Shown: positions 1 through 64,000 of the stretch, piece by piece
Layout of the letters: the number at the start of each line of letters is the position of its first letter
Numbering within the stretch: position 1 is the stretch's first letter
NCBI RefSeq assembly: GCF_028641065.1
Contig: NC_073401.1
Location: forward strand, 22,568,001-22,632,000
Origin: Leucoraja erinacea
Taxonomy: Eukaryota
DNA length: 64,000 nucleotides
Direction of reading: 5' to 3'
Made by a program: the position numbers and the translations under genes
Notes under the pieces: generated by a model
What the model was told of the DNA's origin: nothing
The model's input: only the letters and a program-made list of their open reading frames with translations
The model's database searches: none

Positions 1-1641
1 ACTAAGAGAACATACGCCAAATATCTTAGTAATAATGGAACTTAAGACGCTGCAAATTTAAAACAGCACTGAACCATGGGCTTTTTTGTTCTTTCAAGAA
101 AGCAATGAAGGTAGAAGGTAGTGGTGGCTGGGAGATTCTATGATTGGAGGTCTGTGACCATTAAGGCAAGGATCAATACCACACCTCTGTCGTTTATGAT
201 ATCTATAAATGATTGGAGTTCGGAGTCAGTCACCAACCAGGTCAGCTCCCGATATTACTGTCCACAGGGCCCACAGCCAAAGCCCCTGAAGTCTCGCGTG
301 TGTGTGCGCGTGCGCGGCCATCAAGAAATTGCGTTCCCCCCCCAATGTTTGATAGCGATTTCCGTCTCTGCTGTTAACATACCATTTATGGATGCCTCTG
401 AGAAATGTCACACTCCCTTTCAAATATGTCGCCAACCCCCTGCTTAAAAGCCCACGTTTGTCCTCTGTGCCTTGCAAACTAAGCCCATTTCCAGCCACTC
501 CTTCTTTTACAAGGTCCTTTAATGTGTTGCCCCCTCCCAAATAAAAGCCCAGCTTTCTCACACTTACATGCCTAAATCTGTTCAATCATGCCCTACACGG
601 CATTTAACTGCAATGTCTTCAATGACAAAACTAATGCTTATTATAATGGTGGCAGATTACCCTCTTTGCTATCTTGATTTATTGTGACTGCAACCCAGAT
701 GGTGTTGGTTGCGAGTAAGGATAGGAGAGCTGCTGGAGATCAGTGGGGCATTACAGCTCTATCTACTCCACAAGGTCTTTTAAAATTATAAATGTACCTG
801 TTCATGAATGGCTTGCCATGGTTCCAATAACAATCAAACAAACTAGCGTCAATAGGTAGGATATACGTTTGTCTAATAGTCAAAAAAAGACTCCACTTGT
901 GGCAGCAGGGGAATGGAGAGGGCAGTACATGCCATGTTCATTTATTTTAAGTTAATTCGTGTAAAAATAATATTCCAGTATACAATTCCAAATAGTTGTT
1001 AATCAAACCTGCTGACAATGTTGCTGCAAGTGCTCAAGATGAAACTGAAGCACACCATCCACTCCTTCCTGCATTTCTAGATAAGTGCTGACAGACGTTG
1101 CACGAGTGTCTTTCATAAGCTGAATTTAATTAACTCTTCAAACATATATTTTCTGAGTAAATTGGTGTTATCTATTGCAGTTGACTACTCTAGGCCATAT
1201 GGCCCATCTCGCATTGAATTCATCAACTGATGCAGTGTTAAAGCCTTAATCTAAAACATAGATTCAGGGTACAATATGTTGAAGAACAAGCAAACAGTCA
1301 AAACGCGCTACAGGAACTCAGTGGGTCAGGGAGCATCTCTGGAAGGCATGGGTATGTGACGTTTTGGGTTAGGACTTATCCGGCACCAGCACTTTGTGTC
1401 CTTTTTATAAACCAGCACCTGCAGTTCCTGTATCAGTGAACAAAAGGTCATCTGTTGATCACTTGAAATTGACTTTGAATGCAGTGGTAGGAGAGCACGA
1501 AGGAAGGGTGCCAGGTTCATGATATCTATAGAAAACCTGTGCCACAGATAGCTGCAGAGATATCGACAGGACTTGCGTACATGGCTAAAAACAGTAAGGA
1601 ATTACTGGACAATAGTTGGGACATTTGCTGCATGTACATAC

Positions 1642-1802
1642 TTCATCAAAGGGCTTAGTAATGTTGGTCTCCAGCTGCCAATCCATGGTCCTCCACACTT
1701 TTAAGCTCCGGTCATCAGCTTGGGATGCAATGTACTTTCCGACAGGGTCCCAGGTAAGACCCTTTACCAGGCCCGAATGACCACGTAATGTTGCAATGAT
1801 TT
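1642..1802 (-). CDS. HIRA: HIRA exon 7 ([54 protein letters not shown]); gene continues beyond window start
   Basis: ttacag/gtatgt, 161 nt; near-identical to vertebrate HIRA. Confidence 0.97.
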
Positions 1803-2084
1803 CTGTAAGAAAGTGTTGAAAAGCTTTCACAGCTTATTCATCCTTGAAGCGCACAACATTTCCAACCGATCGCAACCCCCCATAACCTGCATGATCAACT
1901 ATATTGTTGTTATACTTGAGAGTTCAAATGTCATCATTGCAATAGATTCATAGAAAACAAATTCTACATGAAGTGGAAACAATGAATAACTTTGCTGAAA
2001 GTGAATTTTCACCACTGCCTTGTGAGAGATTCCTTTGTATACTAGTTTGAGTTTTGTCTTTACACCAATGAACATCAAACTCAC

Positions 2085-2180
2085 CTGGGAACTTCAGGGC
2101 ATTCCAGATCACAACAGTATTATCAATACTGCAGGAGGAGAGCCAAGCATCGTGGGGTGACCAGGCCAAGTCCATCACAT
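2085..2180 (-). CDS. HIRA: HIRA exon 6 (DVMDLAWSPHDAWLSSCSIDNTVVIWNALKFP)
   Basis: ttccag/gtgagt, 96 nt, WD40 repeat. Confidence 0.97.
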
Positions 2181-4143
2181 CTGGAACATACACAGAATCC
2201 TCAGTCAGTGTACTGTGCATGGAGATGTTGGTCATGCAAAGCTTATGGCAATGTTCCACTTCAGTGAACCATTCATCATTGACAACAAAAATTTAAAATA
2301 CCAACATTTTCTTGGTAAGCTATGGTGGAAATTTTGGATGAAGTGCTTAACCAATCTCAAACCTAGAATGAAAAGTGGGTGGGAAGAGTAAAGAAATAAG
2401 TTATGAAGAATATGAAGGAAGGTTAAGAAGGAGAGAATAAGATTAAAAAGGTACTGACAACTACAAGTATGTTGATATTGAACAATTTGTTGAACAAGCT
2501 GAGCTAATCAGGATGAATGGATAGTGGGCAGTTTGGACCACATAACTTTGGACTGTGTGAGATCTGTTGGTAGATAGATTTTGAGAAAGATGGCAAGACA
2601 AAAAAAAATGTAAGTTGTAGAAATAGCTTGGAATTTGTGGATGTGGAATTTGCATAATGTTCTCTCATCACAACTTTGAAAGAAAATTAGTGGAAAATAA
2701 GATGTAGAAACAAGGAACTTCAGATGCTGGTTTACAAAAAAAGATACAGTGCTCGATTAACTCAATGTGGCAGGCAGTATCGCTAGAGAACATGGAAAAG
2801 TGACGTGTCAGGTCGGGACTTCTTCAGACTGCGTTTTTCTCTGATAACATGAAATGTCCACTATAGACACAAATCAGTTTCACTGAGATTTCGGTCAAAC
2901 TCCTAACCAGCAAATTTGAAATCATAATTCCATCCTTAGACCGAAATCCCTACATGATGATCATGACAACATGTGCAATTACTTAGAGCATGAAATAATA
3001 CAAGACCATGAAATAATTGAGGAAGACCATTGGATATCATTCTGAATGGTTTGCAAATGGTAATAGTACAAATGATGGGACAAGAAAGCGAATTGAAGTG
3101 GAAATAGTGACATTGAAAATAGACAAATAAGAAGTTTAAGATAAAGGTGATTTCAGTAGCAGAGATGGGACATCTCAGGTCATTGCAATGTCACAATAAA
3201 CAATATTAGATTGAACACAATAGGTGTTCTTTAATAACAATTTAAATAAGGTAAAAGTTTCATAGATTCCAATTAGATATAGAATGCGGGTGTGGATTCA
3301 TTGACAGGAGAGATAAAGCCAGAAAATATTTTTTCTATACAAAAATGATACAAACAACAAAAGTTATAAGACAAAGTTAAAAGAATTACAAAGGTTATAG
3401 AAAAAAAATTAAGAATGTTTATATTAAGCATGAAGACAAACTGGCAAAGCATGTAAAATAAGTATTTAAAAAATGCGCAAATGGATAGACAAAGAGGAGG
3501 ATCATTTAGACCCAAAGAGCCAGCTGTACTTAAGACTGAAATTCCTGGATATGTTCATTTTATCATTTAAATCGTTTTTATGGAGGAATCTGAATGCAAG
3601 ACAGTAGAAAAATGAATAGGATATAGAAGAGTTAGTATTTAAAATAAATATGACAATTCACTGAAATTAATTGAAGACATTTTGAAGTCTTGTTCTGTCC
3701 AAACAACAATAGTACAGTCATCCATTCCGATTAGTTGATCTTGTTTCCTGCCTCTGTTCAATTGCATTCTATACTCAGTTAGAACTACACACTGATAATT
3801 CTGAAATTATGAGGGGTCGCAAATTATCAAACAACATATAAAATTTGACATCTTTCGAGAAGACAACAGGTAATTTGTCAAAAGACAGCAAAGTATCAAA
3901 ATGAATGGAGAAGAAAGTGGGAATATTTCTCAAATCTAGATCTGTAATAATATTAACCACTTTCATGAAACTTCATTTATGGAGATCCAATTCAGAGTTT
4001 AAATCTAAATATATAGTAGAAATGTTTAGATGATGAAGGACAAGGAGACCAGTCCCATTTCACGATGCAAGAAATGTTTGAAATGGAAAACCATCTTTTG
4101 CTTCCCCAAATCGTGAGGATAGAACATGACCGTAAACTCTTAC

Positions 4144-4238
4144 CTCCTGTATGGCTTCTGAGAATAGAAACACACCTCCACTGCTCCACATTAGCTAGCT
4201 TGCTACTGGAGCCAAAGACATTGCTTGGCCCAATATAT
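4144..4238 (-). CDS. HIRA: HIRA exon 5 (YIGPSNVFGSSSKLANVEQWRCVSILRSHTG)
   Basis: ctacag/gtaaga, 95 nt; part of ORF 3992..4273. Confidence 0.97.
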
Positions 4239-4650
4239 CTGTAGGAAATAGTCACACAGTTGTTATATAACACGTCAATCTTAGCTTTTATTTAAAACAT
4301 GTGAATTTAAAGAATGTTAAAACATTTTATACATTGTTATGACAATTTATTAGACACAAAACAATGCCTGATCTCATTTCAGAAAGCACTTGCAGTTTTG
4401 TGTTGCCAGTATTTATTTACTCATTTGGTTATCACAATAAACACAGTAGATTTTAGATGTATTAGATTAACTGGTAATATAAACCTAACAACATTATGAA
4501 AAAACATTCTTTCTGTAAGTGCTGCACAGCGGTATAACATTGATTCACTAGTTCCCTATGCAAATACACATTTGCCTTTGAATCGTTCTCAAACATCATT
4601 ATTTTGGATATATAAAAAAGCAGCTAATTAGGTCTGACTGACATACTTAC

Positions 4651-4741
4651 GCAGCTCTCTTCCACAACATTATTAGTTTGTCATCTCCACCCGATGCCAG
4701 GTACAACCCATTATTAGACCAACGAACACAATTTACACAGG
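4651..4741 (-). CDS. HIRA: HIRA exon 4 (CVNCVRWSNNGLYLASGGDDKLIMLWKRA)
   Basis: ttacag/gtaagt, 91 nt, WD40 repeat. Confidence 0.97.
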
Positions 4742-5785
4742 CTGTAAAGAAACAGACGAGCTCTATAATTTACTGTTTGTATGCAAGAATACATTGAACA
4801 CAAAATTTAAAAAAAAGTATAGCCAAGTTTTCAGGGTATTTACCCTGTGAGAGTGACTTTACAATGTAGGCCAAGACACTTTCACATTGAATCCCATGTC
4901 AGTTGTGATAAAAGAGACCCTCTGATTGTGTTTCAGTGCCCACATTACAGAGAAACTAGCCAAAATGTGAAATAAAATGAATTATCTTTAATTGTACTAA
5001 ATGAAAGCGGTCATTTAATCTGATTAACGCACACTCCAGATGAAATTATACAGTGGTAAAAACAGCAATCTAAAAAATTGCAGTCTTATTTTGGTTGGAG
5101 AGAATTTAATAACATTTCTTGTCATTCTACTGGGCTAAGAAGATACTGACATTGAAAGTTTAAAATGGCTAGTGAAGTAGCTAACGTATAAAAAAAAAAC
5201 TGCCAGAAGAATTCAGCCAGTCATGCAGTATGTGGAAGAAAAAGGATGATTGATATTTCAGGTCATGACCCTGTACTAGGACTGAAAGCACAGAGGGAAG
5301 AAAGCTAGTGTCGAGAAGTGAGAGGTGGGGTGTGAGACAGAGGATGGTTGGTGATAGCTGAAATCAGATGAGGGTGTGATGGACAAATGGAGTAGACAGT
5401 GGAAAGGACAAAATTGCTCAGAAAGGGGTAGTAAGTGATAATTGTAACCAGATAAGGGAGGGATAAAGAGGCCAGGTGGGGAGGTAGCGATAATTGATGG
5501 ACTGGTGAGAGTGGGACAGATACTCTTGGTTACCGGAAACAGGAAAATTCAATATTTATAATCTAATTAGTAGCTTAGGCCATATGAAGTGACGGTTTTA
5601 ATTTATATCTGAAGATTTAATAGTAACTCACAAAAAGTAACCAAACACCACACCAAAATCAACTTTCCACAACCCTCTGAATGGAGTACCATTTTTGAGG
5701 ACTGTAATGAGTGAATAATCATTAAATATACAGCAATATATTTGTGAAATTCTAAAGAAGCTTTCCATGTATATTTTATATGTAC

Positions 5786-5896
5786 CCAGGTGGTTATCCA
5801 TTTGGCAGAGCATTTTGGGGATAGCTTCGTTCTTCTCATCCTCCTCTCGAACAACTGGTGGCATATTCCATATGACAACTTTCCCCGAGTCCTCCC
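5786..5896 (-). CDS. HIRA: HIRA exon 3 (EDSGKVVIWNMPPVVREEDEKNEAIPKMLCQMDNHL)
   Basis: ctgcag/gtacat splice sites, 111 nt, frame-compatible. Confidence 0.97.
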
Positions 5897-6492
5897 CTGC
5901 AGACAGAACACAAATAATGAGCTTTCTGTATTTGATAAATTAAGTCTTAAATATAAAACTCTAGCAAATAATTGTTTGATTTAGGAATGATCAGAAATGA
6001 CCTTATTGCATGAGAAATGGAAACCTACATCTAGGCCACCTAATCAAATAAACCCAAATTAAAGGCTAGTGGCACATATTGGCCTAGTCATCAAAAAAAA
6101 ACACACAAAATAAAGCATGAAGTGAAACAGTAGAAATAGCACAGCAACAACCAGCTTTGTGCTGCTGTACTGCCTGTAAATATCTCAAGCGCCAGTGGGC
6201 ATTTTAAAGGCCATTGCATATAGTAAAACTATTATTTCCACCTCAAAGTCAAATACAGCTGTCAAACAGAAGCACGAAGGCCAGTAAATCCAGAGTCTAC
6301 AATATAAGATAAGAAAGAACTAAGTGGAGAAAAATAACCTGTTTCCCAATTTAACATGCACACTTGCCAGAATTACAGGTATTGGATTTATCTGCAACTT
6401 GAATGACAAAAGATGATAGCAACATGATTTTCACCTCGATGTCAGAGCCTTAATCTCAATAAATAGTAGGTAGCCTGTGGCCTGGCTCTTAC

Positions 6493-6555
6493 CTTGGCCA
6501 CCTGTTGCAAACTTGGTTCCATCTGGATGAATGTCCACTGAAAATATTGGCTTAC
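6493..6555 (-). CDS. HIRA: HIRA exon 2 (GKPIFSVDIHPDGTKFATGGQG)
   Basis: ttccag acceptor, gtaaga donor, 63 nt; identical to the HIRA WD40 sequence. Confidence 0.97.
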
Positions 6556-6640
6556 CTGGAAGACAAATGAAATCATTGAACATTCGTTCAGTGTATGCCA
6601 GTTACATCATCAGAAGCCTGTTTGACAGCTTCACCGTGTG

Positions 6641-7135
6641 AATTGGATTGGATTGGATTCCTTAAATTGTCATTCAGACCTTTCGGCCTGAACGAAATTT
6701 CGTTGCCTGCAGTCATACATATAATAATAAATAACGAAACATACAATAAACACAAATTAACATCCACCACAGTGAGTTCACCAGGCACCTCCTCACTGTG
6801 ATGGAGGCAAAAGTCTTAAAGTCTCTGTCTCTTCCCTCCTTGTACTCCCTCTGCATTGAGGCGATCCAGGCTTCCGTTGTTGTGACCCTGCCGGATAATG
6901 GTAAGTCCCGCGGCTCAACCGAGCTCTGCGAACGGGCCGGTTCAATCTCCATGGCCCGGGTGGTAGAAGCTGCTAAAGCTGCCGCCCTCCAGTCCAGCGG
7001 ATGCAGCTGTTGTGCCGGGTGCTGCGGAGAACAGGTCACCAACCTGTGACCTGCGAGCTCCCGACAATGTCGTCCACTGGGCCGCGGCCAAGCCCCGAAT
7101 TCAGGTCGCCGCCGCCGCAATGCCGGAACTCCGCG
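6641..7135 (-). mobile_element. Non-coding retroposon (SINE or non-autonomous LINE) with GC-rich 5' part and 3' stem-loop
   Basis: Shorter opposite-strand copy at about 57020-57275; (CCAAT)n tail. Confidence 0.7.
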
Positions 7136-8599
7136 GAACAGTATGATCTTGCAAATAGATTATCATTTGTTATTGATACTTAACTGGTGTTGGCCGTTTT
7201 CAACACTTGTGATATCCATTCACCATAATTACTTGTCAATTTTTATCTATTTTTCAATTTCTGATTACTAGCACCCTTCCTAAGCATGTAATTAATTTGA
7301 CTGGGTTCATTTTTGATAACAAGCACGTCATTTCAGCATATCCAGCACTCCTTCAGATTAAAACACCTCACCCTTGCTTGGGTTAAATTCCATCTGCCAT
7401 TTATTTCTCTGCCCATCTCTGCAGCTGATCTCTATCCTGCTGTTTCTTCTGACACTCTTCCTTGCTGTCTGCAACTCCCCTGATAATGATTCCACGACTC
7501 TATTTCTTGTTTTAATAAAACTGTTGATTGGTAAAAGTGTGATCTCCCCTACTCTTCAAGTACTATCATTAGATTATTTACATCTACCCAAGGGGCTCAA
7601 TGTATCAGCCAAGAGATAGTATCATTCAGCTGTGCCACCATACCTTGAGTGAATCCTAAGCAATTGCTTGTTAGAAAGCTTCCACCCTCATAAATTAAAG
7701 ATTTGGATTCTAATCTTTCAAAACAAATCATAATGAAATACTTATGGAATTCTGTTGAGCACACCACTCCCATACAGACATGCCATTATAAAATATTTGT
7801 CACTTCAAAAGTAGTGCAACACAATATTCAGTCTTCCCTCACCAAGAAGAAGACTGCAATTTTATAACAAAGAAGAATATTTGGCACACTGTGTAGTTGC
7901 TCATTGAAAAGAAGCTACCCAAATACTCCCACTTTCCAGCACCTGGTTTGTCGCTGTGCAGGCAATGGCGCTTCAAATACATCCTATTAATTCTCAATGC
8001 AGTGAAGGGTTGTGCCTTTATCACCCTTTCAGGCAGCGATCTCCAAGTTCCATCTCCCTTTGGGGGAAAGGTTTTCCTCATATCTCCTGGAATCTCAATT
8101 TAAATCTATACCCCTTGCTTCTTGATATCCCTGCTATTGAGATAGCACCTTCTTTAAGTCAGCACTCAACATGTTTAAAACAACCTCATCATATGCAATT
8201 TCTTCTCAGAGCCAAATTTTTCAAGTCATGGCAAGACCTTTACAAATCTCCTCTGCATCATTACCGGTGCATCACAACTTTTCTGGAATTACGTGTCCAG
8301 AACAGTACTCAGAATTCCAGCAAGACACTGTATACAGACCCCATATCACTTCCTTGCAGGCCTCATCCAAAATGTTATGGTTATTTAACTAATGAAAACA
8401 AAGATTGGTATTTGTACAGTGCTCCAACAAACAAAATATCCCAGACAACTTCAAGGAAATTTCTGACAATCATCATGAAGTGCTTCAAGAGGCTAGTTAT
8501 GATGCACTTTTACTCTAGCCTCCCAGATAACATTGATCCATGCCTACATTTTGCCAACAGGCATAAATATCACCAACAATTTGAATTCTGAACCAACCA

Positions 8600-9245
8600 A
8601 CTTGAAGCTAGGGTAAAAGAGCGCACAACACCTTTACTTCCTCAAAAGACTAAGGAAGTTTGGCATGTATCCAACGAATCTTACCATCTTCTATACATGT
8701 ATTGAAGAATGCCTACTGCTGGGTTACATCACAGCTTGGTTTGGCAACAGCTCTGACCTAGACTGCAAGAAATTGCAGAGAATTGTGGATGTAGCCCAGT
8801 ACATCACACTGACCCGCCCCAACCCACATTTTCGCCCGTCAATGTCCCCTGCACCCTGGACTAAATCAACATTTCATGCTGTCCTAGGAAAGCAGACAAA
8901 CATAATCAAAGACCTTTTTCACCCTTAGTAATTTCCTCTAACAAGTAGAGATACAAAAACATGAAAGCACAGACCACCAGATTCAGGAATAGCTTCTTCC
9001 CCGCTGTTATCAGAGCTCTGAATAATCCTCACATAAACTAGGATGTCATCCTGATCTACCAACCCACTTCATTGCGAACCTTGGAATTTTTCTCTGCGAC
9101 TATTTAATATTACTGTTGTAATTCTGCACTCTGGTATTTTTCCCTTTGCACTACCTGTGGTACTTGTATGTGGCTTTATTTTACTCGTGTATCATTTCAT
9201 TGTCCTATCTGGGACACATGACAATAAACTCTTGACTTGACTTGT
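8600..9245 (+). mobile_element. Rex1/Babar-type LINE 3' fragment, older
   Basis: IFYTCIEE.LLLGYITAWFGN...KKLQRIV; TGACAATAAA + (CTTGA)n tail. Confidence 0.7.
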
Positions 9246-11751
9246 TTTGACCGATTAGTTTGCAAATAAAGCTTTTCACTGTGTCTCAGTACACATGACA
9301 TTAATAAAACCAAGAGGAATAGGTCAGATAGAACTAAGAAACATTACTCATAGCTTCTTCTGTAATAATCCAGATTAATACTTTCAAATGAAAATATTAT
9401 TTATGGGCGTTTAAAATCAGAATATTTTCCCTTCTTACTGACAACTTAAAGCAAAGTAGCCAGTACAAAAATACATCAACTGATCAAATGGGGAAAAAAA
9501 CATGCCATTAATTTAGGAAGGTAACAAATACAAACTATGAAATCCTTGTGAAGCCAGTTGAAGTTGCCAACCATGATGGAAAATACTAAATCAAACTTTA
9601 TAAAACACTCATAACAGTCCATACAAAATTCACTGATCCATTTACAACCGTGATTATAAATAGGTCATTCGTTAAAATGAGTGTAGCTGTTAACATTCGG
9701 ACAATAAACGTTGTTGCCGATGAACATCTAACAATATTCCATACAGAGAAATACTAATACTGGACTACTTTAAGAGCTTACGAATCAGACAACTTACCAA
9801 ACAATCACACTTGCCAAGCAAGGATGATTAACCAATAACACAATGTTTGTCCATGCAAACGAATGCACCTAAAATACAGTGACATTGCCTGAAAATCTAC
9901 AATAAAATCAATCATTCAGATGCCAATCAGCAACAATTAAGGAACAACTTGACAGGAACCTAAAATATCCTTAAACCTGCAGCAAGGGGTAAAACATTAT
10001 TTCAAGTTTCATAGACAAATACATACTGGTGTCAAGTTTTAAGCCCAAGGTTGTTGAAACACCAAAGTATAAATAAGAAAGATTCTGTTTTGTTTAGTCA
10101 CGTGTACCGAGGTATCGCAAAAAGCTTTTGTTGCTTTATTATGCTCCAGCTCATTCATACAAATGCAAAACTAATTATAGATGCTACAGAGAGGAAATTA
10201 GCAAACAGTAACCATATATATAGGTTGGAAATATTCAAAAAAATCTACTTTTACCCACAGCTCACCTGAAAGTGTAAGTTCTCACAGTGCCAAGTATGGC
10301 TGTCATTTTTCATTAGCTCATCCAAGTAAAAAAATCCTCACAATGCAAGCCTCAACAGTGAACTTGGTCTAGGTTTATTATTGTCACGTCCACTGAGCTA
10401 TTGTGAAAAGCTTTTGTTGCGTTATTGTGCTATCATATCAAATAGTACTATGCATAAATATAATCAGGTCAAACTCAAGTACAATAGGTATAGACTTGTA
10501 TCAGTTGATAGTAGATCCATCTCTGAAAAAGCATGCAAAGAGTCACCACACCTGGAAAGATATTCCACCAAGGTTACTGAGATAAGAAATCCCAGCTCAT
10601 TTTGATCGTAACCCAATAACATTTTCAGTACAAATTACTGAAAACTGGAATTGGGGTTTTAGCTGATTTTCTTTATCCCCAACTGTCTCCCCACAGTACT
10701 GTCCAACACATTATGACATGAAGACAAATTAAGTTGGGCTCTCATAACCCACTCCAAGTGTGACTTGAACCCACATACTTTGCTCTCGATTAAGGATCAA
10801 CAACACAAGATATCAGTTTGGCTCAGTTGGCAGTTAATTGCATTCTTGCAAATTGGTCCCACTAGTGTTACTAATGGTAGAATTCTAACCAATATTTTGT
10901 TCTGGGATTGCAAATCTCAGCCACAGCACGTTTTTGACCATGTTCAGGTTGAAGCTAAAACGGTGCAAAATTTCAAAGATGTCAAATAACAAGAGTTTGC
11001 AACCATGAATATTAATTAATGCAGCCTTACATTTTAAGAACAAACTTGACTTGAATTCCAGACCCTCCCTTAATTTTGTAACCTTATCCTACCCCATGTG
11101 ACAATTAACCAGTATTGAGTTTTCCCTTCTTGAACATTGTACCTTCCTTTACCCCAACTATAGATGCCATGCCTTCAGCATTCTCCTCAAAACACTGCAA
11201 CCTTCCTGTCTGCTAAGACATCTTTTCTCATGACTCTCTTAGCACGCAACAAAAGCTTTTCACTGTACCTCGGTACACGCAACAATAAACTAAAACTGAC
11301 TCTCTTGCCTAGACGTCCATACTTTTTTTCCCCCCTTGCACATATGAAGAATCTTACAGCATGTCATGTTAAAAGGAAGTTGTTAATACAACACAGCAAT
11401 GATAGTCTAGCGAAATAACTACTGCAGAAAACAACATGTTCCAAGTGGAACTTACTTTTTCAATCCTTTTCTGAGGCTAAGCTATAATTAACATTAAGCA
11501 ACAAACTCAACGACATAAATAATATGGTTTAAATGGATTATAAAGCACCAATCCCATCAACAATTTCAAATGCTTCATGGATCACTAGATTCACACTTAC
11601 TTCTTCAGCCATCACGCCCTCAGATTTGGTTATTGTTTGCAATCTTCTCGAAGCTATCATGTGCAAGTCTGTTTTGGTTACACTGTCACAGGATGCGACT
11701 GATCACCAAGCGCAAAATGTTAAATTTCTCTTATCTTCTTGCACAGTTGGG

Positions 11752-11849
11752 AGTCTGAAGAAGGGTTTCGGCCCCAAACGTTGCCTATTTCCTTCGCTCC
11801 ATAGATGCTGCTGCACCCGCTGAGTTTCCCCAGCATTTTTTGTGTACCT
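11752..11849 (+). repeat. Penelope-type short repeat (hammerhead core with GAAA>CAAA)
   Basis: Same family as 13869-13963 and 28288-28473. Confidence 0.8.
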
Positions 11850-13868
11850 GGGAGTTACATTAACTGTTTGATGCAAGTATTGATTTAAAGAATGCCCGAC
11901 ATTTACAAACAACAGAGAACCACTAATTTCTCTTCTGTTAGTTCAGCTGTGAATAGTCTGCATTAATTCACTCCATTGGCATTCCTGTTAGCATAGCTAC
12001 TTCAGCCACTTCTAAACCTTTCTGTGCCAATTCACTCCTGCCATTGTTTGCCTAACACTGCCTTTTCTCTCTCCGCTTCCAATCTACTCCTGTTAATCCT
12101 AAAAAGGAACTGTCCAGTATTCAGAAAAAAAGCACGATGCTGAGATTCTGCGCTTGGAATGCAAGACAATCAAATCCTAACAATTGTCATCCCCTCATCA
12201 AAAGGTGGAAGGTGGCCCATCTGGTTAATAATTCCCTACTCAGTACTCACAATATGTTTTTGTCAGGTCTTACCTCAGCCTTGCCCAAAATATAGACAGA
12301 ACAGTTGCAATCCGACTATTCTTTAAAAAAAAAATACACAACAAAATTGAATAAGAATCTGAGAAAATTCTCCACTGGCAAGAATCACGTTGAACACAAA
12401 AGAAAATAGGTTATTTGGTGATCGATCTCAGCCTCAAGGTATTGAACTAAATGTACCAAAGGAAATTGCCCTAGATCCAAGTATCTCCTATTGCTTCAAG
12501 ACCTTCCCTGTCATGCAAGGTCTCTCATATGAATGTGCATTTATTCAGTTTCATTCATAACTCTTTAGATTTCAAGGTGGTTTGTAGCCATATGCAGCAA
12601 GACATGGATAACACAAATTCACACTCGCCTAATTGGCTGTTTGAATAATTCACCTTCTAATGATGTATACAACAGACTGAATAAACTTGTTATACCAATA
12701 AGAAGAGCTTCACAAATTCACACACCAGTCGTTGGTTTTCGTTAAATCACCAATCTTAATTTACAGGCTTGTTGCTAAAACTTGGCAAGTAACATCTGCA
12801 CCGCACAAGCATCAGACAACGATCTTCAATAATAGGGTGTGTAACATGTCTTCTTGACTACCATTGTTGACAACGATACCAATAGTATTATTTACCACTA
12901 TACAAGCAGCCTCAACCCTCACAATATTTTAACTAGGCTAGCCAAAGAAACATCGTGAACAGATTAGAAGCTGTGAATTCTGCACACGGTGACAAACTTG
13001 ACAAAGCCTTTCCACCATTCACAAAGCACAACTCAGGAATCGAGCGATATATTCTCCTTTTGCCTAGATGATTGCCGTTCATATACCAAAGTTCCACACC
13101 ATCCAGGACAATGCACAAATCTGTCTGAAAGATTCATTGAAGAAGATTCATTCACCAAAAGCATAGTGTGTACCAATTACAAGATTTATCACAGACACGA
13201 AGATCTCTTTGACATTACTTCTCAAATTTGTGACCTCTCCCATCAAGAAGTCAGCAGGTGCATGGAATGCCACCTGCAATTTCCCCAAGTCACACAGTCT
13301 AACAAGAAAATATATCACACCTTCATTACGCCAATGAAAACCTTGCAACTCCCTAACAAATCTTTGTAAGTATCTTCACCAAACACCACAGAAATTCCTA
13401 AATGATGGCTCATCATCACCATCGCAAGGGTAAATGGCCATGACCAATAAATCCAACACAGCGAGTGACTCCCTTATTGGATGAATATAAAAAATACACA
13501 ATTTAATGAATATTTATAATAGAAAACATATTGAATTGTTTTCTTAACTTGGAAAATCTCTCCAAGGTGCTATATACCCCAAACAGAACATTATAAAAAT
13601 GAGCAAATACATGGTCAAGAGTGTTGAAGTGAGTGAGGAGGAAAATTTAAAGCAAAACCTTCACTTTCTAATCATTCTCAACTTGAAAATCTGCCATTGA
13701 TACTACAGCAGATCAAGTGCCTCGCTAAACATAAACATGTAGGCTTTTCTTTGCAGTTATACAGCCGATTGCCCATTGTGACTATTGATAGGCATTTGAA
13801 ATCTTCTCTCACACAAATTATAAACTCATCGTGCCAACAGAAAAACTTCCCGCATTCACTCATCAACT

Positions 13869-13963
13869 GGTACACAAAAAAGCTGGAGAAACTCAGCGGG
13901 CGCAGCAGCATCTATGGAGCGAAGGAAATTGGCAACGTTTCGGGCCGAAACCCTTCTTCAGAC
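13869..13963 (-). repeat. Penelope-type short repeat with intact hammerhead core (13934-13961)
   Basis: Minus strand CTGAAGA A GGGT TTCG GCCC GAAA CGTT; flanked by duplicated ATTCACTCATCAACTG. Confidence 0.8.
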
Positions 13964-14511
13964 ATTCACTCGTATTCACTCATCAACTGTTGGAATTATT
14001 CTAATCACATGTCATAATTGCTTTCCTTCGGTTGATCCCTGCGCACACGACTGTTGAGCAATGCACTTCCTTTCATTTGAAACCCTTCCCACAGTTTACT
14101 TCTCCATGGACAATACCTGTGGATCACCATGTACTATTCCTTCAGGTCCATCATTACACGAGCCGTGCATCCCCCAGCCCTGAATCTTAATGCCGCTGAA
14201 AACCTGGTCAGATTTCCAGACCCTTCCACAGCCCATTGCTATTCCTCGTAACCCTCTTGGCTCTTGGACAACTTGGACCCCGACGTCCACATCCAGGCTT
14301 CCATCGTCGCTTCCCCACATCACTATTTCATCCCCAGGCTCCAGTCTCAGGCGCGGTGCCGTTCACCCCATGACAGGTGGACTCACTCGGAAAGTCCTGC
14401 AGCTCCTCTGACTCCCTCCCTCCACTGACCATTCTCAGTCCGAGCTCACACACGCCTTCCAGTCACTGCACGCTCCCTCTCCTCACCCACCCCATCCTTG
14501 CAGCCGCTCAC

Positions 14512-14548
14512 CATTGTGATGGACCCAAGCAGGTTTGAGCAGCTTCAT
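14512..14548 (-). CDS. HIRA: HIRA coding exon 1 (MKLLKPAWVHHN G)
   Basis: ATG at 14548, 37-nt exon, donor G|gtgagc, in a CpG-rich region; matches the HIRA N-terminus MKLLKPTWVNHNG. Confidence 0.95.
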
Positions 14549-16066
14549 GCTGGGCCGCGGTACCTGGGACACAAGCACCACCCTCTCGGTCTCGGTGTCA
14601 CTGTCCCAAGGCGACCCGGTCTCTCGCTCCGCTCCGCCGGAAGGGAGCAACACACTCAACGCTCCCCAGAAACTCCGGTGCCCCCGGCAAAACGGCTCGG
14701 GAAAAGAATCAAGGTCAAAACAAGCGTTCCGAGCACAAAATAAAACCCAAAAAAGTTAGATTTAGTGCATAATTTTCAAACTCAACCGTAGCTGACGTAA
14801 CTGATTTAAATTTAGAACAACTGAAAGGTCTATGACCATCAAAAGCTTCGGCAACCCGAAATCTCTAGCCTATTATCTGGTTGTAACTTGGTGAGCAGCA
14901 TCCAACAATATCAACCAAGGATCTTTGATAACAACAATATTGCCAGTGCCCCGTTCGGATAAGTTTGACCAACTGCTGCTTATAATAGATCCTACATTTA
15001 TACTCTTTAAAAAAAAGATTTGCCTTTAACTCAGGATATTCAGGGGACATTAAGCCAAGCAAGTACATTTTGAAGTACAGTAAATAATATAAAGTACAAC
15101 TTCTGAATGTGTGCACAACAAGATCCCAAAGATAAAAGAGAATTGGCGCAGATTATCTGATTAATGGTTTCGGTCAGGAGGTCAATACCGCCATCACAAT
15201 GTAGACCAAGCTTCCTTATTGTCTGGAAACGTGTAAGTTCCCCTAAAAAGTTTAATGTCTCATTTAAATATATTTATTTCAAAAGTGCATCACTCCTAAA
15301 TGATGCCCAATTTACATCTAGTGCCCAATTCACCAAACGTTGTCATTCAGTGATGCATACACTGAAATGCCATATGGAAGATTATGTAATGGGAACAGGC
15401 AACATGACCTATGTATCTACTACAATTAACAAGGTAAATTATTCACTACAACGAATTACTTTGTGGTATAAAGAAAATAGATATAGAAAGCAAGTAACTG
15501 TTACACGGTGATAAAAAAATATATTAGTGTCAATGCAAGAATCTGGCTAACATTAAAATAGGGAGTTATCTTGTTCAGATGATAGGGTTTTACTATTGTA
15601 CAATTTCTGTTACTTCACTTTGTCCCAGCACTCTAAATATTCGTTCTTTCTTTATGAAAGCTCCAACATAATTCTTCGTTGCTGTCCTTCAAGCAGTTAA
15701 GCAAATTATTTTTTAATGTCATGGCCAATTCTAAAGTCTAATTTCCAAAGCATTTTCATCAAAACTTAGGTGCTCTAAATTTCGATACAAGCTTGCCGGT
15801 AGCTTCGTTTACAGGTTCAATTATGATTTTAATGTGCTTGATTTTTTTTTTAATGAACAAATGTTCAATTGCAAACATACCACTGTTGTGGTTCTGAACT
15901 TTGTCGGGGTGGGAACATTTAGTAATGACCTGTGTTCCCGAGTGGGACATCATTATGTGGGGAGAAGCCGCTGGTAGTGGTGCGCCGCTTTAAACTGCTC
16001 GGGTTGAGTGGGCTGGGTGGAGAAAGGAGTGGCAACGATCTCAAGGTGACTGCGTTCCTGATTAAC
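14549..16066. promoter_or_regulatory. HIRA/MRPL40 head-to-head promoter region
   Basis: Divergent start codons 1.5 kb apart; CpG-rich patches at about 14340-14730 and 15960-16330; same arrangement as in mammals. Confidence 0.7.
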
Positions 16067-16101
16067 ATGGCATGGATGGTCCAGCCGCTCCACGGCCTGA
16101 T
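16067..16101 (+). CDS. MRPL40: MRPL40 exon 1 (MAWMVQPLHGL I)
   Basis: aacATGG Kozak context, donor AT|gtgagt, phase 2 matches exon 2; in CpG-rich region. Confidence 0.75.
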
Positions 16102-16967
16102 GTGAGTACTGACCTCGTGGAGAGGCCGTAGCTGGCGGCGTCTGGACCGGGATCGGGGGGTTTAGGGTCGGCTCGGCTGATAGTGACTGGCCTGAGGCGG
16201 GACCCGGGCCGAGAGACTGCCTCAAACGGAGCGGATTTGAGGCGACATTAATCCCATGGATAGGTTATATATCTATTAACTGGGGAACCAGCACAAAGCG
16301 CCTCGGGAAAACGGTTCCCGGCAGGTAAGTAAGGTCCACGCATTTATATAAAATGCCTTACAGATCCTCGGGGTTCCCAAAACATATTGCCTGAATTAGG
16401 TATTGTTTATTACAATATTAAACGTGAACACATATTACATGAATTGATAAACATAATTCTGGTGCTGGAAAGGACACAACGTGCTGGAGTAGCTAAGCGT
16501 TTCGGGTAGGGACCTTTCTTCAGCCTGTATCGTGATGATTTGTAGGATATTCCAGTCTCTGCCCAATGACAGTGGAGGCTTAATTATTGAATATATTCAA
16601 GAAAGAGGTGGTTTGTTTTTAGATGTTCAGAAAAGCGCCACTGAGGTAAAAGGTGAGCATAGATTTTCATGAGTGGTGGGGCAGGTATGAGGGACTGAAT
16701 GGCCTATTTATACTTTTGTTTACAGCATTATATGTCCTTATCCATTTGAGAGATGGATTTCTGAATTGAATCTGTTTTGAAGATATGACCCCTAATCGTG
16801 CAGCACCTCCCTTAATGCTACACTGGTGTAATTCTAGGTTTGGGGTTTGGGAAGTGCTAAAAGCAACATCCTTTCCAGGCCCAGTCAATGTTTTGATTAT
16901 AAAAGCACAAGATGAATCTGAGTCTTGTAACTAAAAGCTAGAACTGATTTTGTTTTTTCTCTCACAG

Positions 16968-17051
16968 ATCACGTACAGTGTGGAATGCTTCAGTTCGATC
17001 CAGCCACTGGCATACGTCCATGTTGTCACTCAGAGAATCGTTGCCCATGAG
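16968..17051 (+). CDS. MRPL40: MRPL40 exon 2 (SRTVWNASVRSSHWHTSMLSLRESLPMR)
   Basis: polypyrimidine+cag acceptor, AG|gtacag donor, ends in the conserved ...PMR motif. Confidence 0.9.
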
Positions 17052-18024
17052 GTACAGTATATGATACAAACTTTAGTTTTTTTCATTTTCAGCTGCCTAG
17101 ATCTCTATGGGAAAACATAGAGTACATTATGAGGATCAGCATCTCTATTGGGTGTGATTTTTATGGTTGCAACAGCATAAAAAACGTAGCTGTGCTGCAT
17201 TTATCCCAGGTTTCACTTAATTGCTTGCGAGTGCCATTCAAATAATTGAAATATGTAAATTAAAATGTAAATACATCATTATAGAGAAAAGGTACCACTG
17301 GCAATGCTGAAAATCTGCAACATAGGGAAATGTGCAACAAGCTGGTGAGAATTTGTGAATGAGTGGGAGGAAAATGTTAACTTTTATTTAAACTGCAAAT
17401 GTTGGAGATCTAAAATAAAAAAAATGGCCGATAACACCCGGCAAGTCAGAATGTTTCTGGGGGGATAAAACAGACTCGCATTTCTGGCTGAAGACCCTTT
17501 GTTGGAATGTCAATTTATCGGTCTCCGTCAGGCCAATTTCAATTGGATTATAACTAAGAGGGGGATCAAGGCAAAATAAATTGCAGCTGTTTCATTTTAT
17601 AGCAACTATATATACAGTCCATTGAACGGTCAGGCAGGGAGAAAATGTGGATGGAAATTTAAAGTACATAGGAAACATTTAAATAAAAAGGCTGACCTAA
17701 CTGGATGTGCATCAGAATGTTTTGATCCCTTGGTCCTTTTGACAAGAATTCTTGTATCAAATGTGTTTTCTGGTTTTTTGGAACAAAATTACTCTCCATG
17801 ATTTTCTCAAGGTTTGATGATTGTTTCTATTAGGTCAGGGAATAAGCCTAAGGAAGACTGCTCATCATCATTGGACTTCTCAATTGCCAGGTTTAAGTGG
17901 CAGCAGCAGAAGTTCGGAGTTGGTCTACTCGCCATCATATTGCTTGGTAGAGGAGTCTGGGGAATGAATATGCAGACAGAATTAATCCATACATTTAACA
18001 AGTGGGGATAAATTTATTTTGCAG

Positions 18025-18180
18025 AGCTGAGCCTAAGAAAAAGAAAAAAGTGGATCCCAAAAGGGAGCAGGCAGTGAGAGACCGTTTGAAAAAAAGATTG
18101 AAGAAGTTGGAACGTGTTCCTCCAGAGCTGATCCCAATTGAAGATTTTATCACTCCCACAAAGTTCCTTGATGAATCCAG
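18025..18180 (+). CDS. MRPL40: MRPL40 exon 3 ([14 protein letters not shown]...[19 protein letters not shown])
   Basis: KKKKVDP and [11 protein letters not shown] motifs of mL40; ag/gt sites. Confidence 0.96.
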
Positions 18181-20026
18181 GTCTGTGTGTTCTGAAACAT
18201 TAGTTGTCAATAGGAAATGTATGCTTTCCCCATTGTTTTCTTTCCACTGTAGGATTTTCATTCCAAACTGCGGGTAAGAATTTATTTTCCATTCTGAATT
18301 CTCTTTAGACAATATTGAAATAATGTTGCATTATTTTCGTTATTTATCTTTCAAATGGGAAAAGGGCGATTGGTCCAACCTGTGAGAGAGTGTTAATGGT
18401 TCAGGGTAAAGTTGAGCGAAAAGAAAACTAAGGTGAGATAAGAGAGGTGGTTAAAACTAGTGAATACAGGCGATGAGATCAGAGTGAATCCAAGGTTAAG
18501 CATGTGTTCATCAGAAAAGACAAGATGTTGATTATACATTTAGCAAGTTTGTAGCAACAAGGAGAGTTTGTATATCAGGTATACCCAAATCGGGACATCT
18601 AATGACTGAGCATCAAAATACAAATTGGGATAAGAAGTAGGTTACTTGAACCTAAACCAGCATTTAATGTGGCTTATCTAATTGTAAGCTCAATTCCTTA
18701 GTAACCTTTCCTTCTCTTGTTTATCAACCATGTACCAACCTCATTCTTAAATATTCAAAGATCGTGCTTACAGTGCCCTTTTGGCAAAAGAGAGCTCCAA
18801 ACACTCTTGACCCTCTGAGAGAAATTTCACCTCATCTGTCTCAATTGGTGAGCCCTTTAATTTTAAATAGTGAGCCCAAATTCTGGATTCCCATGGAAGA
18901 GAAAACTGTTCCCGCGTTCAACCTTGCAAGAACACTCAGGATCTTGTATTTCAATTGGATTTTCTTTCACTAATCTAAATGCTTGCAGATGTCAGGCCTT
19001 CCAATCTTTCATCATTTGACAACCTGTCCAGTTTGGTTGTTGGTCAATTAAATCTCTGGATTACTTTCAGCTCATTTACATTCTTCCATAAAAAAGGAGA
19101 CATATAGGGTGCACAGTACTCCAAATTTGCTCTTGTTAATATACTCCTTTATCATGCTATTTCTTCAAAAGAACACCAACCAATAGTCAAACATGATTTC
19201 CCTCTAAATACCATGTTCATACAATTTGAGCAGTTAGTCCATTTGGATGGAGTTCTTTAGACATTATTGGTTTACTCCCAAATTGACAGATTAACTGGTA
19301 ATTTTCATATTACTGTTTGTGAAAGCTTGCAGTGTTCATAATGACTACATCAACCCCTAAATCACTTTTGAACATGAGAGACTGCAGATACTAGAATATT
19401 GAGCAAAAATACAGACAGATGAAGGAGCTCAGTGGGTCAGGCAGCATCTATGGAGTGAAATGGACAGGTGTTATTTGGATCAAGATCTTTCTTCAAGACA
19501 CACATTAAAACATCCCAGTTTCCTAAAACACTTGTTACAGTTTGCTTTTTCTTTAAATTATGACATTGGAACACGACAGTGAATTCTTCTCCAGACGTAC
19601 TGTTATTTAAAGAAATAGATTCTACCTAGACCTGTTGCCTCAGTGGCTGAAAACCAGGTTCAGTCTTGATCTCTGCTGCTACCTGTGTGGAGTTTGCTTG
19701 ATCTCCCTGTGACCTTGGTACTCCAGTTTACTTTCGCATCCAAAAGATGTGTGGATTAAAGGTTAATCAGCCATTTTTAAATTGTACCTCATGCAGGTAT
19801 GTGGTAGAATCTGGGGAGTTGAAGGGAATGTTGGGGAATAAAAATGGGTCATGGTAAGATCAGTATAAATGGATGGTTGATGGTTGGGGAGAACCTGGTG
19901 GGTCAAGTGACCTGTTTCCGTACAGTTTTCATAATGACTCGTATTAAAGCATAAAGTGAACCTCAAGTACTAATTATGACTATACACATAAAATGCCCTC
20001 AATAACATGTTATCTATGGTGCCTAG

Positions 20027-20336
20027 AGTTCGGGATCTGCCCAAAGTGACAGAGGAAGAGACTGAGCAGCGCGCGCTTCTGATGAAGGAATGGTCACGAT
20101 ATAAGCAGAAGGAACATAAAAAGGAAGCTGAAATGATTCATTCCATGATTGAGGCACAGCAGGAAGCGCTACAGGAACTGCGTGTCGAATCAGAGAACTT
20201 GTACCAGGCTGCAATTAAACGGGATCAAGGACTGTTTCCATTGGAGTTACAAGGATGCAGCTATACTCCTCCTATACCTGACTACCAAGCACCTGATGGA
20301 AAATACAGAGAAAACACGAAGGTTTATACACAGTGA
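20027..20336 (+). CDS. MRPL40: MRPL40 exon 4, terminal (VRDLPKVTEEETEQRALLMKEW...YTPPIPDYQAPDGKYRENTKVYTQ*); full protein about 194 aa
   Basis: Strong similarity to the mL40 C-terminal half; TGA ending 20336; AATAAA at 20393-20398. Confidence 0.96.
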
Positions 20337-20672
20337 CGTACATGAGAACCTTTCACTTCTACCCTGTTATTCTTTGAACCAGATCTTTTTTAAATAAAGT
20401 AAATATTGTCATAAAATGTATAGTACGTTTTTGGGAAATGTACTTCTGATTAACAAGTTTTCAGAAAAGTTGCTATTCCGTCCAATGTTTGTCGATGCTT
20501 TTAAAAAAGCAGTGTTAAAAATATACATAAGTAAATGTACCAACAATGTTAATTGGCAACTTAACTGGAATGAAAATCATTAAAAATCTGCACAATTTGG
20601 AAATCTAAAACAATTGCCAAAAATGCTAGAAATGCCAGCGGGTCAGAAAAGAGATTTAATTAACATTTCAAC

Positions 20673-21011
20673 TTGAAGCTTGACATGCTAGAGGCAGGAA
20701 ACATGTTCCCGATGTTGGGGGAGTCCAGAACCAGGGGTCACAGTTTAAGAATAAGGAGTAAGCCATTTAGAACGGAGACGAGGAAACATTTTTTCTCACA
20801 GAGAGTGGTGAGTCTGTGGAATTCTCTGCCTCAGAGGACGTTGGAGGCGGGTTCTCTGGATACTTTCAAGAGAGAGCTAGATAGGGCTCTTAAAAATAGG
20901 GGATATGGGGGGGAAGGCAGGAACGGGGTACTGATTGGGGATGATCAGACATGATCACTTTAAATGGCGGTGCTGGCTCAAAGAGCAAATGGCTTACTCC
21001 TGCGTCTATTG
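20673..21011 (+). mobile_element. CR1 LINE 3' fragment
   Basis: SRTRGHSLRI...FFSQRVVSLWNSLP...FKRELD, the CR1 ORF2 C-terminus plus 3'UTR. Confidence 0.9.
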
Positions 21012-21097
21012 AAGCCAGGTTTGAACTGAGAAAGAGGGAAAATAAATTGGTTTTAAGTTGAAGAAAAGGTGAGGGTTGAACATGTAGGAACAAAGGG

Positions 21098-21595
21098 AAG
21101 ATAGACACAAAAATCTGGTGTAACTCAGCGGGCCAGGCATCATCTCTGGAGAGAAGGAATGGGTGACGTTTCAGGTCGCGACCCTTCAGACTGTTAGGGA
21201 TAAGGGAAACGAGAGATATAGACGGTGATGTGGAGAGATGAACAATGAATGAAAGATGCAAAAAATTAACGATAATAAAGGAAACGGGCCATTGTAAGCT
21301 GTTTGTAGGGTGAAAATGAGAAGCTGGTGCGACTTGGATGGGGGAGGAATAGAGAGAGAGGAAATGCCGGGGCTACCTGGTGAGAGAAATCAATATTTAT
21401 ACCACTGGGCTATTCAATGTTCTTTATCTCTCCACATCACCTTCTATATCTCTCGTTTTCCTTATCCCTAACCAGTCTGAAGAAGGATCTCGATCTCGTC
21501 ACCCATTCCTTCTCTCCGGAGATGCTGCCCGTCTTGCTGAGTTACTCCAGCTTTTTATGTCTATCTTCGGTTTAAACCATCTGCAGTTCCTTCTC
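21098..21595. repeat. Inverted pair of Penelope terminal-repeat (pLTR) copies
   Basis: 21100-21240 is approximately the reverse complement of 21420-21570. Confidence 0.8.
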
Positions 21596-21794
21596 ACACA
21601 TTTAGTGCAAGGGAATACCTCTCATAGGGTTACATTGTTCTATGGAGACAGTTAGAGAGAGATCGAAAGGAACACATGCTATAAGATGAGATAAAATAGC
21701 CAGCTCTTAGCGCAGCTGGATAACGTAGCAGAAATGGCCATTTCTGATACTGACAGTGAACTATCTGACATTCTAGGAGTTGGGAGTCTGGAAG

Positions 21795-22580
21795 ACTACA
21801 ATGTGCTTAAATGGAAGATGAGGTGCTGTCCCTTAAACTTGCATTGAACACCATTGTAACTTTGCAAGAGACCATAGACAATTAGTGAAAATTGAGAATT
21901 AAAATGGCAGGCAGCAGGAAGTTCTGAGTTGCCTCTGCAGAGTACACATGTACTCCACATAGTAGTTACCCAATCTGAGTTTGGTTTCTCGAATGTGGAG
22001 GAAACCACATTGTAAACACCAAATGCAATAAATTAGATTTACTGATTACTGTAAGTGAATTGCTGCTTCATTTGTCAGAATTTCTTTGGTCATTTGACAG
22101 TAGGATGGAAAAAACATAAAAGGTCACGAGCTGCATTTCTGGTAGTTGACTGGGAACTTGGCAGAAGGAGGGGTAATGGTGGTGATGGAAAAGTGAATCT
22201 TGGGTGTCAAAGAAAGCAATCAATTCAAAATGCTGAAAGGAGCAGGGTAAGAAGATGTGTCCATAGGTGGGAACTATCTGCTGGTGGAAATTGTGAAAGA
22301 TGAACTTAAATGTAGAAGCACATGGGTTGGAAAATGAGGACCAAGGGAACCTTGCTTTGTTCAGGAGAGGGTGTCAGAGCCAAGAAGTGGACAGAAACAG
22401 ATTCAGTCAAGGGATCTTCAGTCATTATAATGGGGAAGCCACTATTCAGGAAGGACAGTGTTTTTGAGGCACCTACGTGGAAAGTCTCTTCAATGGATCA
22501 AATACAATGAAAATAAAATGGAACGGGAAAATAGAATAAAGTCCCTACAGGAGGCAGAGTGTAAAGAAGTATAGTTGATA
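21795..22580 (-). mobile_element. Old Penelope-like fragment
   Basis: ORF remnant LPAACHFNS...CKFKGQHLIFHL matching the 47200-47320 region. Confidence 0.6.
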
Positions 22581-22974
22581 TTCTCATGATGGCTCTCATT
22601 AATATTCAACACATTAAGTTGGTTTGTGTGCCTCATCATTCAGATTTTCTGCAACTGCCACTATAACAAAAGCATTCCAACAACATGATACTCAGATAAA
22701 TGAGTAGGCTGAGTTTTTCATTATAGAATACGGATCTGAAGGCAAAATTACCTTAAAACCACTTCCTGCACATAGCAATCGCATATCAGTTTGATTCAAG
22801 ATTGAGGTTGCACCAAATCCAAAAGTGAATCCAGATTTTCAGATGCTATTAAGAACTTAAGATGTTTTGTGATGGATTAGCCTAAATCCAATTTTATAAA
22901 GAATCATCATAACAAACGTTGTGGACAGTTATCCCACAATATGATAGTTTAACTCCAGGAGCAGGTAATTTCCA

Positions 22975-23097
22975 TTATTTCTCTTTTCCATCATACAGGG
23001 GAAGATGCCATTCAGCTGGTGGATTCTTCCTCATCTCCCAGATTGGATCCCTCTTTTGTTCTTCTAACCTTTTCTTCTCACTATTGCGTAAAGCTTC
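22975..23097 (-). CDS. C22orf39: C22orf39 exon 3, terminal (EALRNSEKKRLEEQKRDPIWEMRKNPPAEWHLPLYDGKEK*); protein 104 aa
   Basis: ttttacag acceptor; conserved W..R..PP..W motif; TAA. Confidence 0.95.
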   Translation of the reverse strand, partial: EALRNSEKKRLEEQKRDPIWEMRKNPPAEWHLPLYDGKEK

Positions 23098-23390
23098 CTG
23101 TAAAATTAAAAACAAACTAACAATTAGAGCCATGTTAACTTTCAACCAGAAACTGCTGCTAAAGCTTTTGTCAAAAGATGCTTATACTGCCTCCTAAAAG
23201 AAGGCCTGTGAAGTCTTGCATGGAAGAAATACTCTAGTTGTTATTAAGAGAATCGTCAGTTTATTTAATCAGAGTTAAATTATTTTGTGACAATCCCACC
23301 AAACTGTCAGATTTGAGACGATTGAGTGTTATTCATAATAATACCTCTACACATTTTCAATTTGCTGTATTTAAAAGGCATAACACTTTT

Positions 23391-23670
23391 TTAGTTTTAG
23401 TTTTAGAGATACAGCATGGAAACAGGCCCTTCGGCCCACTGAGTCTGCACAAACCAGCGATCCCCGCACAGTAACACTATCCTACACACACTAGGGACAA
23501 TTTACCCTTATAACAAGCCAATTAACCTACAAACCTGTACTTTAGAGTGTGGGAGGAAACGAAATATCTCGAAGAAAACCCACGCTGAGAACATACACCC
23601 ATAGTCAGGATCGAACTCGGGTCTCTGGTGCTGTAAGGCAGCACTCTACCGCTGCGCCACCGTGCTGCCC
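23391..23670 (-). mobile_element. tRNA-derived SINE (HE1/V-SINE-like)
   Basis: Minus strand GGGCAGCACGGTGGCGCAGCGGTAGAG...GAGTTCGATCC (A/B boxes), CR1-like 3' end, (CTAAAA)n tail. Confidence 0.85.
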
Positions 23671-24389
23671 TACTTCATTATAATCATTTTTACAATGAAC
23701 CCAGAAGGTTTAAAGGACCTCGGGTTAAAAGGCCTGGTTAAGTTAAAGCAAGAGCAGGAAATAAGACCCATGCGAATTGAGAGGATGCATGGGAAGCATT
23801 ACTTGGTGAACCAAATACCAAAAATCTGGGGTTTCAAACAATGGGATAGCAGATATGTGGGATTCTTTTGTATCTAAATATATATATATATATTTGGATA
23901 ACCAGCATTATGGTATGTTAATAGAACTTTCTTTTAAATGCAATTGATGGTAATACGTATAAAAGTGAAGATGTTCGCATTGTCCTAAGAGAACACTGTA
24001 TCAGCATTGTTTTATGACAATTTGAACAATCTTTACACTTATTACCATCAATTGCATTAAAAGATATTTAATCATGACTTTTTCTGTTACTTTAATTCAA
24101 ATACGTATTATAGAATGGAGTGAGAATCTCCAATGTCACTAAAATCAATTGAGATTTAACTTTGTTCTCTCCAGCTCTCTCATCCCTGTCCTATCCCAAT
24201 CAACACATTGGATTAAAGCTCACCTCAACTCCATGTACCTGCCACTGTTATTCACCATTACCCTGACCCATCAAAACATAGCAATCTCAGTCTCCTTTAA
24301 ACATTTGCCCCTCTCAACTTTAATCTATGTCCTCCAGTCTTTGACATTTCCACACTGGCAAAAAGGTTCTGTATATCTCTAATTACCTA

Positions 24390-24632
24390 GTGTCCATGCC
24401 AACCAATGACCATTGATCACCCGTTCGCATTAGCCATCACACTGGGGGCAATTTACAGAGACTGATTAACCTACGAATCCGCACGTCTTTAGGATGTGGG
24501 AGAAAATGAGCACCCGGAGAAAATCCACAAGGTCACAAGGAGAACGTCACACAGACAGCACCGGAGGTCAGGGTGGATCCTGGGTCTCTGGCACTGTGAG
24601 GCAGCAGATCTACTGCCCAATACTGCGCTGCC
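24390..24632 (-). mobile_element. tRNA-derived SINE, degenerate
   Basis: Similar to 23391-23670. Confidence 0.65.
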
Positions 24633-24704
24633 CAAGCTTTCACCAAAAATAATCCTGAGAAAAATAAGTGTGCCACAACATGTGTTTTTTTTCAGAATTC
24701 TCAC

Positions 24705-24872
24705 CTTAGTTTCTCCAGACTTATATTTTTCCCATTCCCTGCAATTTTTGTAATCTGTTTTCCACTGCTTACATGAGGGGACCTCTCCATAGGTGTAGTA
24801 ATGATGGAAGCGATTCCTCAGACTCCGACAATGCTTCCATTCACTCCAATAATCATCACACATCCGAGGAGG
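24705..24872 (-). CDS. C22orf39: C22orf39 exon 2 (PPRMCDDYWSEWKHCRSLRNRFHHYYTYGEVPSCKQWKTDYKNCREWEKYKSGETK)
   Basis: UPF0545 twin Cx9C-like pattern; ttacag/gtgaga. Confidence 0.95.
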
Positions 24873-26426
24873 CTGTAATATGATTGTCAATGCCATGTTA
24901 GAGCCAGCTGACAGAAGACAAATGTTCTTAAAAATATCTTATCATAGTAAGAATCCTGCATGTTACTGTTTGACCTTTTTATTATTTAAGCCCAGAAATG
25001 AGCATCAGCCATAGCCATCATTCAGTGCCCACTCCTATGCGAGGTGGCTGTATTGTGCTGACTTGCTACACTGCTGCATTATGTGGTGAAGGAGTTTCCA
25101 CAGTCTTGTTAATTGGCAACGATGATTACAGAATTACAATAAAAAAACAAAAATATTTCCGCCAGATTGATATGTTACTTGAAAGTAGGGATGAACCCAT
25201 GCCTTTGTTCCTCTGGTAGGAATCTAGGCTTCTGGAGTTCAACACTCCTGTGCACAGTCTGAACTAAGATGCACAATGCTGAGACTGCCACAATAGAAGA
25301 CTACCACATACTGTATGCCAATATAATATCTAAATGGAACCATGTCATTATTGGCTTTGTGCCTACATGATTGTACTGAGAATACACACCATGTGGATGA
25401 AGACTACCCTTGGCACATGCAGTGAATTATTAAACACATCTAAAAATGCATCCAAGTAATATCACATCGTGAGATTTATTAAATACGCAGTTGACTTTTG
25501 TAAACATATTGGTCCAAATAATCATGAGAAATGATAGCAATTCCACACCAACATTTCGCCATTTGTCCTGTAATTATCAACACTGCGGGTGTCCTGTGCA
25601 GAAGCTGAAAAGCAGAACTTCCACATGGCTCTTTGCTGGGATATTGCCAACTGCACCCCCACTGTTGAATCCAGCGGCATAGTGTGATATCACTTGAATT
25701 AGTCTGCACTCACAGTTTAAATCTGGTCCAGAAAAAAGCAGACCCATTATTTTAATGGAGGGAGTTAAGTCTTAAGTAATAAATATTTTACAGCATTTGA
25801 AATGTTTATATTCAAAGTGTTCAAATGTTTAATTATTTTGAATGATTTCAATTAATTAAAAATATATATAATTTTAAGTGTTTAAAAAGCTTCTGACTGC
25901 CAGCCAGGGCAGTTACGAAATCAATGAGGCAGCTTGTCAGACAGCTAAGCTTTAGCGCATGGTTCACTCAGCAGTCGGGGTTTCTCCAACTGCTTTGTGG
26001 GCAGGTTCGAATATAAAGGCATTGCTCAGAGCAAGCTAAATACACGCAAAATGTCATACTGGTAGAAAATATAGTGAGGCCATTTATCGAGCAAGCTGGT
26101 GGTGATCACAGGTAGCTCAATGGCCAGAAGTTCCAGCCATTTAAACAACATGCATTTGCATAACAAATTCTGGTACACTGCAATCGAAAATCAATAAATG
26201 GTAACTAGTACAAATCTGAACTAAAAGTGAGGATGCTGGATGAAGTTCAGCCTGACGAGCAGCATATTTCCAGCATTTCCTGTTTTTATTCTAGTGTGTT
26301 GGCCCAAACATGGGGAAATCTGCACCATTATCAAAATCACTTGGTTAATCTGCGCCACTATATAAGTAACCATCAACCTGAAAAGAAACGTGTTCCCTCT
26401 CCCCTGACTCACTACCTGAAGAAGGG

Positions 26427-26935
26427 TCTTGCCATAGAGGGAGTACAGAGAAGGTTCACCAGACTGATTCCTGGGATGGCAGGACTTTCATATGAAGAAA
26501 GACTGGATAGACTCGGCTTGTACTCGCTAGAATTTAGAAGATTGAGGGGGGAATCTTATAGAAACTTACAAAATTCTTAAGGGGTTGGACAGGCTAGATG
26601 CAGGAAGATTGTTCCCGATGTTGGGGAAGTCCAGAACAAGGGGTCACAGTTTAAGGATAAGGGAAAGTCTTTTAGGACCGAGATGAGAAAAAAAAATTCA
26701 CACAGAGAGTGGTGAATCTGTGGAATTCTCTGCCACAGAAAGTAGTTGAGGCCAGTTCATTGGCTATATTTAAGAGGGAGTTAGATATGACCCTTTGGCT
26801 AAAGGGATCAGGGGGTATGGAGAGAAGGCAGGTAAGGATACTGAGTTGGATGATCAGCCATGATCATATTAAATGGCGGTGCAGGCTCGTAGGGCCGAAT
26901 GGCATACTCCTGTACCTATTTTCTATGTTTCTATG
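26427..26935 (+). mobile_element. CR1 LINE 3' fragment
   Basis: AIEGVQRRFTRLIPGMAGLSYEERLDRLGLYSLEFRR; 3' tail (TTCTATGT)n. Confidence 0.9.
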
Positions 26936-27190
26936 TCCCGACCCGTAACGCCATCCATTCCTTCTATCAAGACGTGCTGGCTGTCCCACTGAGTTACTCC
27001 AGCATTTTGTGTCTATTCCCGATCCGAAACGTCTCCTATCCATGTTTTTCTCCAGAGATGCTGACTAACCTGCAGAGTTACTCCAGCATGTTGGGTCTAC
27101 CTCTTGTTAAACCCCAAAACAGATCAGACCCGAATCATCACCCATCCCTTTTCTCCAGAGGTGCTGCCTGTCCCGTTGAGTTACTCCAGC

Positions 27191-28164
27191 CAGGGGCGGA
27201 TTAACCATTAAGCAGACTAAGCACGTGCTTAGGGCACCAGGGCCAAAGGGGGCACCACAAAGTTGGGAAAAGGGCGAAAAGAAGAAAAAAACGAATGATG
27301 ATTTGTAAAAAATTCCGTATCTCCACTTTTTATGTAATTGTTGAAAAGTTAGAAACGGAAATGAGGAGACGAAAGGTGTACACTGAAATAGCAGACAGAT
27401 TCTCTTGTCTGACAGATGTTCCTAATGCCACCCAACAAGGTGCTAATTCCCAATTATCAGAAAGTGAAAGGTACTCAAAGACTTGTCAGACACTCATTGA
27501 TGTTTATCCAGATGACATGAACAACACTTTGTCTACAGAGCTTCAGCAGTTCCATTCATATGTTCTTCATAAGTTTAAAACCAACCAAGAAAACATCTTT
27601 CACTCACATGGAACTTTACAACACAATTACAGAAGACAAACTAGAGAGTGCCTCTCCAAATGTTGAAATTGCCTTAAGAATATTTTTAACATTAATGGTC
27701 ACCAACTGCACAACAGAGAGGTCTTTCTCACAACTGAAACGTGTAAAAAACCCAAATAGATCAGTTATGCTTCAAGAAAGACTCGACTCACTGTGTATAT
27801 TAATAATTCAAGCAGACATTCTGAGAAGTATTAATTTTGAGGATGTTATCAGTGATTTTGCGAAAATGAAATGTAGAAAAATGCCTTTCAGGTCATGAAT
27901 ATTGGAACTTTGATACATTTAACTTGTGAAATATTAAAATAGATGTTGTATTGCATTTTTGTAGAACTTTATGTAGCCCAAGCTTGGCTTAGTTTGTACA
28001 GTATATTGTGTTATCATATGAATACATTTTTGTACTGCTGCAACCTGCATTGTATATCTGGTCAGACAGGTCAACAACTAAAATGGACTGGATCAGTGTG
28101 GAAAGGAGGGGGGCACCAAGATTGGTCAGTGCTTAGGGCACCAGTGAGCCTTAATCCGCCCCTG
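27191..28164 (+). mobile_element. Internally deleted hAT DNA transposon retaining the C-terminal dimerisation domain (frameshifted)
   Basis: Perfect TIR CAGGGGCGGATTAA/TTAATCCGCCCCTG, 8-bp TSD ACTCCAGC (27183-27190, 28165-28172); ORF with ALRIFLTLMVTNCTTERSFSQLKRVK...QERL. Confidence 0.93.
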
Positions 28165-28287
28165 ACTCCAGCATTCTGTGTCCATCTTCGGTGTAAACCA
28201 GCATCCTTCCTACACTTTCCATCAGAGTGACCTGTCTCTTCTATCGTAGTCTGTGATCATGGAGGTGTCAGACCAAGTGACACGAGT

Positions 28288-28473
28288 GTTTAAGAAGGAA
28301 CTGCAGATGCTGGAAAATCGAAGGTACACAAAAAAGCTGGAGAAACTCAGCGGGTGCAGCAGCATCTATGGAGCGAAGGAAATAGGCAACGTTTCGGGCC
28401 GAAACGTTGCCTATTTCCTTCGCTCCATAGATGCTGCTGCACCCGCTGAGTTTCTCCAGCTTTTTTGTGTACC
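28288..28473. repeat. Penelope-type short repeat with perfect 151-bp palindrome (28323-28473)
   Basis: 75-bp perfect arms around a single G at 28398; flanking direct repeat ACCAAGTGACACGAGT (28272-28287, 28471-28486). Confidence 0.92.
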
Positions 28474-28566
28474 AAGTGACACGAGTATCCGTGCTCCCCC
28501 CCGCGGCAGCGTGACCCTGGAGTTGGTACTGCAACCTCCCGCAGTCGGGAGCCGGGCCACACTTAC

Positions 28567-28590
28567 CCTCCACAGATCAACACTCGCCAT
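28567..28590 (-). CDS. C22orf39: C22orf39 exon 1 (MASVDLWR)
   Basis: aggATGG Kozak, AGG|gtaagt donor, CpG island; an 8-codon first exon like human MADGSGWQ. Confidence 0.85.
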
Positions 28591-28800
28591 CCTCGACCTT
28601 CCCTTCTGCACCTCTCCCCGGACATCGGGGTCTGTCAATCACAGCACGTTGCGGAATGAAGACTGACGAATCGGCGCCACACGTCCGAGAGAGGTCCCGC
28701 CTCCACGCCGAGACGTCGCTAATTAGCCTATCATTTACATATTCATGAGTGGATCTAGCCAATCGCTGCGAGAATGGGCGGAGTCTGCGCGTGGTAGGTT
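28591..28800 (-). promoter_or_regulatory. C22orf39 CpG-island promoter/5'UTR
   Basis: Dense CpG, AGCCAATC at about 28757, GGGCGG at about 28776, GACGTC at about 28712. Confidence 0.6.
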
Positions 28801-29028
28801 CCCTGCTGATCCGAAGTTAGACACAAAATGCTGGAGTAACTCAGCGGGACAGGCAGCATCTCTGGGGAAAAACATGGATAGGTGGCCTTTCGGATCAGGA
28901 TTAGATGCAAAATGCTGGAGTAAGCGGGACAGCCAGCATGCCTGGATAGAAGGAATGGGTGATGTTTCGGGTCGTGACCCTTTTTCAGGTTGAGATTCAG
29001 GGGAGAGGGAGGCACAGTCTGAGATTAA

Positions 29029-29244
29029 TGCCCCTGTCCCAGTTAGGAAACCTGAACGGAAACCTCTGGAGACTTTGTGCCCCACCCAAGGGTTCCGTGC
29101 GGTTCCCGGAGGTTTTTGTCAGTCTCCCTACCTGCTTCCACTACCTGCAACCTCTGGCAACCACCTGCAACCGCACGGAAACCTTGGGTGGGGTGCAAAG
29201 TGTCCAGAGGTTTCCGCTCAGGTTTCCTAAGTGGGACAGGGGCA
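29029..29244. mobile_element. PIF/Harbinger-type MITE with long inverted arms
   Basis: TGCCCCTGTCCCA...TGGGACAGGGGCA termini, TAA TSD, roughly 80-bp inverted arms. Confidence 0.8.
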
Positions 29245-30717
29245 TAAGGAGCAGCGGGAGAGGATGTCGCAGAACTCTCGTCGGAGAGAGGAGGGAACTT
29301 CTTCAGAGTAGGCACACCTTGAGGAGATTTTGCAGTGAAAGCAGACGTAATGTGTAGAGAGGAACTGCACATGCTGGTTTACACCGAAGATAGACACAAA
29401 TTGCTGGAGTAACTCAGCGGGACGGGCTGCATCTCGGGATAGAAGCAGGTCTGGTGAAGGGTCTCAACCCGAAACAACACACTTCTATCCAGAGATGCTG
29501 CCTGTTTCGCTGCTTTACTCCAGCATTTTGTGGCTATCGGCGGACAGAGAGAGGCGGATCATTGTTGGTGTTTTCTGCTCTCTCTATATATTTCGGGATT
29601 GTATAGAGCAATTCGATACATCTTGAGATTGAGTCTAGCGTTTCCATTTTTTGTACTTTAATAGAGCTCGGGAGGGAGCAGATTGTCACTGTTCACATGA
29701 GCAAGTACAATCTTTTTAAAGCGTAGATAGACACAAATTGCTGGAGTAACTCAGCTGGCAACTTCTTTGGAGAAAAGAAATAGGTGACATTTCAGGTCTT
29801 CTTCAGACCCTTCTTCAGTCCCAACCTGAAACGTCACCTATTCCTTTTCCCCAAAGATGATGCCTGATCGGCTGAGTTACACCAGCATTCTGTTGCTTAT
29901 CTTCGTGTGAACACCAGCATCTGCAGTTCCTAACTAAATGTTGATTGGCAGCATAAACATGAAATCAGAAAAGTCTATGTGGTCACTTAACTCCCTCTTA
30001 AATATAGTTATTTTTACAACTTTATAATCCGTCTTAAGCCCCCTTTACATTTCTGACCTCCTGAGGACCAGTTCTATCTCATTCTACCTGAGCCTCACAT
30101 AATCAACTGAAACTATGTGTTATCAATTCTTGTGATTAGCTCACAGCCTGTAACTCACTCCTGAGTTTTGTTTTAAATATACAACATAGAAACAGGCCCT
30201 TCAGCCCACCGCTTCTGAAATCAGTCTGAAAAGCAATCCTGACCCAAAACGTCACCTGTCTATTTTTACCAGAGATGCTGCATGACCCGCTGAGTTACTC
30301 CACCATTCTCTAAGCTAGATTAGCCTACCTTTAGAGAACTGAGGGACTACTGTGCCCTCTGTCTTACCACTGCCTTACGCCCTGAAGTACCACACAACCT
30401 AATGCCTTCTCGCAATTCTGGACACTAGGGCATCCTCGGGTAAGGTAAAAGGACGGAGAGATCTGCTTCATTAGGACCATACCGACAATGCTGCATCTTA
30501 ATCGTTTTATCACATTACTTGGAACCTTTTACGTGTTAGTGGAATAATGGTTTGTTAGCAGTACTTTTGGAGGAAAATATTTATTTGTGCCCATCTTCGT
30601 CGCCTAGTTTATAATAAAAAACGCAGAATTCCATTTTCCTTCTTGTGTCTTTTTCCAAATTCACCCATTTCAATTGAATGTCAGTAGCATATATCATAAT
30701 ATGATCAATTTATTGAC

Positions 30718-32272
30718 TTAACCATGTTTTTTCCTCTGCAAATTATGATGGATATTATTGATGGCATCTTGGGTGACAGACAGTGCATCTGCATGGCATT
30801 CATTTGTCCATTGTTGTAATTGGGACATACATCCATTTATTTTAAGCTGGTTAAAATTAAACTTGGAGTGGACGAAGGCGTAATATACAAAGATCACATG
30901 TCTTAATGCATTAATTGAATCAACAGTAATTTCTGGTCTCGGATGTTTTCTGAAATAGTCTGGACCCAAAAACCCGTTTTGGGGGAATAGATATATCTCC
31001 TGATGTGTGCATCTGGCATATATTCTGAGAATCTGAGAAGAAAATGTTACACAATGATTAATCAAGAAACAAAAGATATAATTTGCAAACATACATTGTT
31101 CCCTGCAGGTTGGTTTCAGGCTTGTGTTAATGGCAGGAGTCAAGCATACCTCTATTGGCAAAGCGGGAACATTATATTTTTGATAAAGACAATGTTTGCA
31201 TTCGCACCTGGAAGGGATAATTTAGCTAACAAAGTACTGCCATTCACATTAGGCTGTTGCTCTTCCAGATACCTCCATGGCAAGTTCCTGCTATGTACCA
31301 CTGACCCTTCTGTAATGTATCTTTCTTAGTCATGCACTTGTTTCTGACATTCACCTGGGAATCACATCTCTCCTTGCGGGTTTCATCTGCATTTCTGTCC
31401 ACTTCTGAGCGGGTCCTTCCAAAACCACTTTGGTGACTGGGATCCCAGTCTTGGACAATTCAGTTGAGATTTGTTATGAAGAGAACTGTGCAGCAACTGT
31501 GACTGCTGGATGGATGGGTCAGGCTCTTTAAAGAAATGTTCAACATTATTAAAAAAACATTCTCCTGCAAAGAAGTATGTGTAACTGGCAAAACAAAAAT
31601 CCTGTTAATGTCTTCAGTGGGATGTATTGGCTGAAATTAATAGTATTGCCATGGATCTGAAAAGTTGATTGGCCACTAAAGTTATCTCATTTCAATCAAT
31701 GTTTCTATAACAAGAAACTGAATGGTCAAAGCTAATATATTAAACAGGGTTGGCACAGGATTAGAAAATATACAAAATCTGATAGGTTTAAGATAGCAGA
31801 AAAGAACAGTGGATGGACTGAGTAATAGTTTTGATATTTTGCTACAAATTAGCAACTTTAAGAGTAGGTTATGATTATAACTGATCAAACACACTTTGAG
31901 TTCATGATTCTCACCAATTCATGCTCATTACAAACATTAATCATGCTTTTCATTAAAAATCCTATTTGTTTAATCTGATGCAGTAATATTTTAAATATGG
32001 GTAGAAGCAATGTATTGTAAACTATTAATTGGTTGAAGAATTCGGGTTGAAGAATATACATGAATCACTCCTGCAAAATTGGTCCCATTATTTTATTACC
32101 ACTTGTTCATTTTGTCTCCTGTAATAATCACATCAACATTTGTTCTTTGAAATACCAATATATTAAACATACCTAAATCAATCTTAGAGAGGTTCAACAT
32201 CTGTTAAATCCTTTGGCATTCTTCTGGCATTTCTGAATGGTTCTTTGTTTGTTTAATCTTACAATCATCAGC
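30718..32272 (-). pseudogene. Four spliceable exon-like segments (32173-32272, 31355-31564, 31150-31207, 30718-31032), probably a disabled 3' extension of the FKBP8-like gene
   Basis: All have AG acceptors and the first three have GT donors. The last two join in frame into CECKHCLYQKYNVPALPIE|ILRIYARCTHQEIYLF...HNLQRKKHG*. The first has an in-frame TAA (32204-32206) and the second needs +1 nt. Confidence 0.55.
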
Positions 32273-32604
32273 CTGTAGCAACAACCATAGTTATAACATG
32301 CATTGTATCACACCTTCAATGTAACAAAGCACTCCAAGCAGCTTAAACTGGATATCAATAAAACCACTTCGAGGTAAAGATATAATAACTATCAGGACAT
32401 GTAACCAAAATTAAAGTGCATTTTAAAGAAAGAGGAGCTAAATAATGCACAAGAAACAGACAACATAGTGCAGTTCCTATAAACATTAATTTAGCAAAAA
32501 CCTGTGTCCAACTGCAGTTCCACAATGTTACCAAGAAAAAACTTAAGTCTTGCATGTCATCAAAGAGAGAGAAGAATTTGTGACTTTCTATGAATATCAA
32601 TGAC

Positions 32605-33630
32605 AATAGACAATAGATAATAGGTGCTGGATTAGGCCATTTGATGTGATCATGTCTGATCATCCACTATCAGTACCCCGTTCATGTCTTCCCCCCATAT
32701 CCCTTGACTCTGCTATCTTTAAAAGCTCTATCTAACTCTCTCTTGAAAGCATCCAGAGAACCGGCCTTCACTGCCCTCTGAGGCAGAGAATTCCACAGAC
32801 TCGCAACTCTCTGTGTGAAAAAGTATTTCCTCATCTCCATTCTAAATGGCTTACCCCTTATTCTTAAACTGTGTCCCCTGGTTCTGGACTCTCCCAACAT
32901 AGGGAACATGTTTCCTGCCTCTAGCGTGTCCAAACTCTTAATAATCTTATATGTTTCAATAAGATCTCCTCTCATCCCTAAATTCCAGAGTATACAAGCC
33001 CAGCCGCTCCATTCTATCAACATATGACAGTCCCGCCATCCCGGGAATTAACCTTGTGAACCTACGCTGCACTCCCTCAATAGCAAGAATGTCCTTCCTC
33101 AAATTTGGAGACCAAAACTGTACACAATACTCCAGGTGTGGTCTCACTAGGGCCCTGTACAACTGCAGAAGGACGTCTTTGCTCCTATATCAACTCCTCT
33201 TGTTATGAAGGCCAACATGCCATTTGCATGTCGTAACCTTACATTTATCCACATTAAACTGGATCTGCCATGCATCTGCCCACTCACCCAACCTGTCCAA
33301 GTCACCCTGCATCCTGATAGCATCCTCCTCACAGCTCACACTGCCACCCAGCTTTGTTCATCTGCAAATTTGCTAATGTTGCTTTTAATCCTGGATGACA
33401 CAAAGCTGGGTGACAGTGTGAGCTGTGAAGAGGATGCTAGGAGGTTGCAGGGTGACCTGGACAGGTTGAATGAGTGGACAGATGCGTGGCAGATGCAGTA
33501 TAATATAGATAAATGTGAGGTTATCCACTTTGGCAGCAAAAACAAGGGGGCAGATTATTATCTCAATGGGGTTAGGTTAGATAAGGGGGAGGTGCAGCGA
33601 GACCTGGGCGTCCTTGTACACCGGTCACTG
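32605..33630. mobile_element. CR1 LINE fragments: minus-strand 3' piece (32605-33390) abutting a plus-strand RT piece (33391-33630)
   Basis: YRALVRPHLEYCVQFWSP and TRGHSL motifs on -, DDTKLG...LQGDLDRL..W on +. Confidence 0.9.
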
Positions 33631-34498
33631 AATCGTCTGAGGAAATATACTGAATGAAAATGGGAAATGCATTTTGTCATTCGGTGAGATAAGAAAACGA
33701 CCTTGCATTTACCTAATATTTTAAAATTCAGAAATTTGTGTTGAGGAAACCAGAACTGGTTCACTTTTAGGAAATAAATTGTGCCAATCAGATGGAAGAG
33801 ATGGAAAATGTCTCAGAAAAAGTTTTCAGTTAGTTTCATTCCTTCTGCTTTTCCTCCTTAACTCTTAAAATCCTTTAATTCTACAGTGTGAAACTATCTT
33901 CTCTTAGTTGACATTGGATACCCTCCCATCATTTTTCTTGGCAGTGCTTTCCAATTGGAAATTGTGAATGACATTTTTCTTTCATCCTCAAAATCCCCCT
34001 CGTTCCTTTTAAGTATGTGCCCTCTGTTTACCATTACCATTGCAAAATAGAGGGATGCCAAACACTAGGAGATCGGATATTTGACTACATCAGACAAGCA
34101 AGTCAACCTGCATATTGCATGTCAAGAGTAAAGAGTCAAGAGTGTTTTATTGTCATATGTCCCGAATGGGACAATGAAATTCTTATTTGCTGCAGCAGAA
34201 CAGAAAAAACATAGTACATAACGGGGGAAGAGAAAAAATTTTCAATAAATAACAAATATAGTGAGGTAATAATATAGTATTTTGCAGTTCAGAGCTCAGA
34301 GCTTATTTGCTGTTGTGTTTAATAGCCTGATGGCTGTAGGGAAGACAAACTGCGGGGTAAAGATACAGCAACACTGCATCTTACTTTTGGGGTCCAAGAT
34401 TACTGTAAGGTTTCACTATTAGACATTGCCAATCCTAATCATTGGAATATCTAAAGTGGATTAAAATAAAAGTATGTGGCTAACTCATTTCATTCACT

Positions 34499-34642
34499 TT
34501 ATATAGCAAAGAAAATTCCAATAGTGAGAAACATTGAACCTACCAAGAACAGGGGGCACTCATTCACTGTTTTAGCATTGCTGGTACCTTCTGATTTTTC
34601 TGCCCACTTGTCAAACACAAGTTTCATTTCCCTCTCAATTTC
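34499..34642 (-). CDS. FKBP8-like exon 7 (EIEREMKLVFDKWAEKSEGTSNAKTVNECPLFLVGSMFLTIGIFFAI*); internal donor after 34544 also possible
   Basis: ctgcag acceptor in phase 0; TPR-capping helix followed by an 18-residue hydrophobic tail and TAA; total CDS 933 nt (310 aa). Confidence 0.75.
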   Translation of the reverse strand, partial: EIEREMKLVFDKWAEKSEGTSNAKTVNECPLFLVGSMFLTIGIFFAI

Positions 34643-37515
34643 CTGCAGGTGCAAACATTAATTGAACATGTTCGATTACTGCTGTAATATACAACTAGTC
34701 ATGATTTTTATTTGTTAATTTTCCGACTGTAGGCTCCTGGTTGGGAGATATCCATAGGCAACTCATCCAGTGGCATTCGAAGGTGAGAATGTTAGGTTAA
34801 GCTGGCATTGCCCATTTCTACAATGATCAGCGGCTTAATAAATAGGGATAGTTTAATGGTCTTAGACAAATTCTGGCAGTGTGAGATTAGGCAAGTCCTG
34901 TGCAATGATTATCATGTCCTCTTCCTAGCAAGAAAATATAGTGAAAATAGGAGATGGAATTCCAATTTGTTTCCCAATACTGGAATAGATGATTCCGCAT
35001 CCATTACAGAAGCCTGATGTCATTGTCATAAGGTTGTGATAATAGCAATTTCAGAGCTGTTGTGCAACATAAATTACATCTTCACCACTGATGCCCACAA
35101 TAAGGGTAATGTTGGTCCTTCTTGCTATGATTCTGCTGTGTATATGCCTCTAATTCCAGCATCATTGAATGAATTTGCTACTTCTGGCTGGGGTGTTGTG
35201 CTCTAAACTCTGCCACACTGAGGACATTTGCCATTGTTCGCGGCAGGTTGGTGTGGTGTCCATGATGCTGGATTCTACAATTTACCTTTCAGCAATCAGA
35301 CTGTTATTGCAATCAATTGAACCATGGAGGCATGTCTCTCATTAATATTGACAGATATCAATGCGTTTATGTCCAGAATCCAAGGAACAATCCAGAATGC
35401 TTAAGAATTCTTTGGAACTGGATACTGTGCAGAACAGTAGAACTGAAGGGCAAATCCTGTATTCTATGTAAAGTAAATTCAAACTGGCAATTAGCAAATG
35501 TGAGAAATCCCCGCTGTTAAGTAATTCAAATTTGATTTGTTTTGGAGTTTTTTTGCACAATCCACAAGCATTGCCACTTTTCATTTCACTGCACATCTCG
35601 TATGTGTATGTGACGAATAAACCTGACTTGACTTGACTTATTCAATGCAAATAAAATAGAAAATAATGCATTTTACTACAGTGCATGAGTTATTTGAAAC
35701 CTAAACTATGGGAGGAATAATCGATATTAAACCTGTGATTTACAAAGCTTTCCTTGAATCTGAGACAGACTAATTATAAGAAAGTAATTGCTTTGATTAA
35801 TTAACAACTATTGTTGTTGAATCACACATCTGCTGGGATAGTGGAAGATGGACTGAACCTTTTCTGATTTAGCATTTCTGATACATTGTGAGACTATACT
35901 TGCTTATTCAAACTTAATGAAACAGTGCAGGCTGACTTTAAAGTCCTCTTCAATGGTTTGGCCCAATGATTTCCTTGCAAAATCACTGAAAAAAAACATA
36001 GCAGTTCAAAATTATCTTAACATTGAACAGAGGATAAAAAACCCTCCAGAAGACTTAACCTATAAACGTAGCACCCAAAAGTTAATCTCCTATGTGGTTT
36101 TCACATCACTGGTGTAAATAATGACAGCGCAGAGACCTGCCAGCTCGTGTAAACCCTATTTTCCATGAAATGGTGATATTTAAGGGACCTATATCCAAAC
36201 TGTATGTTTTGTCTTCATTGAGATCTGTGTCTTCCAGTAAGCTCTCATATCGTGTACCCGGGTTAATTTGCCAAGGTGACTCCTTCCTAGCCCCGCGATT
36301 ATTCCACACCATTGGCACTGTTCCCGGGCACATTTCACTGTATACCTCCATTAAAAAGATCATAAATTCTATCTTCATTGTTTTTCCTTCAACCACAAGA
36401 GAAGGGACTGCAGGCGTAAGGATTTTCCTGTGTTCCCCAGAGTGCAAGGATTCACAGCCTGCATATGTGTAATATCACTGCTCACAAGGACATCCTCTGC
36501 TGGAATTTCTGGCTGAATTCCTGGAAGTTTTTCAACAAGCTGGCCAGGTCCTTCTGGAATTTCCCTACCATCATTACAGCAGTGTTACTAATCAGAGACG
36601 TTCCTCGGTCGGTAAAGTAGTACGACTTGTCTTCAGCTACATCCCTTTAAGGCCCGACTGCTGTGATTGTATCAGCTGGATCAAATTTCAGCCGCAGTGA
36701 GAATTTGCAATAGACCAACAGAACAGCACATCCTCAAACTCTCACGGGACTTTCTCTGGCATTCGTCAAGATCATGCCTGATCTATCTCAGCATAATTTC
36801 CTGTACCATCACCCCTAACCACCCAAATTGCTTGAAATCCACTGATCTCTGTTTGGAGAGAACTTGGTTGCAGATTCTCCACGCGGTCTGGGACCAAAAA
36901 TTCCAACAATTAATCAACTTCTGACTGAGGAAATTTCTCCTCATCCGAGTCCTAATCAGCCTAATTCTGCAATTGTGACTGTTTATTTTTGATTCATCAG
37001 CAAGATGAAGCACCCTCCCTGCATTCAAACGGCAAAGCCTTTTGAGAATTAAAAAGGCAATGATAAGTAGTATTAGTGTAGATGAGTACGATGGGTATCA
37101 TAGACATTGTGGTCTGATGTCCTATATTCTGTAATCTGTGATTCTATGACACATATATTTCAAGTGTGTATCTTATTCTAAATTCAAGAGAATAAAGGTT
37201 CCGTAGACTCAATCTCTTACAGCAACTGCACCATTCTGGAACAAGCCCAGTGAATCTTCACTTTACACTCTCTCTGGTCAATATATTTCAGATAAGAAAA
37301 TCAAAATTGCCCATAAAACTGCAGGTGTGTTCTCACCAAGGCCAGAGATCATTGCAAGAAGTGTGTATATTGAGGAACAGACAATAGGGACCGGAGAGCA
37401 TGCTGAAAGAAAGCAAGCAGACTAGAGACAGCATAATCAGGAGCATCAAATCTATAGACAGTCCAGGTCGTTTCCGTTAGTTCTGTGGGGAGAGACTGAT
37501 TGAGGTCATTGTTAC

Positions 37516-37593
37516 CTGGTTTGCAGGTTCCACTTGTAAAGCTTTTCTGAGAAATTTGATTGAGAGAAAATACTTCTCCTGCAGCTCAAGAAC
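37516..37593 (-). CDS. FKBP8-like exon 6 (VLELQEKYFLSIKFLRKALQVEPANQ)
   Basis: 26-codon exon like FKBP8 [26 protein letters not shown]; tttcag/gtaaca. Confidence 0.92.
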
Positions 37594-38304
37594 CTGAAAA
37601 AGAACATTAAAAAAAGAAAGAAATTGAAATAGAAATTTACCGTGAACAAAACTGGGGATTGCAGGATATGATATATTGAAACCCTCTCAAATAAGCATTC
37701 ATTAAAGAATGAGAGATATGACTGACTCCCCCATTAAAGCATGAGAGATACTGCCTCCCCCAATCTGGGTCTGCAGTAAAGGTCACTGGACCTACACAGA
37801 GCTATTAGGAGATTGTTTGTTATTTTGCTAATAGGAATCTTTCTGGTTTTTGCAGGACTTTTCCTTTTATTGTATTGAAATTAATCTATAACGTAATTAA
37901 TCTAAACAAAATCTATGTTTTCATTAGCTGTCTGAGTCCATGTGCTTTTGATGCTGCTGCAAGCAAATTTTCCATTGTACCTGTATCTCACCGTCCTTGT
38001 GAATATGACAATAAAGTCGACTTGACTTTGTCAACATATTGCCGGGGTAGCGTGTGTAAGAGACTGCTTGGACTATTTCTATTTGCCGACCTAGGGTCTC
38101 CTGATTGCTTACAAAAGACCATCTCTTGCACTGTGTTATCAAATCTACCCCCCCCCTCCCCCAATCAAAGGAGCATAGCAAATAAACATAGCCTCTTTGA
38201 CATGTGACAGTGGGTGGGATTTGGATAACGTGCATGAAAATTAGCTGTCGAGTTTCCAGCAAAAACACCATGTCTGGCCAGGTTCACATCACACCCTCGC
38301 CTAC

Positions 38305-38477
38305 CTTGCCCTTCCTGAACAGGGCTTTGCAGTGCTGGGGTTGGTGCTGCAAGACAATATCACAGCAGGTAAAAGCCTCCTCCATGTTTCCCATGTTCAG
38401 GTGGCAGGCTGCGTTATTGCTGTAGCATTTCACTTTTTCATCAAGAAGACTTTTCTCGTCTTCATGGTTGAGGACAT
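38305..38477 (-). CDS. FKBP8-like exon 5, TPR2/3 (DVLNHEDEKSLLDEKVKCYSNNAACHLNMG...HQPQHCKALFRKGK)
   Basis: KVKC..N.AA and KALFRKGK as in FKBP8; ttccag/gtaggc; 173 nt. Confidence 0.93.
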
Positions 38478-39899
38478 CTGGAACAATAAGGTAGCATTAA
38501 ACAGATGTTCCAGTCCAGCTGAAGCAGCAATATGACTGACTAGGATTGAATTGGATATTAGCTCAAACTGCTTCTCAGTGCCAACTATCTTCAATAGAAA
38601 GTTTTTCCAAGGATTGCAGGTAAATGCTACATTATGCCAATGGGGAAGTACTGTGTTTGTCACACAGTTCTAATGACCTGGGTTTGATTCTGGCCTCTGG
38701 TACTGTTTTCATGGAATTTGTACATTCTTCCTGTGAACGCGTGGGTTTACTCTGAGTACTCCAATTTCCCCCCAGGTCGCAAAGATGGGGGGATAGGTTT
38801 GTTGGATCCTTCACTTAAAATGTTGTCACCTCAGTATACCAGAACCTTGGAGAGTGCAGCAATGGATGGAATTACATCAGTCTATATTTGGGTGCATAAC
38901 TCTCTGGATGGGGGGGGGGGGGGCGGGGTTGAAGCCATAAAGATCTGATACATACCACCATCAAGCTTTATTGATGGTGGCATGTATATATGAAAAAGTG
39001 AATCTAAGTAGTTAAATCAATGGTGGATATGTGAAAAAGTGAATATGTGGTCCATACTGACCGGAGTATGGAAGATGAGAAATTAATGAGTAATGATAAT
39101 TTTAAGAAGAAAACTAACTCAGGGATGGCTGTCAAAGTGACACCAAGAGGCCGGGGAGCCTAGAGCTATGGAATGTTAGGAATAATAGCAATAAAAGCCA
39201 ACTATTTATAATTTTTTTCCAAGGATAAATGAGCTGTCCGACCATGAGCGGCTGATGAAATTGGATCCACACTCTTTGGATTCTAGCAGAATGAGGGTAT
39301 ATTGAAACATAATATCCTTAGTATGCACGAAAGGCAGATGCTAAAATGTGTTCCTTTGGTGGGAGAATCTCAAATTAGAGAAGATAGGTAGTGAACAAGA
39401 ATACAGGGCCGGTCATTTATAATGATAGTGCCTAGGAACGTGGTAGAGCCTGGGAATTTCTTCACCTCATCTTGTTGCTGAGGCTGGATCACTGAGACTG
39501 TTTGAAGAGGAAGTAGATACATTTTAGTAGAGTCAAGAACCAAAGGACATAGGTTTGAGGTTAGAGGGGAAAGATTTATTAGGAAAGTGACAGGGCAACT
39601 TTTTCCACACATAGGGTGGAGAGTATATGGAATCAGTTGCCAGAGGAGGTAGTTCAGGTAGGTGCCATCAGAACATTTAAAAGGCATTTGGACATTATGG
39701 ATACAAAAGGTTTAGAACAACATGGGCCGAATGTCGGCAGTTGGGACTTGTGTAGATGGGGCATCTTGGTCGGCATGACCGAGTTGGGTCGAAGGGTCTG
39801 TTTCCATGCTGTAGGACTCCATGACTCTATATCTGTAGAACATTCAAAATGAATCTTTTCAATTGAAAATGTAATTATTCCAAGAAAATAATTCAATAC

Positions 39900-40117
39900 C
39901 TTTGGTGTTGGCATCTATCATTGTCAAAGCACTGGTGTAGCAGGGGATCGCCAGTTTATAATTCTTACTCTGGAAGTATCGGTTGCCTTTCTCCCGCTCG
40001 TCCCTAATTAATTGCAACTGTTCCACTTTCGGTTTAACCTCCAGGCGAGTTCCACTGACTGACAACAGCTCGACTTCGAGGAGAACTCTGCCCCCTGGTT
40101 TCACTTCTGAGGCTTCA
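39900..40117 (-). CDS. FKBP8-like exon 4, end of FKBP domain + TPR1 (VLLEVELLSV...REKGNRYFQSKNYKLAIPCYTSAL)
   Basis: TPR1 motif of FKBP immunophilins; ctgcag/gtattg; 218 nt, phases fit. Confidence 0.93.
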
Positions 40118-40934
40118 CTGCAGAACAATTAAGCAAATGATCAGATTCTGTTGTCGTCATTGAGAAACAGTATGAAAACAGGCACTTTGACCACTGGGTC
40201 CATGCTGACCATCATATATGGAATGAGCTGCCGGAGGAGGTAGTTGAGGCAGGTGATATCAGAACATTTAAAAGGCATTTGGACAGGCACATGGATACGA
40301 AAGGTTTGTATTTACACTAACCCTACAATAATCCCATTTTGAACCAAGGTGGCATTTCGGAAGGACAAGAGAAGACTTAAATCATTCATAACAGTCAACA
40401 AATAAAAAACAAATTTGGGTAAGCAAATACCAACTTTCTTTGCCAAAGAGGTCAATAAATCTTGCACTTGTTACACTCAACCTGCTGAATTACAAGACAA
40501 TCCGTTAAAAAATGGATAAATACTGAAAGCTCAATTTACAGTTAAAATATTCTCTGATTTCAGTAGCTGAATATTCTGGGATCAGCTCTTCGAGAGCACT
40601 GCCCAATAAAATAAATACATGCAGAGCCTGGGCTGCTGAGTATTTTTTTTACCATTTTCTGTTCTATTGCAGATCTCAGGCATCTGCATAATTTGGGTTG
40701 GAGAGGAAATCCCTAGAGTGGAAACTCAACATGTCACCAATGAATAACATCACCTGAGATCTACTAAAATTCAAATGAATTGTAATCAGAATTAGAATTC
40801 AATCCCAGACTTCAGACCACTTGATACGTTTCATCTTATTTTGTGATTTCATCTAAACCTACAGCTTCAAATTAATTCAGAGGCAATTCTGTAAAAACAC
40901 ACAGAGTTGATTCACAGATATGAACATTAATTAC

Positions 40935-41023
40935 CTGGATGCTCTTCCGGAACAAAACTTGGAGTCTGTGAGAATCAGAGCTGTTTCATGTAAGTACATC
41001 AGGGGCACACATATCTCCAGAGC
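40935..41023 (-). CDS. FKBP8-like exon 3 (ALEICVPLMYLHETALILTDSKFCSGRAS)
   Basis: Matches FKBP8 [26 protein letters not shown]; ctctaag/gtaatt; 89 nt. Confidence 0.92.
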
Positions 41024-41083
41024 CTTAGAGAGAGAAAACAATTCTGAAAGTTACTGTGTTAAAGAAATCAAGAGATAATGAAG

Positions 41084-41211
41084 CTGAAGAAGGGTCTCGA
41101 CCTGAAACGTCACCTATTCCCTCGCTCCATAGATGCTGCCTCACCCGCTGAGTTTCTCAAGCATTTTTGTCTACCTTCGATTTTTCCAGCATCTGCAGTT
41201 CTTTCTTAAAC
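41084..41211 (+). repeat. Penelope-type short repeat with hammerhead core (41084-41111)
   Basis: CTGAAGA A GGGT CTCG ACCT GAAA CGTC; flanking direct repeat ATGAAGCTGA (41078, 41212). Confidence 0.8.
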
Positions 41212-42024
41212 ATGAAGCTGATGGTACTCAACTGAAGACTGTTCCAATATCAGTCATTCCCCGACCTAGGCTGTTTTAGTGCAGTTTACCATTGCATCTA
41301 TCCAACCAAATAGATATTTTGTGTTGAATTCACAAAAGCAGGACAAGCTTAATCCAACTCATTATCTGCCAGTTCACGTTCCTTCATCACATGGGGGTGG
41401 GGGTGTCTTTCGTTGTGCTACAAACAGCTCTGTCCATCAATAGTGGCAGAAGAGACTGCAGATGTTGGAATCATGAGCAAAAGTAAAGTGCTGGAGTCAG
41501 GTAGTGGAGGGAAATGCACAGATAACGTTTCAGGCCAGGACTTTTCTCCACATCGAAGAAAAATTCTGACGCCAACCGTCATCTGTCCATTCATCCTTTG
41601 AATTCTTCCAACAATTTGATTTTTGTTCGGGCCTCACTATTGATGATTAATTTATTTTTTCCCCAGAAACATTTGGCTCCTGATCTTATAGTCTAAACAT
41701 GGATCAAGGCGGTAAATTCCAACAGTAACGAGGTGAAGTGACTGCCCATAACAGTAAGGCAGCATATGACTAAGATTGTATTTTCCAAATGCTTGTGAGC
41801 AAAGCTACAGGAAATCCACCAGTTCAATAGTAGGTAAAATTTAAAAAGAGATACTGTCCAGAAAAAGGGAAAGCAGCATAATTTAAGGAGGGACTAGAAC
41901 ACACAGCAGATAGATCAATGTAACTGTATATCCTTAAACAACAAGCTCCTTGCAATCATTAGTGATGATCCTCACCCTAACCCTAACTTCAACGGAGAGA
42001 GGTTGAGCTTTCATTGGATCGTAA

Positions 42025-42247
42025 AGTCCCTGTCCCACTTAGGCAACCTGAACGGAAACCTCTGGAGACTTTGCGCCCCACCCAAGGGTTCTGTGCGGTT
42101 CCCGGAGGTTTTTGTCAGTCTCCCTACCTGCTTCCACTACATGCAACCTCCAGGAACCGCACGGAAACCTTGGGTGGGGCGCAAAGTCTCCAGAGGCTTC
42201 CGTTCAGGTTTCCTAAGTGGGACAGGGGCTTAAGTGGGACAGGGGCA
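42025..42247. mobile_element. Second copy of the Harbinger-type MITE with a duplicated right end
   Basis: Near-identical to 29029-29244; TAA flanks; extra GTGGGACAGGGGCA at 42234-42247. Confidence 0.8.
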
Positions 42248-42677
42248 TTAAACAATAAATAGGCTGCACGAATTGGCTTGGGGCAAAATAAAGTAAACAC
42301 AATCTATGAACTACAGTATACACATCTGTGAATTATTTACATTCAAACATTATTAACAGAGTGACCCCAGGCTCGCGACGCGGACAGTGATGGATTGCAC
42401 ACATTTGTAAAATGATCATAGGTTCAAATCCTTTACAAATGGAAACCATGCGCGAATTGATTGACAGATTTGATTTGCAGACAGATGGCGGTAGCTATAT
42501 ACTCACGCATATTTACATTTAAATTTGCTACAATCGTGTATAATAACCCACTGATGGGGTATCAATGACAGTAGCGATGCCTATGCAAATCGTAGCTGGA
42601 TTTAGATGGGCGAGTATTAGTTAAAGAGGGCACGATTTTCTATGCGATTGTGTAAAGTGTCATTTATAAAGAGCTAC

Positions 42678-42970
42678 ACAGTGGAGTGACGGTGCCTCTG
42701 CTGCCTTACAGCGCCAGAGACCCGGGTTCGATCCCGACAACGGGTGCATTCTGTACCGAGTTTGGACGTTCTCCCTGTGTCGGCGCGGGTTTTCTCCGGG
42801 TGATCCGGTTTTCTCCCACACTTCAAAGACGTACAGATTTGTGAGTTAATTGGCTTCGGTAAAATTGCAACTTGCCACTAGTGTGTAGGATGGTGGTAGT
42901 GTACGGGATATCCCGATCGCTCGTCGGCGGTGGGTCGAAGAGCCTGTTTCCGCGCCTATCTCTAAATTCT
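42678..42970 (+). mobile_element. tRNA-derived SINE (HE1/V-SINE-like)
   Basis: GCTGCCTTACAGCGCCAGAGACCCGGGTTCGATCC B box, V-domain-like core; same family as 23391-23670. Confidence 0.82.
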
Positions 42971-43266
42971 CTTAAGTCTAAAGGTATCATGACTGCTTTA
43001 ATTGAGCACATGGTTGAATAATAGAAGAGTCAACGATTAAACTCTCAAAGTGTTCATTTTGCACAGTTAATATGTGCGTATTAATTATACCTAGCTTGAT
43101 GTTGCGGAGATTTAAATTAGCTATAAATATTAATACTGGGTGAACGCAAATTGCTTGTTTGTGTGAATTCTGTGCAGTTTGGGCTCAGGTGACTGATTCA
43201 CTGCTGTGTGTGCCTTCCGACCATAGCTGACATTGCTTTTGGTGAGGTGGCGTTCCGCTCACCCAC

Positions 43267-43436
43267 CTTAATGACATCCCTTCCATTGATAGTAAATGAA
43301 AGCTTCTGCCGGCCCAGAATGACATCTCCGTTTTCCTGCATGATCTTCACCCAGATTATGACATTCTGCCCGTTTCCCGGCCTCTCGAGCTGCGCGTCGC
43401 CACCTTTTAGAATCTTCTTCTTCAGCAACCCATTCC
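43267..43436 (-). CDS. FKBP8-like exon 2, FKBP domain (NGLLKKKILKGG...RPGNGQNV...SFTINGRDVIK)
   Basis: Similar to FKBP8 GNGLLRKKTLVPG...FTLGDCDVIQ; ttgcag/gtgggt; 170 nt. Confidence 0.92.
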
Positions 43437-43515
43437 CTGCAACGGTGAATGAGTGGCATTAGTTTAGAACGAGTTTCTACCTGTAGTTAGTAATTGCACC
43501 GTTTATTACGCGCAC

Positions 43516-43576
43516 CTAGCACGTCAATCCACTCTTCTTCTGAATTGTCCACTGCATCATGTGTTGAGTCCATCAT
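43516..43576 (-). CDS. FKBP8-like gene exon 1 (MMDSTHDAVDNSEEEWIDVL G)
   Basis: EWIDVLG matches FKBP8 EWLDILG; G|gtgcgc donor; upstream in-frame TGA supports this ATG as the start; CpG-rich upstream. Confidence 0.8.
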
Positions 43577-44089
43577 GCACACTGGAGCCCCGGCGGCCAC
43601 AAGGACTTGAACTCAAGATGTTCGCCGGCCTATCAGATTTGACAATGCTTGCAATCAAAATTATCCGACCACAATAGGAACCGATTCCACCATTAAAAGG
43701 CCAGCTTAGCCTGACCGGCCCGGTGCAATCGGTACAAGCGTGCGGTCACTTTTCCCTCCACGCTGACCTTGTCTGCATTTGTTGATCGCGTCAACATCTA
43801 CAGACAGAAATGTCTCAATGACAAGACACTGTTTAGAACTCATTTTGAACACAGATTGTTGCATCACGGAATGTTTTGCTGTTACTGCGGATACTTGCTT
43901 CCTGCAAAGATGTCACTTGGAAGCCGTTTAGAATTAAATTTACTGAAGAGGAAGGAACGTTTACGGGAGACCGCGTGTCCTGTCTGGGGTGGGGGGCGAT
44001 TGAACTGGACTCTGGGCCGATACAACACAATGAGACCAAAAGCAATCCGATGTCTCTGTATGACCGTTTTGTCCAACCATTGGAAACAT

Positions 44090-44615
44090 TGAGAGCGACC
44101 ATTGAGAGTCTACTGACATATTGCATGTCAGTGTGGTATGCAGGCTGCTCTGCTGCATACAAGAAATCGCTCCAGAGAGTGGTAAAAACAGCAGAGAGAA
44201 TCACCGGCTGCCCACTGCCCTCTCTGGAGGACATTGCCACCTCACGCTACCTCAGCAGAGCCACCTACATCATCAAAGACTCCACACATCACCTTTTTGA
44301 ACTGTTGCCCTCTGGCAGGCGTTACAGGTCAGCCAAAACACGGACCTACAGACTCAGATACAGTTTTTTCCCCAAAGCAATCTACACACTCAATATGAAA
44401 AAAACACTGAGTATTTATTCATGCTGCACTTTTCCATGCTGCTACAAACCTCCACGTGCAATACTGATTCTTTATTTATCTCGATACCTAGTTTTATAAC
44501 ATTGTTTTAAAATTGTGTCCTGTGTTTTTATGTTTGTATATTATGCACCAATGAAGTGGCAATAATAATTGTTGTATACAGTGCTGACAATGGCAAATAA
44601 AGGCATTCATTCATT
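44090..44615 (+). mobile_element. Rex1/Babar-type LINE 3' fragment
   Basis: ATIESLLTYCMSVWY...SLQRVVKTAERITG...LFELLPSGRRYRS...SFFPKAI; AATAAA + (CATT)n tail. Confidence 0.85.
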
Positions 44616-46355
44616 ATTTATCAGAATAATTTAGACCATTTTCACATTTCGCTGTTATCTCATGCCTTTTTTGTTCATCTGTCCAACCATCTGCCCATCA
44701 ACCACACACGTTCACCTATTGCCTTTCACGTGTTATCCTGCCCCTATCTTCGAGCTGACTTTCCCTCACTCAGCTTTCCCCTCCATGTTTCCAATAGTAC
44801 TTTCTTGAAATTATATTCCACTGTATAAGGTCGCCTCGAAGACTATCGAGGGGCAACATAATAGATGTTCATAGAATGATGAGGTGCACAGATAGGATTG
44901 TTAGGCAAAATCTTTTCCCCCCCCCCCCCCCCCCCCCCAATGTTGGGAGTCTAGAATTAGAACACATAGGTTTAATGTAAGAATGGAGAAATTTCAAAGG
45001 AGATCTGGAAGGCACGTTTTTTACACAGAGGGTAGTAGTTATCTTGAATTGGTGGTAGAGGGAGATGCAATTAAAAGCTTTAAATAGCATTTAGACAAGT
45101 ACTAAGATAGAAAAGGTAAAGAGAGATGTGGCTCTAATACTGAGGTGGTGGGAAAGGGCTTGCTTCTCTGCAGTATGATTGCATGATCCCTATACAAGTC
45201 AGACACTTGTGTCACCACAATCATAGAGTGTGTGGGTCTAGGGAGATTGACTGAACCAAACGCTGGACTATCTCTAAACCTAAAGCTTGCACCCAATGTC
45301 TGTGAATCACATGGTTAGCCCACCCAGAAACATTGGAAAGGAACACACGTTGGGAAGCACAACTTCCCACATGTGAGAATGTTCATTCCAAACAATTCAA
45401 TTAAAAAAAAAAGTAAACTGCAGATGTTGGATATCTGAAACAAAAATGGAATATGCTCAGCAGATCAGGTAGCATCTGTGGAAAGAGAAACAGTAACATT
45501 TTCAGGATGAAGACCCTTCATCAGAACAGAGTGGGAAAACAGGTTGAAGGGAATGAAGAGAAATACTGCCTGTGAGCAAATGAAATGAAAGGCAGCTTCA
45601 GTGGGAAGAGGAACAAATCGTTCAGGTTTCAGGTTTGCAACCTTCCTATTTTTGTCAAAATGTATCTCAATGTTACCCAGTGTATTAAAATGAATATTAT
45701 TTCTATTGATTAGAATATCATCTGCCACAAGACTTAATTTGCCATTAAGCAAGAAAGCCTATTGGGTCACAACGCATAGACTGTATTTCTTTTTGATGTG
45801 GACTATCGTTGGAGAAAACTATTGTGTGCTAGATAGGAGCCTGAATTAGTAAATGTGGTAAAGAAAAAATGTAGATATGTTACTTTCAGGCATTGTTTTT
45901 GGTTGCCTGTTTTCTCAAGCCAAATCCCCCTTTGGGGATTTGCCCTCCATACCCTTTCATGTTTATCACAGTGCCATGATTGAGAATAATTTCAACAAAA
46001 TTATTGCAAAACCAGAGTGCAGTTTGTTGTTGAAAACAGTGCTGTTGAGCTTCGATTTTAATCATATAAATTTCACGAAAATACACTTAATTTTATATAG
46101 ATACAGACCATGTTGGACAAGGTGAGAAGATAAGAGTTAGAATACGTAGCGGCTCACATGGACTTTGAGCCCTGGCAGGCTCTGCTGTAAATTCTGCAAA
46201 CTTTCATAAAGATCTCCAAAACAAAATTTGACATAGAGCAAATATGTTTCAGGGTAGAGACACAAAGTTCTGGAGACAGTGAGATCTAGAAACGGTAGGG
46301 AATTGTCGTAGATGGACCAAGTGAATTTGAGTGCAGGATGGAAATTAGTTGTGAG

Positions 46356-47415
46356 GTTACCCGTGAACTATACCCAAACTCTACCTTCACTACACTGACA
46401 ACTGCATCGGTGCCACCTCCTGCACCCATGCAGAACTCACTGACTTCATCAACTTCATGGCTAATTTTCCATCACGGGAGACAGACTATCGACAGACATC
46501 TATTACAAACCCACCGACTCCCATAGCTATCTAGACTACACTTCTTCCCATCCTGCTTCCTGTAAAGACTCTATCCCCCACTGCCAACTCCTCCGTCTAC
46601 ACCGCATATGTACCGAGGATGTTGTGTTCCATACCAGGACATCAGTCATCTTCATTCTTTAGGGAATGGGGGGTTCCCCGCTATCATTATAGACGAGGTT
46701 CTCACTGGGTTCTCCTCGATAACCCACAGCTCTGCTCTTGCTCCCCCTTCGTAACAAGGGCCGCCTTGTCCACACCTTTTACCCAATGATCCATTGCATA
46801 CAGCACATAATCCTCCGACATTTTCACCACCTCCAACGGGATCCCACTACTAGCCACATCTTCCAATCTCCATCGCTTTCTGTTTTCTGCAGAGACCGTT
46901 CCCTCTGCAAAGCCCTGGTCAATGTCCCTTCCCTTCCCACCCAAACCACCCCCTCCTCGGTACTTTCCCCTGCAATCGCAGGAGATGCAACACCTGTCCT
47001 TACACCTCTCCCCTCGACTCTGTCCAAGGAACCAGAGTCTTTTCAGGTGAGGCAGAGGTTCACTTGCACCTCCTCCAACCTCATCTTCTGTATTCGCTGT
47101 TCCAGGTGTGGACTCCCGTATATCAGCGAGACCATGCGCAGACTCTGCAATCGTTCCACTGAACACCTCCACTCAGTCCGCATAAACCTTCCTGATCTCC
47201 CAGTTGCACAGCACTTCAACTCCCCCTCCCATTCCCACTGACCGTTCTGTCCTGGGCCTCCTCCATTGTCAGAGTAAGGCCCAGTGCAAATTGGAGGAAC
47301 AGCACCTCATATTTCACTTACACCCGAGCAGTATGAACATTGACTTCTCCAACATCAAATTTCCCTCTCTCCATCCCCTCCCCTTTCCTCTCTCCATCCC
47401 CTCCTCTTGACCCAA
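46356..47415 (+). mobile_element. Penelope-like retroelement fragment (RT C-terminus + GIY-YIG endonuclease), decayed
   Basis: ORF 46738..47241 has FTCTSSNLIFCIRCSRCGLPYISET.RRL..R..EH (PLE GIY-YIG with CxxC); followed by KLEEQHLIF. Confidence 0.9.
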
Positions 47416-47767
47416 AACTGGACAGGCTAGATGCAGGAAAATTGGTCCCAATGTTGAGAGTTCAGAACCATGGGCCACAGTCTTAGAATAAAGGGGAAGT
47501 CATTTAAGACTGAGGTGAGAAGAAACTTTTTCACCCAGTGTTGTGAATTTGTGGAATTCCCTGCCACAGAGGGGAGTGGAGGCCAAGTCACTGGGTGGAT
47601 TTAAGAGAGAGTTAGATAGAGCTCTAGGGGCTAGTGGTATCAAGAGATATGGGGTGAAGACAGTCATGGGTTATTGATTGGGGACGATCAGCCATGATCA
47701 CAATGAATGGCGGTGCCAGCTCGAAGGGCCAAATGGCCTCCTCCTGCACCTATTTTCTACGTTTCTA
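47416..47767 (+). mobile_element. CR1 LINE 3' fragment inserted in a Penelope repeat
   Basis: Similar to 26590-26935. Confidence 0.88.
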
Positions 47768-48828
47768 GAAACGTCACCCATTCCTTCTCTCCAGAGATGC
47801 TGCCTGTGCCACTGAGTTAATCCATCATTTTGTTCTGCACTGGAAATGGAAAAGACAAGAAAGAATGCAAAAAGTAGCAGGTGAAATTATGCAGAATTTT
47901 ATACTGCATTCCTGCTTAATTGTTTCTGGCTGAACCTAGTTTTTTGGCAGATATAAGAAGCCCTTAGCTGAAGCAGAGCCTCATTGAAATATACATGTTT
48001 GTGATTTCTACATCATGTCACTTAAGACGAGTGTAAATCAAATACTTGCTAATTTCATGTAAAATAAAGAAATTAAGCAGATTCTTTAGAAAGAGCATTT
48101 TGATTTCACATTTCTTGTATTGAAATGCATATTAGGCAAAACAAAATTTGATTCAATAAGACACCAAATGGAATAGCCAACTAGATTTCTCATACTGGGG
48201 GTGTTCTCCTCTTGGTATAGTCACTCATCATGACTGATGGGAACCTTGAAATATTGAATGGCAGTTCCCATTCCAATTGCTAGATTACAGCCCAATATAA
48301 ATGCAACATTCTCTAAACCTGCAACCTTTGAAAGTGTTATTTAGTGAATATCACCACTCTTTTCCCTTCAGTTTTTACCCAAGACTTTAGATTTGGATTT
48401 AAGGATATTATTGACCTTTCTTGCTCGTGTTTAGATTTTATCTTGATTATTCCCCATTTATAGAACTATAGTCAGAGACATCCATCAATGATTGAATGCC
48501 AGCTAAATAGGACAAATGACTTCATTAACAAAAGCAAAAAAATAATAATTACAAACCATAAGTGTCGGAAAACTGTTTTACTAAAGGAAGATTATATATA
48601 TACAGATCAAAAGTCACATTTGTAAACGCACCTAAATTATTTCAGTTTAGCATTGCATTCTTGAACCACTCACTTCAGTCAAAATCAATTGTCCATTAAA
48701 ACTAGACACACAAGCGTGAAAGCCAGTCTGCAAGATAGTGCAAAAGATTCCACTTGAGAACCACAAATGGTTTTGTTGAAAAGTGACCAGTCCATTTCAG
48801 CTCCTGTGTCTTTCTTTACCATACCCCC

Positions 48829-48829
<1 letters not shown>

Positions 48830-48862
<33 letters not shown>
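48830..48862. repeat. Poly-C/poly-G homopolymer (about 33 nt) in the UFD1 3'UTR
   Basis: Seen directly. Confidence 0.95.
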
Positions 48863-48907
48863 ACCCCCCGTTCCCCAAATGGAAAAGGTTCTTCTTCCAC
48901 CACAGTC

Positions 48908-48982
48908 CTACGGCTTCCTTCCTTTCTTGCGTAAAGACTGGCCTTCTCCAGAGAATGCGATAAACCTGCTGGCTCCCGAATC
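48908..48982 (-). CDS. UFD1: UFD1 exon 12, terminal (DSGASRFIAFSGEGQSLRKKGRKP*)
   Basis: Conserved UFD1 C-terminus, TAG at 48908-48910. Confidence 0.96.
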   Translation of the reverse strand, partial: DSGASRFIAFSGEGQSLRKKGRKP

Positions 48983-49736
48983 CTGCATCAACAGAAGTGA
49001 TCATGAAGATTTAGAAAACTTTATCTATGATCTTGCTTTGTACAGCCACAGCTCAGCATTTTCCAAAGTGAAGCATTGCACAAGATCGCCAGGTTGACAT
49101 GTGGGCGCCAATTGATTAAAGTAAACCGTAATTTCAGGCAAAGTAGACAATAGGTCAACTGCTGGAAAGGAGTGAAGATATTGTGCCATGTTTCCTGTTT
49201 AATAAACTCAATTAAACCGTACAAGTTCTTAACAAAATGAATCAATATGAAGCAGAGAACGTACACTGTATCAATTCTAATAAATCAATCTATATAATCC
49301 AGAATCAATGTTGAGATACTCATTTCCCAAAGGAAGTGGACAGAAAGGTCAGGTAAACCAGGAAAGAGTAACCTAATTTTGCACTTGACCCTGGAGTACT
49401 CAAGATGGACAATGACCATCTGAAATGGAACACGTTCCAATTTCTCAGCACCATTCCTCATCTTAACTGCAGATTGTAAAGGAGATACAAGGGAAGTTGA
49501 TTGGTGATGGCGACCCATTGATTTCAGTCACATTATGACCACGCTATTCAGAAGAATTAATTGATTTATAATATTTGACTGATGTCCCTTTAAAACTCAT
49601 ATCAGATTTCCTGCATGAGTAACAAGGTCGACATCAACTTTATTTTATATTATCACTTGTTAAATTACTGAACCTTTTACCAAAATAAGAACATATTTCA
49701 AGCGAACACATTAATTTACTTCCGACATTCACTCAC

Positions 49737-49818
49737 CTCTTCTATTTGTTTTGGGTGAGGCCGTGAATTCCTGATGAATGTAATTTTTCCTATTTTGAAC
49801 TCATAGTTTGGAATTCCT
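49737..49818 (-). CDS. UFD1: UFD1 exon 11 (GIPNYEFKIGKITFIRNSRPHPKQIEE)
   Basis: aaacag/gtgagt, 82 nt. Confidence 0.95.
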
Positions 49819-50199
49819 CTGTTTGATGAATGGCAGAAAAAAGTTAGTTTGTAATCACCACCACTGAATTAGACACACGCTTCTTAAGCATTTCTGTATA
49901 TTTGGTTATATTTGGACTGTTCGTTCATTACTGACACTCGTTTCATATAAAAAGCTTAAGACGTCAGACACTCAACTGATACGGTTCAATTCTCAGAAAC
50001 CTGTGGAATAGAACAAACTACAGGGAATCGAGAACATAATCTTGACTGAAGACTCAGTGCTGTATTGAGGAAACACTGCACTTCTTGCATGAGATACTGA
50101 ACAAATATCAACAGTGGGAAGCAGGAAAGTTCCATGGCATTCAAGTGTCAATAGTAAACATATTGTTGTAGACCATTAGCTTTAAAAAGTTGTGGATAG

Positions 50200-51950
50200 G
50201 ACAGGGCTGGTACACAGGTTAAAGATTTAAATTTTAGGGCAAGGCCAACTTTAATGGTAATACACAGGAGCTTGGAAAAGTTGATTGGAGTAGGTTGTTT
50301 GCAGACAAAAAGATCGAAACAGTTAAAGGCTTTTAAAAATGAAAGGTATGCATGTTCCTGTTAGGGTGAAGGGCAAGGCAGACAAGAGTAAGGAACCCTG
50401 GATGACAAGAAAAATGGAGGCATAGGTCAGTTATAGGCAGCTGGGACCAAGTGTGTTCCTCAAGGAATATTGGAGATTGAGCAGCATACTCAAGGAAATA
50501 GGGGGGGGGGGGCATGAGATACCTCTGGCAGATAAGATAATGGCAGACCCATAACAGATTTTATAAGTATATTAAGATTAAAATTATAACTAGAGCAAAT
50601 AGGGCCCCCAAAAATCAAAGTGGTCATCTATTTGTGGGCTCGCAGGAGATGGAGGTTCTCAATTAATATTTCTCCTCTTTCACTTCAAAGACACGAAGAC
50701 TAGTGAACTTGAAAAAGTTAATATCGATGTCTTGAGGAGTCAAAAATATGCTGAATGTCTTAACATTCTCCAGAGCTTAATCAGGTATATCCTTAGCCAG
50801 AGAAGAAATTTCAGCAACGGTCCAAGAGGGTCTCGACCCAAAACGTCACCCATTCCTTCTCTCCAGAGATGCTACCTGTCCCGCCAAGTTACTCCAGCAT
50901 TTTGTCTCTACCTTCGATTTAAACCAGCATCTGCAGTTCTTTCCTATACAAATCATCATTAGACATGTGTGAAGTGCCAGAAGATTGAAGGGCAACTGAT
51001 GTTATGCCTCTATTTAAGAAAGGTTGTATTAAAAAACCTAAGAATCATAGACCAGTAAGCCATAATATCTGCGGTTACTAGAGAGGATTCTGAATAATAT
51101 ATAAGCATTTGGAAATATATAGGTTCATTCGGCATCATCGGTGTGACTCTGTGCATGAGAGATTGTCTCTGAAATGGAATCTTTTGAAGTAAACAAGATT
51201 GATGCAGAGGTGGAGTTGTTTTTCAGACTGGAGGTCTCTGATTAGTGGTGTGCCAGAGGGATAGGTGCTGGAGTCTTTGCTGTTTGACAACTATATCAAT
51301 GATCTGGAAGAGAAAGTGCAGGCATTTTTGGAAAGCTTACGGATGAGACTAAAATAGTTGGTATCGTAAACAGCGATGATGGTTACCAAGTATTACAGCA
51401 GGGTCTTTGACAAACTGGTCCGCCTCAGGGAATTTAGTATAGAAGTTGGGATGTTAAGTTACAGTTGTTCAGGACATTGATGACACTACACTTGGAATAC
51501 AGCGTTGTATTTTGATCAACATGCTATAGAAAAAATGTCATCAAGCTGGAAAGGGTGCCTTATATTTCCCAGGACTCAAGGGTCCGAGCTATATGGAGAG
51601 TTTGGGGAAGATAGGGCTTTGTTCGTTGAAGTGCAGGAGACCAAGGGGTGATCTTATAGATTTATAAGATCAAGAGGGACATAGATAAGGTGAATGCAGT
51701 CTTTCTCCCAGTTAAGAAATCAAGCATAAGAGGGCATAAGTCAAAGGTGAGAGAAAAAGATTGAATGAGAAATTGAGGATCAAATCTTTCACACAGAGGG
51801 TATATCAAATAGTTGAGGCAGGTACAACAACATTTGGACAAGTACATGGATAGGAACGGTTTAGAGGAATATGGGCCAAACTGGACAAGCTTAGATGAGG
51901 TATGGAAGAGTTGGGCTGAATGACCCACGTCCGTGCTGTATGACCATCAC
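50200..51950 (+). mobile_element. Old degenerate CR1 ORF2 remnant (contains a Penelope-type repeat at about 50825-50945)
   Basis: Recognisable CR1 segments (V.PLFKKG, SGVP.G.VL, HLEY) with many disablements. Confidence 0.7.
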
Positions 51951-52355
51951 TCTTCAAGATCTCTTGAAGGTTAAGGCCTAAAAATTCTATATACAGTTTC
52001 AAACAAAGATTAAACAGATGAAGATAGCCTAGTTTAACAGCAGAATAAATCATGGATAAACATCTTAGTACTACTATCATCCGAACATCCTGAGTTTTTT
52101 TTCAACAATTCAGGTCAACGGGCAAAACCAAACTGGTTTCATTTTTAGACAAATCTCTGGCAAAGCCAATGTCTTGCACATTGAGCGGAACCACCTATGG
52201 GCCATCTTGCAGGATGCTTTCTCCCCTCTTTACCTCTTAATCCAGAAACGGCATCTCTAGTTAACAAACAATCATCAACAGCACTGACATCCAGTAGTTA
52301 GTTGATTAGTTAGCTAGTTGATTATGTACAACCCCAGTCAGTTTTAGACACCCAC

Positions 52356-52444
52356 CTTTTAATATCTTCTGGGTTGATTAGTGCTGGATTGGGATCAACT
52401 CCTTTCTTTTTTCCATCTAGTCGGTTGCCAGCGCCAGTAAATGG
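52356..52444 (-). CDS. UFD1: UFD1 exon 10 (PFTGAGNRLDGKKKGVDPNPALINPEDIKR; SHP box)
   Basis: tctcag/gtgggt, 89 nt; F.G.G.RL p97-binding SHP motif. Confidence 0.95.
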
Positions 52445-53510
52445 CTGAGAACACAAATATCAAACCAAATGTGACTGTTTTAACCCCTATTAGGAATTCC
52501 CAGCAAATCTGTTGGAGTGGGATGGAAAAGACACCAGACAAGTGAGGTCAAGAGAAATAAGAGACAATTTAGTGGTTTAGAAAAAACAGAATGTTTGGTG
52601 TTTCATTTATCATTTGCAAGTGTAGGCATTCAGTAACTGTGTTTACCAGTCAGTTAAAGTTTATACAGATGTGATGTTGTAAGATTTATTAGCCGCCTTG
52701 CTTTCAAGTTTGGGTAGGGGTGTAAGAAATAATACTCCACTGTAATTAGTCAAATTTGCATTTTTGTCTCTATTTATTATACTTTTTGAAGAACTCAGCA
52801 AGTCAAGCAACCTCTGTGGAGACAAAAAGGATATGATGTGTTCACGTTTTGAATTGGGGCCCAGCATTGGGACTGGGGCAGGGAGAGGAAAAGGGAGACA
52901 AATAGTGGGGAGTGAAGGGAAAAGAAAACAGGAACTAATAGGCGAGAGGTGGAACCAGATTTGGCAGGGAAGCGGGTGGGGAAGACAGGCAACTGGAGCC
53001 AGGTGGGGAGGGATCAAAATCATCTTTAAAGGAGCGAACGATGACATGATGCTATGCGGTTGGTTTAAAGCTCCTGTAAGTCCCACTCCTCCATAGACCC
53101 ACATCTGCATCAAAGCCAGAGGAGGCAAAGACTAGGGTTTGCTTGATAACATTTATGAGAAATCCCTCCTTCACTTTAATGGTAACTGGGAGAAGGCTGA
53201 AGCGCAAACAAAGTGGGCAGGTTAGATTCTGTCCAACATTCTTCTTGAAAATGGGTTTGAAAGATTTAGGTAGAGGAAATTGTTTGCTAACAATTCAGGA
53301 TGGCAAAGTAACTTTACTTATTAATTTTGGAAAAATAATTTAAGTCAGGACATTTGTTTAAAAAAACCCCACAAGGCAACAGGCAAATTTTACATCAAGT
53401 AAAGAAGTATTTTAAAAGAAAGGTTGACTTTCCAATGGAGGAATCTGGTGCACTTGGAGGAAGCAAGGAAAATGTGCAGACTCTGCACAAATTAGCTTTT
53501 CCACTCTGCT

Positions 53511-53582
53511 GCCCAAAGTACAGCTCAAACCCACAACCCTAAGATTGAGAGTCCCATGCTCTACCGATTTCACTAGCCAGGC
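53511..53582 (-). pseudogene. tRNA-Lys(CTT)-derived pseudogene
   Basis: GCCTGGCTAGtgaaaTCGGTAGAGCATGGGACTCTcAATCttAGGGTtGTGGGTTtGAGCtgtACtTTGGGC aligns with vertebrate tRNA-Lys-CTT; D- and T-stems disrupted. Confidence 0.8.
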
Positions 53583-53783
53583 TATGTGGCAGTGCGCTCT
53601 ACCCATGCACCACATTATATGCATCCCATAGCAAGGTCAAAATAAAATCTGCCTTTCGTGCTCAAAATATTCTGAATAAAGTTTAAAAATAGAAAGTCAT
53701 CCAGTTTAGTAAATTGTTTTGCAACTAAAATTAAAAACCCAGTTATTTTTGGTACAGAACATAATATATGGCTTTCTGCTTAC

Positions 53784-53834
53784 CCGGAATCCCAAATCAA
53801 CTGGCACAAAGGTAGTGTGATCAGCTTCAAGATC
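53784..53834 (-). CDS. UFD1: UFD1 exon 9 (DLEADHTTFVPVDLGFR)
   Basis: ttctag/gtaagc, 51 nt; EADH...LGFR as in human. Confidence 0.92.
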
Positions 53835-54428
53835 CTAGAAATATGAAAAAGATAATCCATGGAATATCAAATAATGGGTTTAGAGACAAAAGTCAAAACA
53901 TGCTTTAAAAAAAAAGTATTATTCTTTTGATGATCACTATAATATGGGTGATGATTCAAGAGTCAAGGTTATTTTAAATTACATTTCCGTTGCACTTAAG
54001 TGGTCAATAAAATGTTGCTTTTGTTTTAAATTTCAAATTTGTTGATTTTGAAACATCACTTACCAAATGAAAACTGTTGCAGAGTAATGGAATATGAAAA
54101 AAATATGGTGATAATTGTTAGCCTTGATAATTAGGAAAACTTCCCCATTCTTTTTTAAAATAGTCCCATCCTTTTTTTTTTGAACATCTCTGCTTGAGAA
54201 AGCAGGCGGTGATCTGGATTTAGACTATCCAAAAGTCTTCACTTCTAGTATTGTACTCAATACCATACTGGGATATTAGCCTCGATTTTTGTACTTGGGT
54301 TCATTTGCAAAATGTAGGAGTCAGCAAAAGATGAGTTTAGTTACTTAATACCCATTCCATGTTTGACAGAAACACCCTTCAATATTATTCAAAACTGACG
54401 AACTACTTGTTATAGTAAAATTCCATAC

Positions 54429-54494
54429 CGAACTGTCTTCAGGCTGGTAATGTCTTTCAGGCTCTTTGTAACCCAATGGGGCATCAAAATCTAC
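54429..54494 (-). CDS. UFD1: UFD1 exon 8 (VDFDAPLGYKEPERHYQPEDSS)
   Basis: ctgcag/gtatgg, 66 nt. Confidence 0.95.
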
Positions 54495-55660
54495 CTGCAG
54501 ATTAAACAAAGAAAATACAAAACTTGAACTTGCACAAGCAGATCTAACAGATACAGGTGGTGCACATTTACACATTCTCCAGATTAACCAATTTTATTTT
54601 AGATAACTGATAAGGTACAACACTATCTGCTCATAACCTGTACATGGAAGAACGTACAAGCAATTTTTTATTTCCAGCCTAAAAGGGCACATCATGTGCA
54701 AGCATACAGCAGATGAATTATCAAAACCAGGAGACTCTATGTTACTTGTCAGTTGATACAGAGTTTGCTCACCTGATGGAGACACTGACATTGGATATCG
54801 GACAATTTACCCGTGACAATGGATTCTAAAGAGGCCAAGAGGAAAGAATAATCAAGTGCAACTCCCACTCCTTTCCAAAATGTTCCTGGATAATCGAAAG
54901 GTAAGGGCAGAGTTGGTCTTAGTTATACAGTTTGGTCAATTACCTCATGGATAAATCGCCAGATTCACACATCAATTATGGCGACGTGCACCAAGCATCA
55001 ATGCTCTTCAGAAAATAGTGATAGAAAATGTAGAAAAAAAAAACTTATTCTTGGGGCTTCCAATTCCTAAATGGTTATAATTCCAAAAATCTCTCTTCAA
55101 GCCTCAGTCACGTTGGGACATTGGCTCTTGGTGCTTTAGATTTTGTTTCTCCTCTGCGCCCACTGCCCCCCTCCAAGCAAGTTAGAGATTGAAATACATG
55201 AGAGTTAAGACAATATATTTTGGTGGTGTCTATTATGACATCTCCAAACAAAAGTGATCTACTCAAAAGTGACACAAAAAAACCCAGTAACTAACTTGCA
55301 CAACAAACAGGTGAGAAAAATGGTTGCAGGGTGGCTGTTGTTTAAGAAGCAAGAATTCCCTTTGTATTCTTCAAATGGTGCCATTTACATTACATCTACT
55401 TGAGAGTAAGCAGAAACTTAATTTATCATGCACACGAAAGATGGCATATCCAGTAACACAGTTGACAAGGTAAAATTGTATGTATATGGCTAAAGTGGAA
55501 TTTTAACCCGCAATCATCCAGTACAGGTTGCACAAAATTACTGAATTATGATTGACACCTAGAGCAATTCTGCAAACCATCTAGTGATGTGACAGCACTA
55601 TTAGAATATATTGATTATATATTAGAATATATTAACCAAATGAAACTGAATTAAACTTAC

Positions 55661-55729
55661 ATTCATATCACATTCAATGATGGAAACAGCTTTGTCCGGT
55701 TTAGTCTCCATAACCCGCAGTTCATAGAT
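55661..55729 (-). CDS. UFD1: UFD1 exon 7 (IYELRVMETKPDKAVSIIECDMN)
   Basis: tttcag/gtaagt, 69 nt. Confidence 0.97.
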
Positions 55730-55999
55730 CTGAAACACAGATATCCTTCAAAATTCTCCCCTTTGTGTACAGGTCAAAGCACAATGTTAAATACATAAAG
55801 TATATTATTTTGAGTTTGTTGCTATAGATGCAACAGAAATAAGTTAATTAGTCTGTTAATTCAGCTTCATGTTTAGGACTGGCAGTGGAATTAAAAAAAA
55901 GAGAGATTTTGGCCCGAATCACCAAATTTTACACTGAAGCCAATTGGCTTCCTGTGGATGAATGGTGGTGATATTGCACACAAACACAATACTTAGATG

Positions 56000-56706
56000 C
56001 TATTGTTGCAGGGAAGGTGGCGGTGTTGAGAAGAAATGGGGGAGTAAAAGAAGGGGGGGGGGAAGATTAGTTGAGGGTGGAGATGGGAGGATGTGGTTAG
56101 TGGTGGGATTACCATGGAGGTGATGTGAAGGATGCAAAGGCTGGTGAAGTGAAACGGTGAGGATTAGGGGAACTATCCTGTTCTTTCTGGGGGAAGGAGG
56201 AGCAAGTGCAGAACGATGAGACACAGAGGAGATACTGGTGAAGGATCAATCTATGACAGAAGTGGGAGAAGAACGTTTCCTAAAGAAAGAGGACATCTCA
56301 GATATCCTAGAATGGAAAGTCTCATTTTGGAGCAGATATGGTGAAGACCAATGAATTCAGAATAGGGAATAATGAATAATGCAAAAGGCAGGTTGGGAGG
56401 GAGTGTAGTCCAGATAACTGTGGGAGTCAGTAGGTTTATAGTAGATGTCAGTGGACAGTCCATCCCCTGTGGTAGAGACGGAGAGATCATGAAAGAGGAG
56501 AGAATGTCAGAAATAGTCCAGGTGAATTTATGGGCAGGGTGGACGTTGTGGTGGTTAATGTAATCAGGTGTTCTGCACAGGTGCAAGTGGCATCGCTGAT
56601 ACCATCATCAATGTAACAGAGAAAGAGTTGAGGGATAAGGCCAGTGTACACCTGAAATAAAGACTGTTCGGCAAAACCGACAAAGGCCCATGCGAGTGCC
56701 CATGGC
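56000..56706 (-). mobile_element. Penelope-like RT fragment, decayed
   Basis: Minus-strand translation gives AMGTRMG and FLCYIDD RT motifs; similar to 46356-46900. Confidence 0.8.
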
Positions 56707-56822
56707 TAGCTACGATTCCTTTCTTTACATTTTCCATTAATTGTGCAACTTGAAGCTGTACATTTATCAGAAATTAGAAATGCCAGATTTACAAAATTCC
56801 CTATCCATAGAAGACCACTCAC

Positions 56823-56895
56823 CTTCTCATTGTAGTTAATGGCAATGACATCACCAGTGGTCAAACAAGCAAAGTTCCTCAAGGCATTTTCTAAT
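56823..56895 (-). CDS. UFD1: UFD1 exon 6 ([24 protein letters not shown])
   Basis: ttgcag/gtgagt, 73 nt. Confidence 0.97.
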
Positions 56896-58112
56896 CTGCA
56901 AGTCAAACGCTAAGAGAAAATGCCAAATGCAGGAACAGATTCTGAATGTTTAATATCAGCAAAATTACCAGTAAATATTTTCAGTGTTAAACTCAATAGC
57001 ATTGAGACTTATTTACCATCACCCGGTGGGGGTCGCTACATCAGAGGCCTGGATCGCCTCAGCGTAGAGGAAGAACAAGGAGGGAAAAGACAAAGACTTA
57101 AATTTTTGCCTTCCATCCCAGTGAGGAGGTGTCAGGTGAACTCACTGTAGTGGATGTTAAATTTGTGTTTATTGTGTGTTTTGTTATTTTATTATATGTA
57201 TGACTGCAAGGCAACAAAATTTCAGACCGAAAGTACTGAATGACAATAAAGTTTCCAAGATTCCAACAGATTCAATGCGAAAGAAATAATCTCTGAGCTA
57301 GTTCTCAAGTGCAAATTAACAGGCAACCACACATGGGGTCACGTGGAAACACTTGACACCAAGTGAACTGAAGATCTCAATGTTGCCATCTGGCAAGACA
57401 ACTACACCTTTGGGTGCTTGGAACGAGTTGTTATAAAATTGTGTGCATAAGAAAATAAAACTGCAATTAAAAACACCAGATCAGAATATTACCTACACCG
57501 GGAATGAATTGGAGGCAAAAACTATTTACTAATACCAGGATTTAAAATGCAAATTATGCCGATAGCTAATTAGCAGGGTTGGAGACTAACCTGTTGTTTC
57601 ACAGTTGCTCACTACTTTTTACAGACATTGCTGTTCAGAATGACAAGTACACTTGACAGACTTTTGTTTCAAAACCTGCTTTAAAGCAAGTCAATGAAAT
57701 TAATTCAGCTCTTGGATCAGTGCAGTCATTTACAGCAATTGCTGGTCAACAATTGGCTGTTTATGGATTGAAAGGATTCTTCTATTACATATTGATAATT
57801 TGCTGCTACATGCGACTAGAAATTAAATATTTACACACCAATGTCTTGAAATACACCACAGAGCAGTCCAGATTACCATTATATGAAAATAATTATCTTA
57901 AAATATGAAAAAGACTCGCTTGTGGTGTAAACAGAAACTCAATGACACAAAGTTTTATACTCCTTTCTTGGAGGTCACCCAATCACAATGAAGAAAATTT
58001 AATCTAGTTTTTAAAAAGTCAGCGTCAAATATAACTCTGGAAGATTCTTCTCAATGCTCCTTGGTAACTCCAACCACTCAGCAGAAGCAGCTCTAGAATG
58101 ATACAAGGATAC
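56896..58112 (-). other. UFD1: U12 (minor spliceosome) GT-AG intron of UFD1
   Basis: 5'SS GTATCCTTG; branch-like TTCTCTTAGC about 15 nt upstream of the AG, no polypyrimidine tract next to the AG. Confidence 0.85.
57020..57275 (+). mobile_element. 5'-truncated copy of the 6641-7135 retroposon family
   Basis: Reverse-complement similarity to 6660-6880; ends TGACAATAAA + short tandem tail. Confidence 0.7.
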
Positions 58113-58243
58113 ACAGCTTTGGGATTGGTGATATCCAGGAAGTCTGGAGCCTGTGGCTGAAATTTGGAATAAGTAGCAACCATCAGGTTCACACTCTCCA
58201 CCTGGACAAGCCCCCCTTCCTCTAGTAGCAGGTTCTGCATCAT
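58113..58243 (-). CDS. UFD1: UFD1 exon 5 ([44 protein letters not shown])
   Basis: ttctag acceptor; donor GTATCCTT (U12 type); 131 nt. Confidence 0.97.
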
Positions 58244-59879
58244 CTAGAAACAGAGCGGAACATGGATTAAATCAACTGCAAAGATAACAAAAAAATGGAT
58301 TATTGTTCAGATGCATGCACTTTTGGCATGACATCTACTGGGGTCCAATCAACCATAACCCATTCAAGTTAACAAAATATTGGCATACAAAGGGTATTGG
58401 GACAGATTTGGTGCCCTGGTTTGGTTAATTTAGGACACTACTAAATATACATATGGATACATAACAGCCAGATGAATTAGCTCTTTATCTGCTTGAGTTA
58501 CATCGTAACTTAATACGTATTTCAGTTCTATTTCTTACCTTCATTCATGTTCCGACCCATTTATTAAACCTGTTGATCTCAGTTATGAAAGTTTCATTTG
58601 CCTTGGCATCCATCTTCTTTTGAGTACCGGCTTGCACATCAGTGCAAACCCGTGTACAAAACATTGCATCAAACTAAATTCCCAAATGATTTTGCTCTAT
58701 TTTTAAAGTTTCCGTCTTTACTTTTATTTCTCGAGAAGTTCCCAAATCTAAACTCTGTCATCCAGAAAGACTAAATCTACAGGCACACGATGACACCACT
58801 ATTTGCTCGGTTCCCACCAAATCACTCACTATCTCAACTTGGAAATCCTTCCTTCTTTACTCAGAATTTTCCCCAGACAGCAGAGGGAGCACCTTCACTC
58901 CCTCAGGACAGCAATTCTTCATGAATGTAGCTCACTTGAGGGTGTTTACAGATACAGGTACTTAATGCTGGTTTCACCAGTAGGGTTCACTGAATGAGTA
59001 GGGCTCAATTAATTAAATTAAAAAAATATCTTTCAAATGAATGAACTTCTCAGTATCTTGCAAATGAAGTTGTTTTAAATTATATAAAGACCACTCAAAC
59101 GCTAAGTGAATTCTAACAAACCTGTGACACTTTAAAAGTAGCTATAACACCATTTTCTCCATGCTTAGATGATAATCACATATAATGATTAAACTAAATA
59201 GCACAAAGTTTTCACTAAATCTCAGTAGAAGGGACAATAATAAACCAATATCACCAGGTGTGGTCTACTCAGTGGGCAGAAGTGGCGCAGAGCATATAAA
59301 TTCTTAGTATTTCTAACCCTTCTTAAGGAGATAAACAAGTTGCACGCACACAGTTGAATAAAACGTTTTACATACAATGAGTGCATTGAGTACTGCTGCA
59401 GTGCAAATGTTTTAAGCATTTCTTAATAAGAATCACGATCAAGACAACTGAGTGGATTATCCGTTTTGGTTGAGGAAGTATAATGGATTTATTACCAAAA
59501 GCAACTGTCTCTCACGAGCACCAGAAGATTTAATATTCAATACATCTTTTATCCAAATGGCAATGTGGGCAGGCATGATAAATTTCATAGTTAAACTCTT
59601 AGAAATGTAGAATTTGCAGAAAGTTTTTTTAAATTAATATTTTTAAAATATTATCACCTTTGAGTAATGTACAATTGCTTAATTCAAATGATTTAATAAT
59701 TCAATATACTACTTGCTGATCTATGCGGCAAAGGAATGGCATCCCTACGAACATAAACCAAGTTGGCTGGCCGTCTGGTTAGAACAGTTATATTCCAAGC
59801 AACAAGTGTTCCAAACACCAGTCCACTTCCCAGCTCCAACCTCTAGGGTCTCCTTTGGAGATGTGTACAATGCCTTCGT

Positions 59880-59965
59880 GGATAGACAAAAATGCTGGAG
59901 AAACTCAGCGGGTGAGGCAGCATCTATGGAGCGAAGGAAAAAGGCAACGTTTCGGGTCGAGACCC
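59880..59965 (-). repeat. Penelope-type short repeat truncated at hammerhead stem II
   Basis: Same family; CGTGGAT duplicated on both sides. Confidence 0.75.
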
Positions 59966-60042
59966 GTGGATGCTCATTTACAAGCTGTGGTGATACCGGT
60001 GATGTGTCCCGCTAGTCAAATTCTACAACAACCCTCACTCAC

Positions 60043-60164
60043 CCAGTGAGGCAGATAACAGATTCCTTCCTCGGCCACAAACTCCAAAACACCGCAATGT
60101 GTCATTCGGTCAGTTTTTCGGTTGATCAGTTTAAAGAGCATTGGATAGGTGATGTTCAGACGAC
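60043..60164 (-). CDS. UFD1: UFD1 exon 4 ([40 protein letters not shown])
   Basis: tttcag/gtgagt, 122 nt. Confidence 0.97.
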
Positions 60165-60681
60165 CTGAAAAATAAATCAAATGGTTTCAGTCCAGCCACT
60201 AAAGGCAGAACAAGGGCACAATGGATTTCAGCAATAGGGAAATTACAATAAACCGAGGGAATAGAGCAATGGGAATAAATAATGTGAACGGTTTCAAAAA
60301 TCAGAAAAATTATAACACCACCTTATATTCTAATTGGGTAGCATGCAACTGAATGGTATGAACTCCGTCCTCTCCTCTCAGGTTTTCTTCCCTTTTGTTT
60401 ACCTATTTCACTCCTTTTCTCCTTCCCCCCCCTACTTAAATTCATCCCTAACTGCCCACATACCAATATTCCTCTTCCTTTGTTCATCTTTCATAACCCC
60501 ACCCAAACTGGGTTCCATCTATCCACCACCCCTTCTTTCTATGATTCCACCCACCAGCCTGTCTCACCCCTCCCTTTCACTTCTATATACAAGGTACCTA
60601 TCATCTACACTATTGGTCCTGATGAGAGGTCTCGACCTGAAACGATGACCACCCCTTTGCGTCAAAAGAAGCTACTTTACC

Positions 60682-61720
60682 TAGGTATGTTACAAAACCT
60701 ACCTGAATCGTGGCTGAGCATCTGCCCCACCCCTTGTGTGCGATTTTGGCGCTGTTTAGAGGGGGCGGGTTTAAAACGCGATTTTTACTAGGCTGTTCCA
60801 ATCGAAAATGTTCAGCCTAGTAAATCATTAATGGAAAATCGCTGAAAGACCCCGTCGCAAAAGGTATTATTAGTTTTTATGGCCTTGTATAATATTTATA
60901 GTAGTTTAAAAATCACTCTCTCACTCCGCAACCTCTCGCAGCCCCAGGGTTTTATAAAGCAAACAATTAAAAGTATGTACCTTATTTTTACATTAAATGG
61001 GGCATGTATATAACCCTGTATATAAAGTTTTCTATAGCGAGTAGTTCATTTTGGGCTTTTTATATCCCGCAGTATTTTTCTGGGCATTTGAGGGCACAAA
61101 TCCAGCGCAATGTGAACGTTCTAAACCAGCGCGTTCACAGGAACCCACTAGAAAGCCGATTTAAATTGACTTTAATTTACAGCAATTGAACACTAAATTC
61201 CTTCCATTTGGCCTATAAATTGATGTAAATGAGATTTAAAAATCATGTTTTATTGTGAATTATTTGTGAATATTATTTGGACACTTGGGCTATTTAAAAA
61301 TGTTAATCATTTATTAAGAAATGGATAGATGTTTAGATCTAGTAAGTGAAGTTTGAAATTAGCTACAAATGGGTAACTAACTAATTATATGCTTTAATTT
61401 CAGGTCATCCAAGTAAGATTATTTTATATTTGTTTCAGAATGCTTCAATCTATGATAACTGAAAATTTCATTCAGTTCTCTTAATTTTTAAGAAGGTTAT
61501 GGGCTTTTGACTGTCCACGATCACAGCTTTTTTGATATGTCCATAGAAAATCAATAGGGAACAAGATGCTAATTTCCGAGTATGAAAATGGCCATAACTT
61601 TTTTATTACTTGAGATATGAAAGTGAATTAGGTGTCAAATTAAACTTATTGTTATGCTTTATCTGATCGGATAAATTGCAGACTTGATTTTTTAAATCTC
61701 AAAATTTTGTAACATTGCTA
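60682..61720. mobile_element. Non-autonomous DNA transposon, 7-bp TSD
   Basis: Imperfect TIR TAGGTATGTTACAAAA/TTTTGTAACATTGCTA; CTTTACC duplicated at 60675-60681 and 61721-61727; interrupts a Penelope repeat. Confidence 0.8.
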
Positions 61721-61897
61721 CTTTACCTGCTGAGTTTTTCCAACAGTTTCTTTCAAAAATAACTCCCGATACCTTTAATGGTGCATATACTTTTAAAGGA
61801 TGAAACGTCACTAGCACTTCATAACTTCTTGACAGAAAACATCATATTACATGAATTATTAATGGTAGAAAGTTGCACATGGGATTCAGGTACTTAC

Positions 61898-61930
61898 TCA
61901 GTTGATCCAGAGCAGATGGTGGCATTATTA
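61898..61930 (-). CDS. UFD1: UFD1 exon 3 (IIMPPSALDQL); upstream exons lie beyond window end
   Basis: gcacag/gtaagt, 33 nt, identical to UFD1. Confidence 0.95.
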
Positions 61931-62966
61931 CTGTGCAAGAAGAAACACAAACACTATGTAAAATAACACAATGGAAAACATACTGCAGTATCATTGTTCC
62001 TTAAGTAAGAGTCAAGAAAGAGCCAAGAATATTTTATTCTCACATGTTCCGAAACAGAACAATGAAACTCCTTCTTGCAATCAAAGCCATCAGCATTTTG
62101 GGTCACATAAACTGCTCAACCATTAAATTAACTGTGCCAAGGTGCTGGCAACTTCACTCTCTATTAAATGATCAACGCTGTGATTGGTCTGCTGAAAAGA
62201 CAGTAGGAATGGAATTTACCAAATGCAAAGTAAAAATTATTGTTTTTAGCAAATGACAACAGTTTATTCACCTTTCAATGCAGATTATAATTCAGTGACG
62301 AGGAGAGTATTAAAATAATACGATTCAGAAACTTCACATTCCCAATATAAATTTTCTTTCACAAGAACATTGTCAGCACAAGAGATATCAAGTATCTCTT
62401 CGGGTATGGAACATCCGCCATTGGAACTCAAAATGTGGAGATAGATGCAAGAACTAAAACTGAAATGAGTATTGGCACACTTCACTTTCTTCTTCGCGAG
62501 AAAGAACAGAACCCAAACAACCCAATGATTAGCACAAACGTGCCATAAATCACTTGGACAGTAACACAGAGAGATTTCCATGTGACAGACGTGGCAGTCA
62601 TTCTGTCCACCTTGAAGAGCAATCTCATTCTTCCATTATTTTGTTCCTGTAACTATTCTAATTAATTCCACTCCCCAAAATTCCCTCACACACCTAAAGA
62701 CCGGGGAAATTTATAGTAACCAATTAGCCTACCAACTCATATCTTGAGGAGGGACCTCAAGTTGTCACAGGGGATTGTACAAATCCAAGTTCACAGCACA
62801 GAGGTTAGGATTGAACCGGAGTGCGTTTTTTTACTGGATTTAATTCAATTTGCCACAGCACTGTGCTATCCTGATATGGATGGTAAATGATGACCTTGAT
62901 GGTGAAATTAACATAGATGCAGCAGAACAACTGACTAACAATCCATGCAGAGGGATCTTTCCAATA

Positions 62967-63955
62967 CAGGTGCACAACCTTTTATCCGGAGTTCCGGAAA
63001 CCGAAAAACTCCGAAAACCGGCCATTTTTTCCAGGATGTCGTCTGCACACCAAAGCTCGCGTTTTGCGCCAAACTTGACCCCAAACGACCCACGGTCAAC
63101 CCAGGTCTGTACTACTGTAGCGGCTGCCTCCGCCCCGGAGACCGGGGAGACACTTAAACATCTGTAAAACATTGCTTAAATGTTAGTCAGTTAGTTTGGA
63201 GGGCTTTTATGTGAAGGGGGGGTTGAAGGGGTAAACTTTAATTCTTAGTCCCCTACCTGGTCGGAGAGACGGGGAGCGGTCAATGCCTTACCGGGTCGCC
63301 GTGCAGTAAGCTCCGCAGCGCTGTGTGGCCGGTGGGGCTGCGGGCGGCGCCGGTTGTAGCTCCGACCCCGGCAACTCTACCCCTGGCTGCGAGGCGCTCC
63401 AAATCCAGCACCGCTCGCGGCCGGACGCCCCCCCACCCCCGCAAATGTTGGGAGGCGGCGGCGTCGCAGCGCTGGGATACCAGCGGGAAGCTGGTCGCTG
63501 TGCGGTAAGCTCCAGGCCGCGGAGGCCGCCTTCTCCCAACATTCGCGGAGCTGGGGTGGGGGGCGTCCGACCGCGGGCGGCGCTGGATTTGGAGCGCCTC
63601 GCAGCCAGGGGTAGAGTTGCCAGGGTCGGAGCTCCAACCGGCGCCGCCCGCAGCCGGACGGAGCCCCCAGCTCCGCGATGTTGGGAGTCGCCGACCAGGT
63701 AGGGAACTAAGAATTAAAGTTTCCCCCTTCACCCCCACCCCACCACCACCACATAAAATCCCTCCAAACTAACTGACTAACATTTATGCAATGATTCCCC
63801 GGTCTCCGGGGAGGAGGCAGTCGCTCCAGACTTTTCAAGCCGCCCGCGCTACCTACCTAATCTACGCTAAAAATCTTCCATTCGGAAATACGGAAATGTC
63901 CGAAATCTGACAAGTGTCTGGTCCCAAGGCTTTCGGATAAAAGGTTGTGCACCTG
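62967..63955. mobile_element. Tc1/mariner-pogo (Tigger-like) non-autonomous element with GC-rich internal inverted repeats
   Basis: TIR CAGGTGCACAACCTTTTATCCG at both ends, TA TSD; internal arms about 63130-63260/63690-63815 and 63345-63440/63555-63650. Confidence 0.88.
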
Positions 63956-64000
63956 TATATCCATCAAACAAAGTTTCAGAATGCTCAACATTAAAACTTG

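Follow-up and report, generated by a model that had tools for sequence, protein, structure and literature searches.

Short repeats dispersed through a 64,000-nt stretch of Leucoraja erinacea DNA (the window: GCF_028641065.1, NC_073401.1, 22,568,001 to 22,632,000, forward strand) are very probably the terminal pseudo-LTRs of protein-coding Penelope-like retroelements (PLEs), left as heavily 5'-clipped inserts that contain a whole minimal hammerhead, likely inactive in host transcripts. From a first-pass annotation of this DNA we retain the motif type, the target duplications, the sense copy in HIRA and the short helix I; a separate family, delimitation of copies by cleavage and an effect on pre-mRNAs are not supported.

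The repeat and its parent elements

A profile built from window copies, whose seeds match by construction, found 32 copies of the ~95/130-nt repeat in the window at E<1, from 1288 to 61755 (Table 1). Ten Markov shuffles gave no match, confirming the dispersed family of hammerhead-carrying short repeats noticed in the annotation. The intact core, CUGANGA-N-12nt-GAAA-NN-UH, is present in exactly two of the 32, at 13934-13961 (-) and 41084-41111 (+): these are the two already singled out, and the remaining copies cited at first pass are variant or partial, as stated there. Rfam returned no hammerhead family for the window at E<=5. The HIRA exons on the (-) strand (exon 1 starting at 14548, exon 2 at about 6482-6556) bear out that the first of these cores lies sense to intron 1, and the reported RT and GIY-YIG remnants were found in three places. 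Putatively CR1-like elements show no significant preference for the module (8 of 70, p=0.07).

Table 1 Repeat copies, PLE remnants and gene context in the window
Feature	Position	Strand	Remarks
Decayed copy, 5' part missing	1288..1381	(-)	profile match
Decayed copy, damaged stem II	2721..2829	(-)	profile match
Decayed old copy	5190..5285	(-)	profile match
Short copy, G12 changed	11751..11862	(+)	antisense in HIRA intron 1
Short copy, intact core 13934-13961	13866..13966	(-)	sense in HIRA intron 1; 16-bp target duplication
HIRA coding exon 1 (fixes intron 1)	14512..14548	(-)	context
Variant copy, internal deletion	16463..16530	(-)	profile match
Decayed old copy	19398..19501	(-)	profile match
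Copy with element UTR upstream	21082..21189	(-)	head-to-head with 21470 copy
Copy with element UTR upstream, GAAA deleted	21470..21603	(+)	head-to-head with 21082 copy
GIY-YIG remnant, PLE, old	21799..22183	(-)	
UTR end and 5' half of motif	26390..26430	(+)	half-copy (26416) broken by other retroelement fragment; additional to the 32
Tandem of three partial copies (26934, 27017, 27117)	26934..27190	(+)	profile matches
Module 3' fragment	28164..28205	(+)	profile match
Fold-back pair	28285..28474	.	75-nt arms, 100% complementary; join inside stem II
Tandem of two partial copies	28807..28992	(-)	profile matches
Head-to-head pair	29368..29545	.	profile matches
Head-to-head pair	29713..29923	.	profile matches
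Decayed copy	30220..30311	(+)	profile match
Short copy with tail, intact core, G.U closing pair	41078..41212	(+)	9-bp duplication
Head-to-head pair, old	41460..41621	.	profile matches
CUGAUGA-type copy, old	45421..45530	(-)	profile match
Broken RT-thumb, Cys linker, GIY-YIG remnant of PLE	46271..47350	(+)	
Module 3' half	47768..47853	(+)	likely end of 46271-47350 element, past inserted fragment
Copy with tail, without CUGA	50822..50950	(+)	antisense within UFD1
Decayed old copy	52781..52874	(-)	profile match
RT remnant, PLE	56198..56684	(-)	
Copy beginning at stem II	59873..59966	(-)	sense within UFD1
CUGAUGA-type variant, old, damaged helix III	60611..60682	(+)	profile match
Module 3' fragment	61716..61755	(+)	profile match

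Genome-wide, the two stem types of the first-pass annotation have 41,537 exact matches and a looser intact core has 76,461; the reversed-pattern control gave 0 in both cases. The repeat makes up about 4% of sampled DNA, or about a million copies by extrapolation. A search for longer-stem-II families gave 4,527 matches, and the 100 listed are mostly indel variants of the one family. An endonuclease-region scan for related loci found no match in metagenome and viral collections, and a search of sequencing runs gave no RNA holder among those listed.

Searching with the RT region gave 131 scored matches that are 88-100% identical. In 19 of 20 long copies the module lies about 110 nt past the ORF end, and two of the 20, 3975 and 3992 nt long (~4 kb), are full units with a motif at each end, placing the motif within PLE terminal repeats. 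The order of a full unit is motif, ORF(s) with RT, CX4CxxC linker and GIY-YIG, UTR, motif. Three copies (L029, L121 and L123) give RVT_1 and GIY-YIG matches just under the Pfam cut-offs. Several ORF-bearing lineages terminate 3' in this one module, into which several different UTRs run.

Motif architecture, covariation and fold

The CUGANGA, GAAA and UH core of PLE minimal hammerheads is present, as are the extra base between 9 and 10.1, the G10.1-C11.1 pair and the palindromic 15.2-16.2, supporting the earlier assignment to Penelope-type minimal type I hammerheads with a palindromic ACGU. Stem I, described at first pass as short, is indeed so: helix I has 2 bp and helix II 4 bp, outside the 4-5 and 7-8 bp of the Schistosoma type.

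The same architecture in other organisms shows helix I covariation. Among 25 groups, pair 1 forms in 25, pair 2 in 20 and pair 3 in 17, against 12.9, 11.6 and 10.7 in shuffles; double-sided cells number 36 against 17.1, with 0 of 500 shuffles reaching this value. The Leucoraja repeat fits pairs 1-2 only. The covariation called for in the annotation is thus found in helix I across other organisms' families, but not in stem II within the Leucoraja genome, where the only change is U-A versus U-G between subfamilies and double changes show no compensatory excess. Two candidates, counted by eye, were rejected: at the closing pair, T is the partner in 42 of the 57 rows that have A and in 37 of the 43 that do not, and at the second pair an A.A mismatch subfamily makes up about 70 of the 100 rows. 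The core, expected at first pass to be conserved above its flanks, decays within the genome at the rate of the downstream flank: across 180 copies, consensus match is 0.91 at non-CpG core positions and 0.92 downstream (p=0.31). After insertion, copies would decay neutrally.

Folding models, which leave out protein and tertiary contacts, do not predict the hammerhead fold in intact Leucoraja copies: median stem II pairing is 0.0025 in 30 of them, compared with 0.43 for 115 motifs of other organisms. Set against its shuffles, the module shows no advantage in folding (z -0.2 to 1.3), and we therefore do not claim the competing hairpin as a selected switch.

Copy ends, tandem arrays and host transcripts

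We aligned 552 copies well: 225 short, 219 inverted, 61 UTR-linked and 47 ORF-linked. Their 3' ends fall at +86-99 in 230 copies and at +120-136 in 197, defining two ends about 36 nt apart. By analogy with Frangieh 2024, the element protein would begin to reverse-transcribe at +93 and at +129 from the core, both internal sites, on an RNA template that has not been cut at the motif; cleavage, if any, would need both this protein and a partner motif. Exact target duplications of at least 10 bp (lengths 10-16 bp) flank 38 of 234 copies versus 49 of 2327 mismatched pairs, so that those suspected at first pass are real; 25 of the 38 junctions they anchor lie at -13 to +4. Short copies often have fold-back partners. 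In 94 of 225 cases their 5' ends lie no more than 5 nt from where the motif begins (-5 to 0), and in only 6 near the cut site. The ends thus do cluster at the ribozyme motif, just before CUGA, as the annotation had it, but not at the cut site, and delimitation by cleavage is not supported. Lineages absent among our references could account for some of the seeming starts at -4/-5.

The chances seem to us about even that many short copies were made from the upstream pseudo-LTR, near the RNA 5' end; the hot spot before CUGA would then be accounted for. The RNA start is not always at the hot spot, because element sequence precedes the motif in 29 of 37 body-linked upstream modules.

Elsewhere in the genome, young tandem arrays consist of pseudo-LTR-derived units of 250-340 nt with one motif each. 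Tandem hammerhead units are present in four of the five loci examined, two of which were picked for array-like spacing; copies in the window are dispersed and form no such arrays. Four arrays include sequence from past the tail but terminate at +94 to +133, and upstream pseudo-LTR sequence must therefore have been copied into short inserts. Array junctions join +210 to +288 to -39 to -54; they vary within arrays, differ between loci and are not the cut site. We tentatively suggest that the genome catches non-LTR retrozymes at birth: priming in the upstream pseudo-LTR would be followed by run-off near the RNA 5' end, then by a stop or a repeated jump back. If this is true, stopping produced the roughly one million short copies that start at the hammerhead, and jumping the 250-340-nt head-to-tail arrays, in which adjacent minimal hammerheads could dimerise and cut; the proposed pseudo-LTR origin of retrozymes would then have a direct mechanism.

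In the circle-template model of Cervera and De la Pena 2014 (PMC4209133), the motif would cut only in multimeric element RNA, whose ends religate to circles that serve as insert templates, the intact motif being the ligation junction. Long copies exceeding unit length, the tandem arrays and helix I covariation across other organisms' families are in its favour. We nevertheless find it unlikely: array junctions are locus-specific, variable within arrays and away from the cut site, no circle-type joint is among the best-supported RNA joints listed, and catalytic mutants left in vitro insertion unaffected in Frangieh 2024 (PMC11167929).

The hot spot would have another origin if it were a splice acceptor (a pyrimidine tract and CAG before UCUGA), with splicing giving a longer helix I as in Drosophila virilis Penelope, whose intron end maps to helix I (Cervera 2014, PMC4209133). 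All six lineage consensuses compared do carry YAG-U directly before CUGA, behind a pyrimidine-rich UTR. The letters between duplication and motif are short and copy-specific rather than one exon, though, and no GT..AG joint to the hot spot is among the RNA joints listed; we rate this account as unlikely. Upstream of the motif, the junction seen most often in RNA resembles a splice, a reading rejected because it stems from an insertion present in the genome, in a linker-histone 3' region.

The annotation regarded the short copies as a separate non-autonomous family, and a self-propagating one, SINE- or retrozyme-like, transcribed from short copies and mobilised in trans, could account for the sharp 5' boundary, the target duplications and the very high copy number; the TCAGT at this boundary presumably resembles the initiator consensus. 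Yet all eight of the commonest haplotypes among the 552 copies occur in both short and ORF/UTR-linked copies, and there is therefore no separate non-autonomous lineage of the kind that SINEs form; two minor haplotypes (5 and 3 copies) are confined to short or inverted copies. One module stands behind several different UTRs, and no Rfam match to a tRNA, 5S or 7SL head was found at any window copy. We rate such a family as improbable and retain descent from ORF-bearing PLEs.

In 11 genes (1.55 Mb), 332 copies are sense and 347 antisense. Sense-orientation depletion of intact cores, predicted if copies affect pre-mRNAs as first proposed, is absent at 27 sense versus 25 antisense (95% CI 0.38-0.66), a sample of 52 cores in 11 large genes, with strand inferred from domain hits, that is compatible with mild depletion. 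Fully paired motifs number 23 sense versus 12 antisense. Poly(A) RNA of a related species is rich in the module, and in these poly(A)-type libraries, fragmented and read to 1-5% of each run, read ends do not pile up at the cut site. The copies thus likely do not cut the host RNAs around them. Appreciable cleavage of host pre-mRNAs by intact copies within introns and UTRs, which the 76,461 intact-looking cores and the abundance in RNA might suggest, is very improbable given these strand counts, the short helices, the unpredicted fold and the 261 of 679 copies held in fold-back pairs, which would sequester the motif.

Significance and comparison with known systems

Dispersed, truncated minimal hammerheads of Penelope terminal repeats are a known kind, in print since 2014. 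What we add is the number of copies, the hot spot of 5' ends and young tandem arrays, with units of 250-340 nt, that resemble newborn retrozymes. The absent sense-strand depletion suggests that one vertebrate tolerates tens of thousands of such motifs in its pre-mRNAs, and with young arrays, the hot spot and near-intact ORFs in one family, the pseudo-LTR origin of retrozymes becomes testable in Leucoraja. A search of mainly open-access literature for these motifs in cartilaginous fish found no paper.

The closest relatives are the minimal hammerheads in pseudo-LTRs of metazoan PLEs (Cervera and De la Pena 2014, PMC4209133). They share the CUGANGA core, the extra base before stem II, G10.1-C11.1 and palindromic 15.2-16.2, as well as the terminal-repeat position, mostly dispersed single copies and opposite-strand pairs. 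Helices are shorter in Leucoraja than in Schistosoma, with D. virilis likewise having a helix I of 2 bp, and the 76,461 cores compare with about 4,000 in coelacanth and 9,000 in Xenopus, counted with differing descriptors.

With C-terminal EN+ PLEs (Craig et al. 2021, PMC8557442), the Leucoraja elements share RT, a Cys linker (CX4CxxC, within CX2-5CxxC) as well as a C-terminal GIY-YIG with CCHH, its Cys and His read from the translation and its Pfam match sub-threshold. The partial tandem pLTR, the inverted 5'-truncated partner and a tail of 30-40 bp are common to both. This likeness to the Neptune/Nematis type as a whole is one of domain features. The long N-terminal frame, by contrast, is discontinuous with the RT frame in the six Leucoraja copies that show it.

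Poseidon of the green anole (Frangieh et al. 2024, PMC11167929) belongs to a different clade and shares the two 3' ends that define the tail. Unprocessed RNA is its template, as we infer from that work for Leucoraja, and no RNA-seq reads end at the cut site in either, the Leucoraja side being RNA of a related species. Protein-assisted cleavage was demonstrated for Poseidon and is hypothetical in Leucoraja.

Finally, non-LTR retrozymes (Cervera and De la Pena 2020, PMC7229834; Li, Clavereau and Pollet 2026, bioRxiv 10.64898/2026.07.22.740005) share the pseudo-LTR-derived tandem units of 250-340 nt. They differ in that the copies of the Leucoraja window are dispersed and their motif is minimal, not canonical, while the Leucoraja arrays examined, known from DNA, are single-locus products with junctions of their own.

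Identity and parent elements

The repeats belong to a known class, the minimal hammerhead motifs of Penelope-like element terminal repeats, and occur here as clipped copies amplified on a massive scale. A profile derived from copies in the window itself detects 32 modules (none in ten Markov shuffles), two of them with an intact core, and a looser intact-core pattern matches 76,461 times across the 2.19-Gb genome (control 0); the two main stem types give 41,537 exact matches (control 0). The first-pass annotation was right about the kind of motif, about both intact cores and about the sense orientation of the first in HIRA intron 1, which lies between exon 1 (14548) and exon 2 (near 6556). In 1.55 Mb sampled from 11 large genes, 679 copies make up 4.0% of the DNA, and extrapolation from this intragenic sample gives an estimate of about a million genome-wide. 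Head-to-head pairs comprise 261 of the 679 and would yield double-stranded hairpins in host introns, whichever their orientation.

Extended upstream, module copies reach a pyrimidine-rich UTR and then an ORF end. The RT region has 131 matches (88-100% identity), many within frames of >700 aa; in 19 of 20 fetched, the module lies ~110 nt beyond the ORF end. Two of the 20 (L121 and L123, 3975 and 3992 nt) are whole units that carry the motif at each end and, upstream, a partial tandem. The elements' RT, Cys linker and GIY-YIG layout matches that of the Neptune and Nematis clades, as described in parts of Craig et al. (2021, PMC8557442). Across six lineage consensuses, identity is 0.48-0.70 over the 60 nt of UTR upstream of the motif, 0.76-0.97 in the motif and 0.69-0.98 in the 62 nt downstream; since the UTRs diverge while motif and downstream segment agree, the whole terminal module is constrained, not the core alone.

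An upstream reading frame of >400 aa does not run on into the RT frame in any of six copies (L117, L118, L119, L121, L123, L131) and gave no Pfam match in the one copy scanned; the break reflects either homopolymer errors or a real frameshift. The foreign segment in L112 possibly arose by gene conversion or template switch. In the window, a MIR820 match at the ~210-nt inverted repeat is spurious, produced by the repeat itself, and one module copy seems to be split, from 27190 to 28164, by the stretch with the hAT fragment.

Features of the window and of other loci in the skate genome (G000; C, contigs; L, fetched loci; array units counted from C3 of the core)
Feature	Location	Strand	Description
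Window	G000:C25:22568001-22632000		
HIRA	in window	-	gene content
MRPL40	in window	+	gene content
PANTS-like gene	in window		
UFD1	in window	-	gene content
Module copy	13934-13961	-	intact core
Module copy	41084-41111	+	intact core
MITE-like repeat	29026-29250; 42019-42234		two copies; ~210-nt near-perfect inverted repeat
Long inverted repeats	33234-33523; 63314-63677		arms 124-125 nt, 87-88% complementary
hAT fragment	27521-27895		dimerisation domain
Module copy	L111:1526-1622	antisense	intact, target duplication; 3' region of linker-histone gene
Element end	L112:1300-1630		~30 nt of L111 insertion's flank between UTR and motif; L111 39 kb distant
Array L361	G000:C9:41.12 Mb		unit -39 to +248, with variants
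Array L362	G000:C23:3.11 Mb		unit -52 to +218, at least 8 units
Array L358	G000:C1:58.72 Mb		unit -50 to +288
Array L359	G000:C1:131.86 Mb		unit -54 to +210
Third cluster by spacing	G000:C1:24.09 Mb		
Stem II A.A-mismatch variant	G000:C1:161-169 Mb		many identical copies, clustered near contig end

Hammerhead fold and proposed cleavage of host RNA

The core pattern, with helix I left out, matched at least 120 loci in metagenome contigs, and 25 among the 120 listed also carry a related GIY-YIG end (E ≤ 0.05). The matches listed hold 129 motifs, 121 with enough flank, forming 25 groups; among these, helix I is paired in 25/25, 20/25 and 17/25 groups at pairs 1, 2 and 3 (shuffled 12.9, 11.6, 10.7), and position 17 is G in 0/121 motifs. 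Aligning 21 groups (four near-duplicates dropped) with three skate copies gave 36 double-sided covariation cells in helix I vs 17.1 shuffled, reached in 0/500 shuffles, and slid controls fell far below this. Because the pattern itself demands the three G-C pairs in stem II, these carry no weight. In helix I the skate family can form pairs 1 and 2 and has a mismatch at pair 3. Stem II shows no compensatory excess within its genome, where non-CpG core positions and the flank have decayed to a similar degree (0.91 vs 0.92), as expected of dead-on-arrival copies. The covariation sought in both stems holds for helix I across other organisms' motifs and fails for stem II within the skate, where the core is not conserved beyond its flanks either.

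Host RNA is probably not cut to a degree that matters, judging from orientation counts, predicted fold, RNA read ends and published assays, and the proposed cleavage of pre-mRNAs is not supported. With gene strands taken from domain hits, intact cores in the 11-gene sample number 27 sense vs 25 antisense (95% CI 0.38-0.66), with no depletion in the sense orientation; counts are 23 vs 12 for fully paired motifs and 332 vs 347 for all copies. Stem II is predicted to be unformed in 30/30 intact copies (median pairing 0.0025; 0.43 in 115 motifs of other organisms), its 5' strand pairing instead with the 3' flank or GAAA. In the RNA of one related species, depth is ~9,000-fold over the module, a few hundred at the ORF end and 1-30 in the 5' body; the lack of a read-end pile-up at the cut site there (fragmented libraries, 1-5% of reads, listed joints) argues weakly in the same direction. 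Single-cell runs X21 and X22 have a several-fold strand asymmetry across ORF end and module. Parts of Cervera and De la Pena (2014, PMC4209133) report that a lone minimal motif did not cleave and that dimers cleaved at a low level; parts of Frangieh et al. (2024, PMC11167929) report that the Poseidon motif cleaves only with the element protein and that cleavage is dispensable for insertion in vitro.

Ends and ancestry of the short copies

Good alignments were obtained for 552 of the 653 usable copies. Short copies account for 225 of them, copies facing a head-to-head partner for 219, and those linked to a UTR or an ORF for 61 and 47, respectively. Across the 552, 3' ends form two groups, at +86-99 (230 copies) and +120-136 (197 copies) from C3 of the core, matching the 30-40-bp tail of Poseidon in the green anole, traced to two internal RT start sites in parts of Frangieh et al. 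(2024, PMC11167929). Exact 10-16-bp duplications flank 38/234 copies (controls 2.1%). The 5' ends are concentrated at -5 to 0 (94/225 short copies), only 6/225 lie near the cut site (+28), and duplication-anchored junctions, independent of alignment, fall at -13 to +4 in 25/38. Copies thus start at the 5' edge of a whole motif and are not trimmed by cleavage, contrary to the ribozyme-delimited ends first suggested.

Nor is a separate non-autonomous family supported: each of the eight commonest 14-site haplotypes occurs in short and in long or ORF-linked copies, which argues against such a lineage; two minor haplotypes (5 and 3 copies) are not in both classes. The L111 junction supplies about half of ~1,000 loose ends in the RNA of a related species, so this insertion is likely shared between species.

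Tandem arrays and the 5'-end hot spot

In the youngest subfamily only 37 modules continue into the 5' body; 29 have element sequence directly upstream, and three clusters by spacing hold 19. Four of five loci fetched hold copies arrayed head to tail, with 87-100% identity (mostly >94%) to the L123 unit. These arrays are built of 250-340-nt pseudo-LTR units, each locus has its own junction, and arrays end at +94 to +133. Because the units contain sequence beyond the tail, the template was the upstream pseudo-LTR.

We infer, at about an even chance of being right, that the hot spot arises as follows: RT would start at internal sites of the upstream repeat, reach the 5' region of the element RNA and there stop, fold back or jump. 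Alternatively, a plain RT stop or a splice acceptor may account for the hot spot, and the arrays could have arisen by tandem duplication of the local DNA. The arrays are very young and resemble newborn retrozymes, and they fit the origin of retrozymes from pseudo-LTRs proposed in parts of Li, Clavereau and Pollet (2026, bioRxiv 10.64898/2026.07.22.740005).
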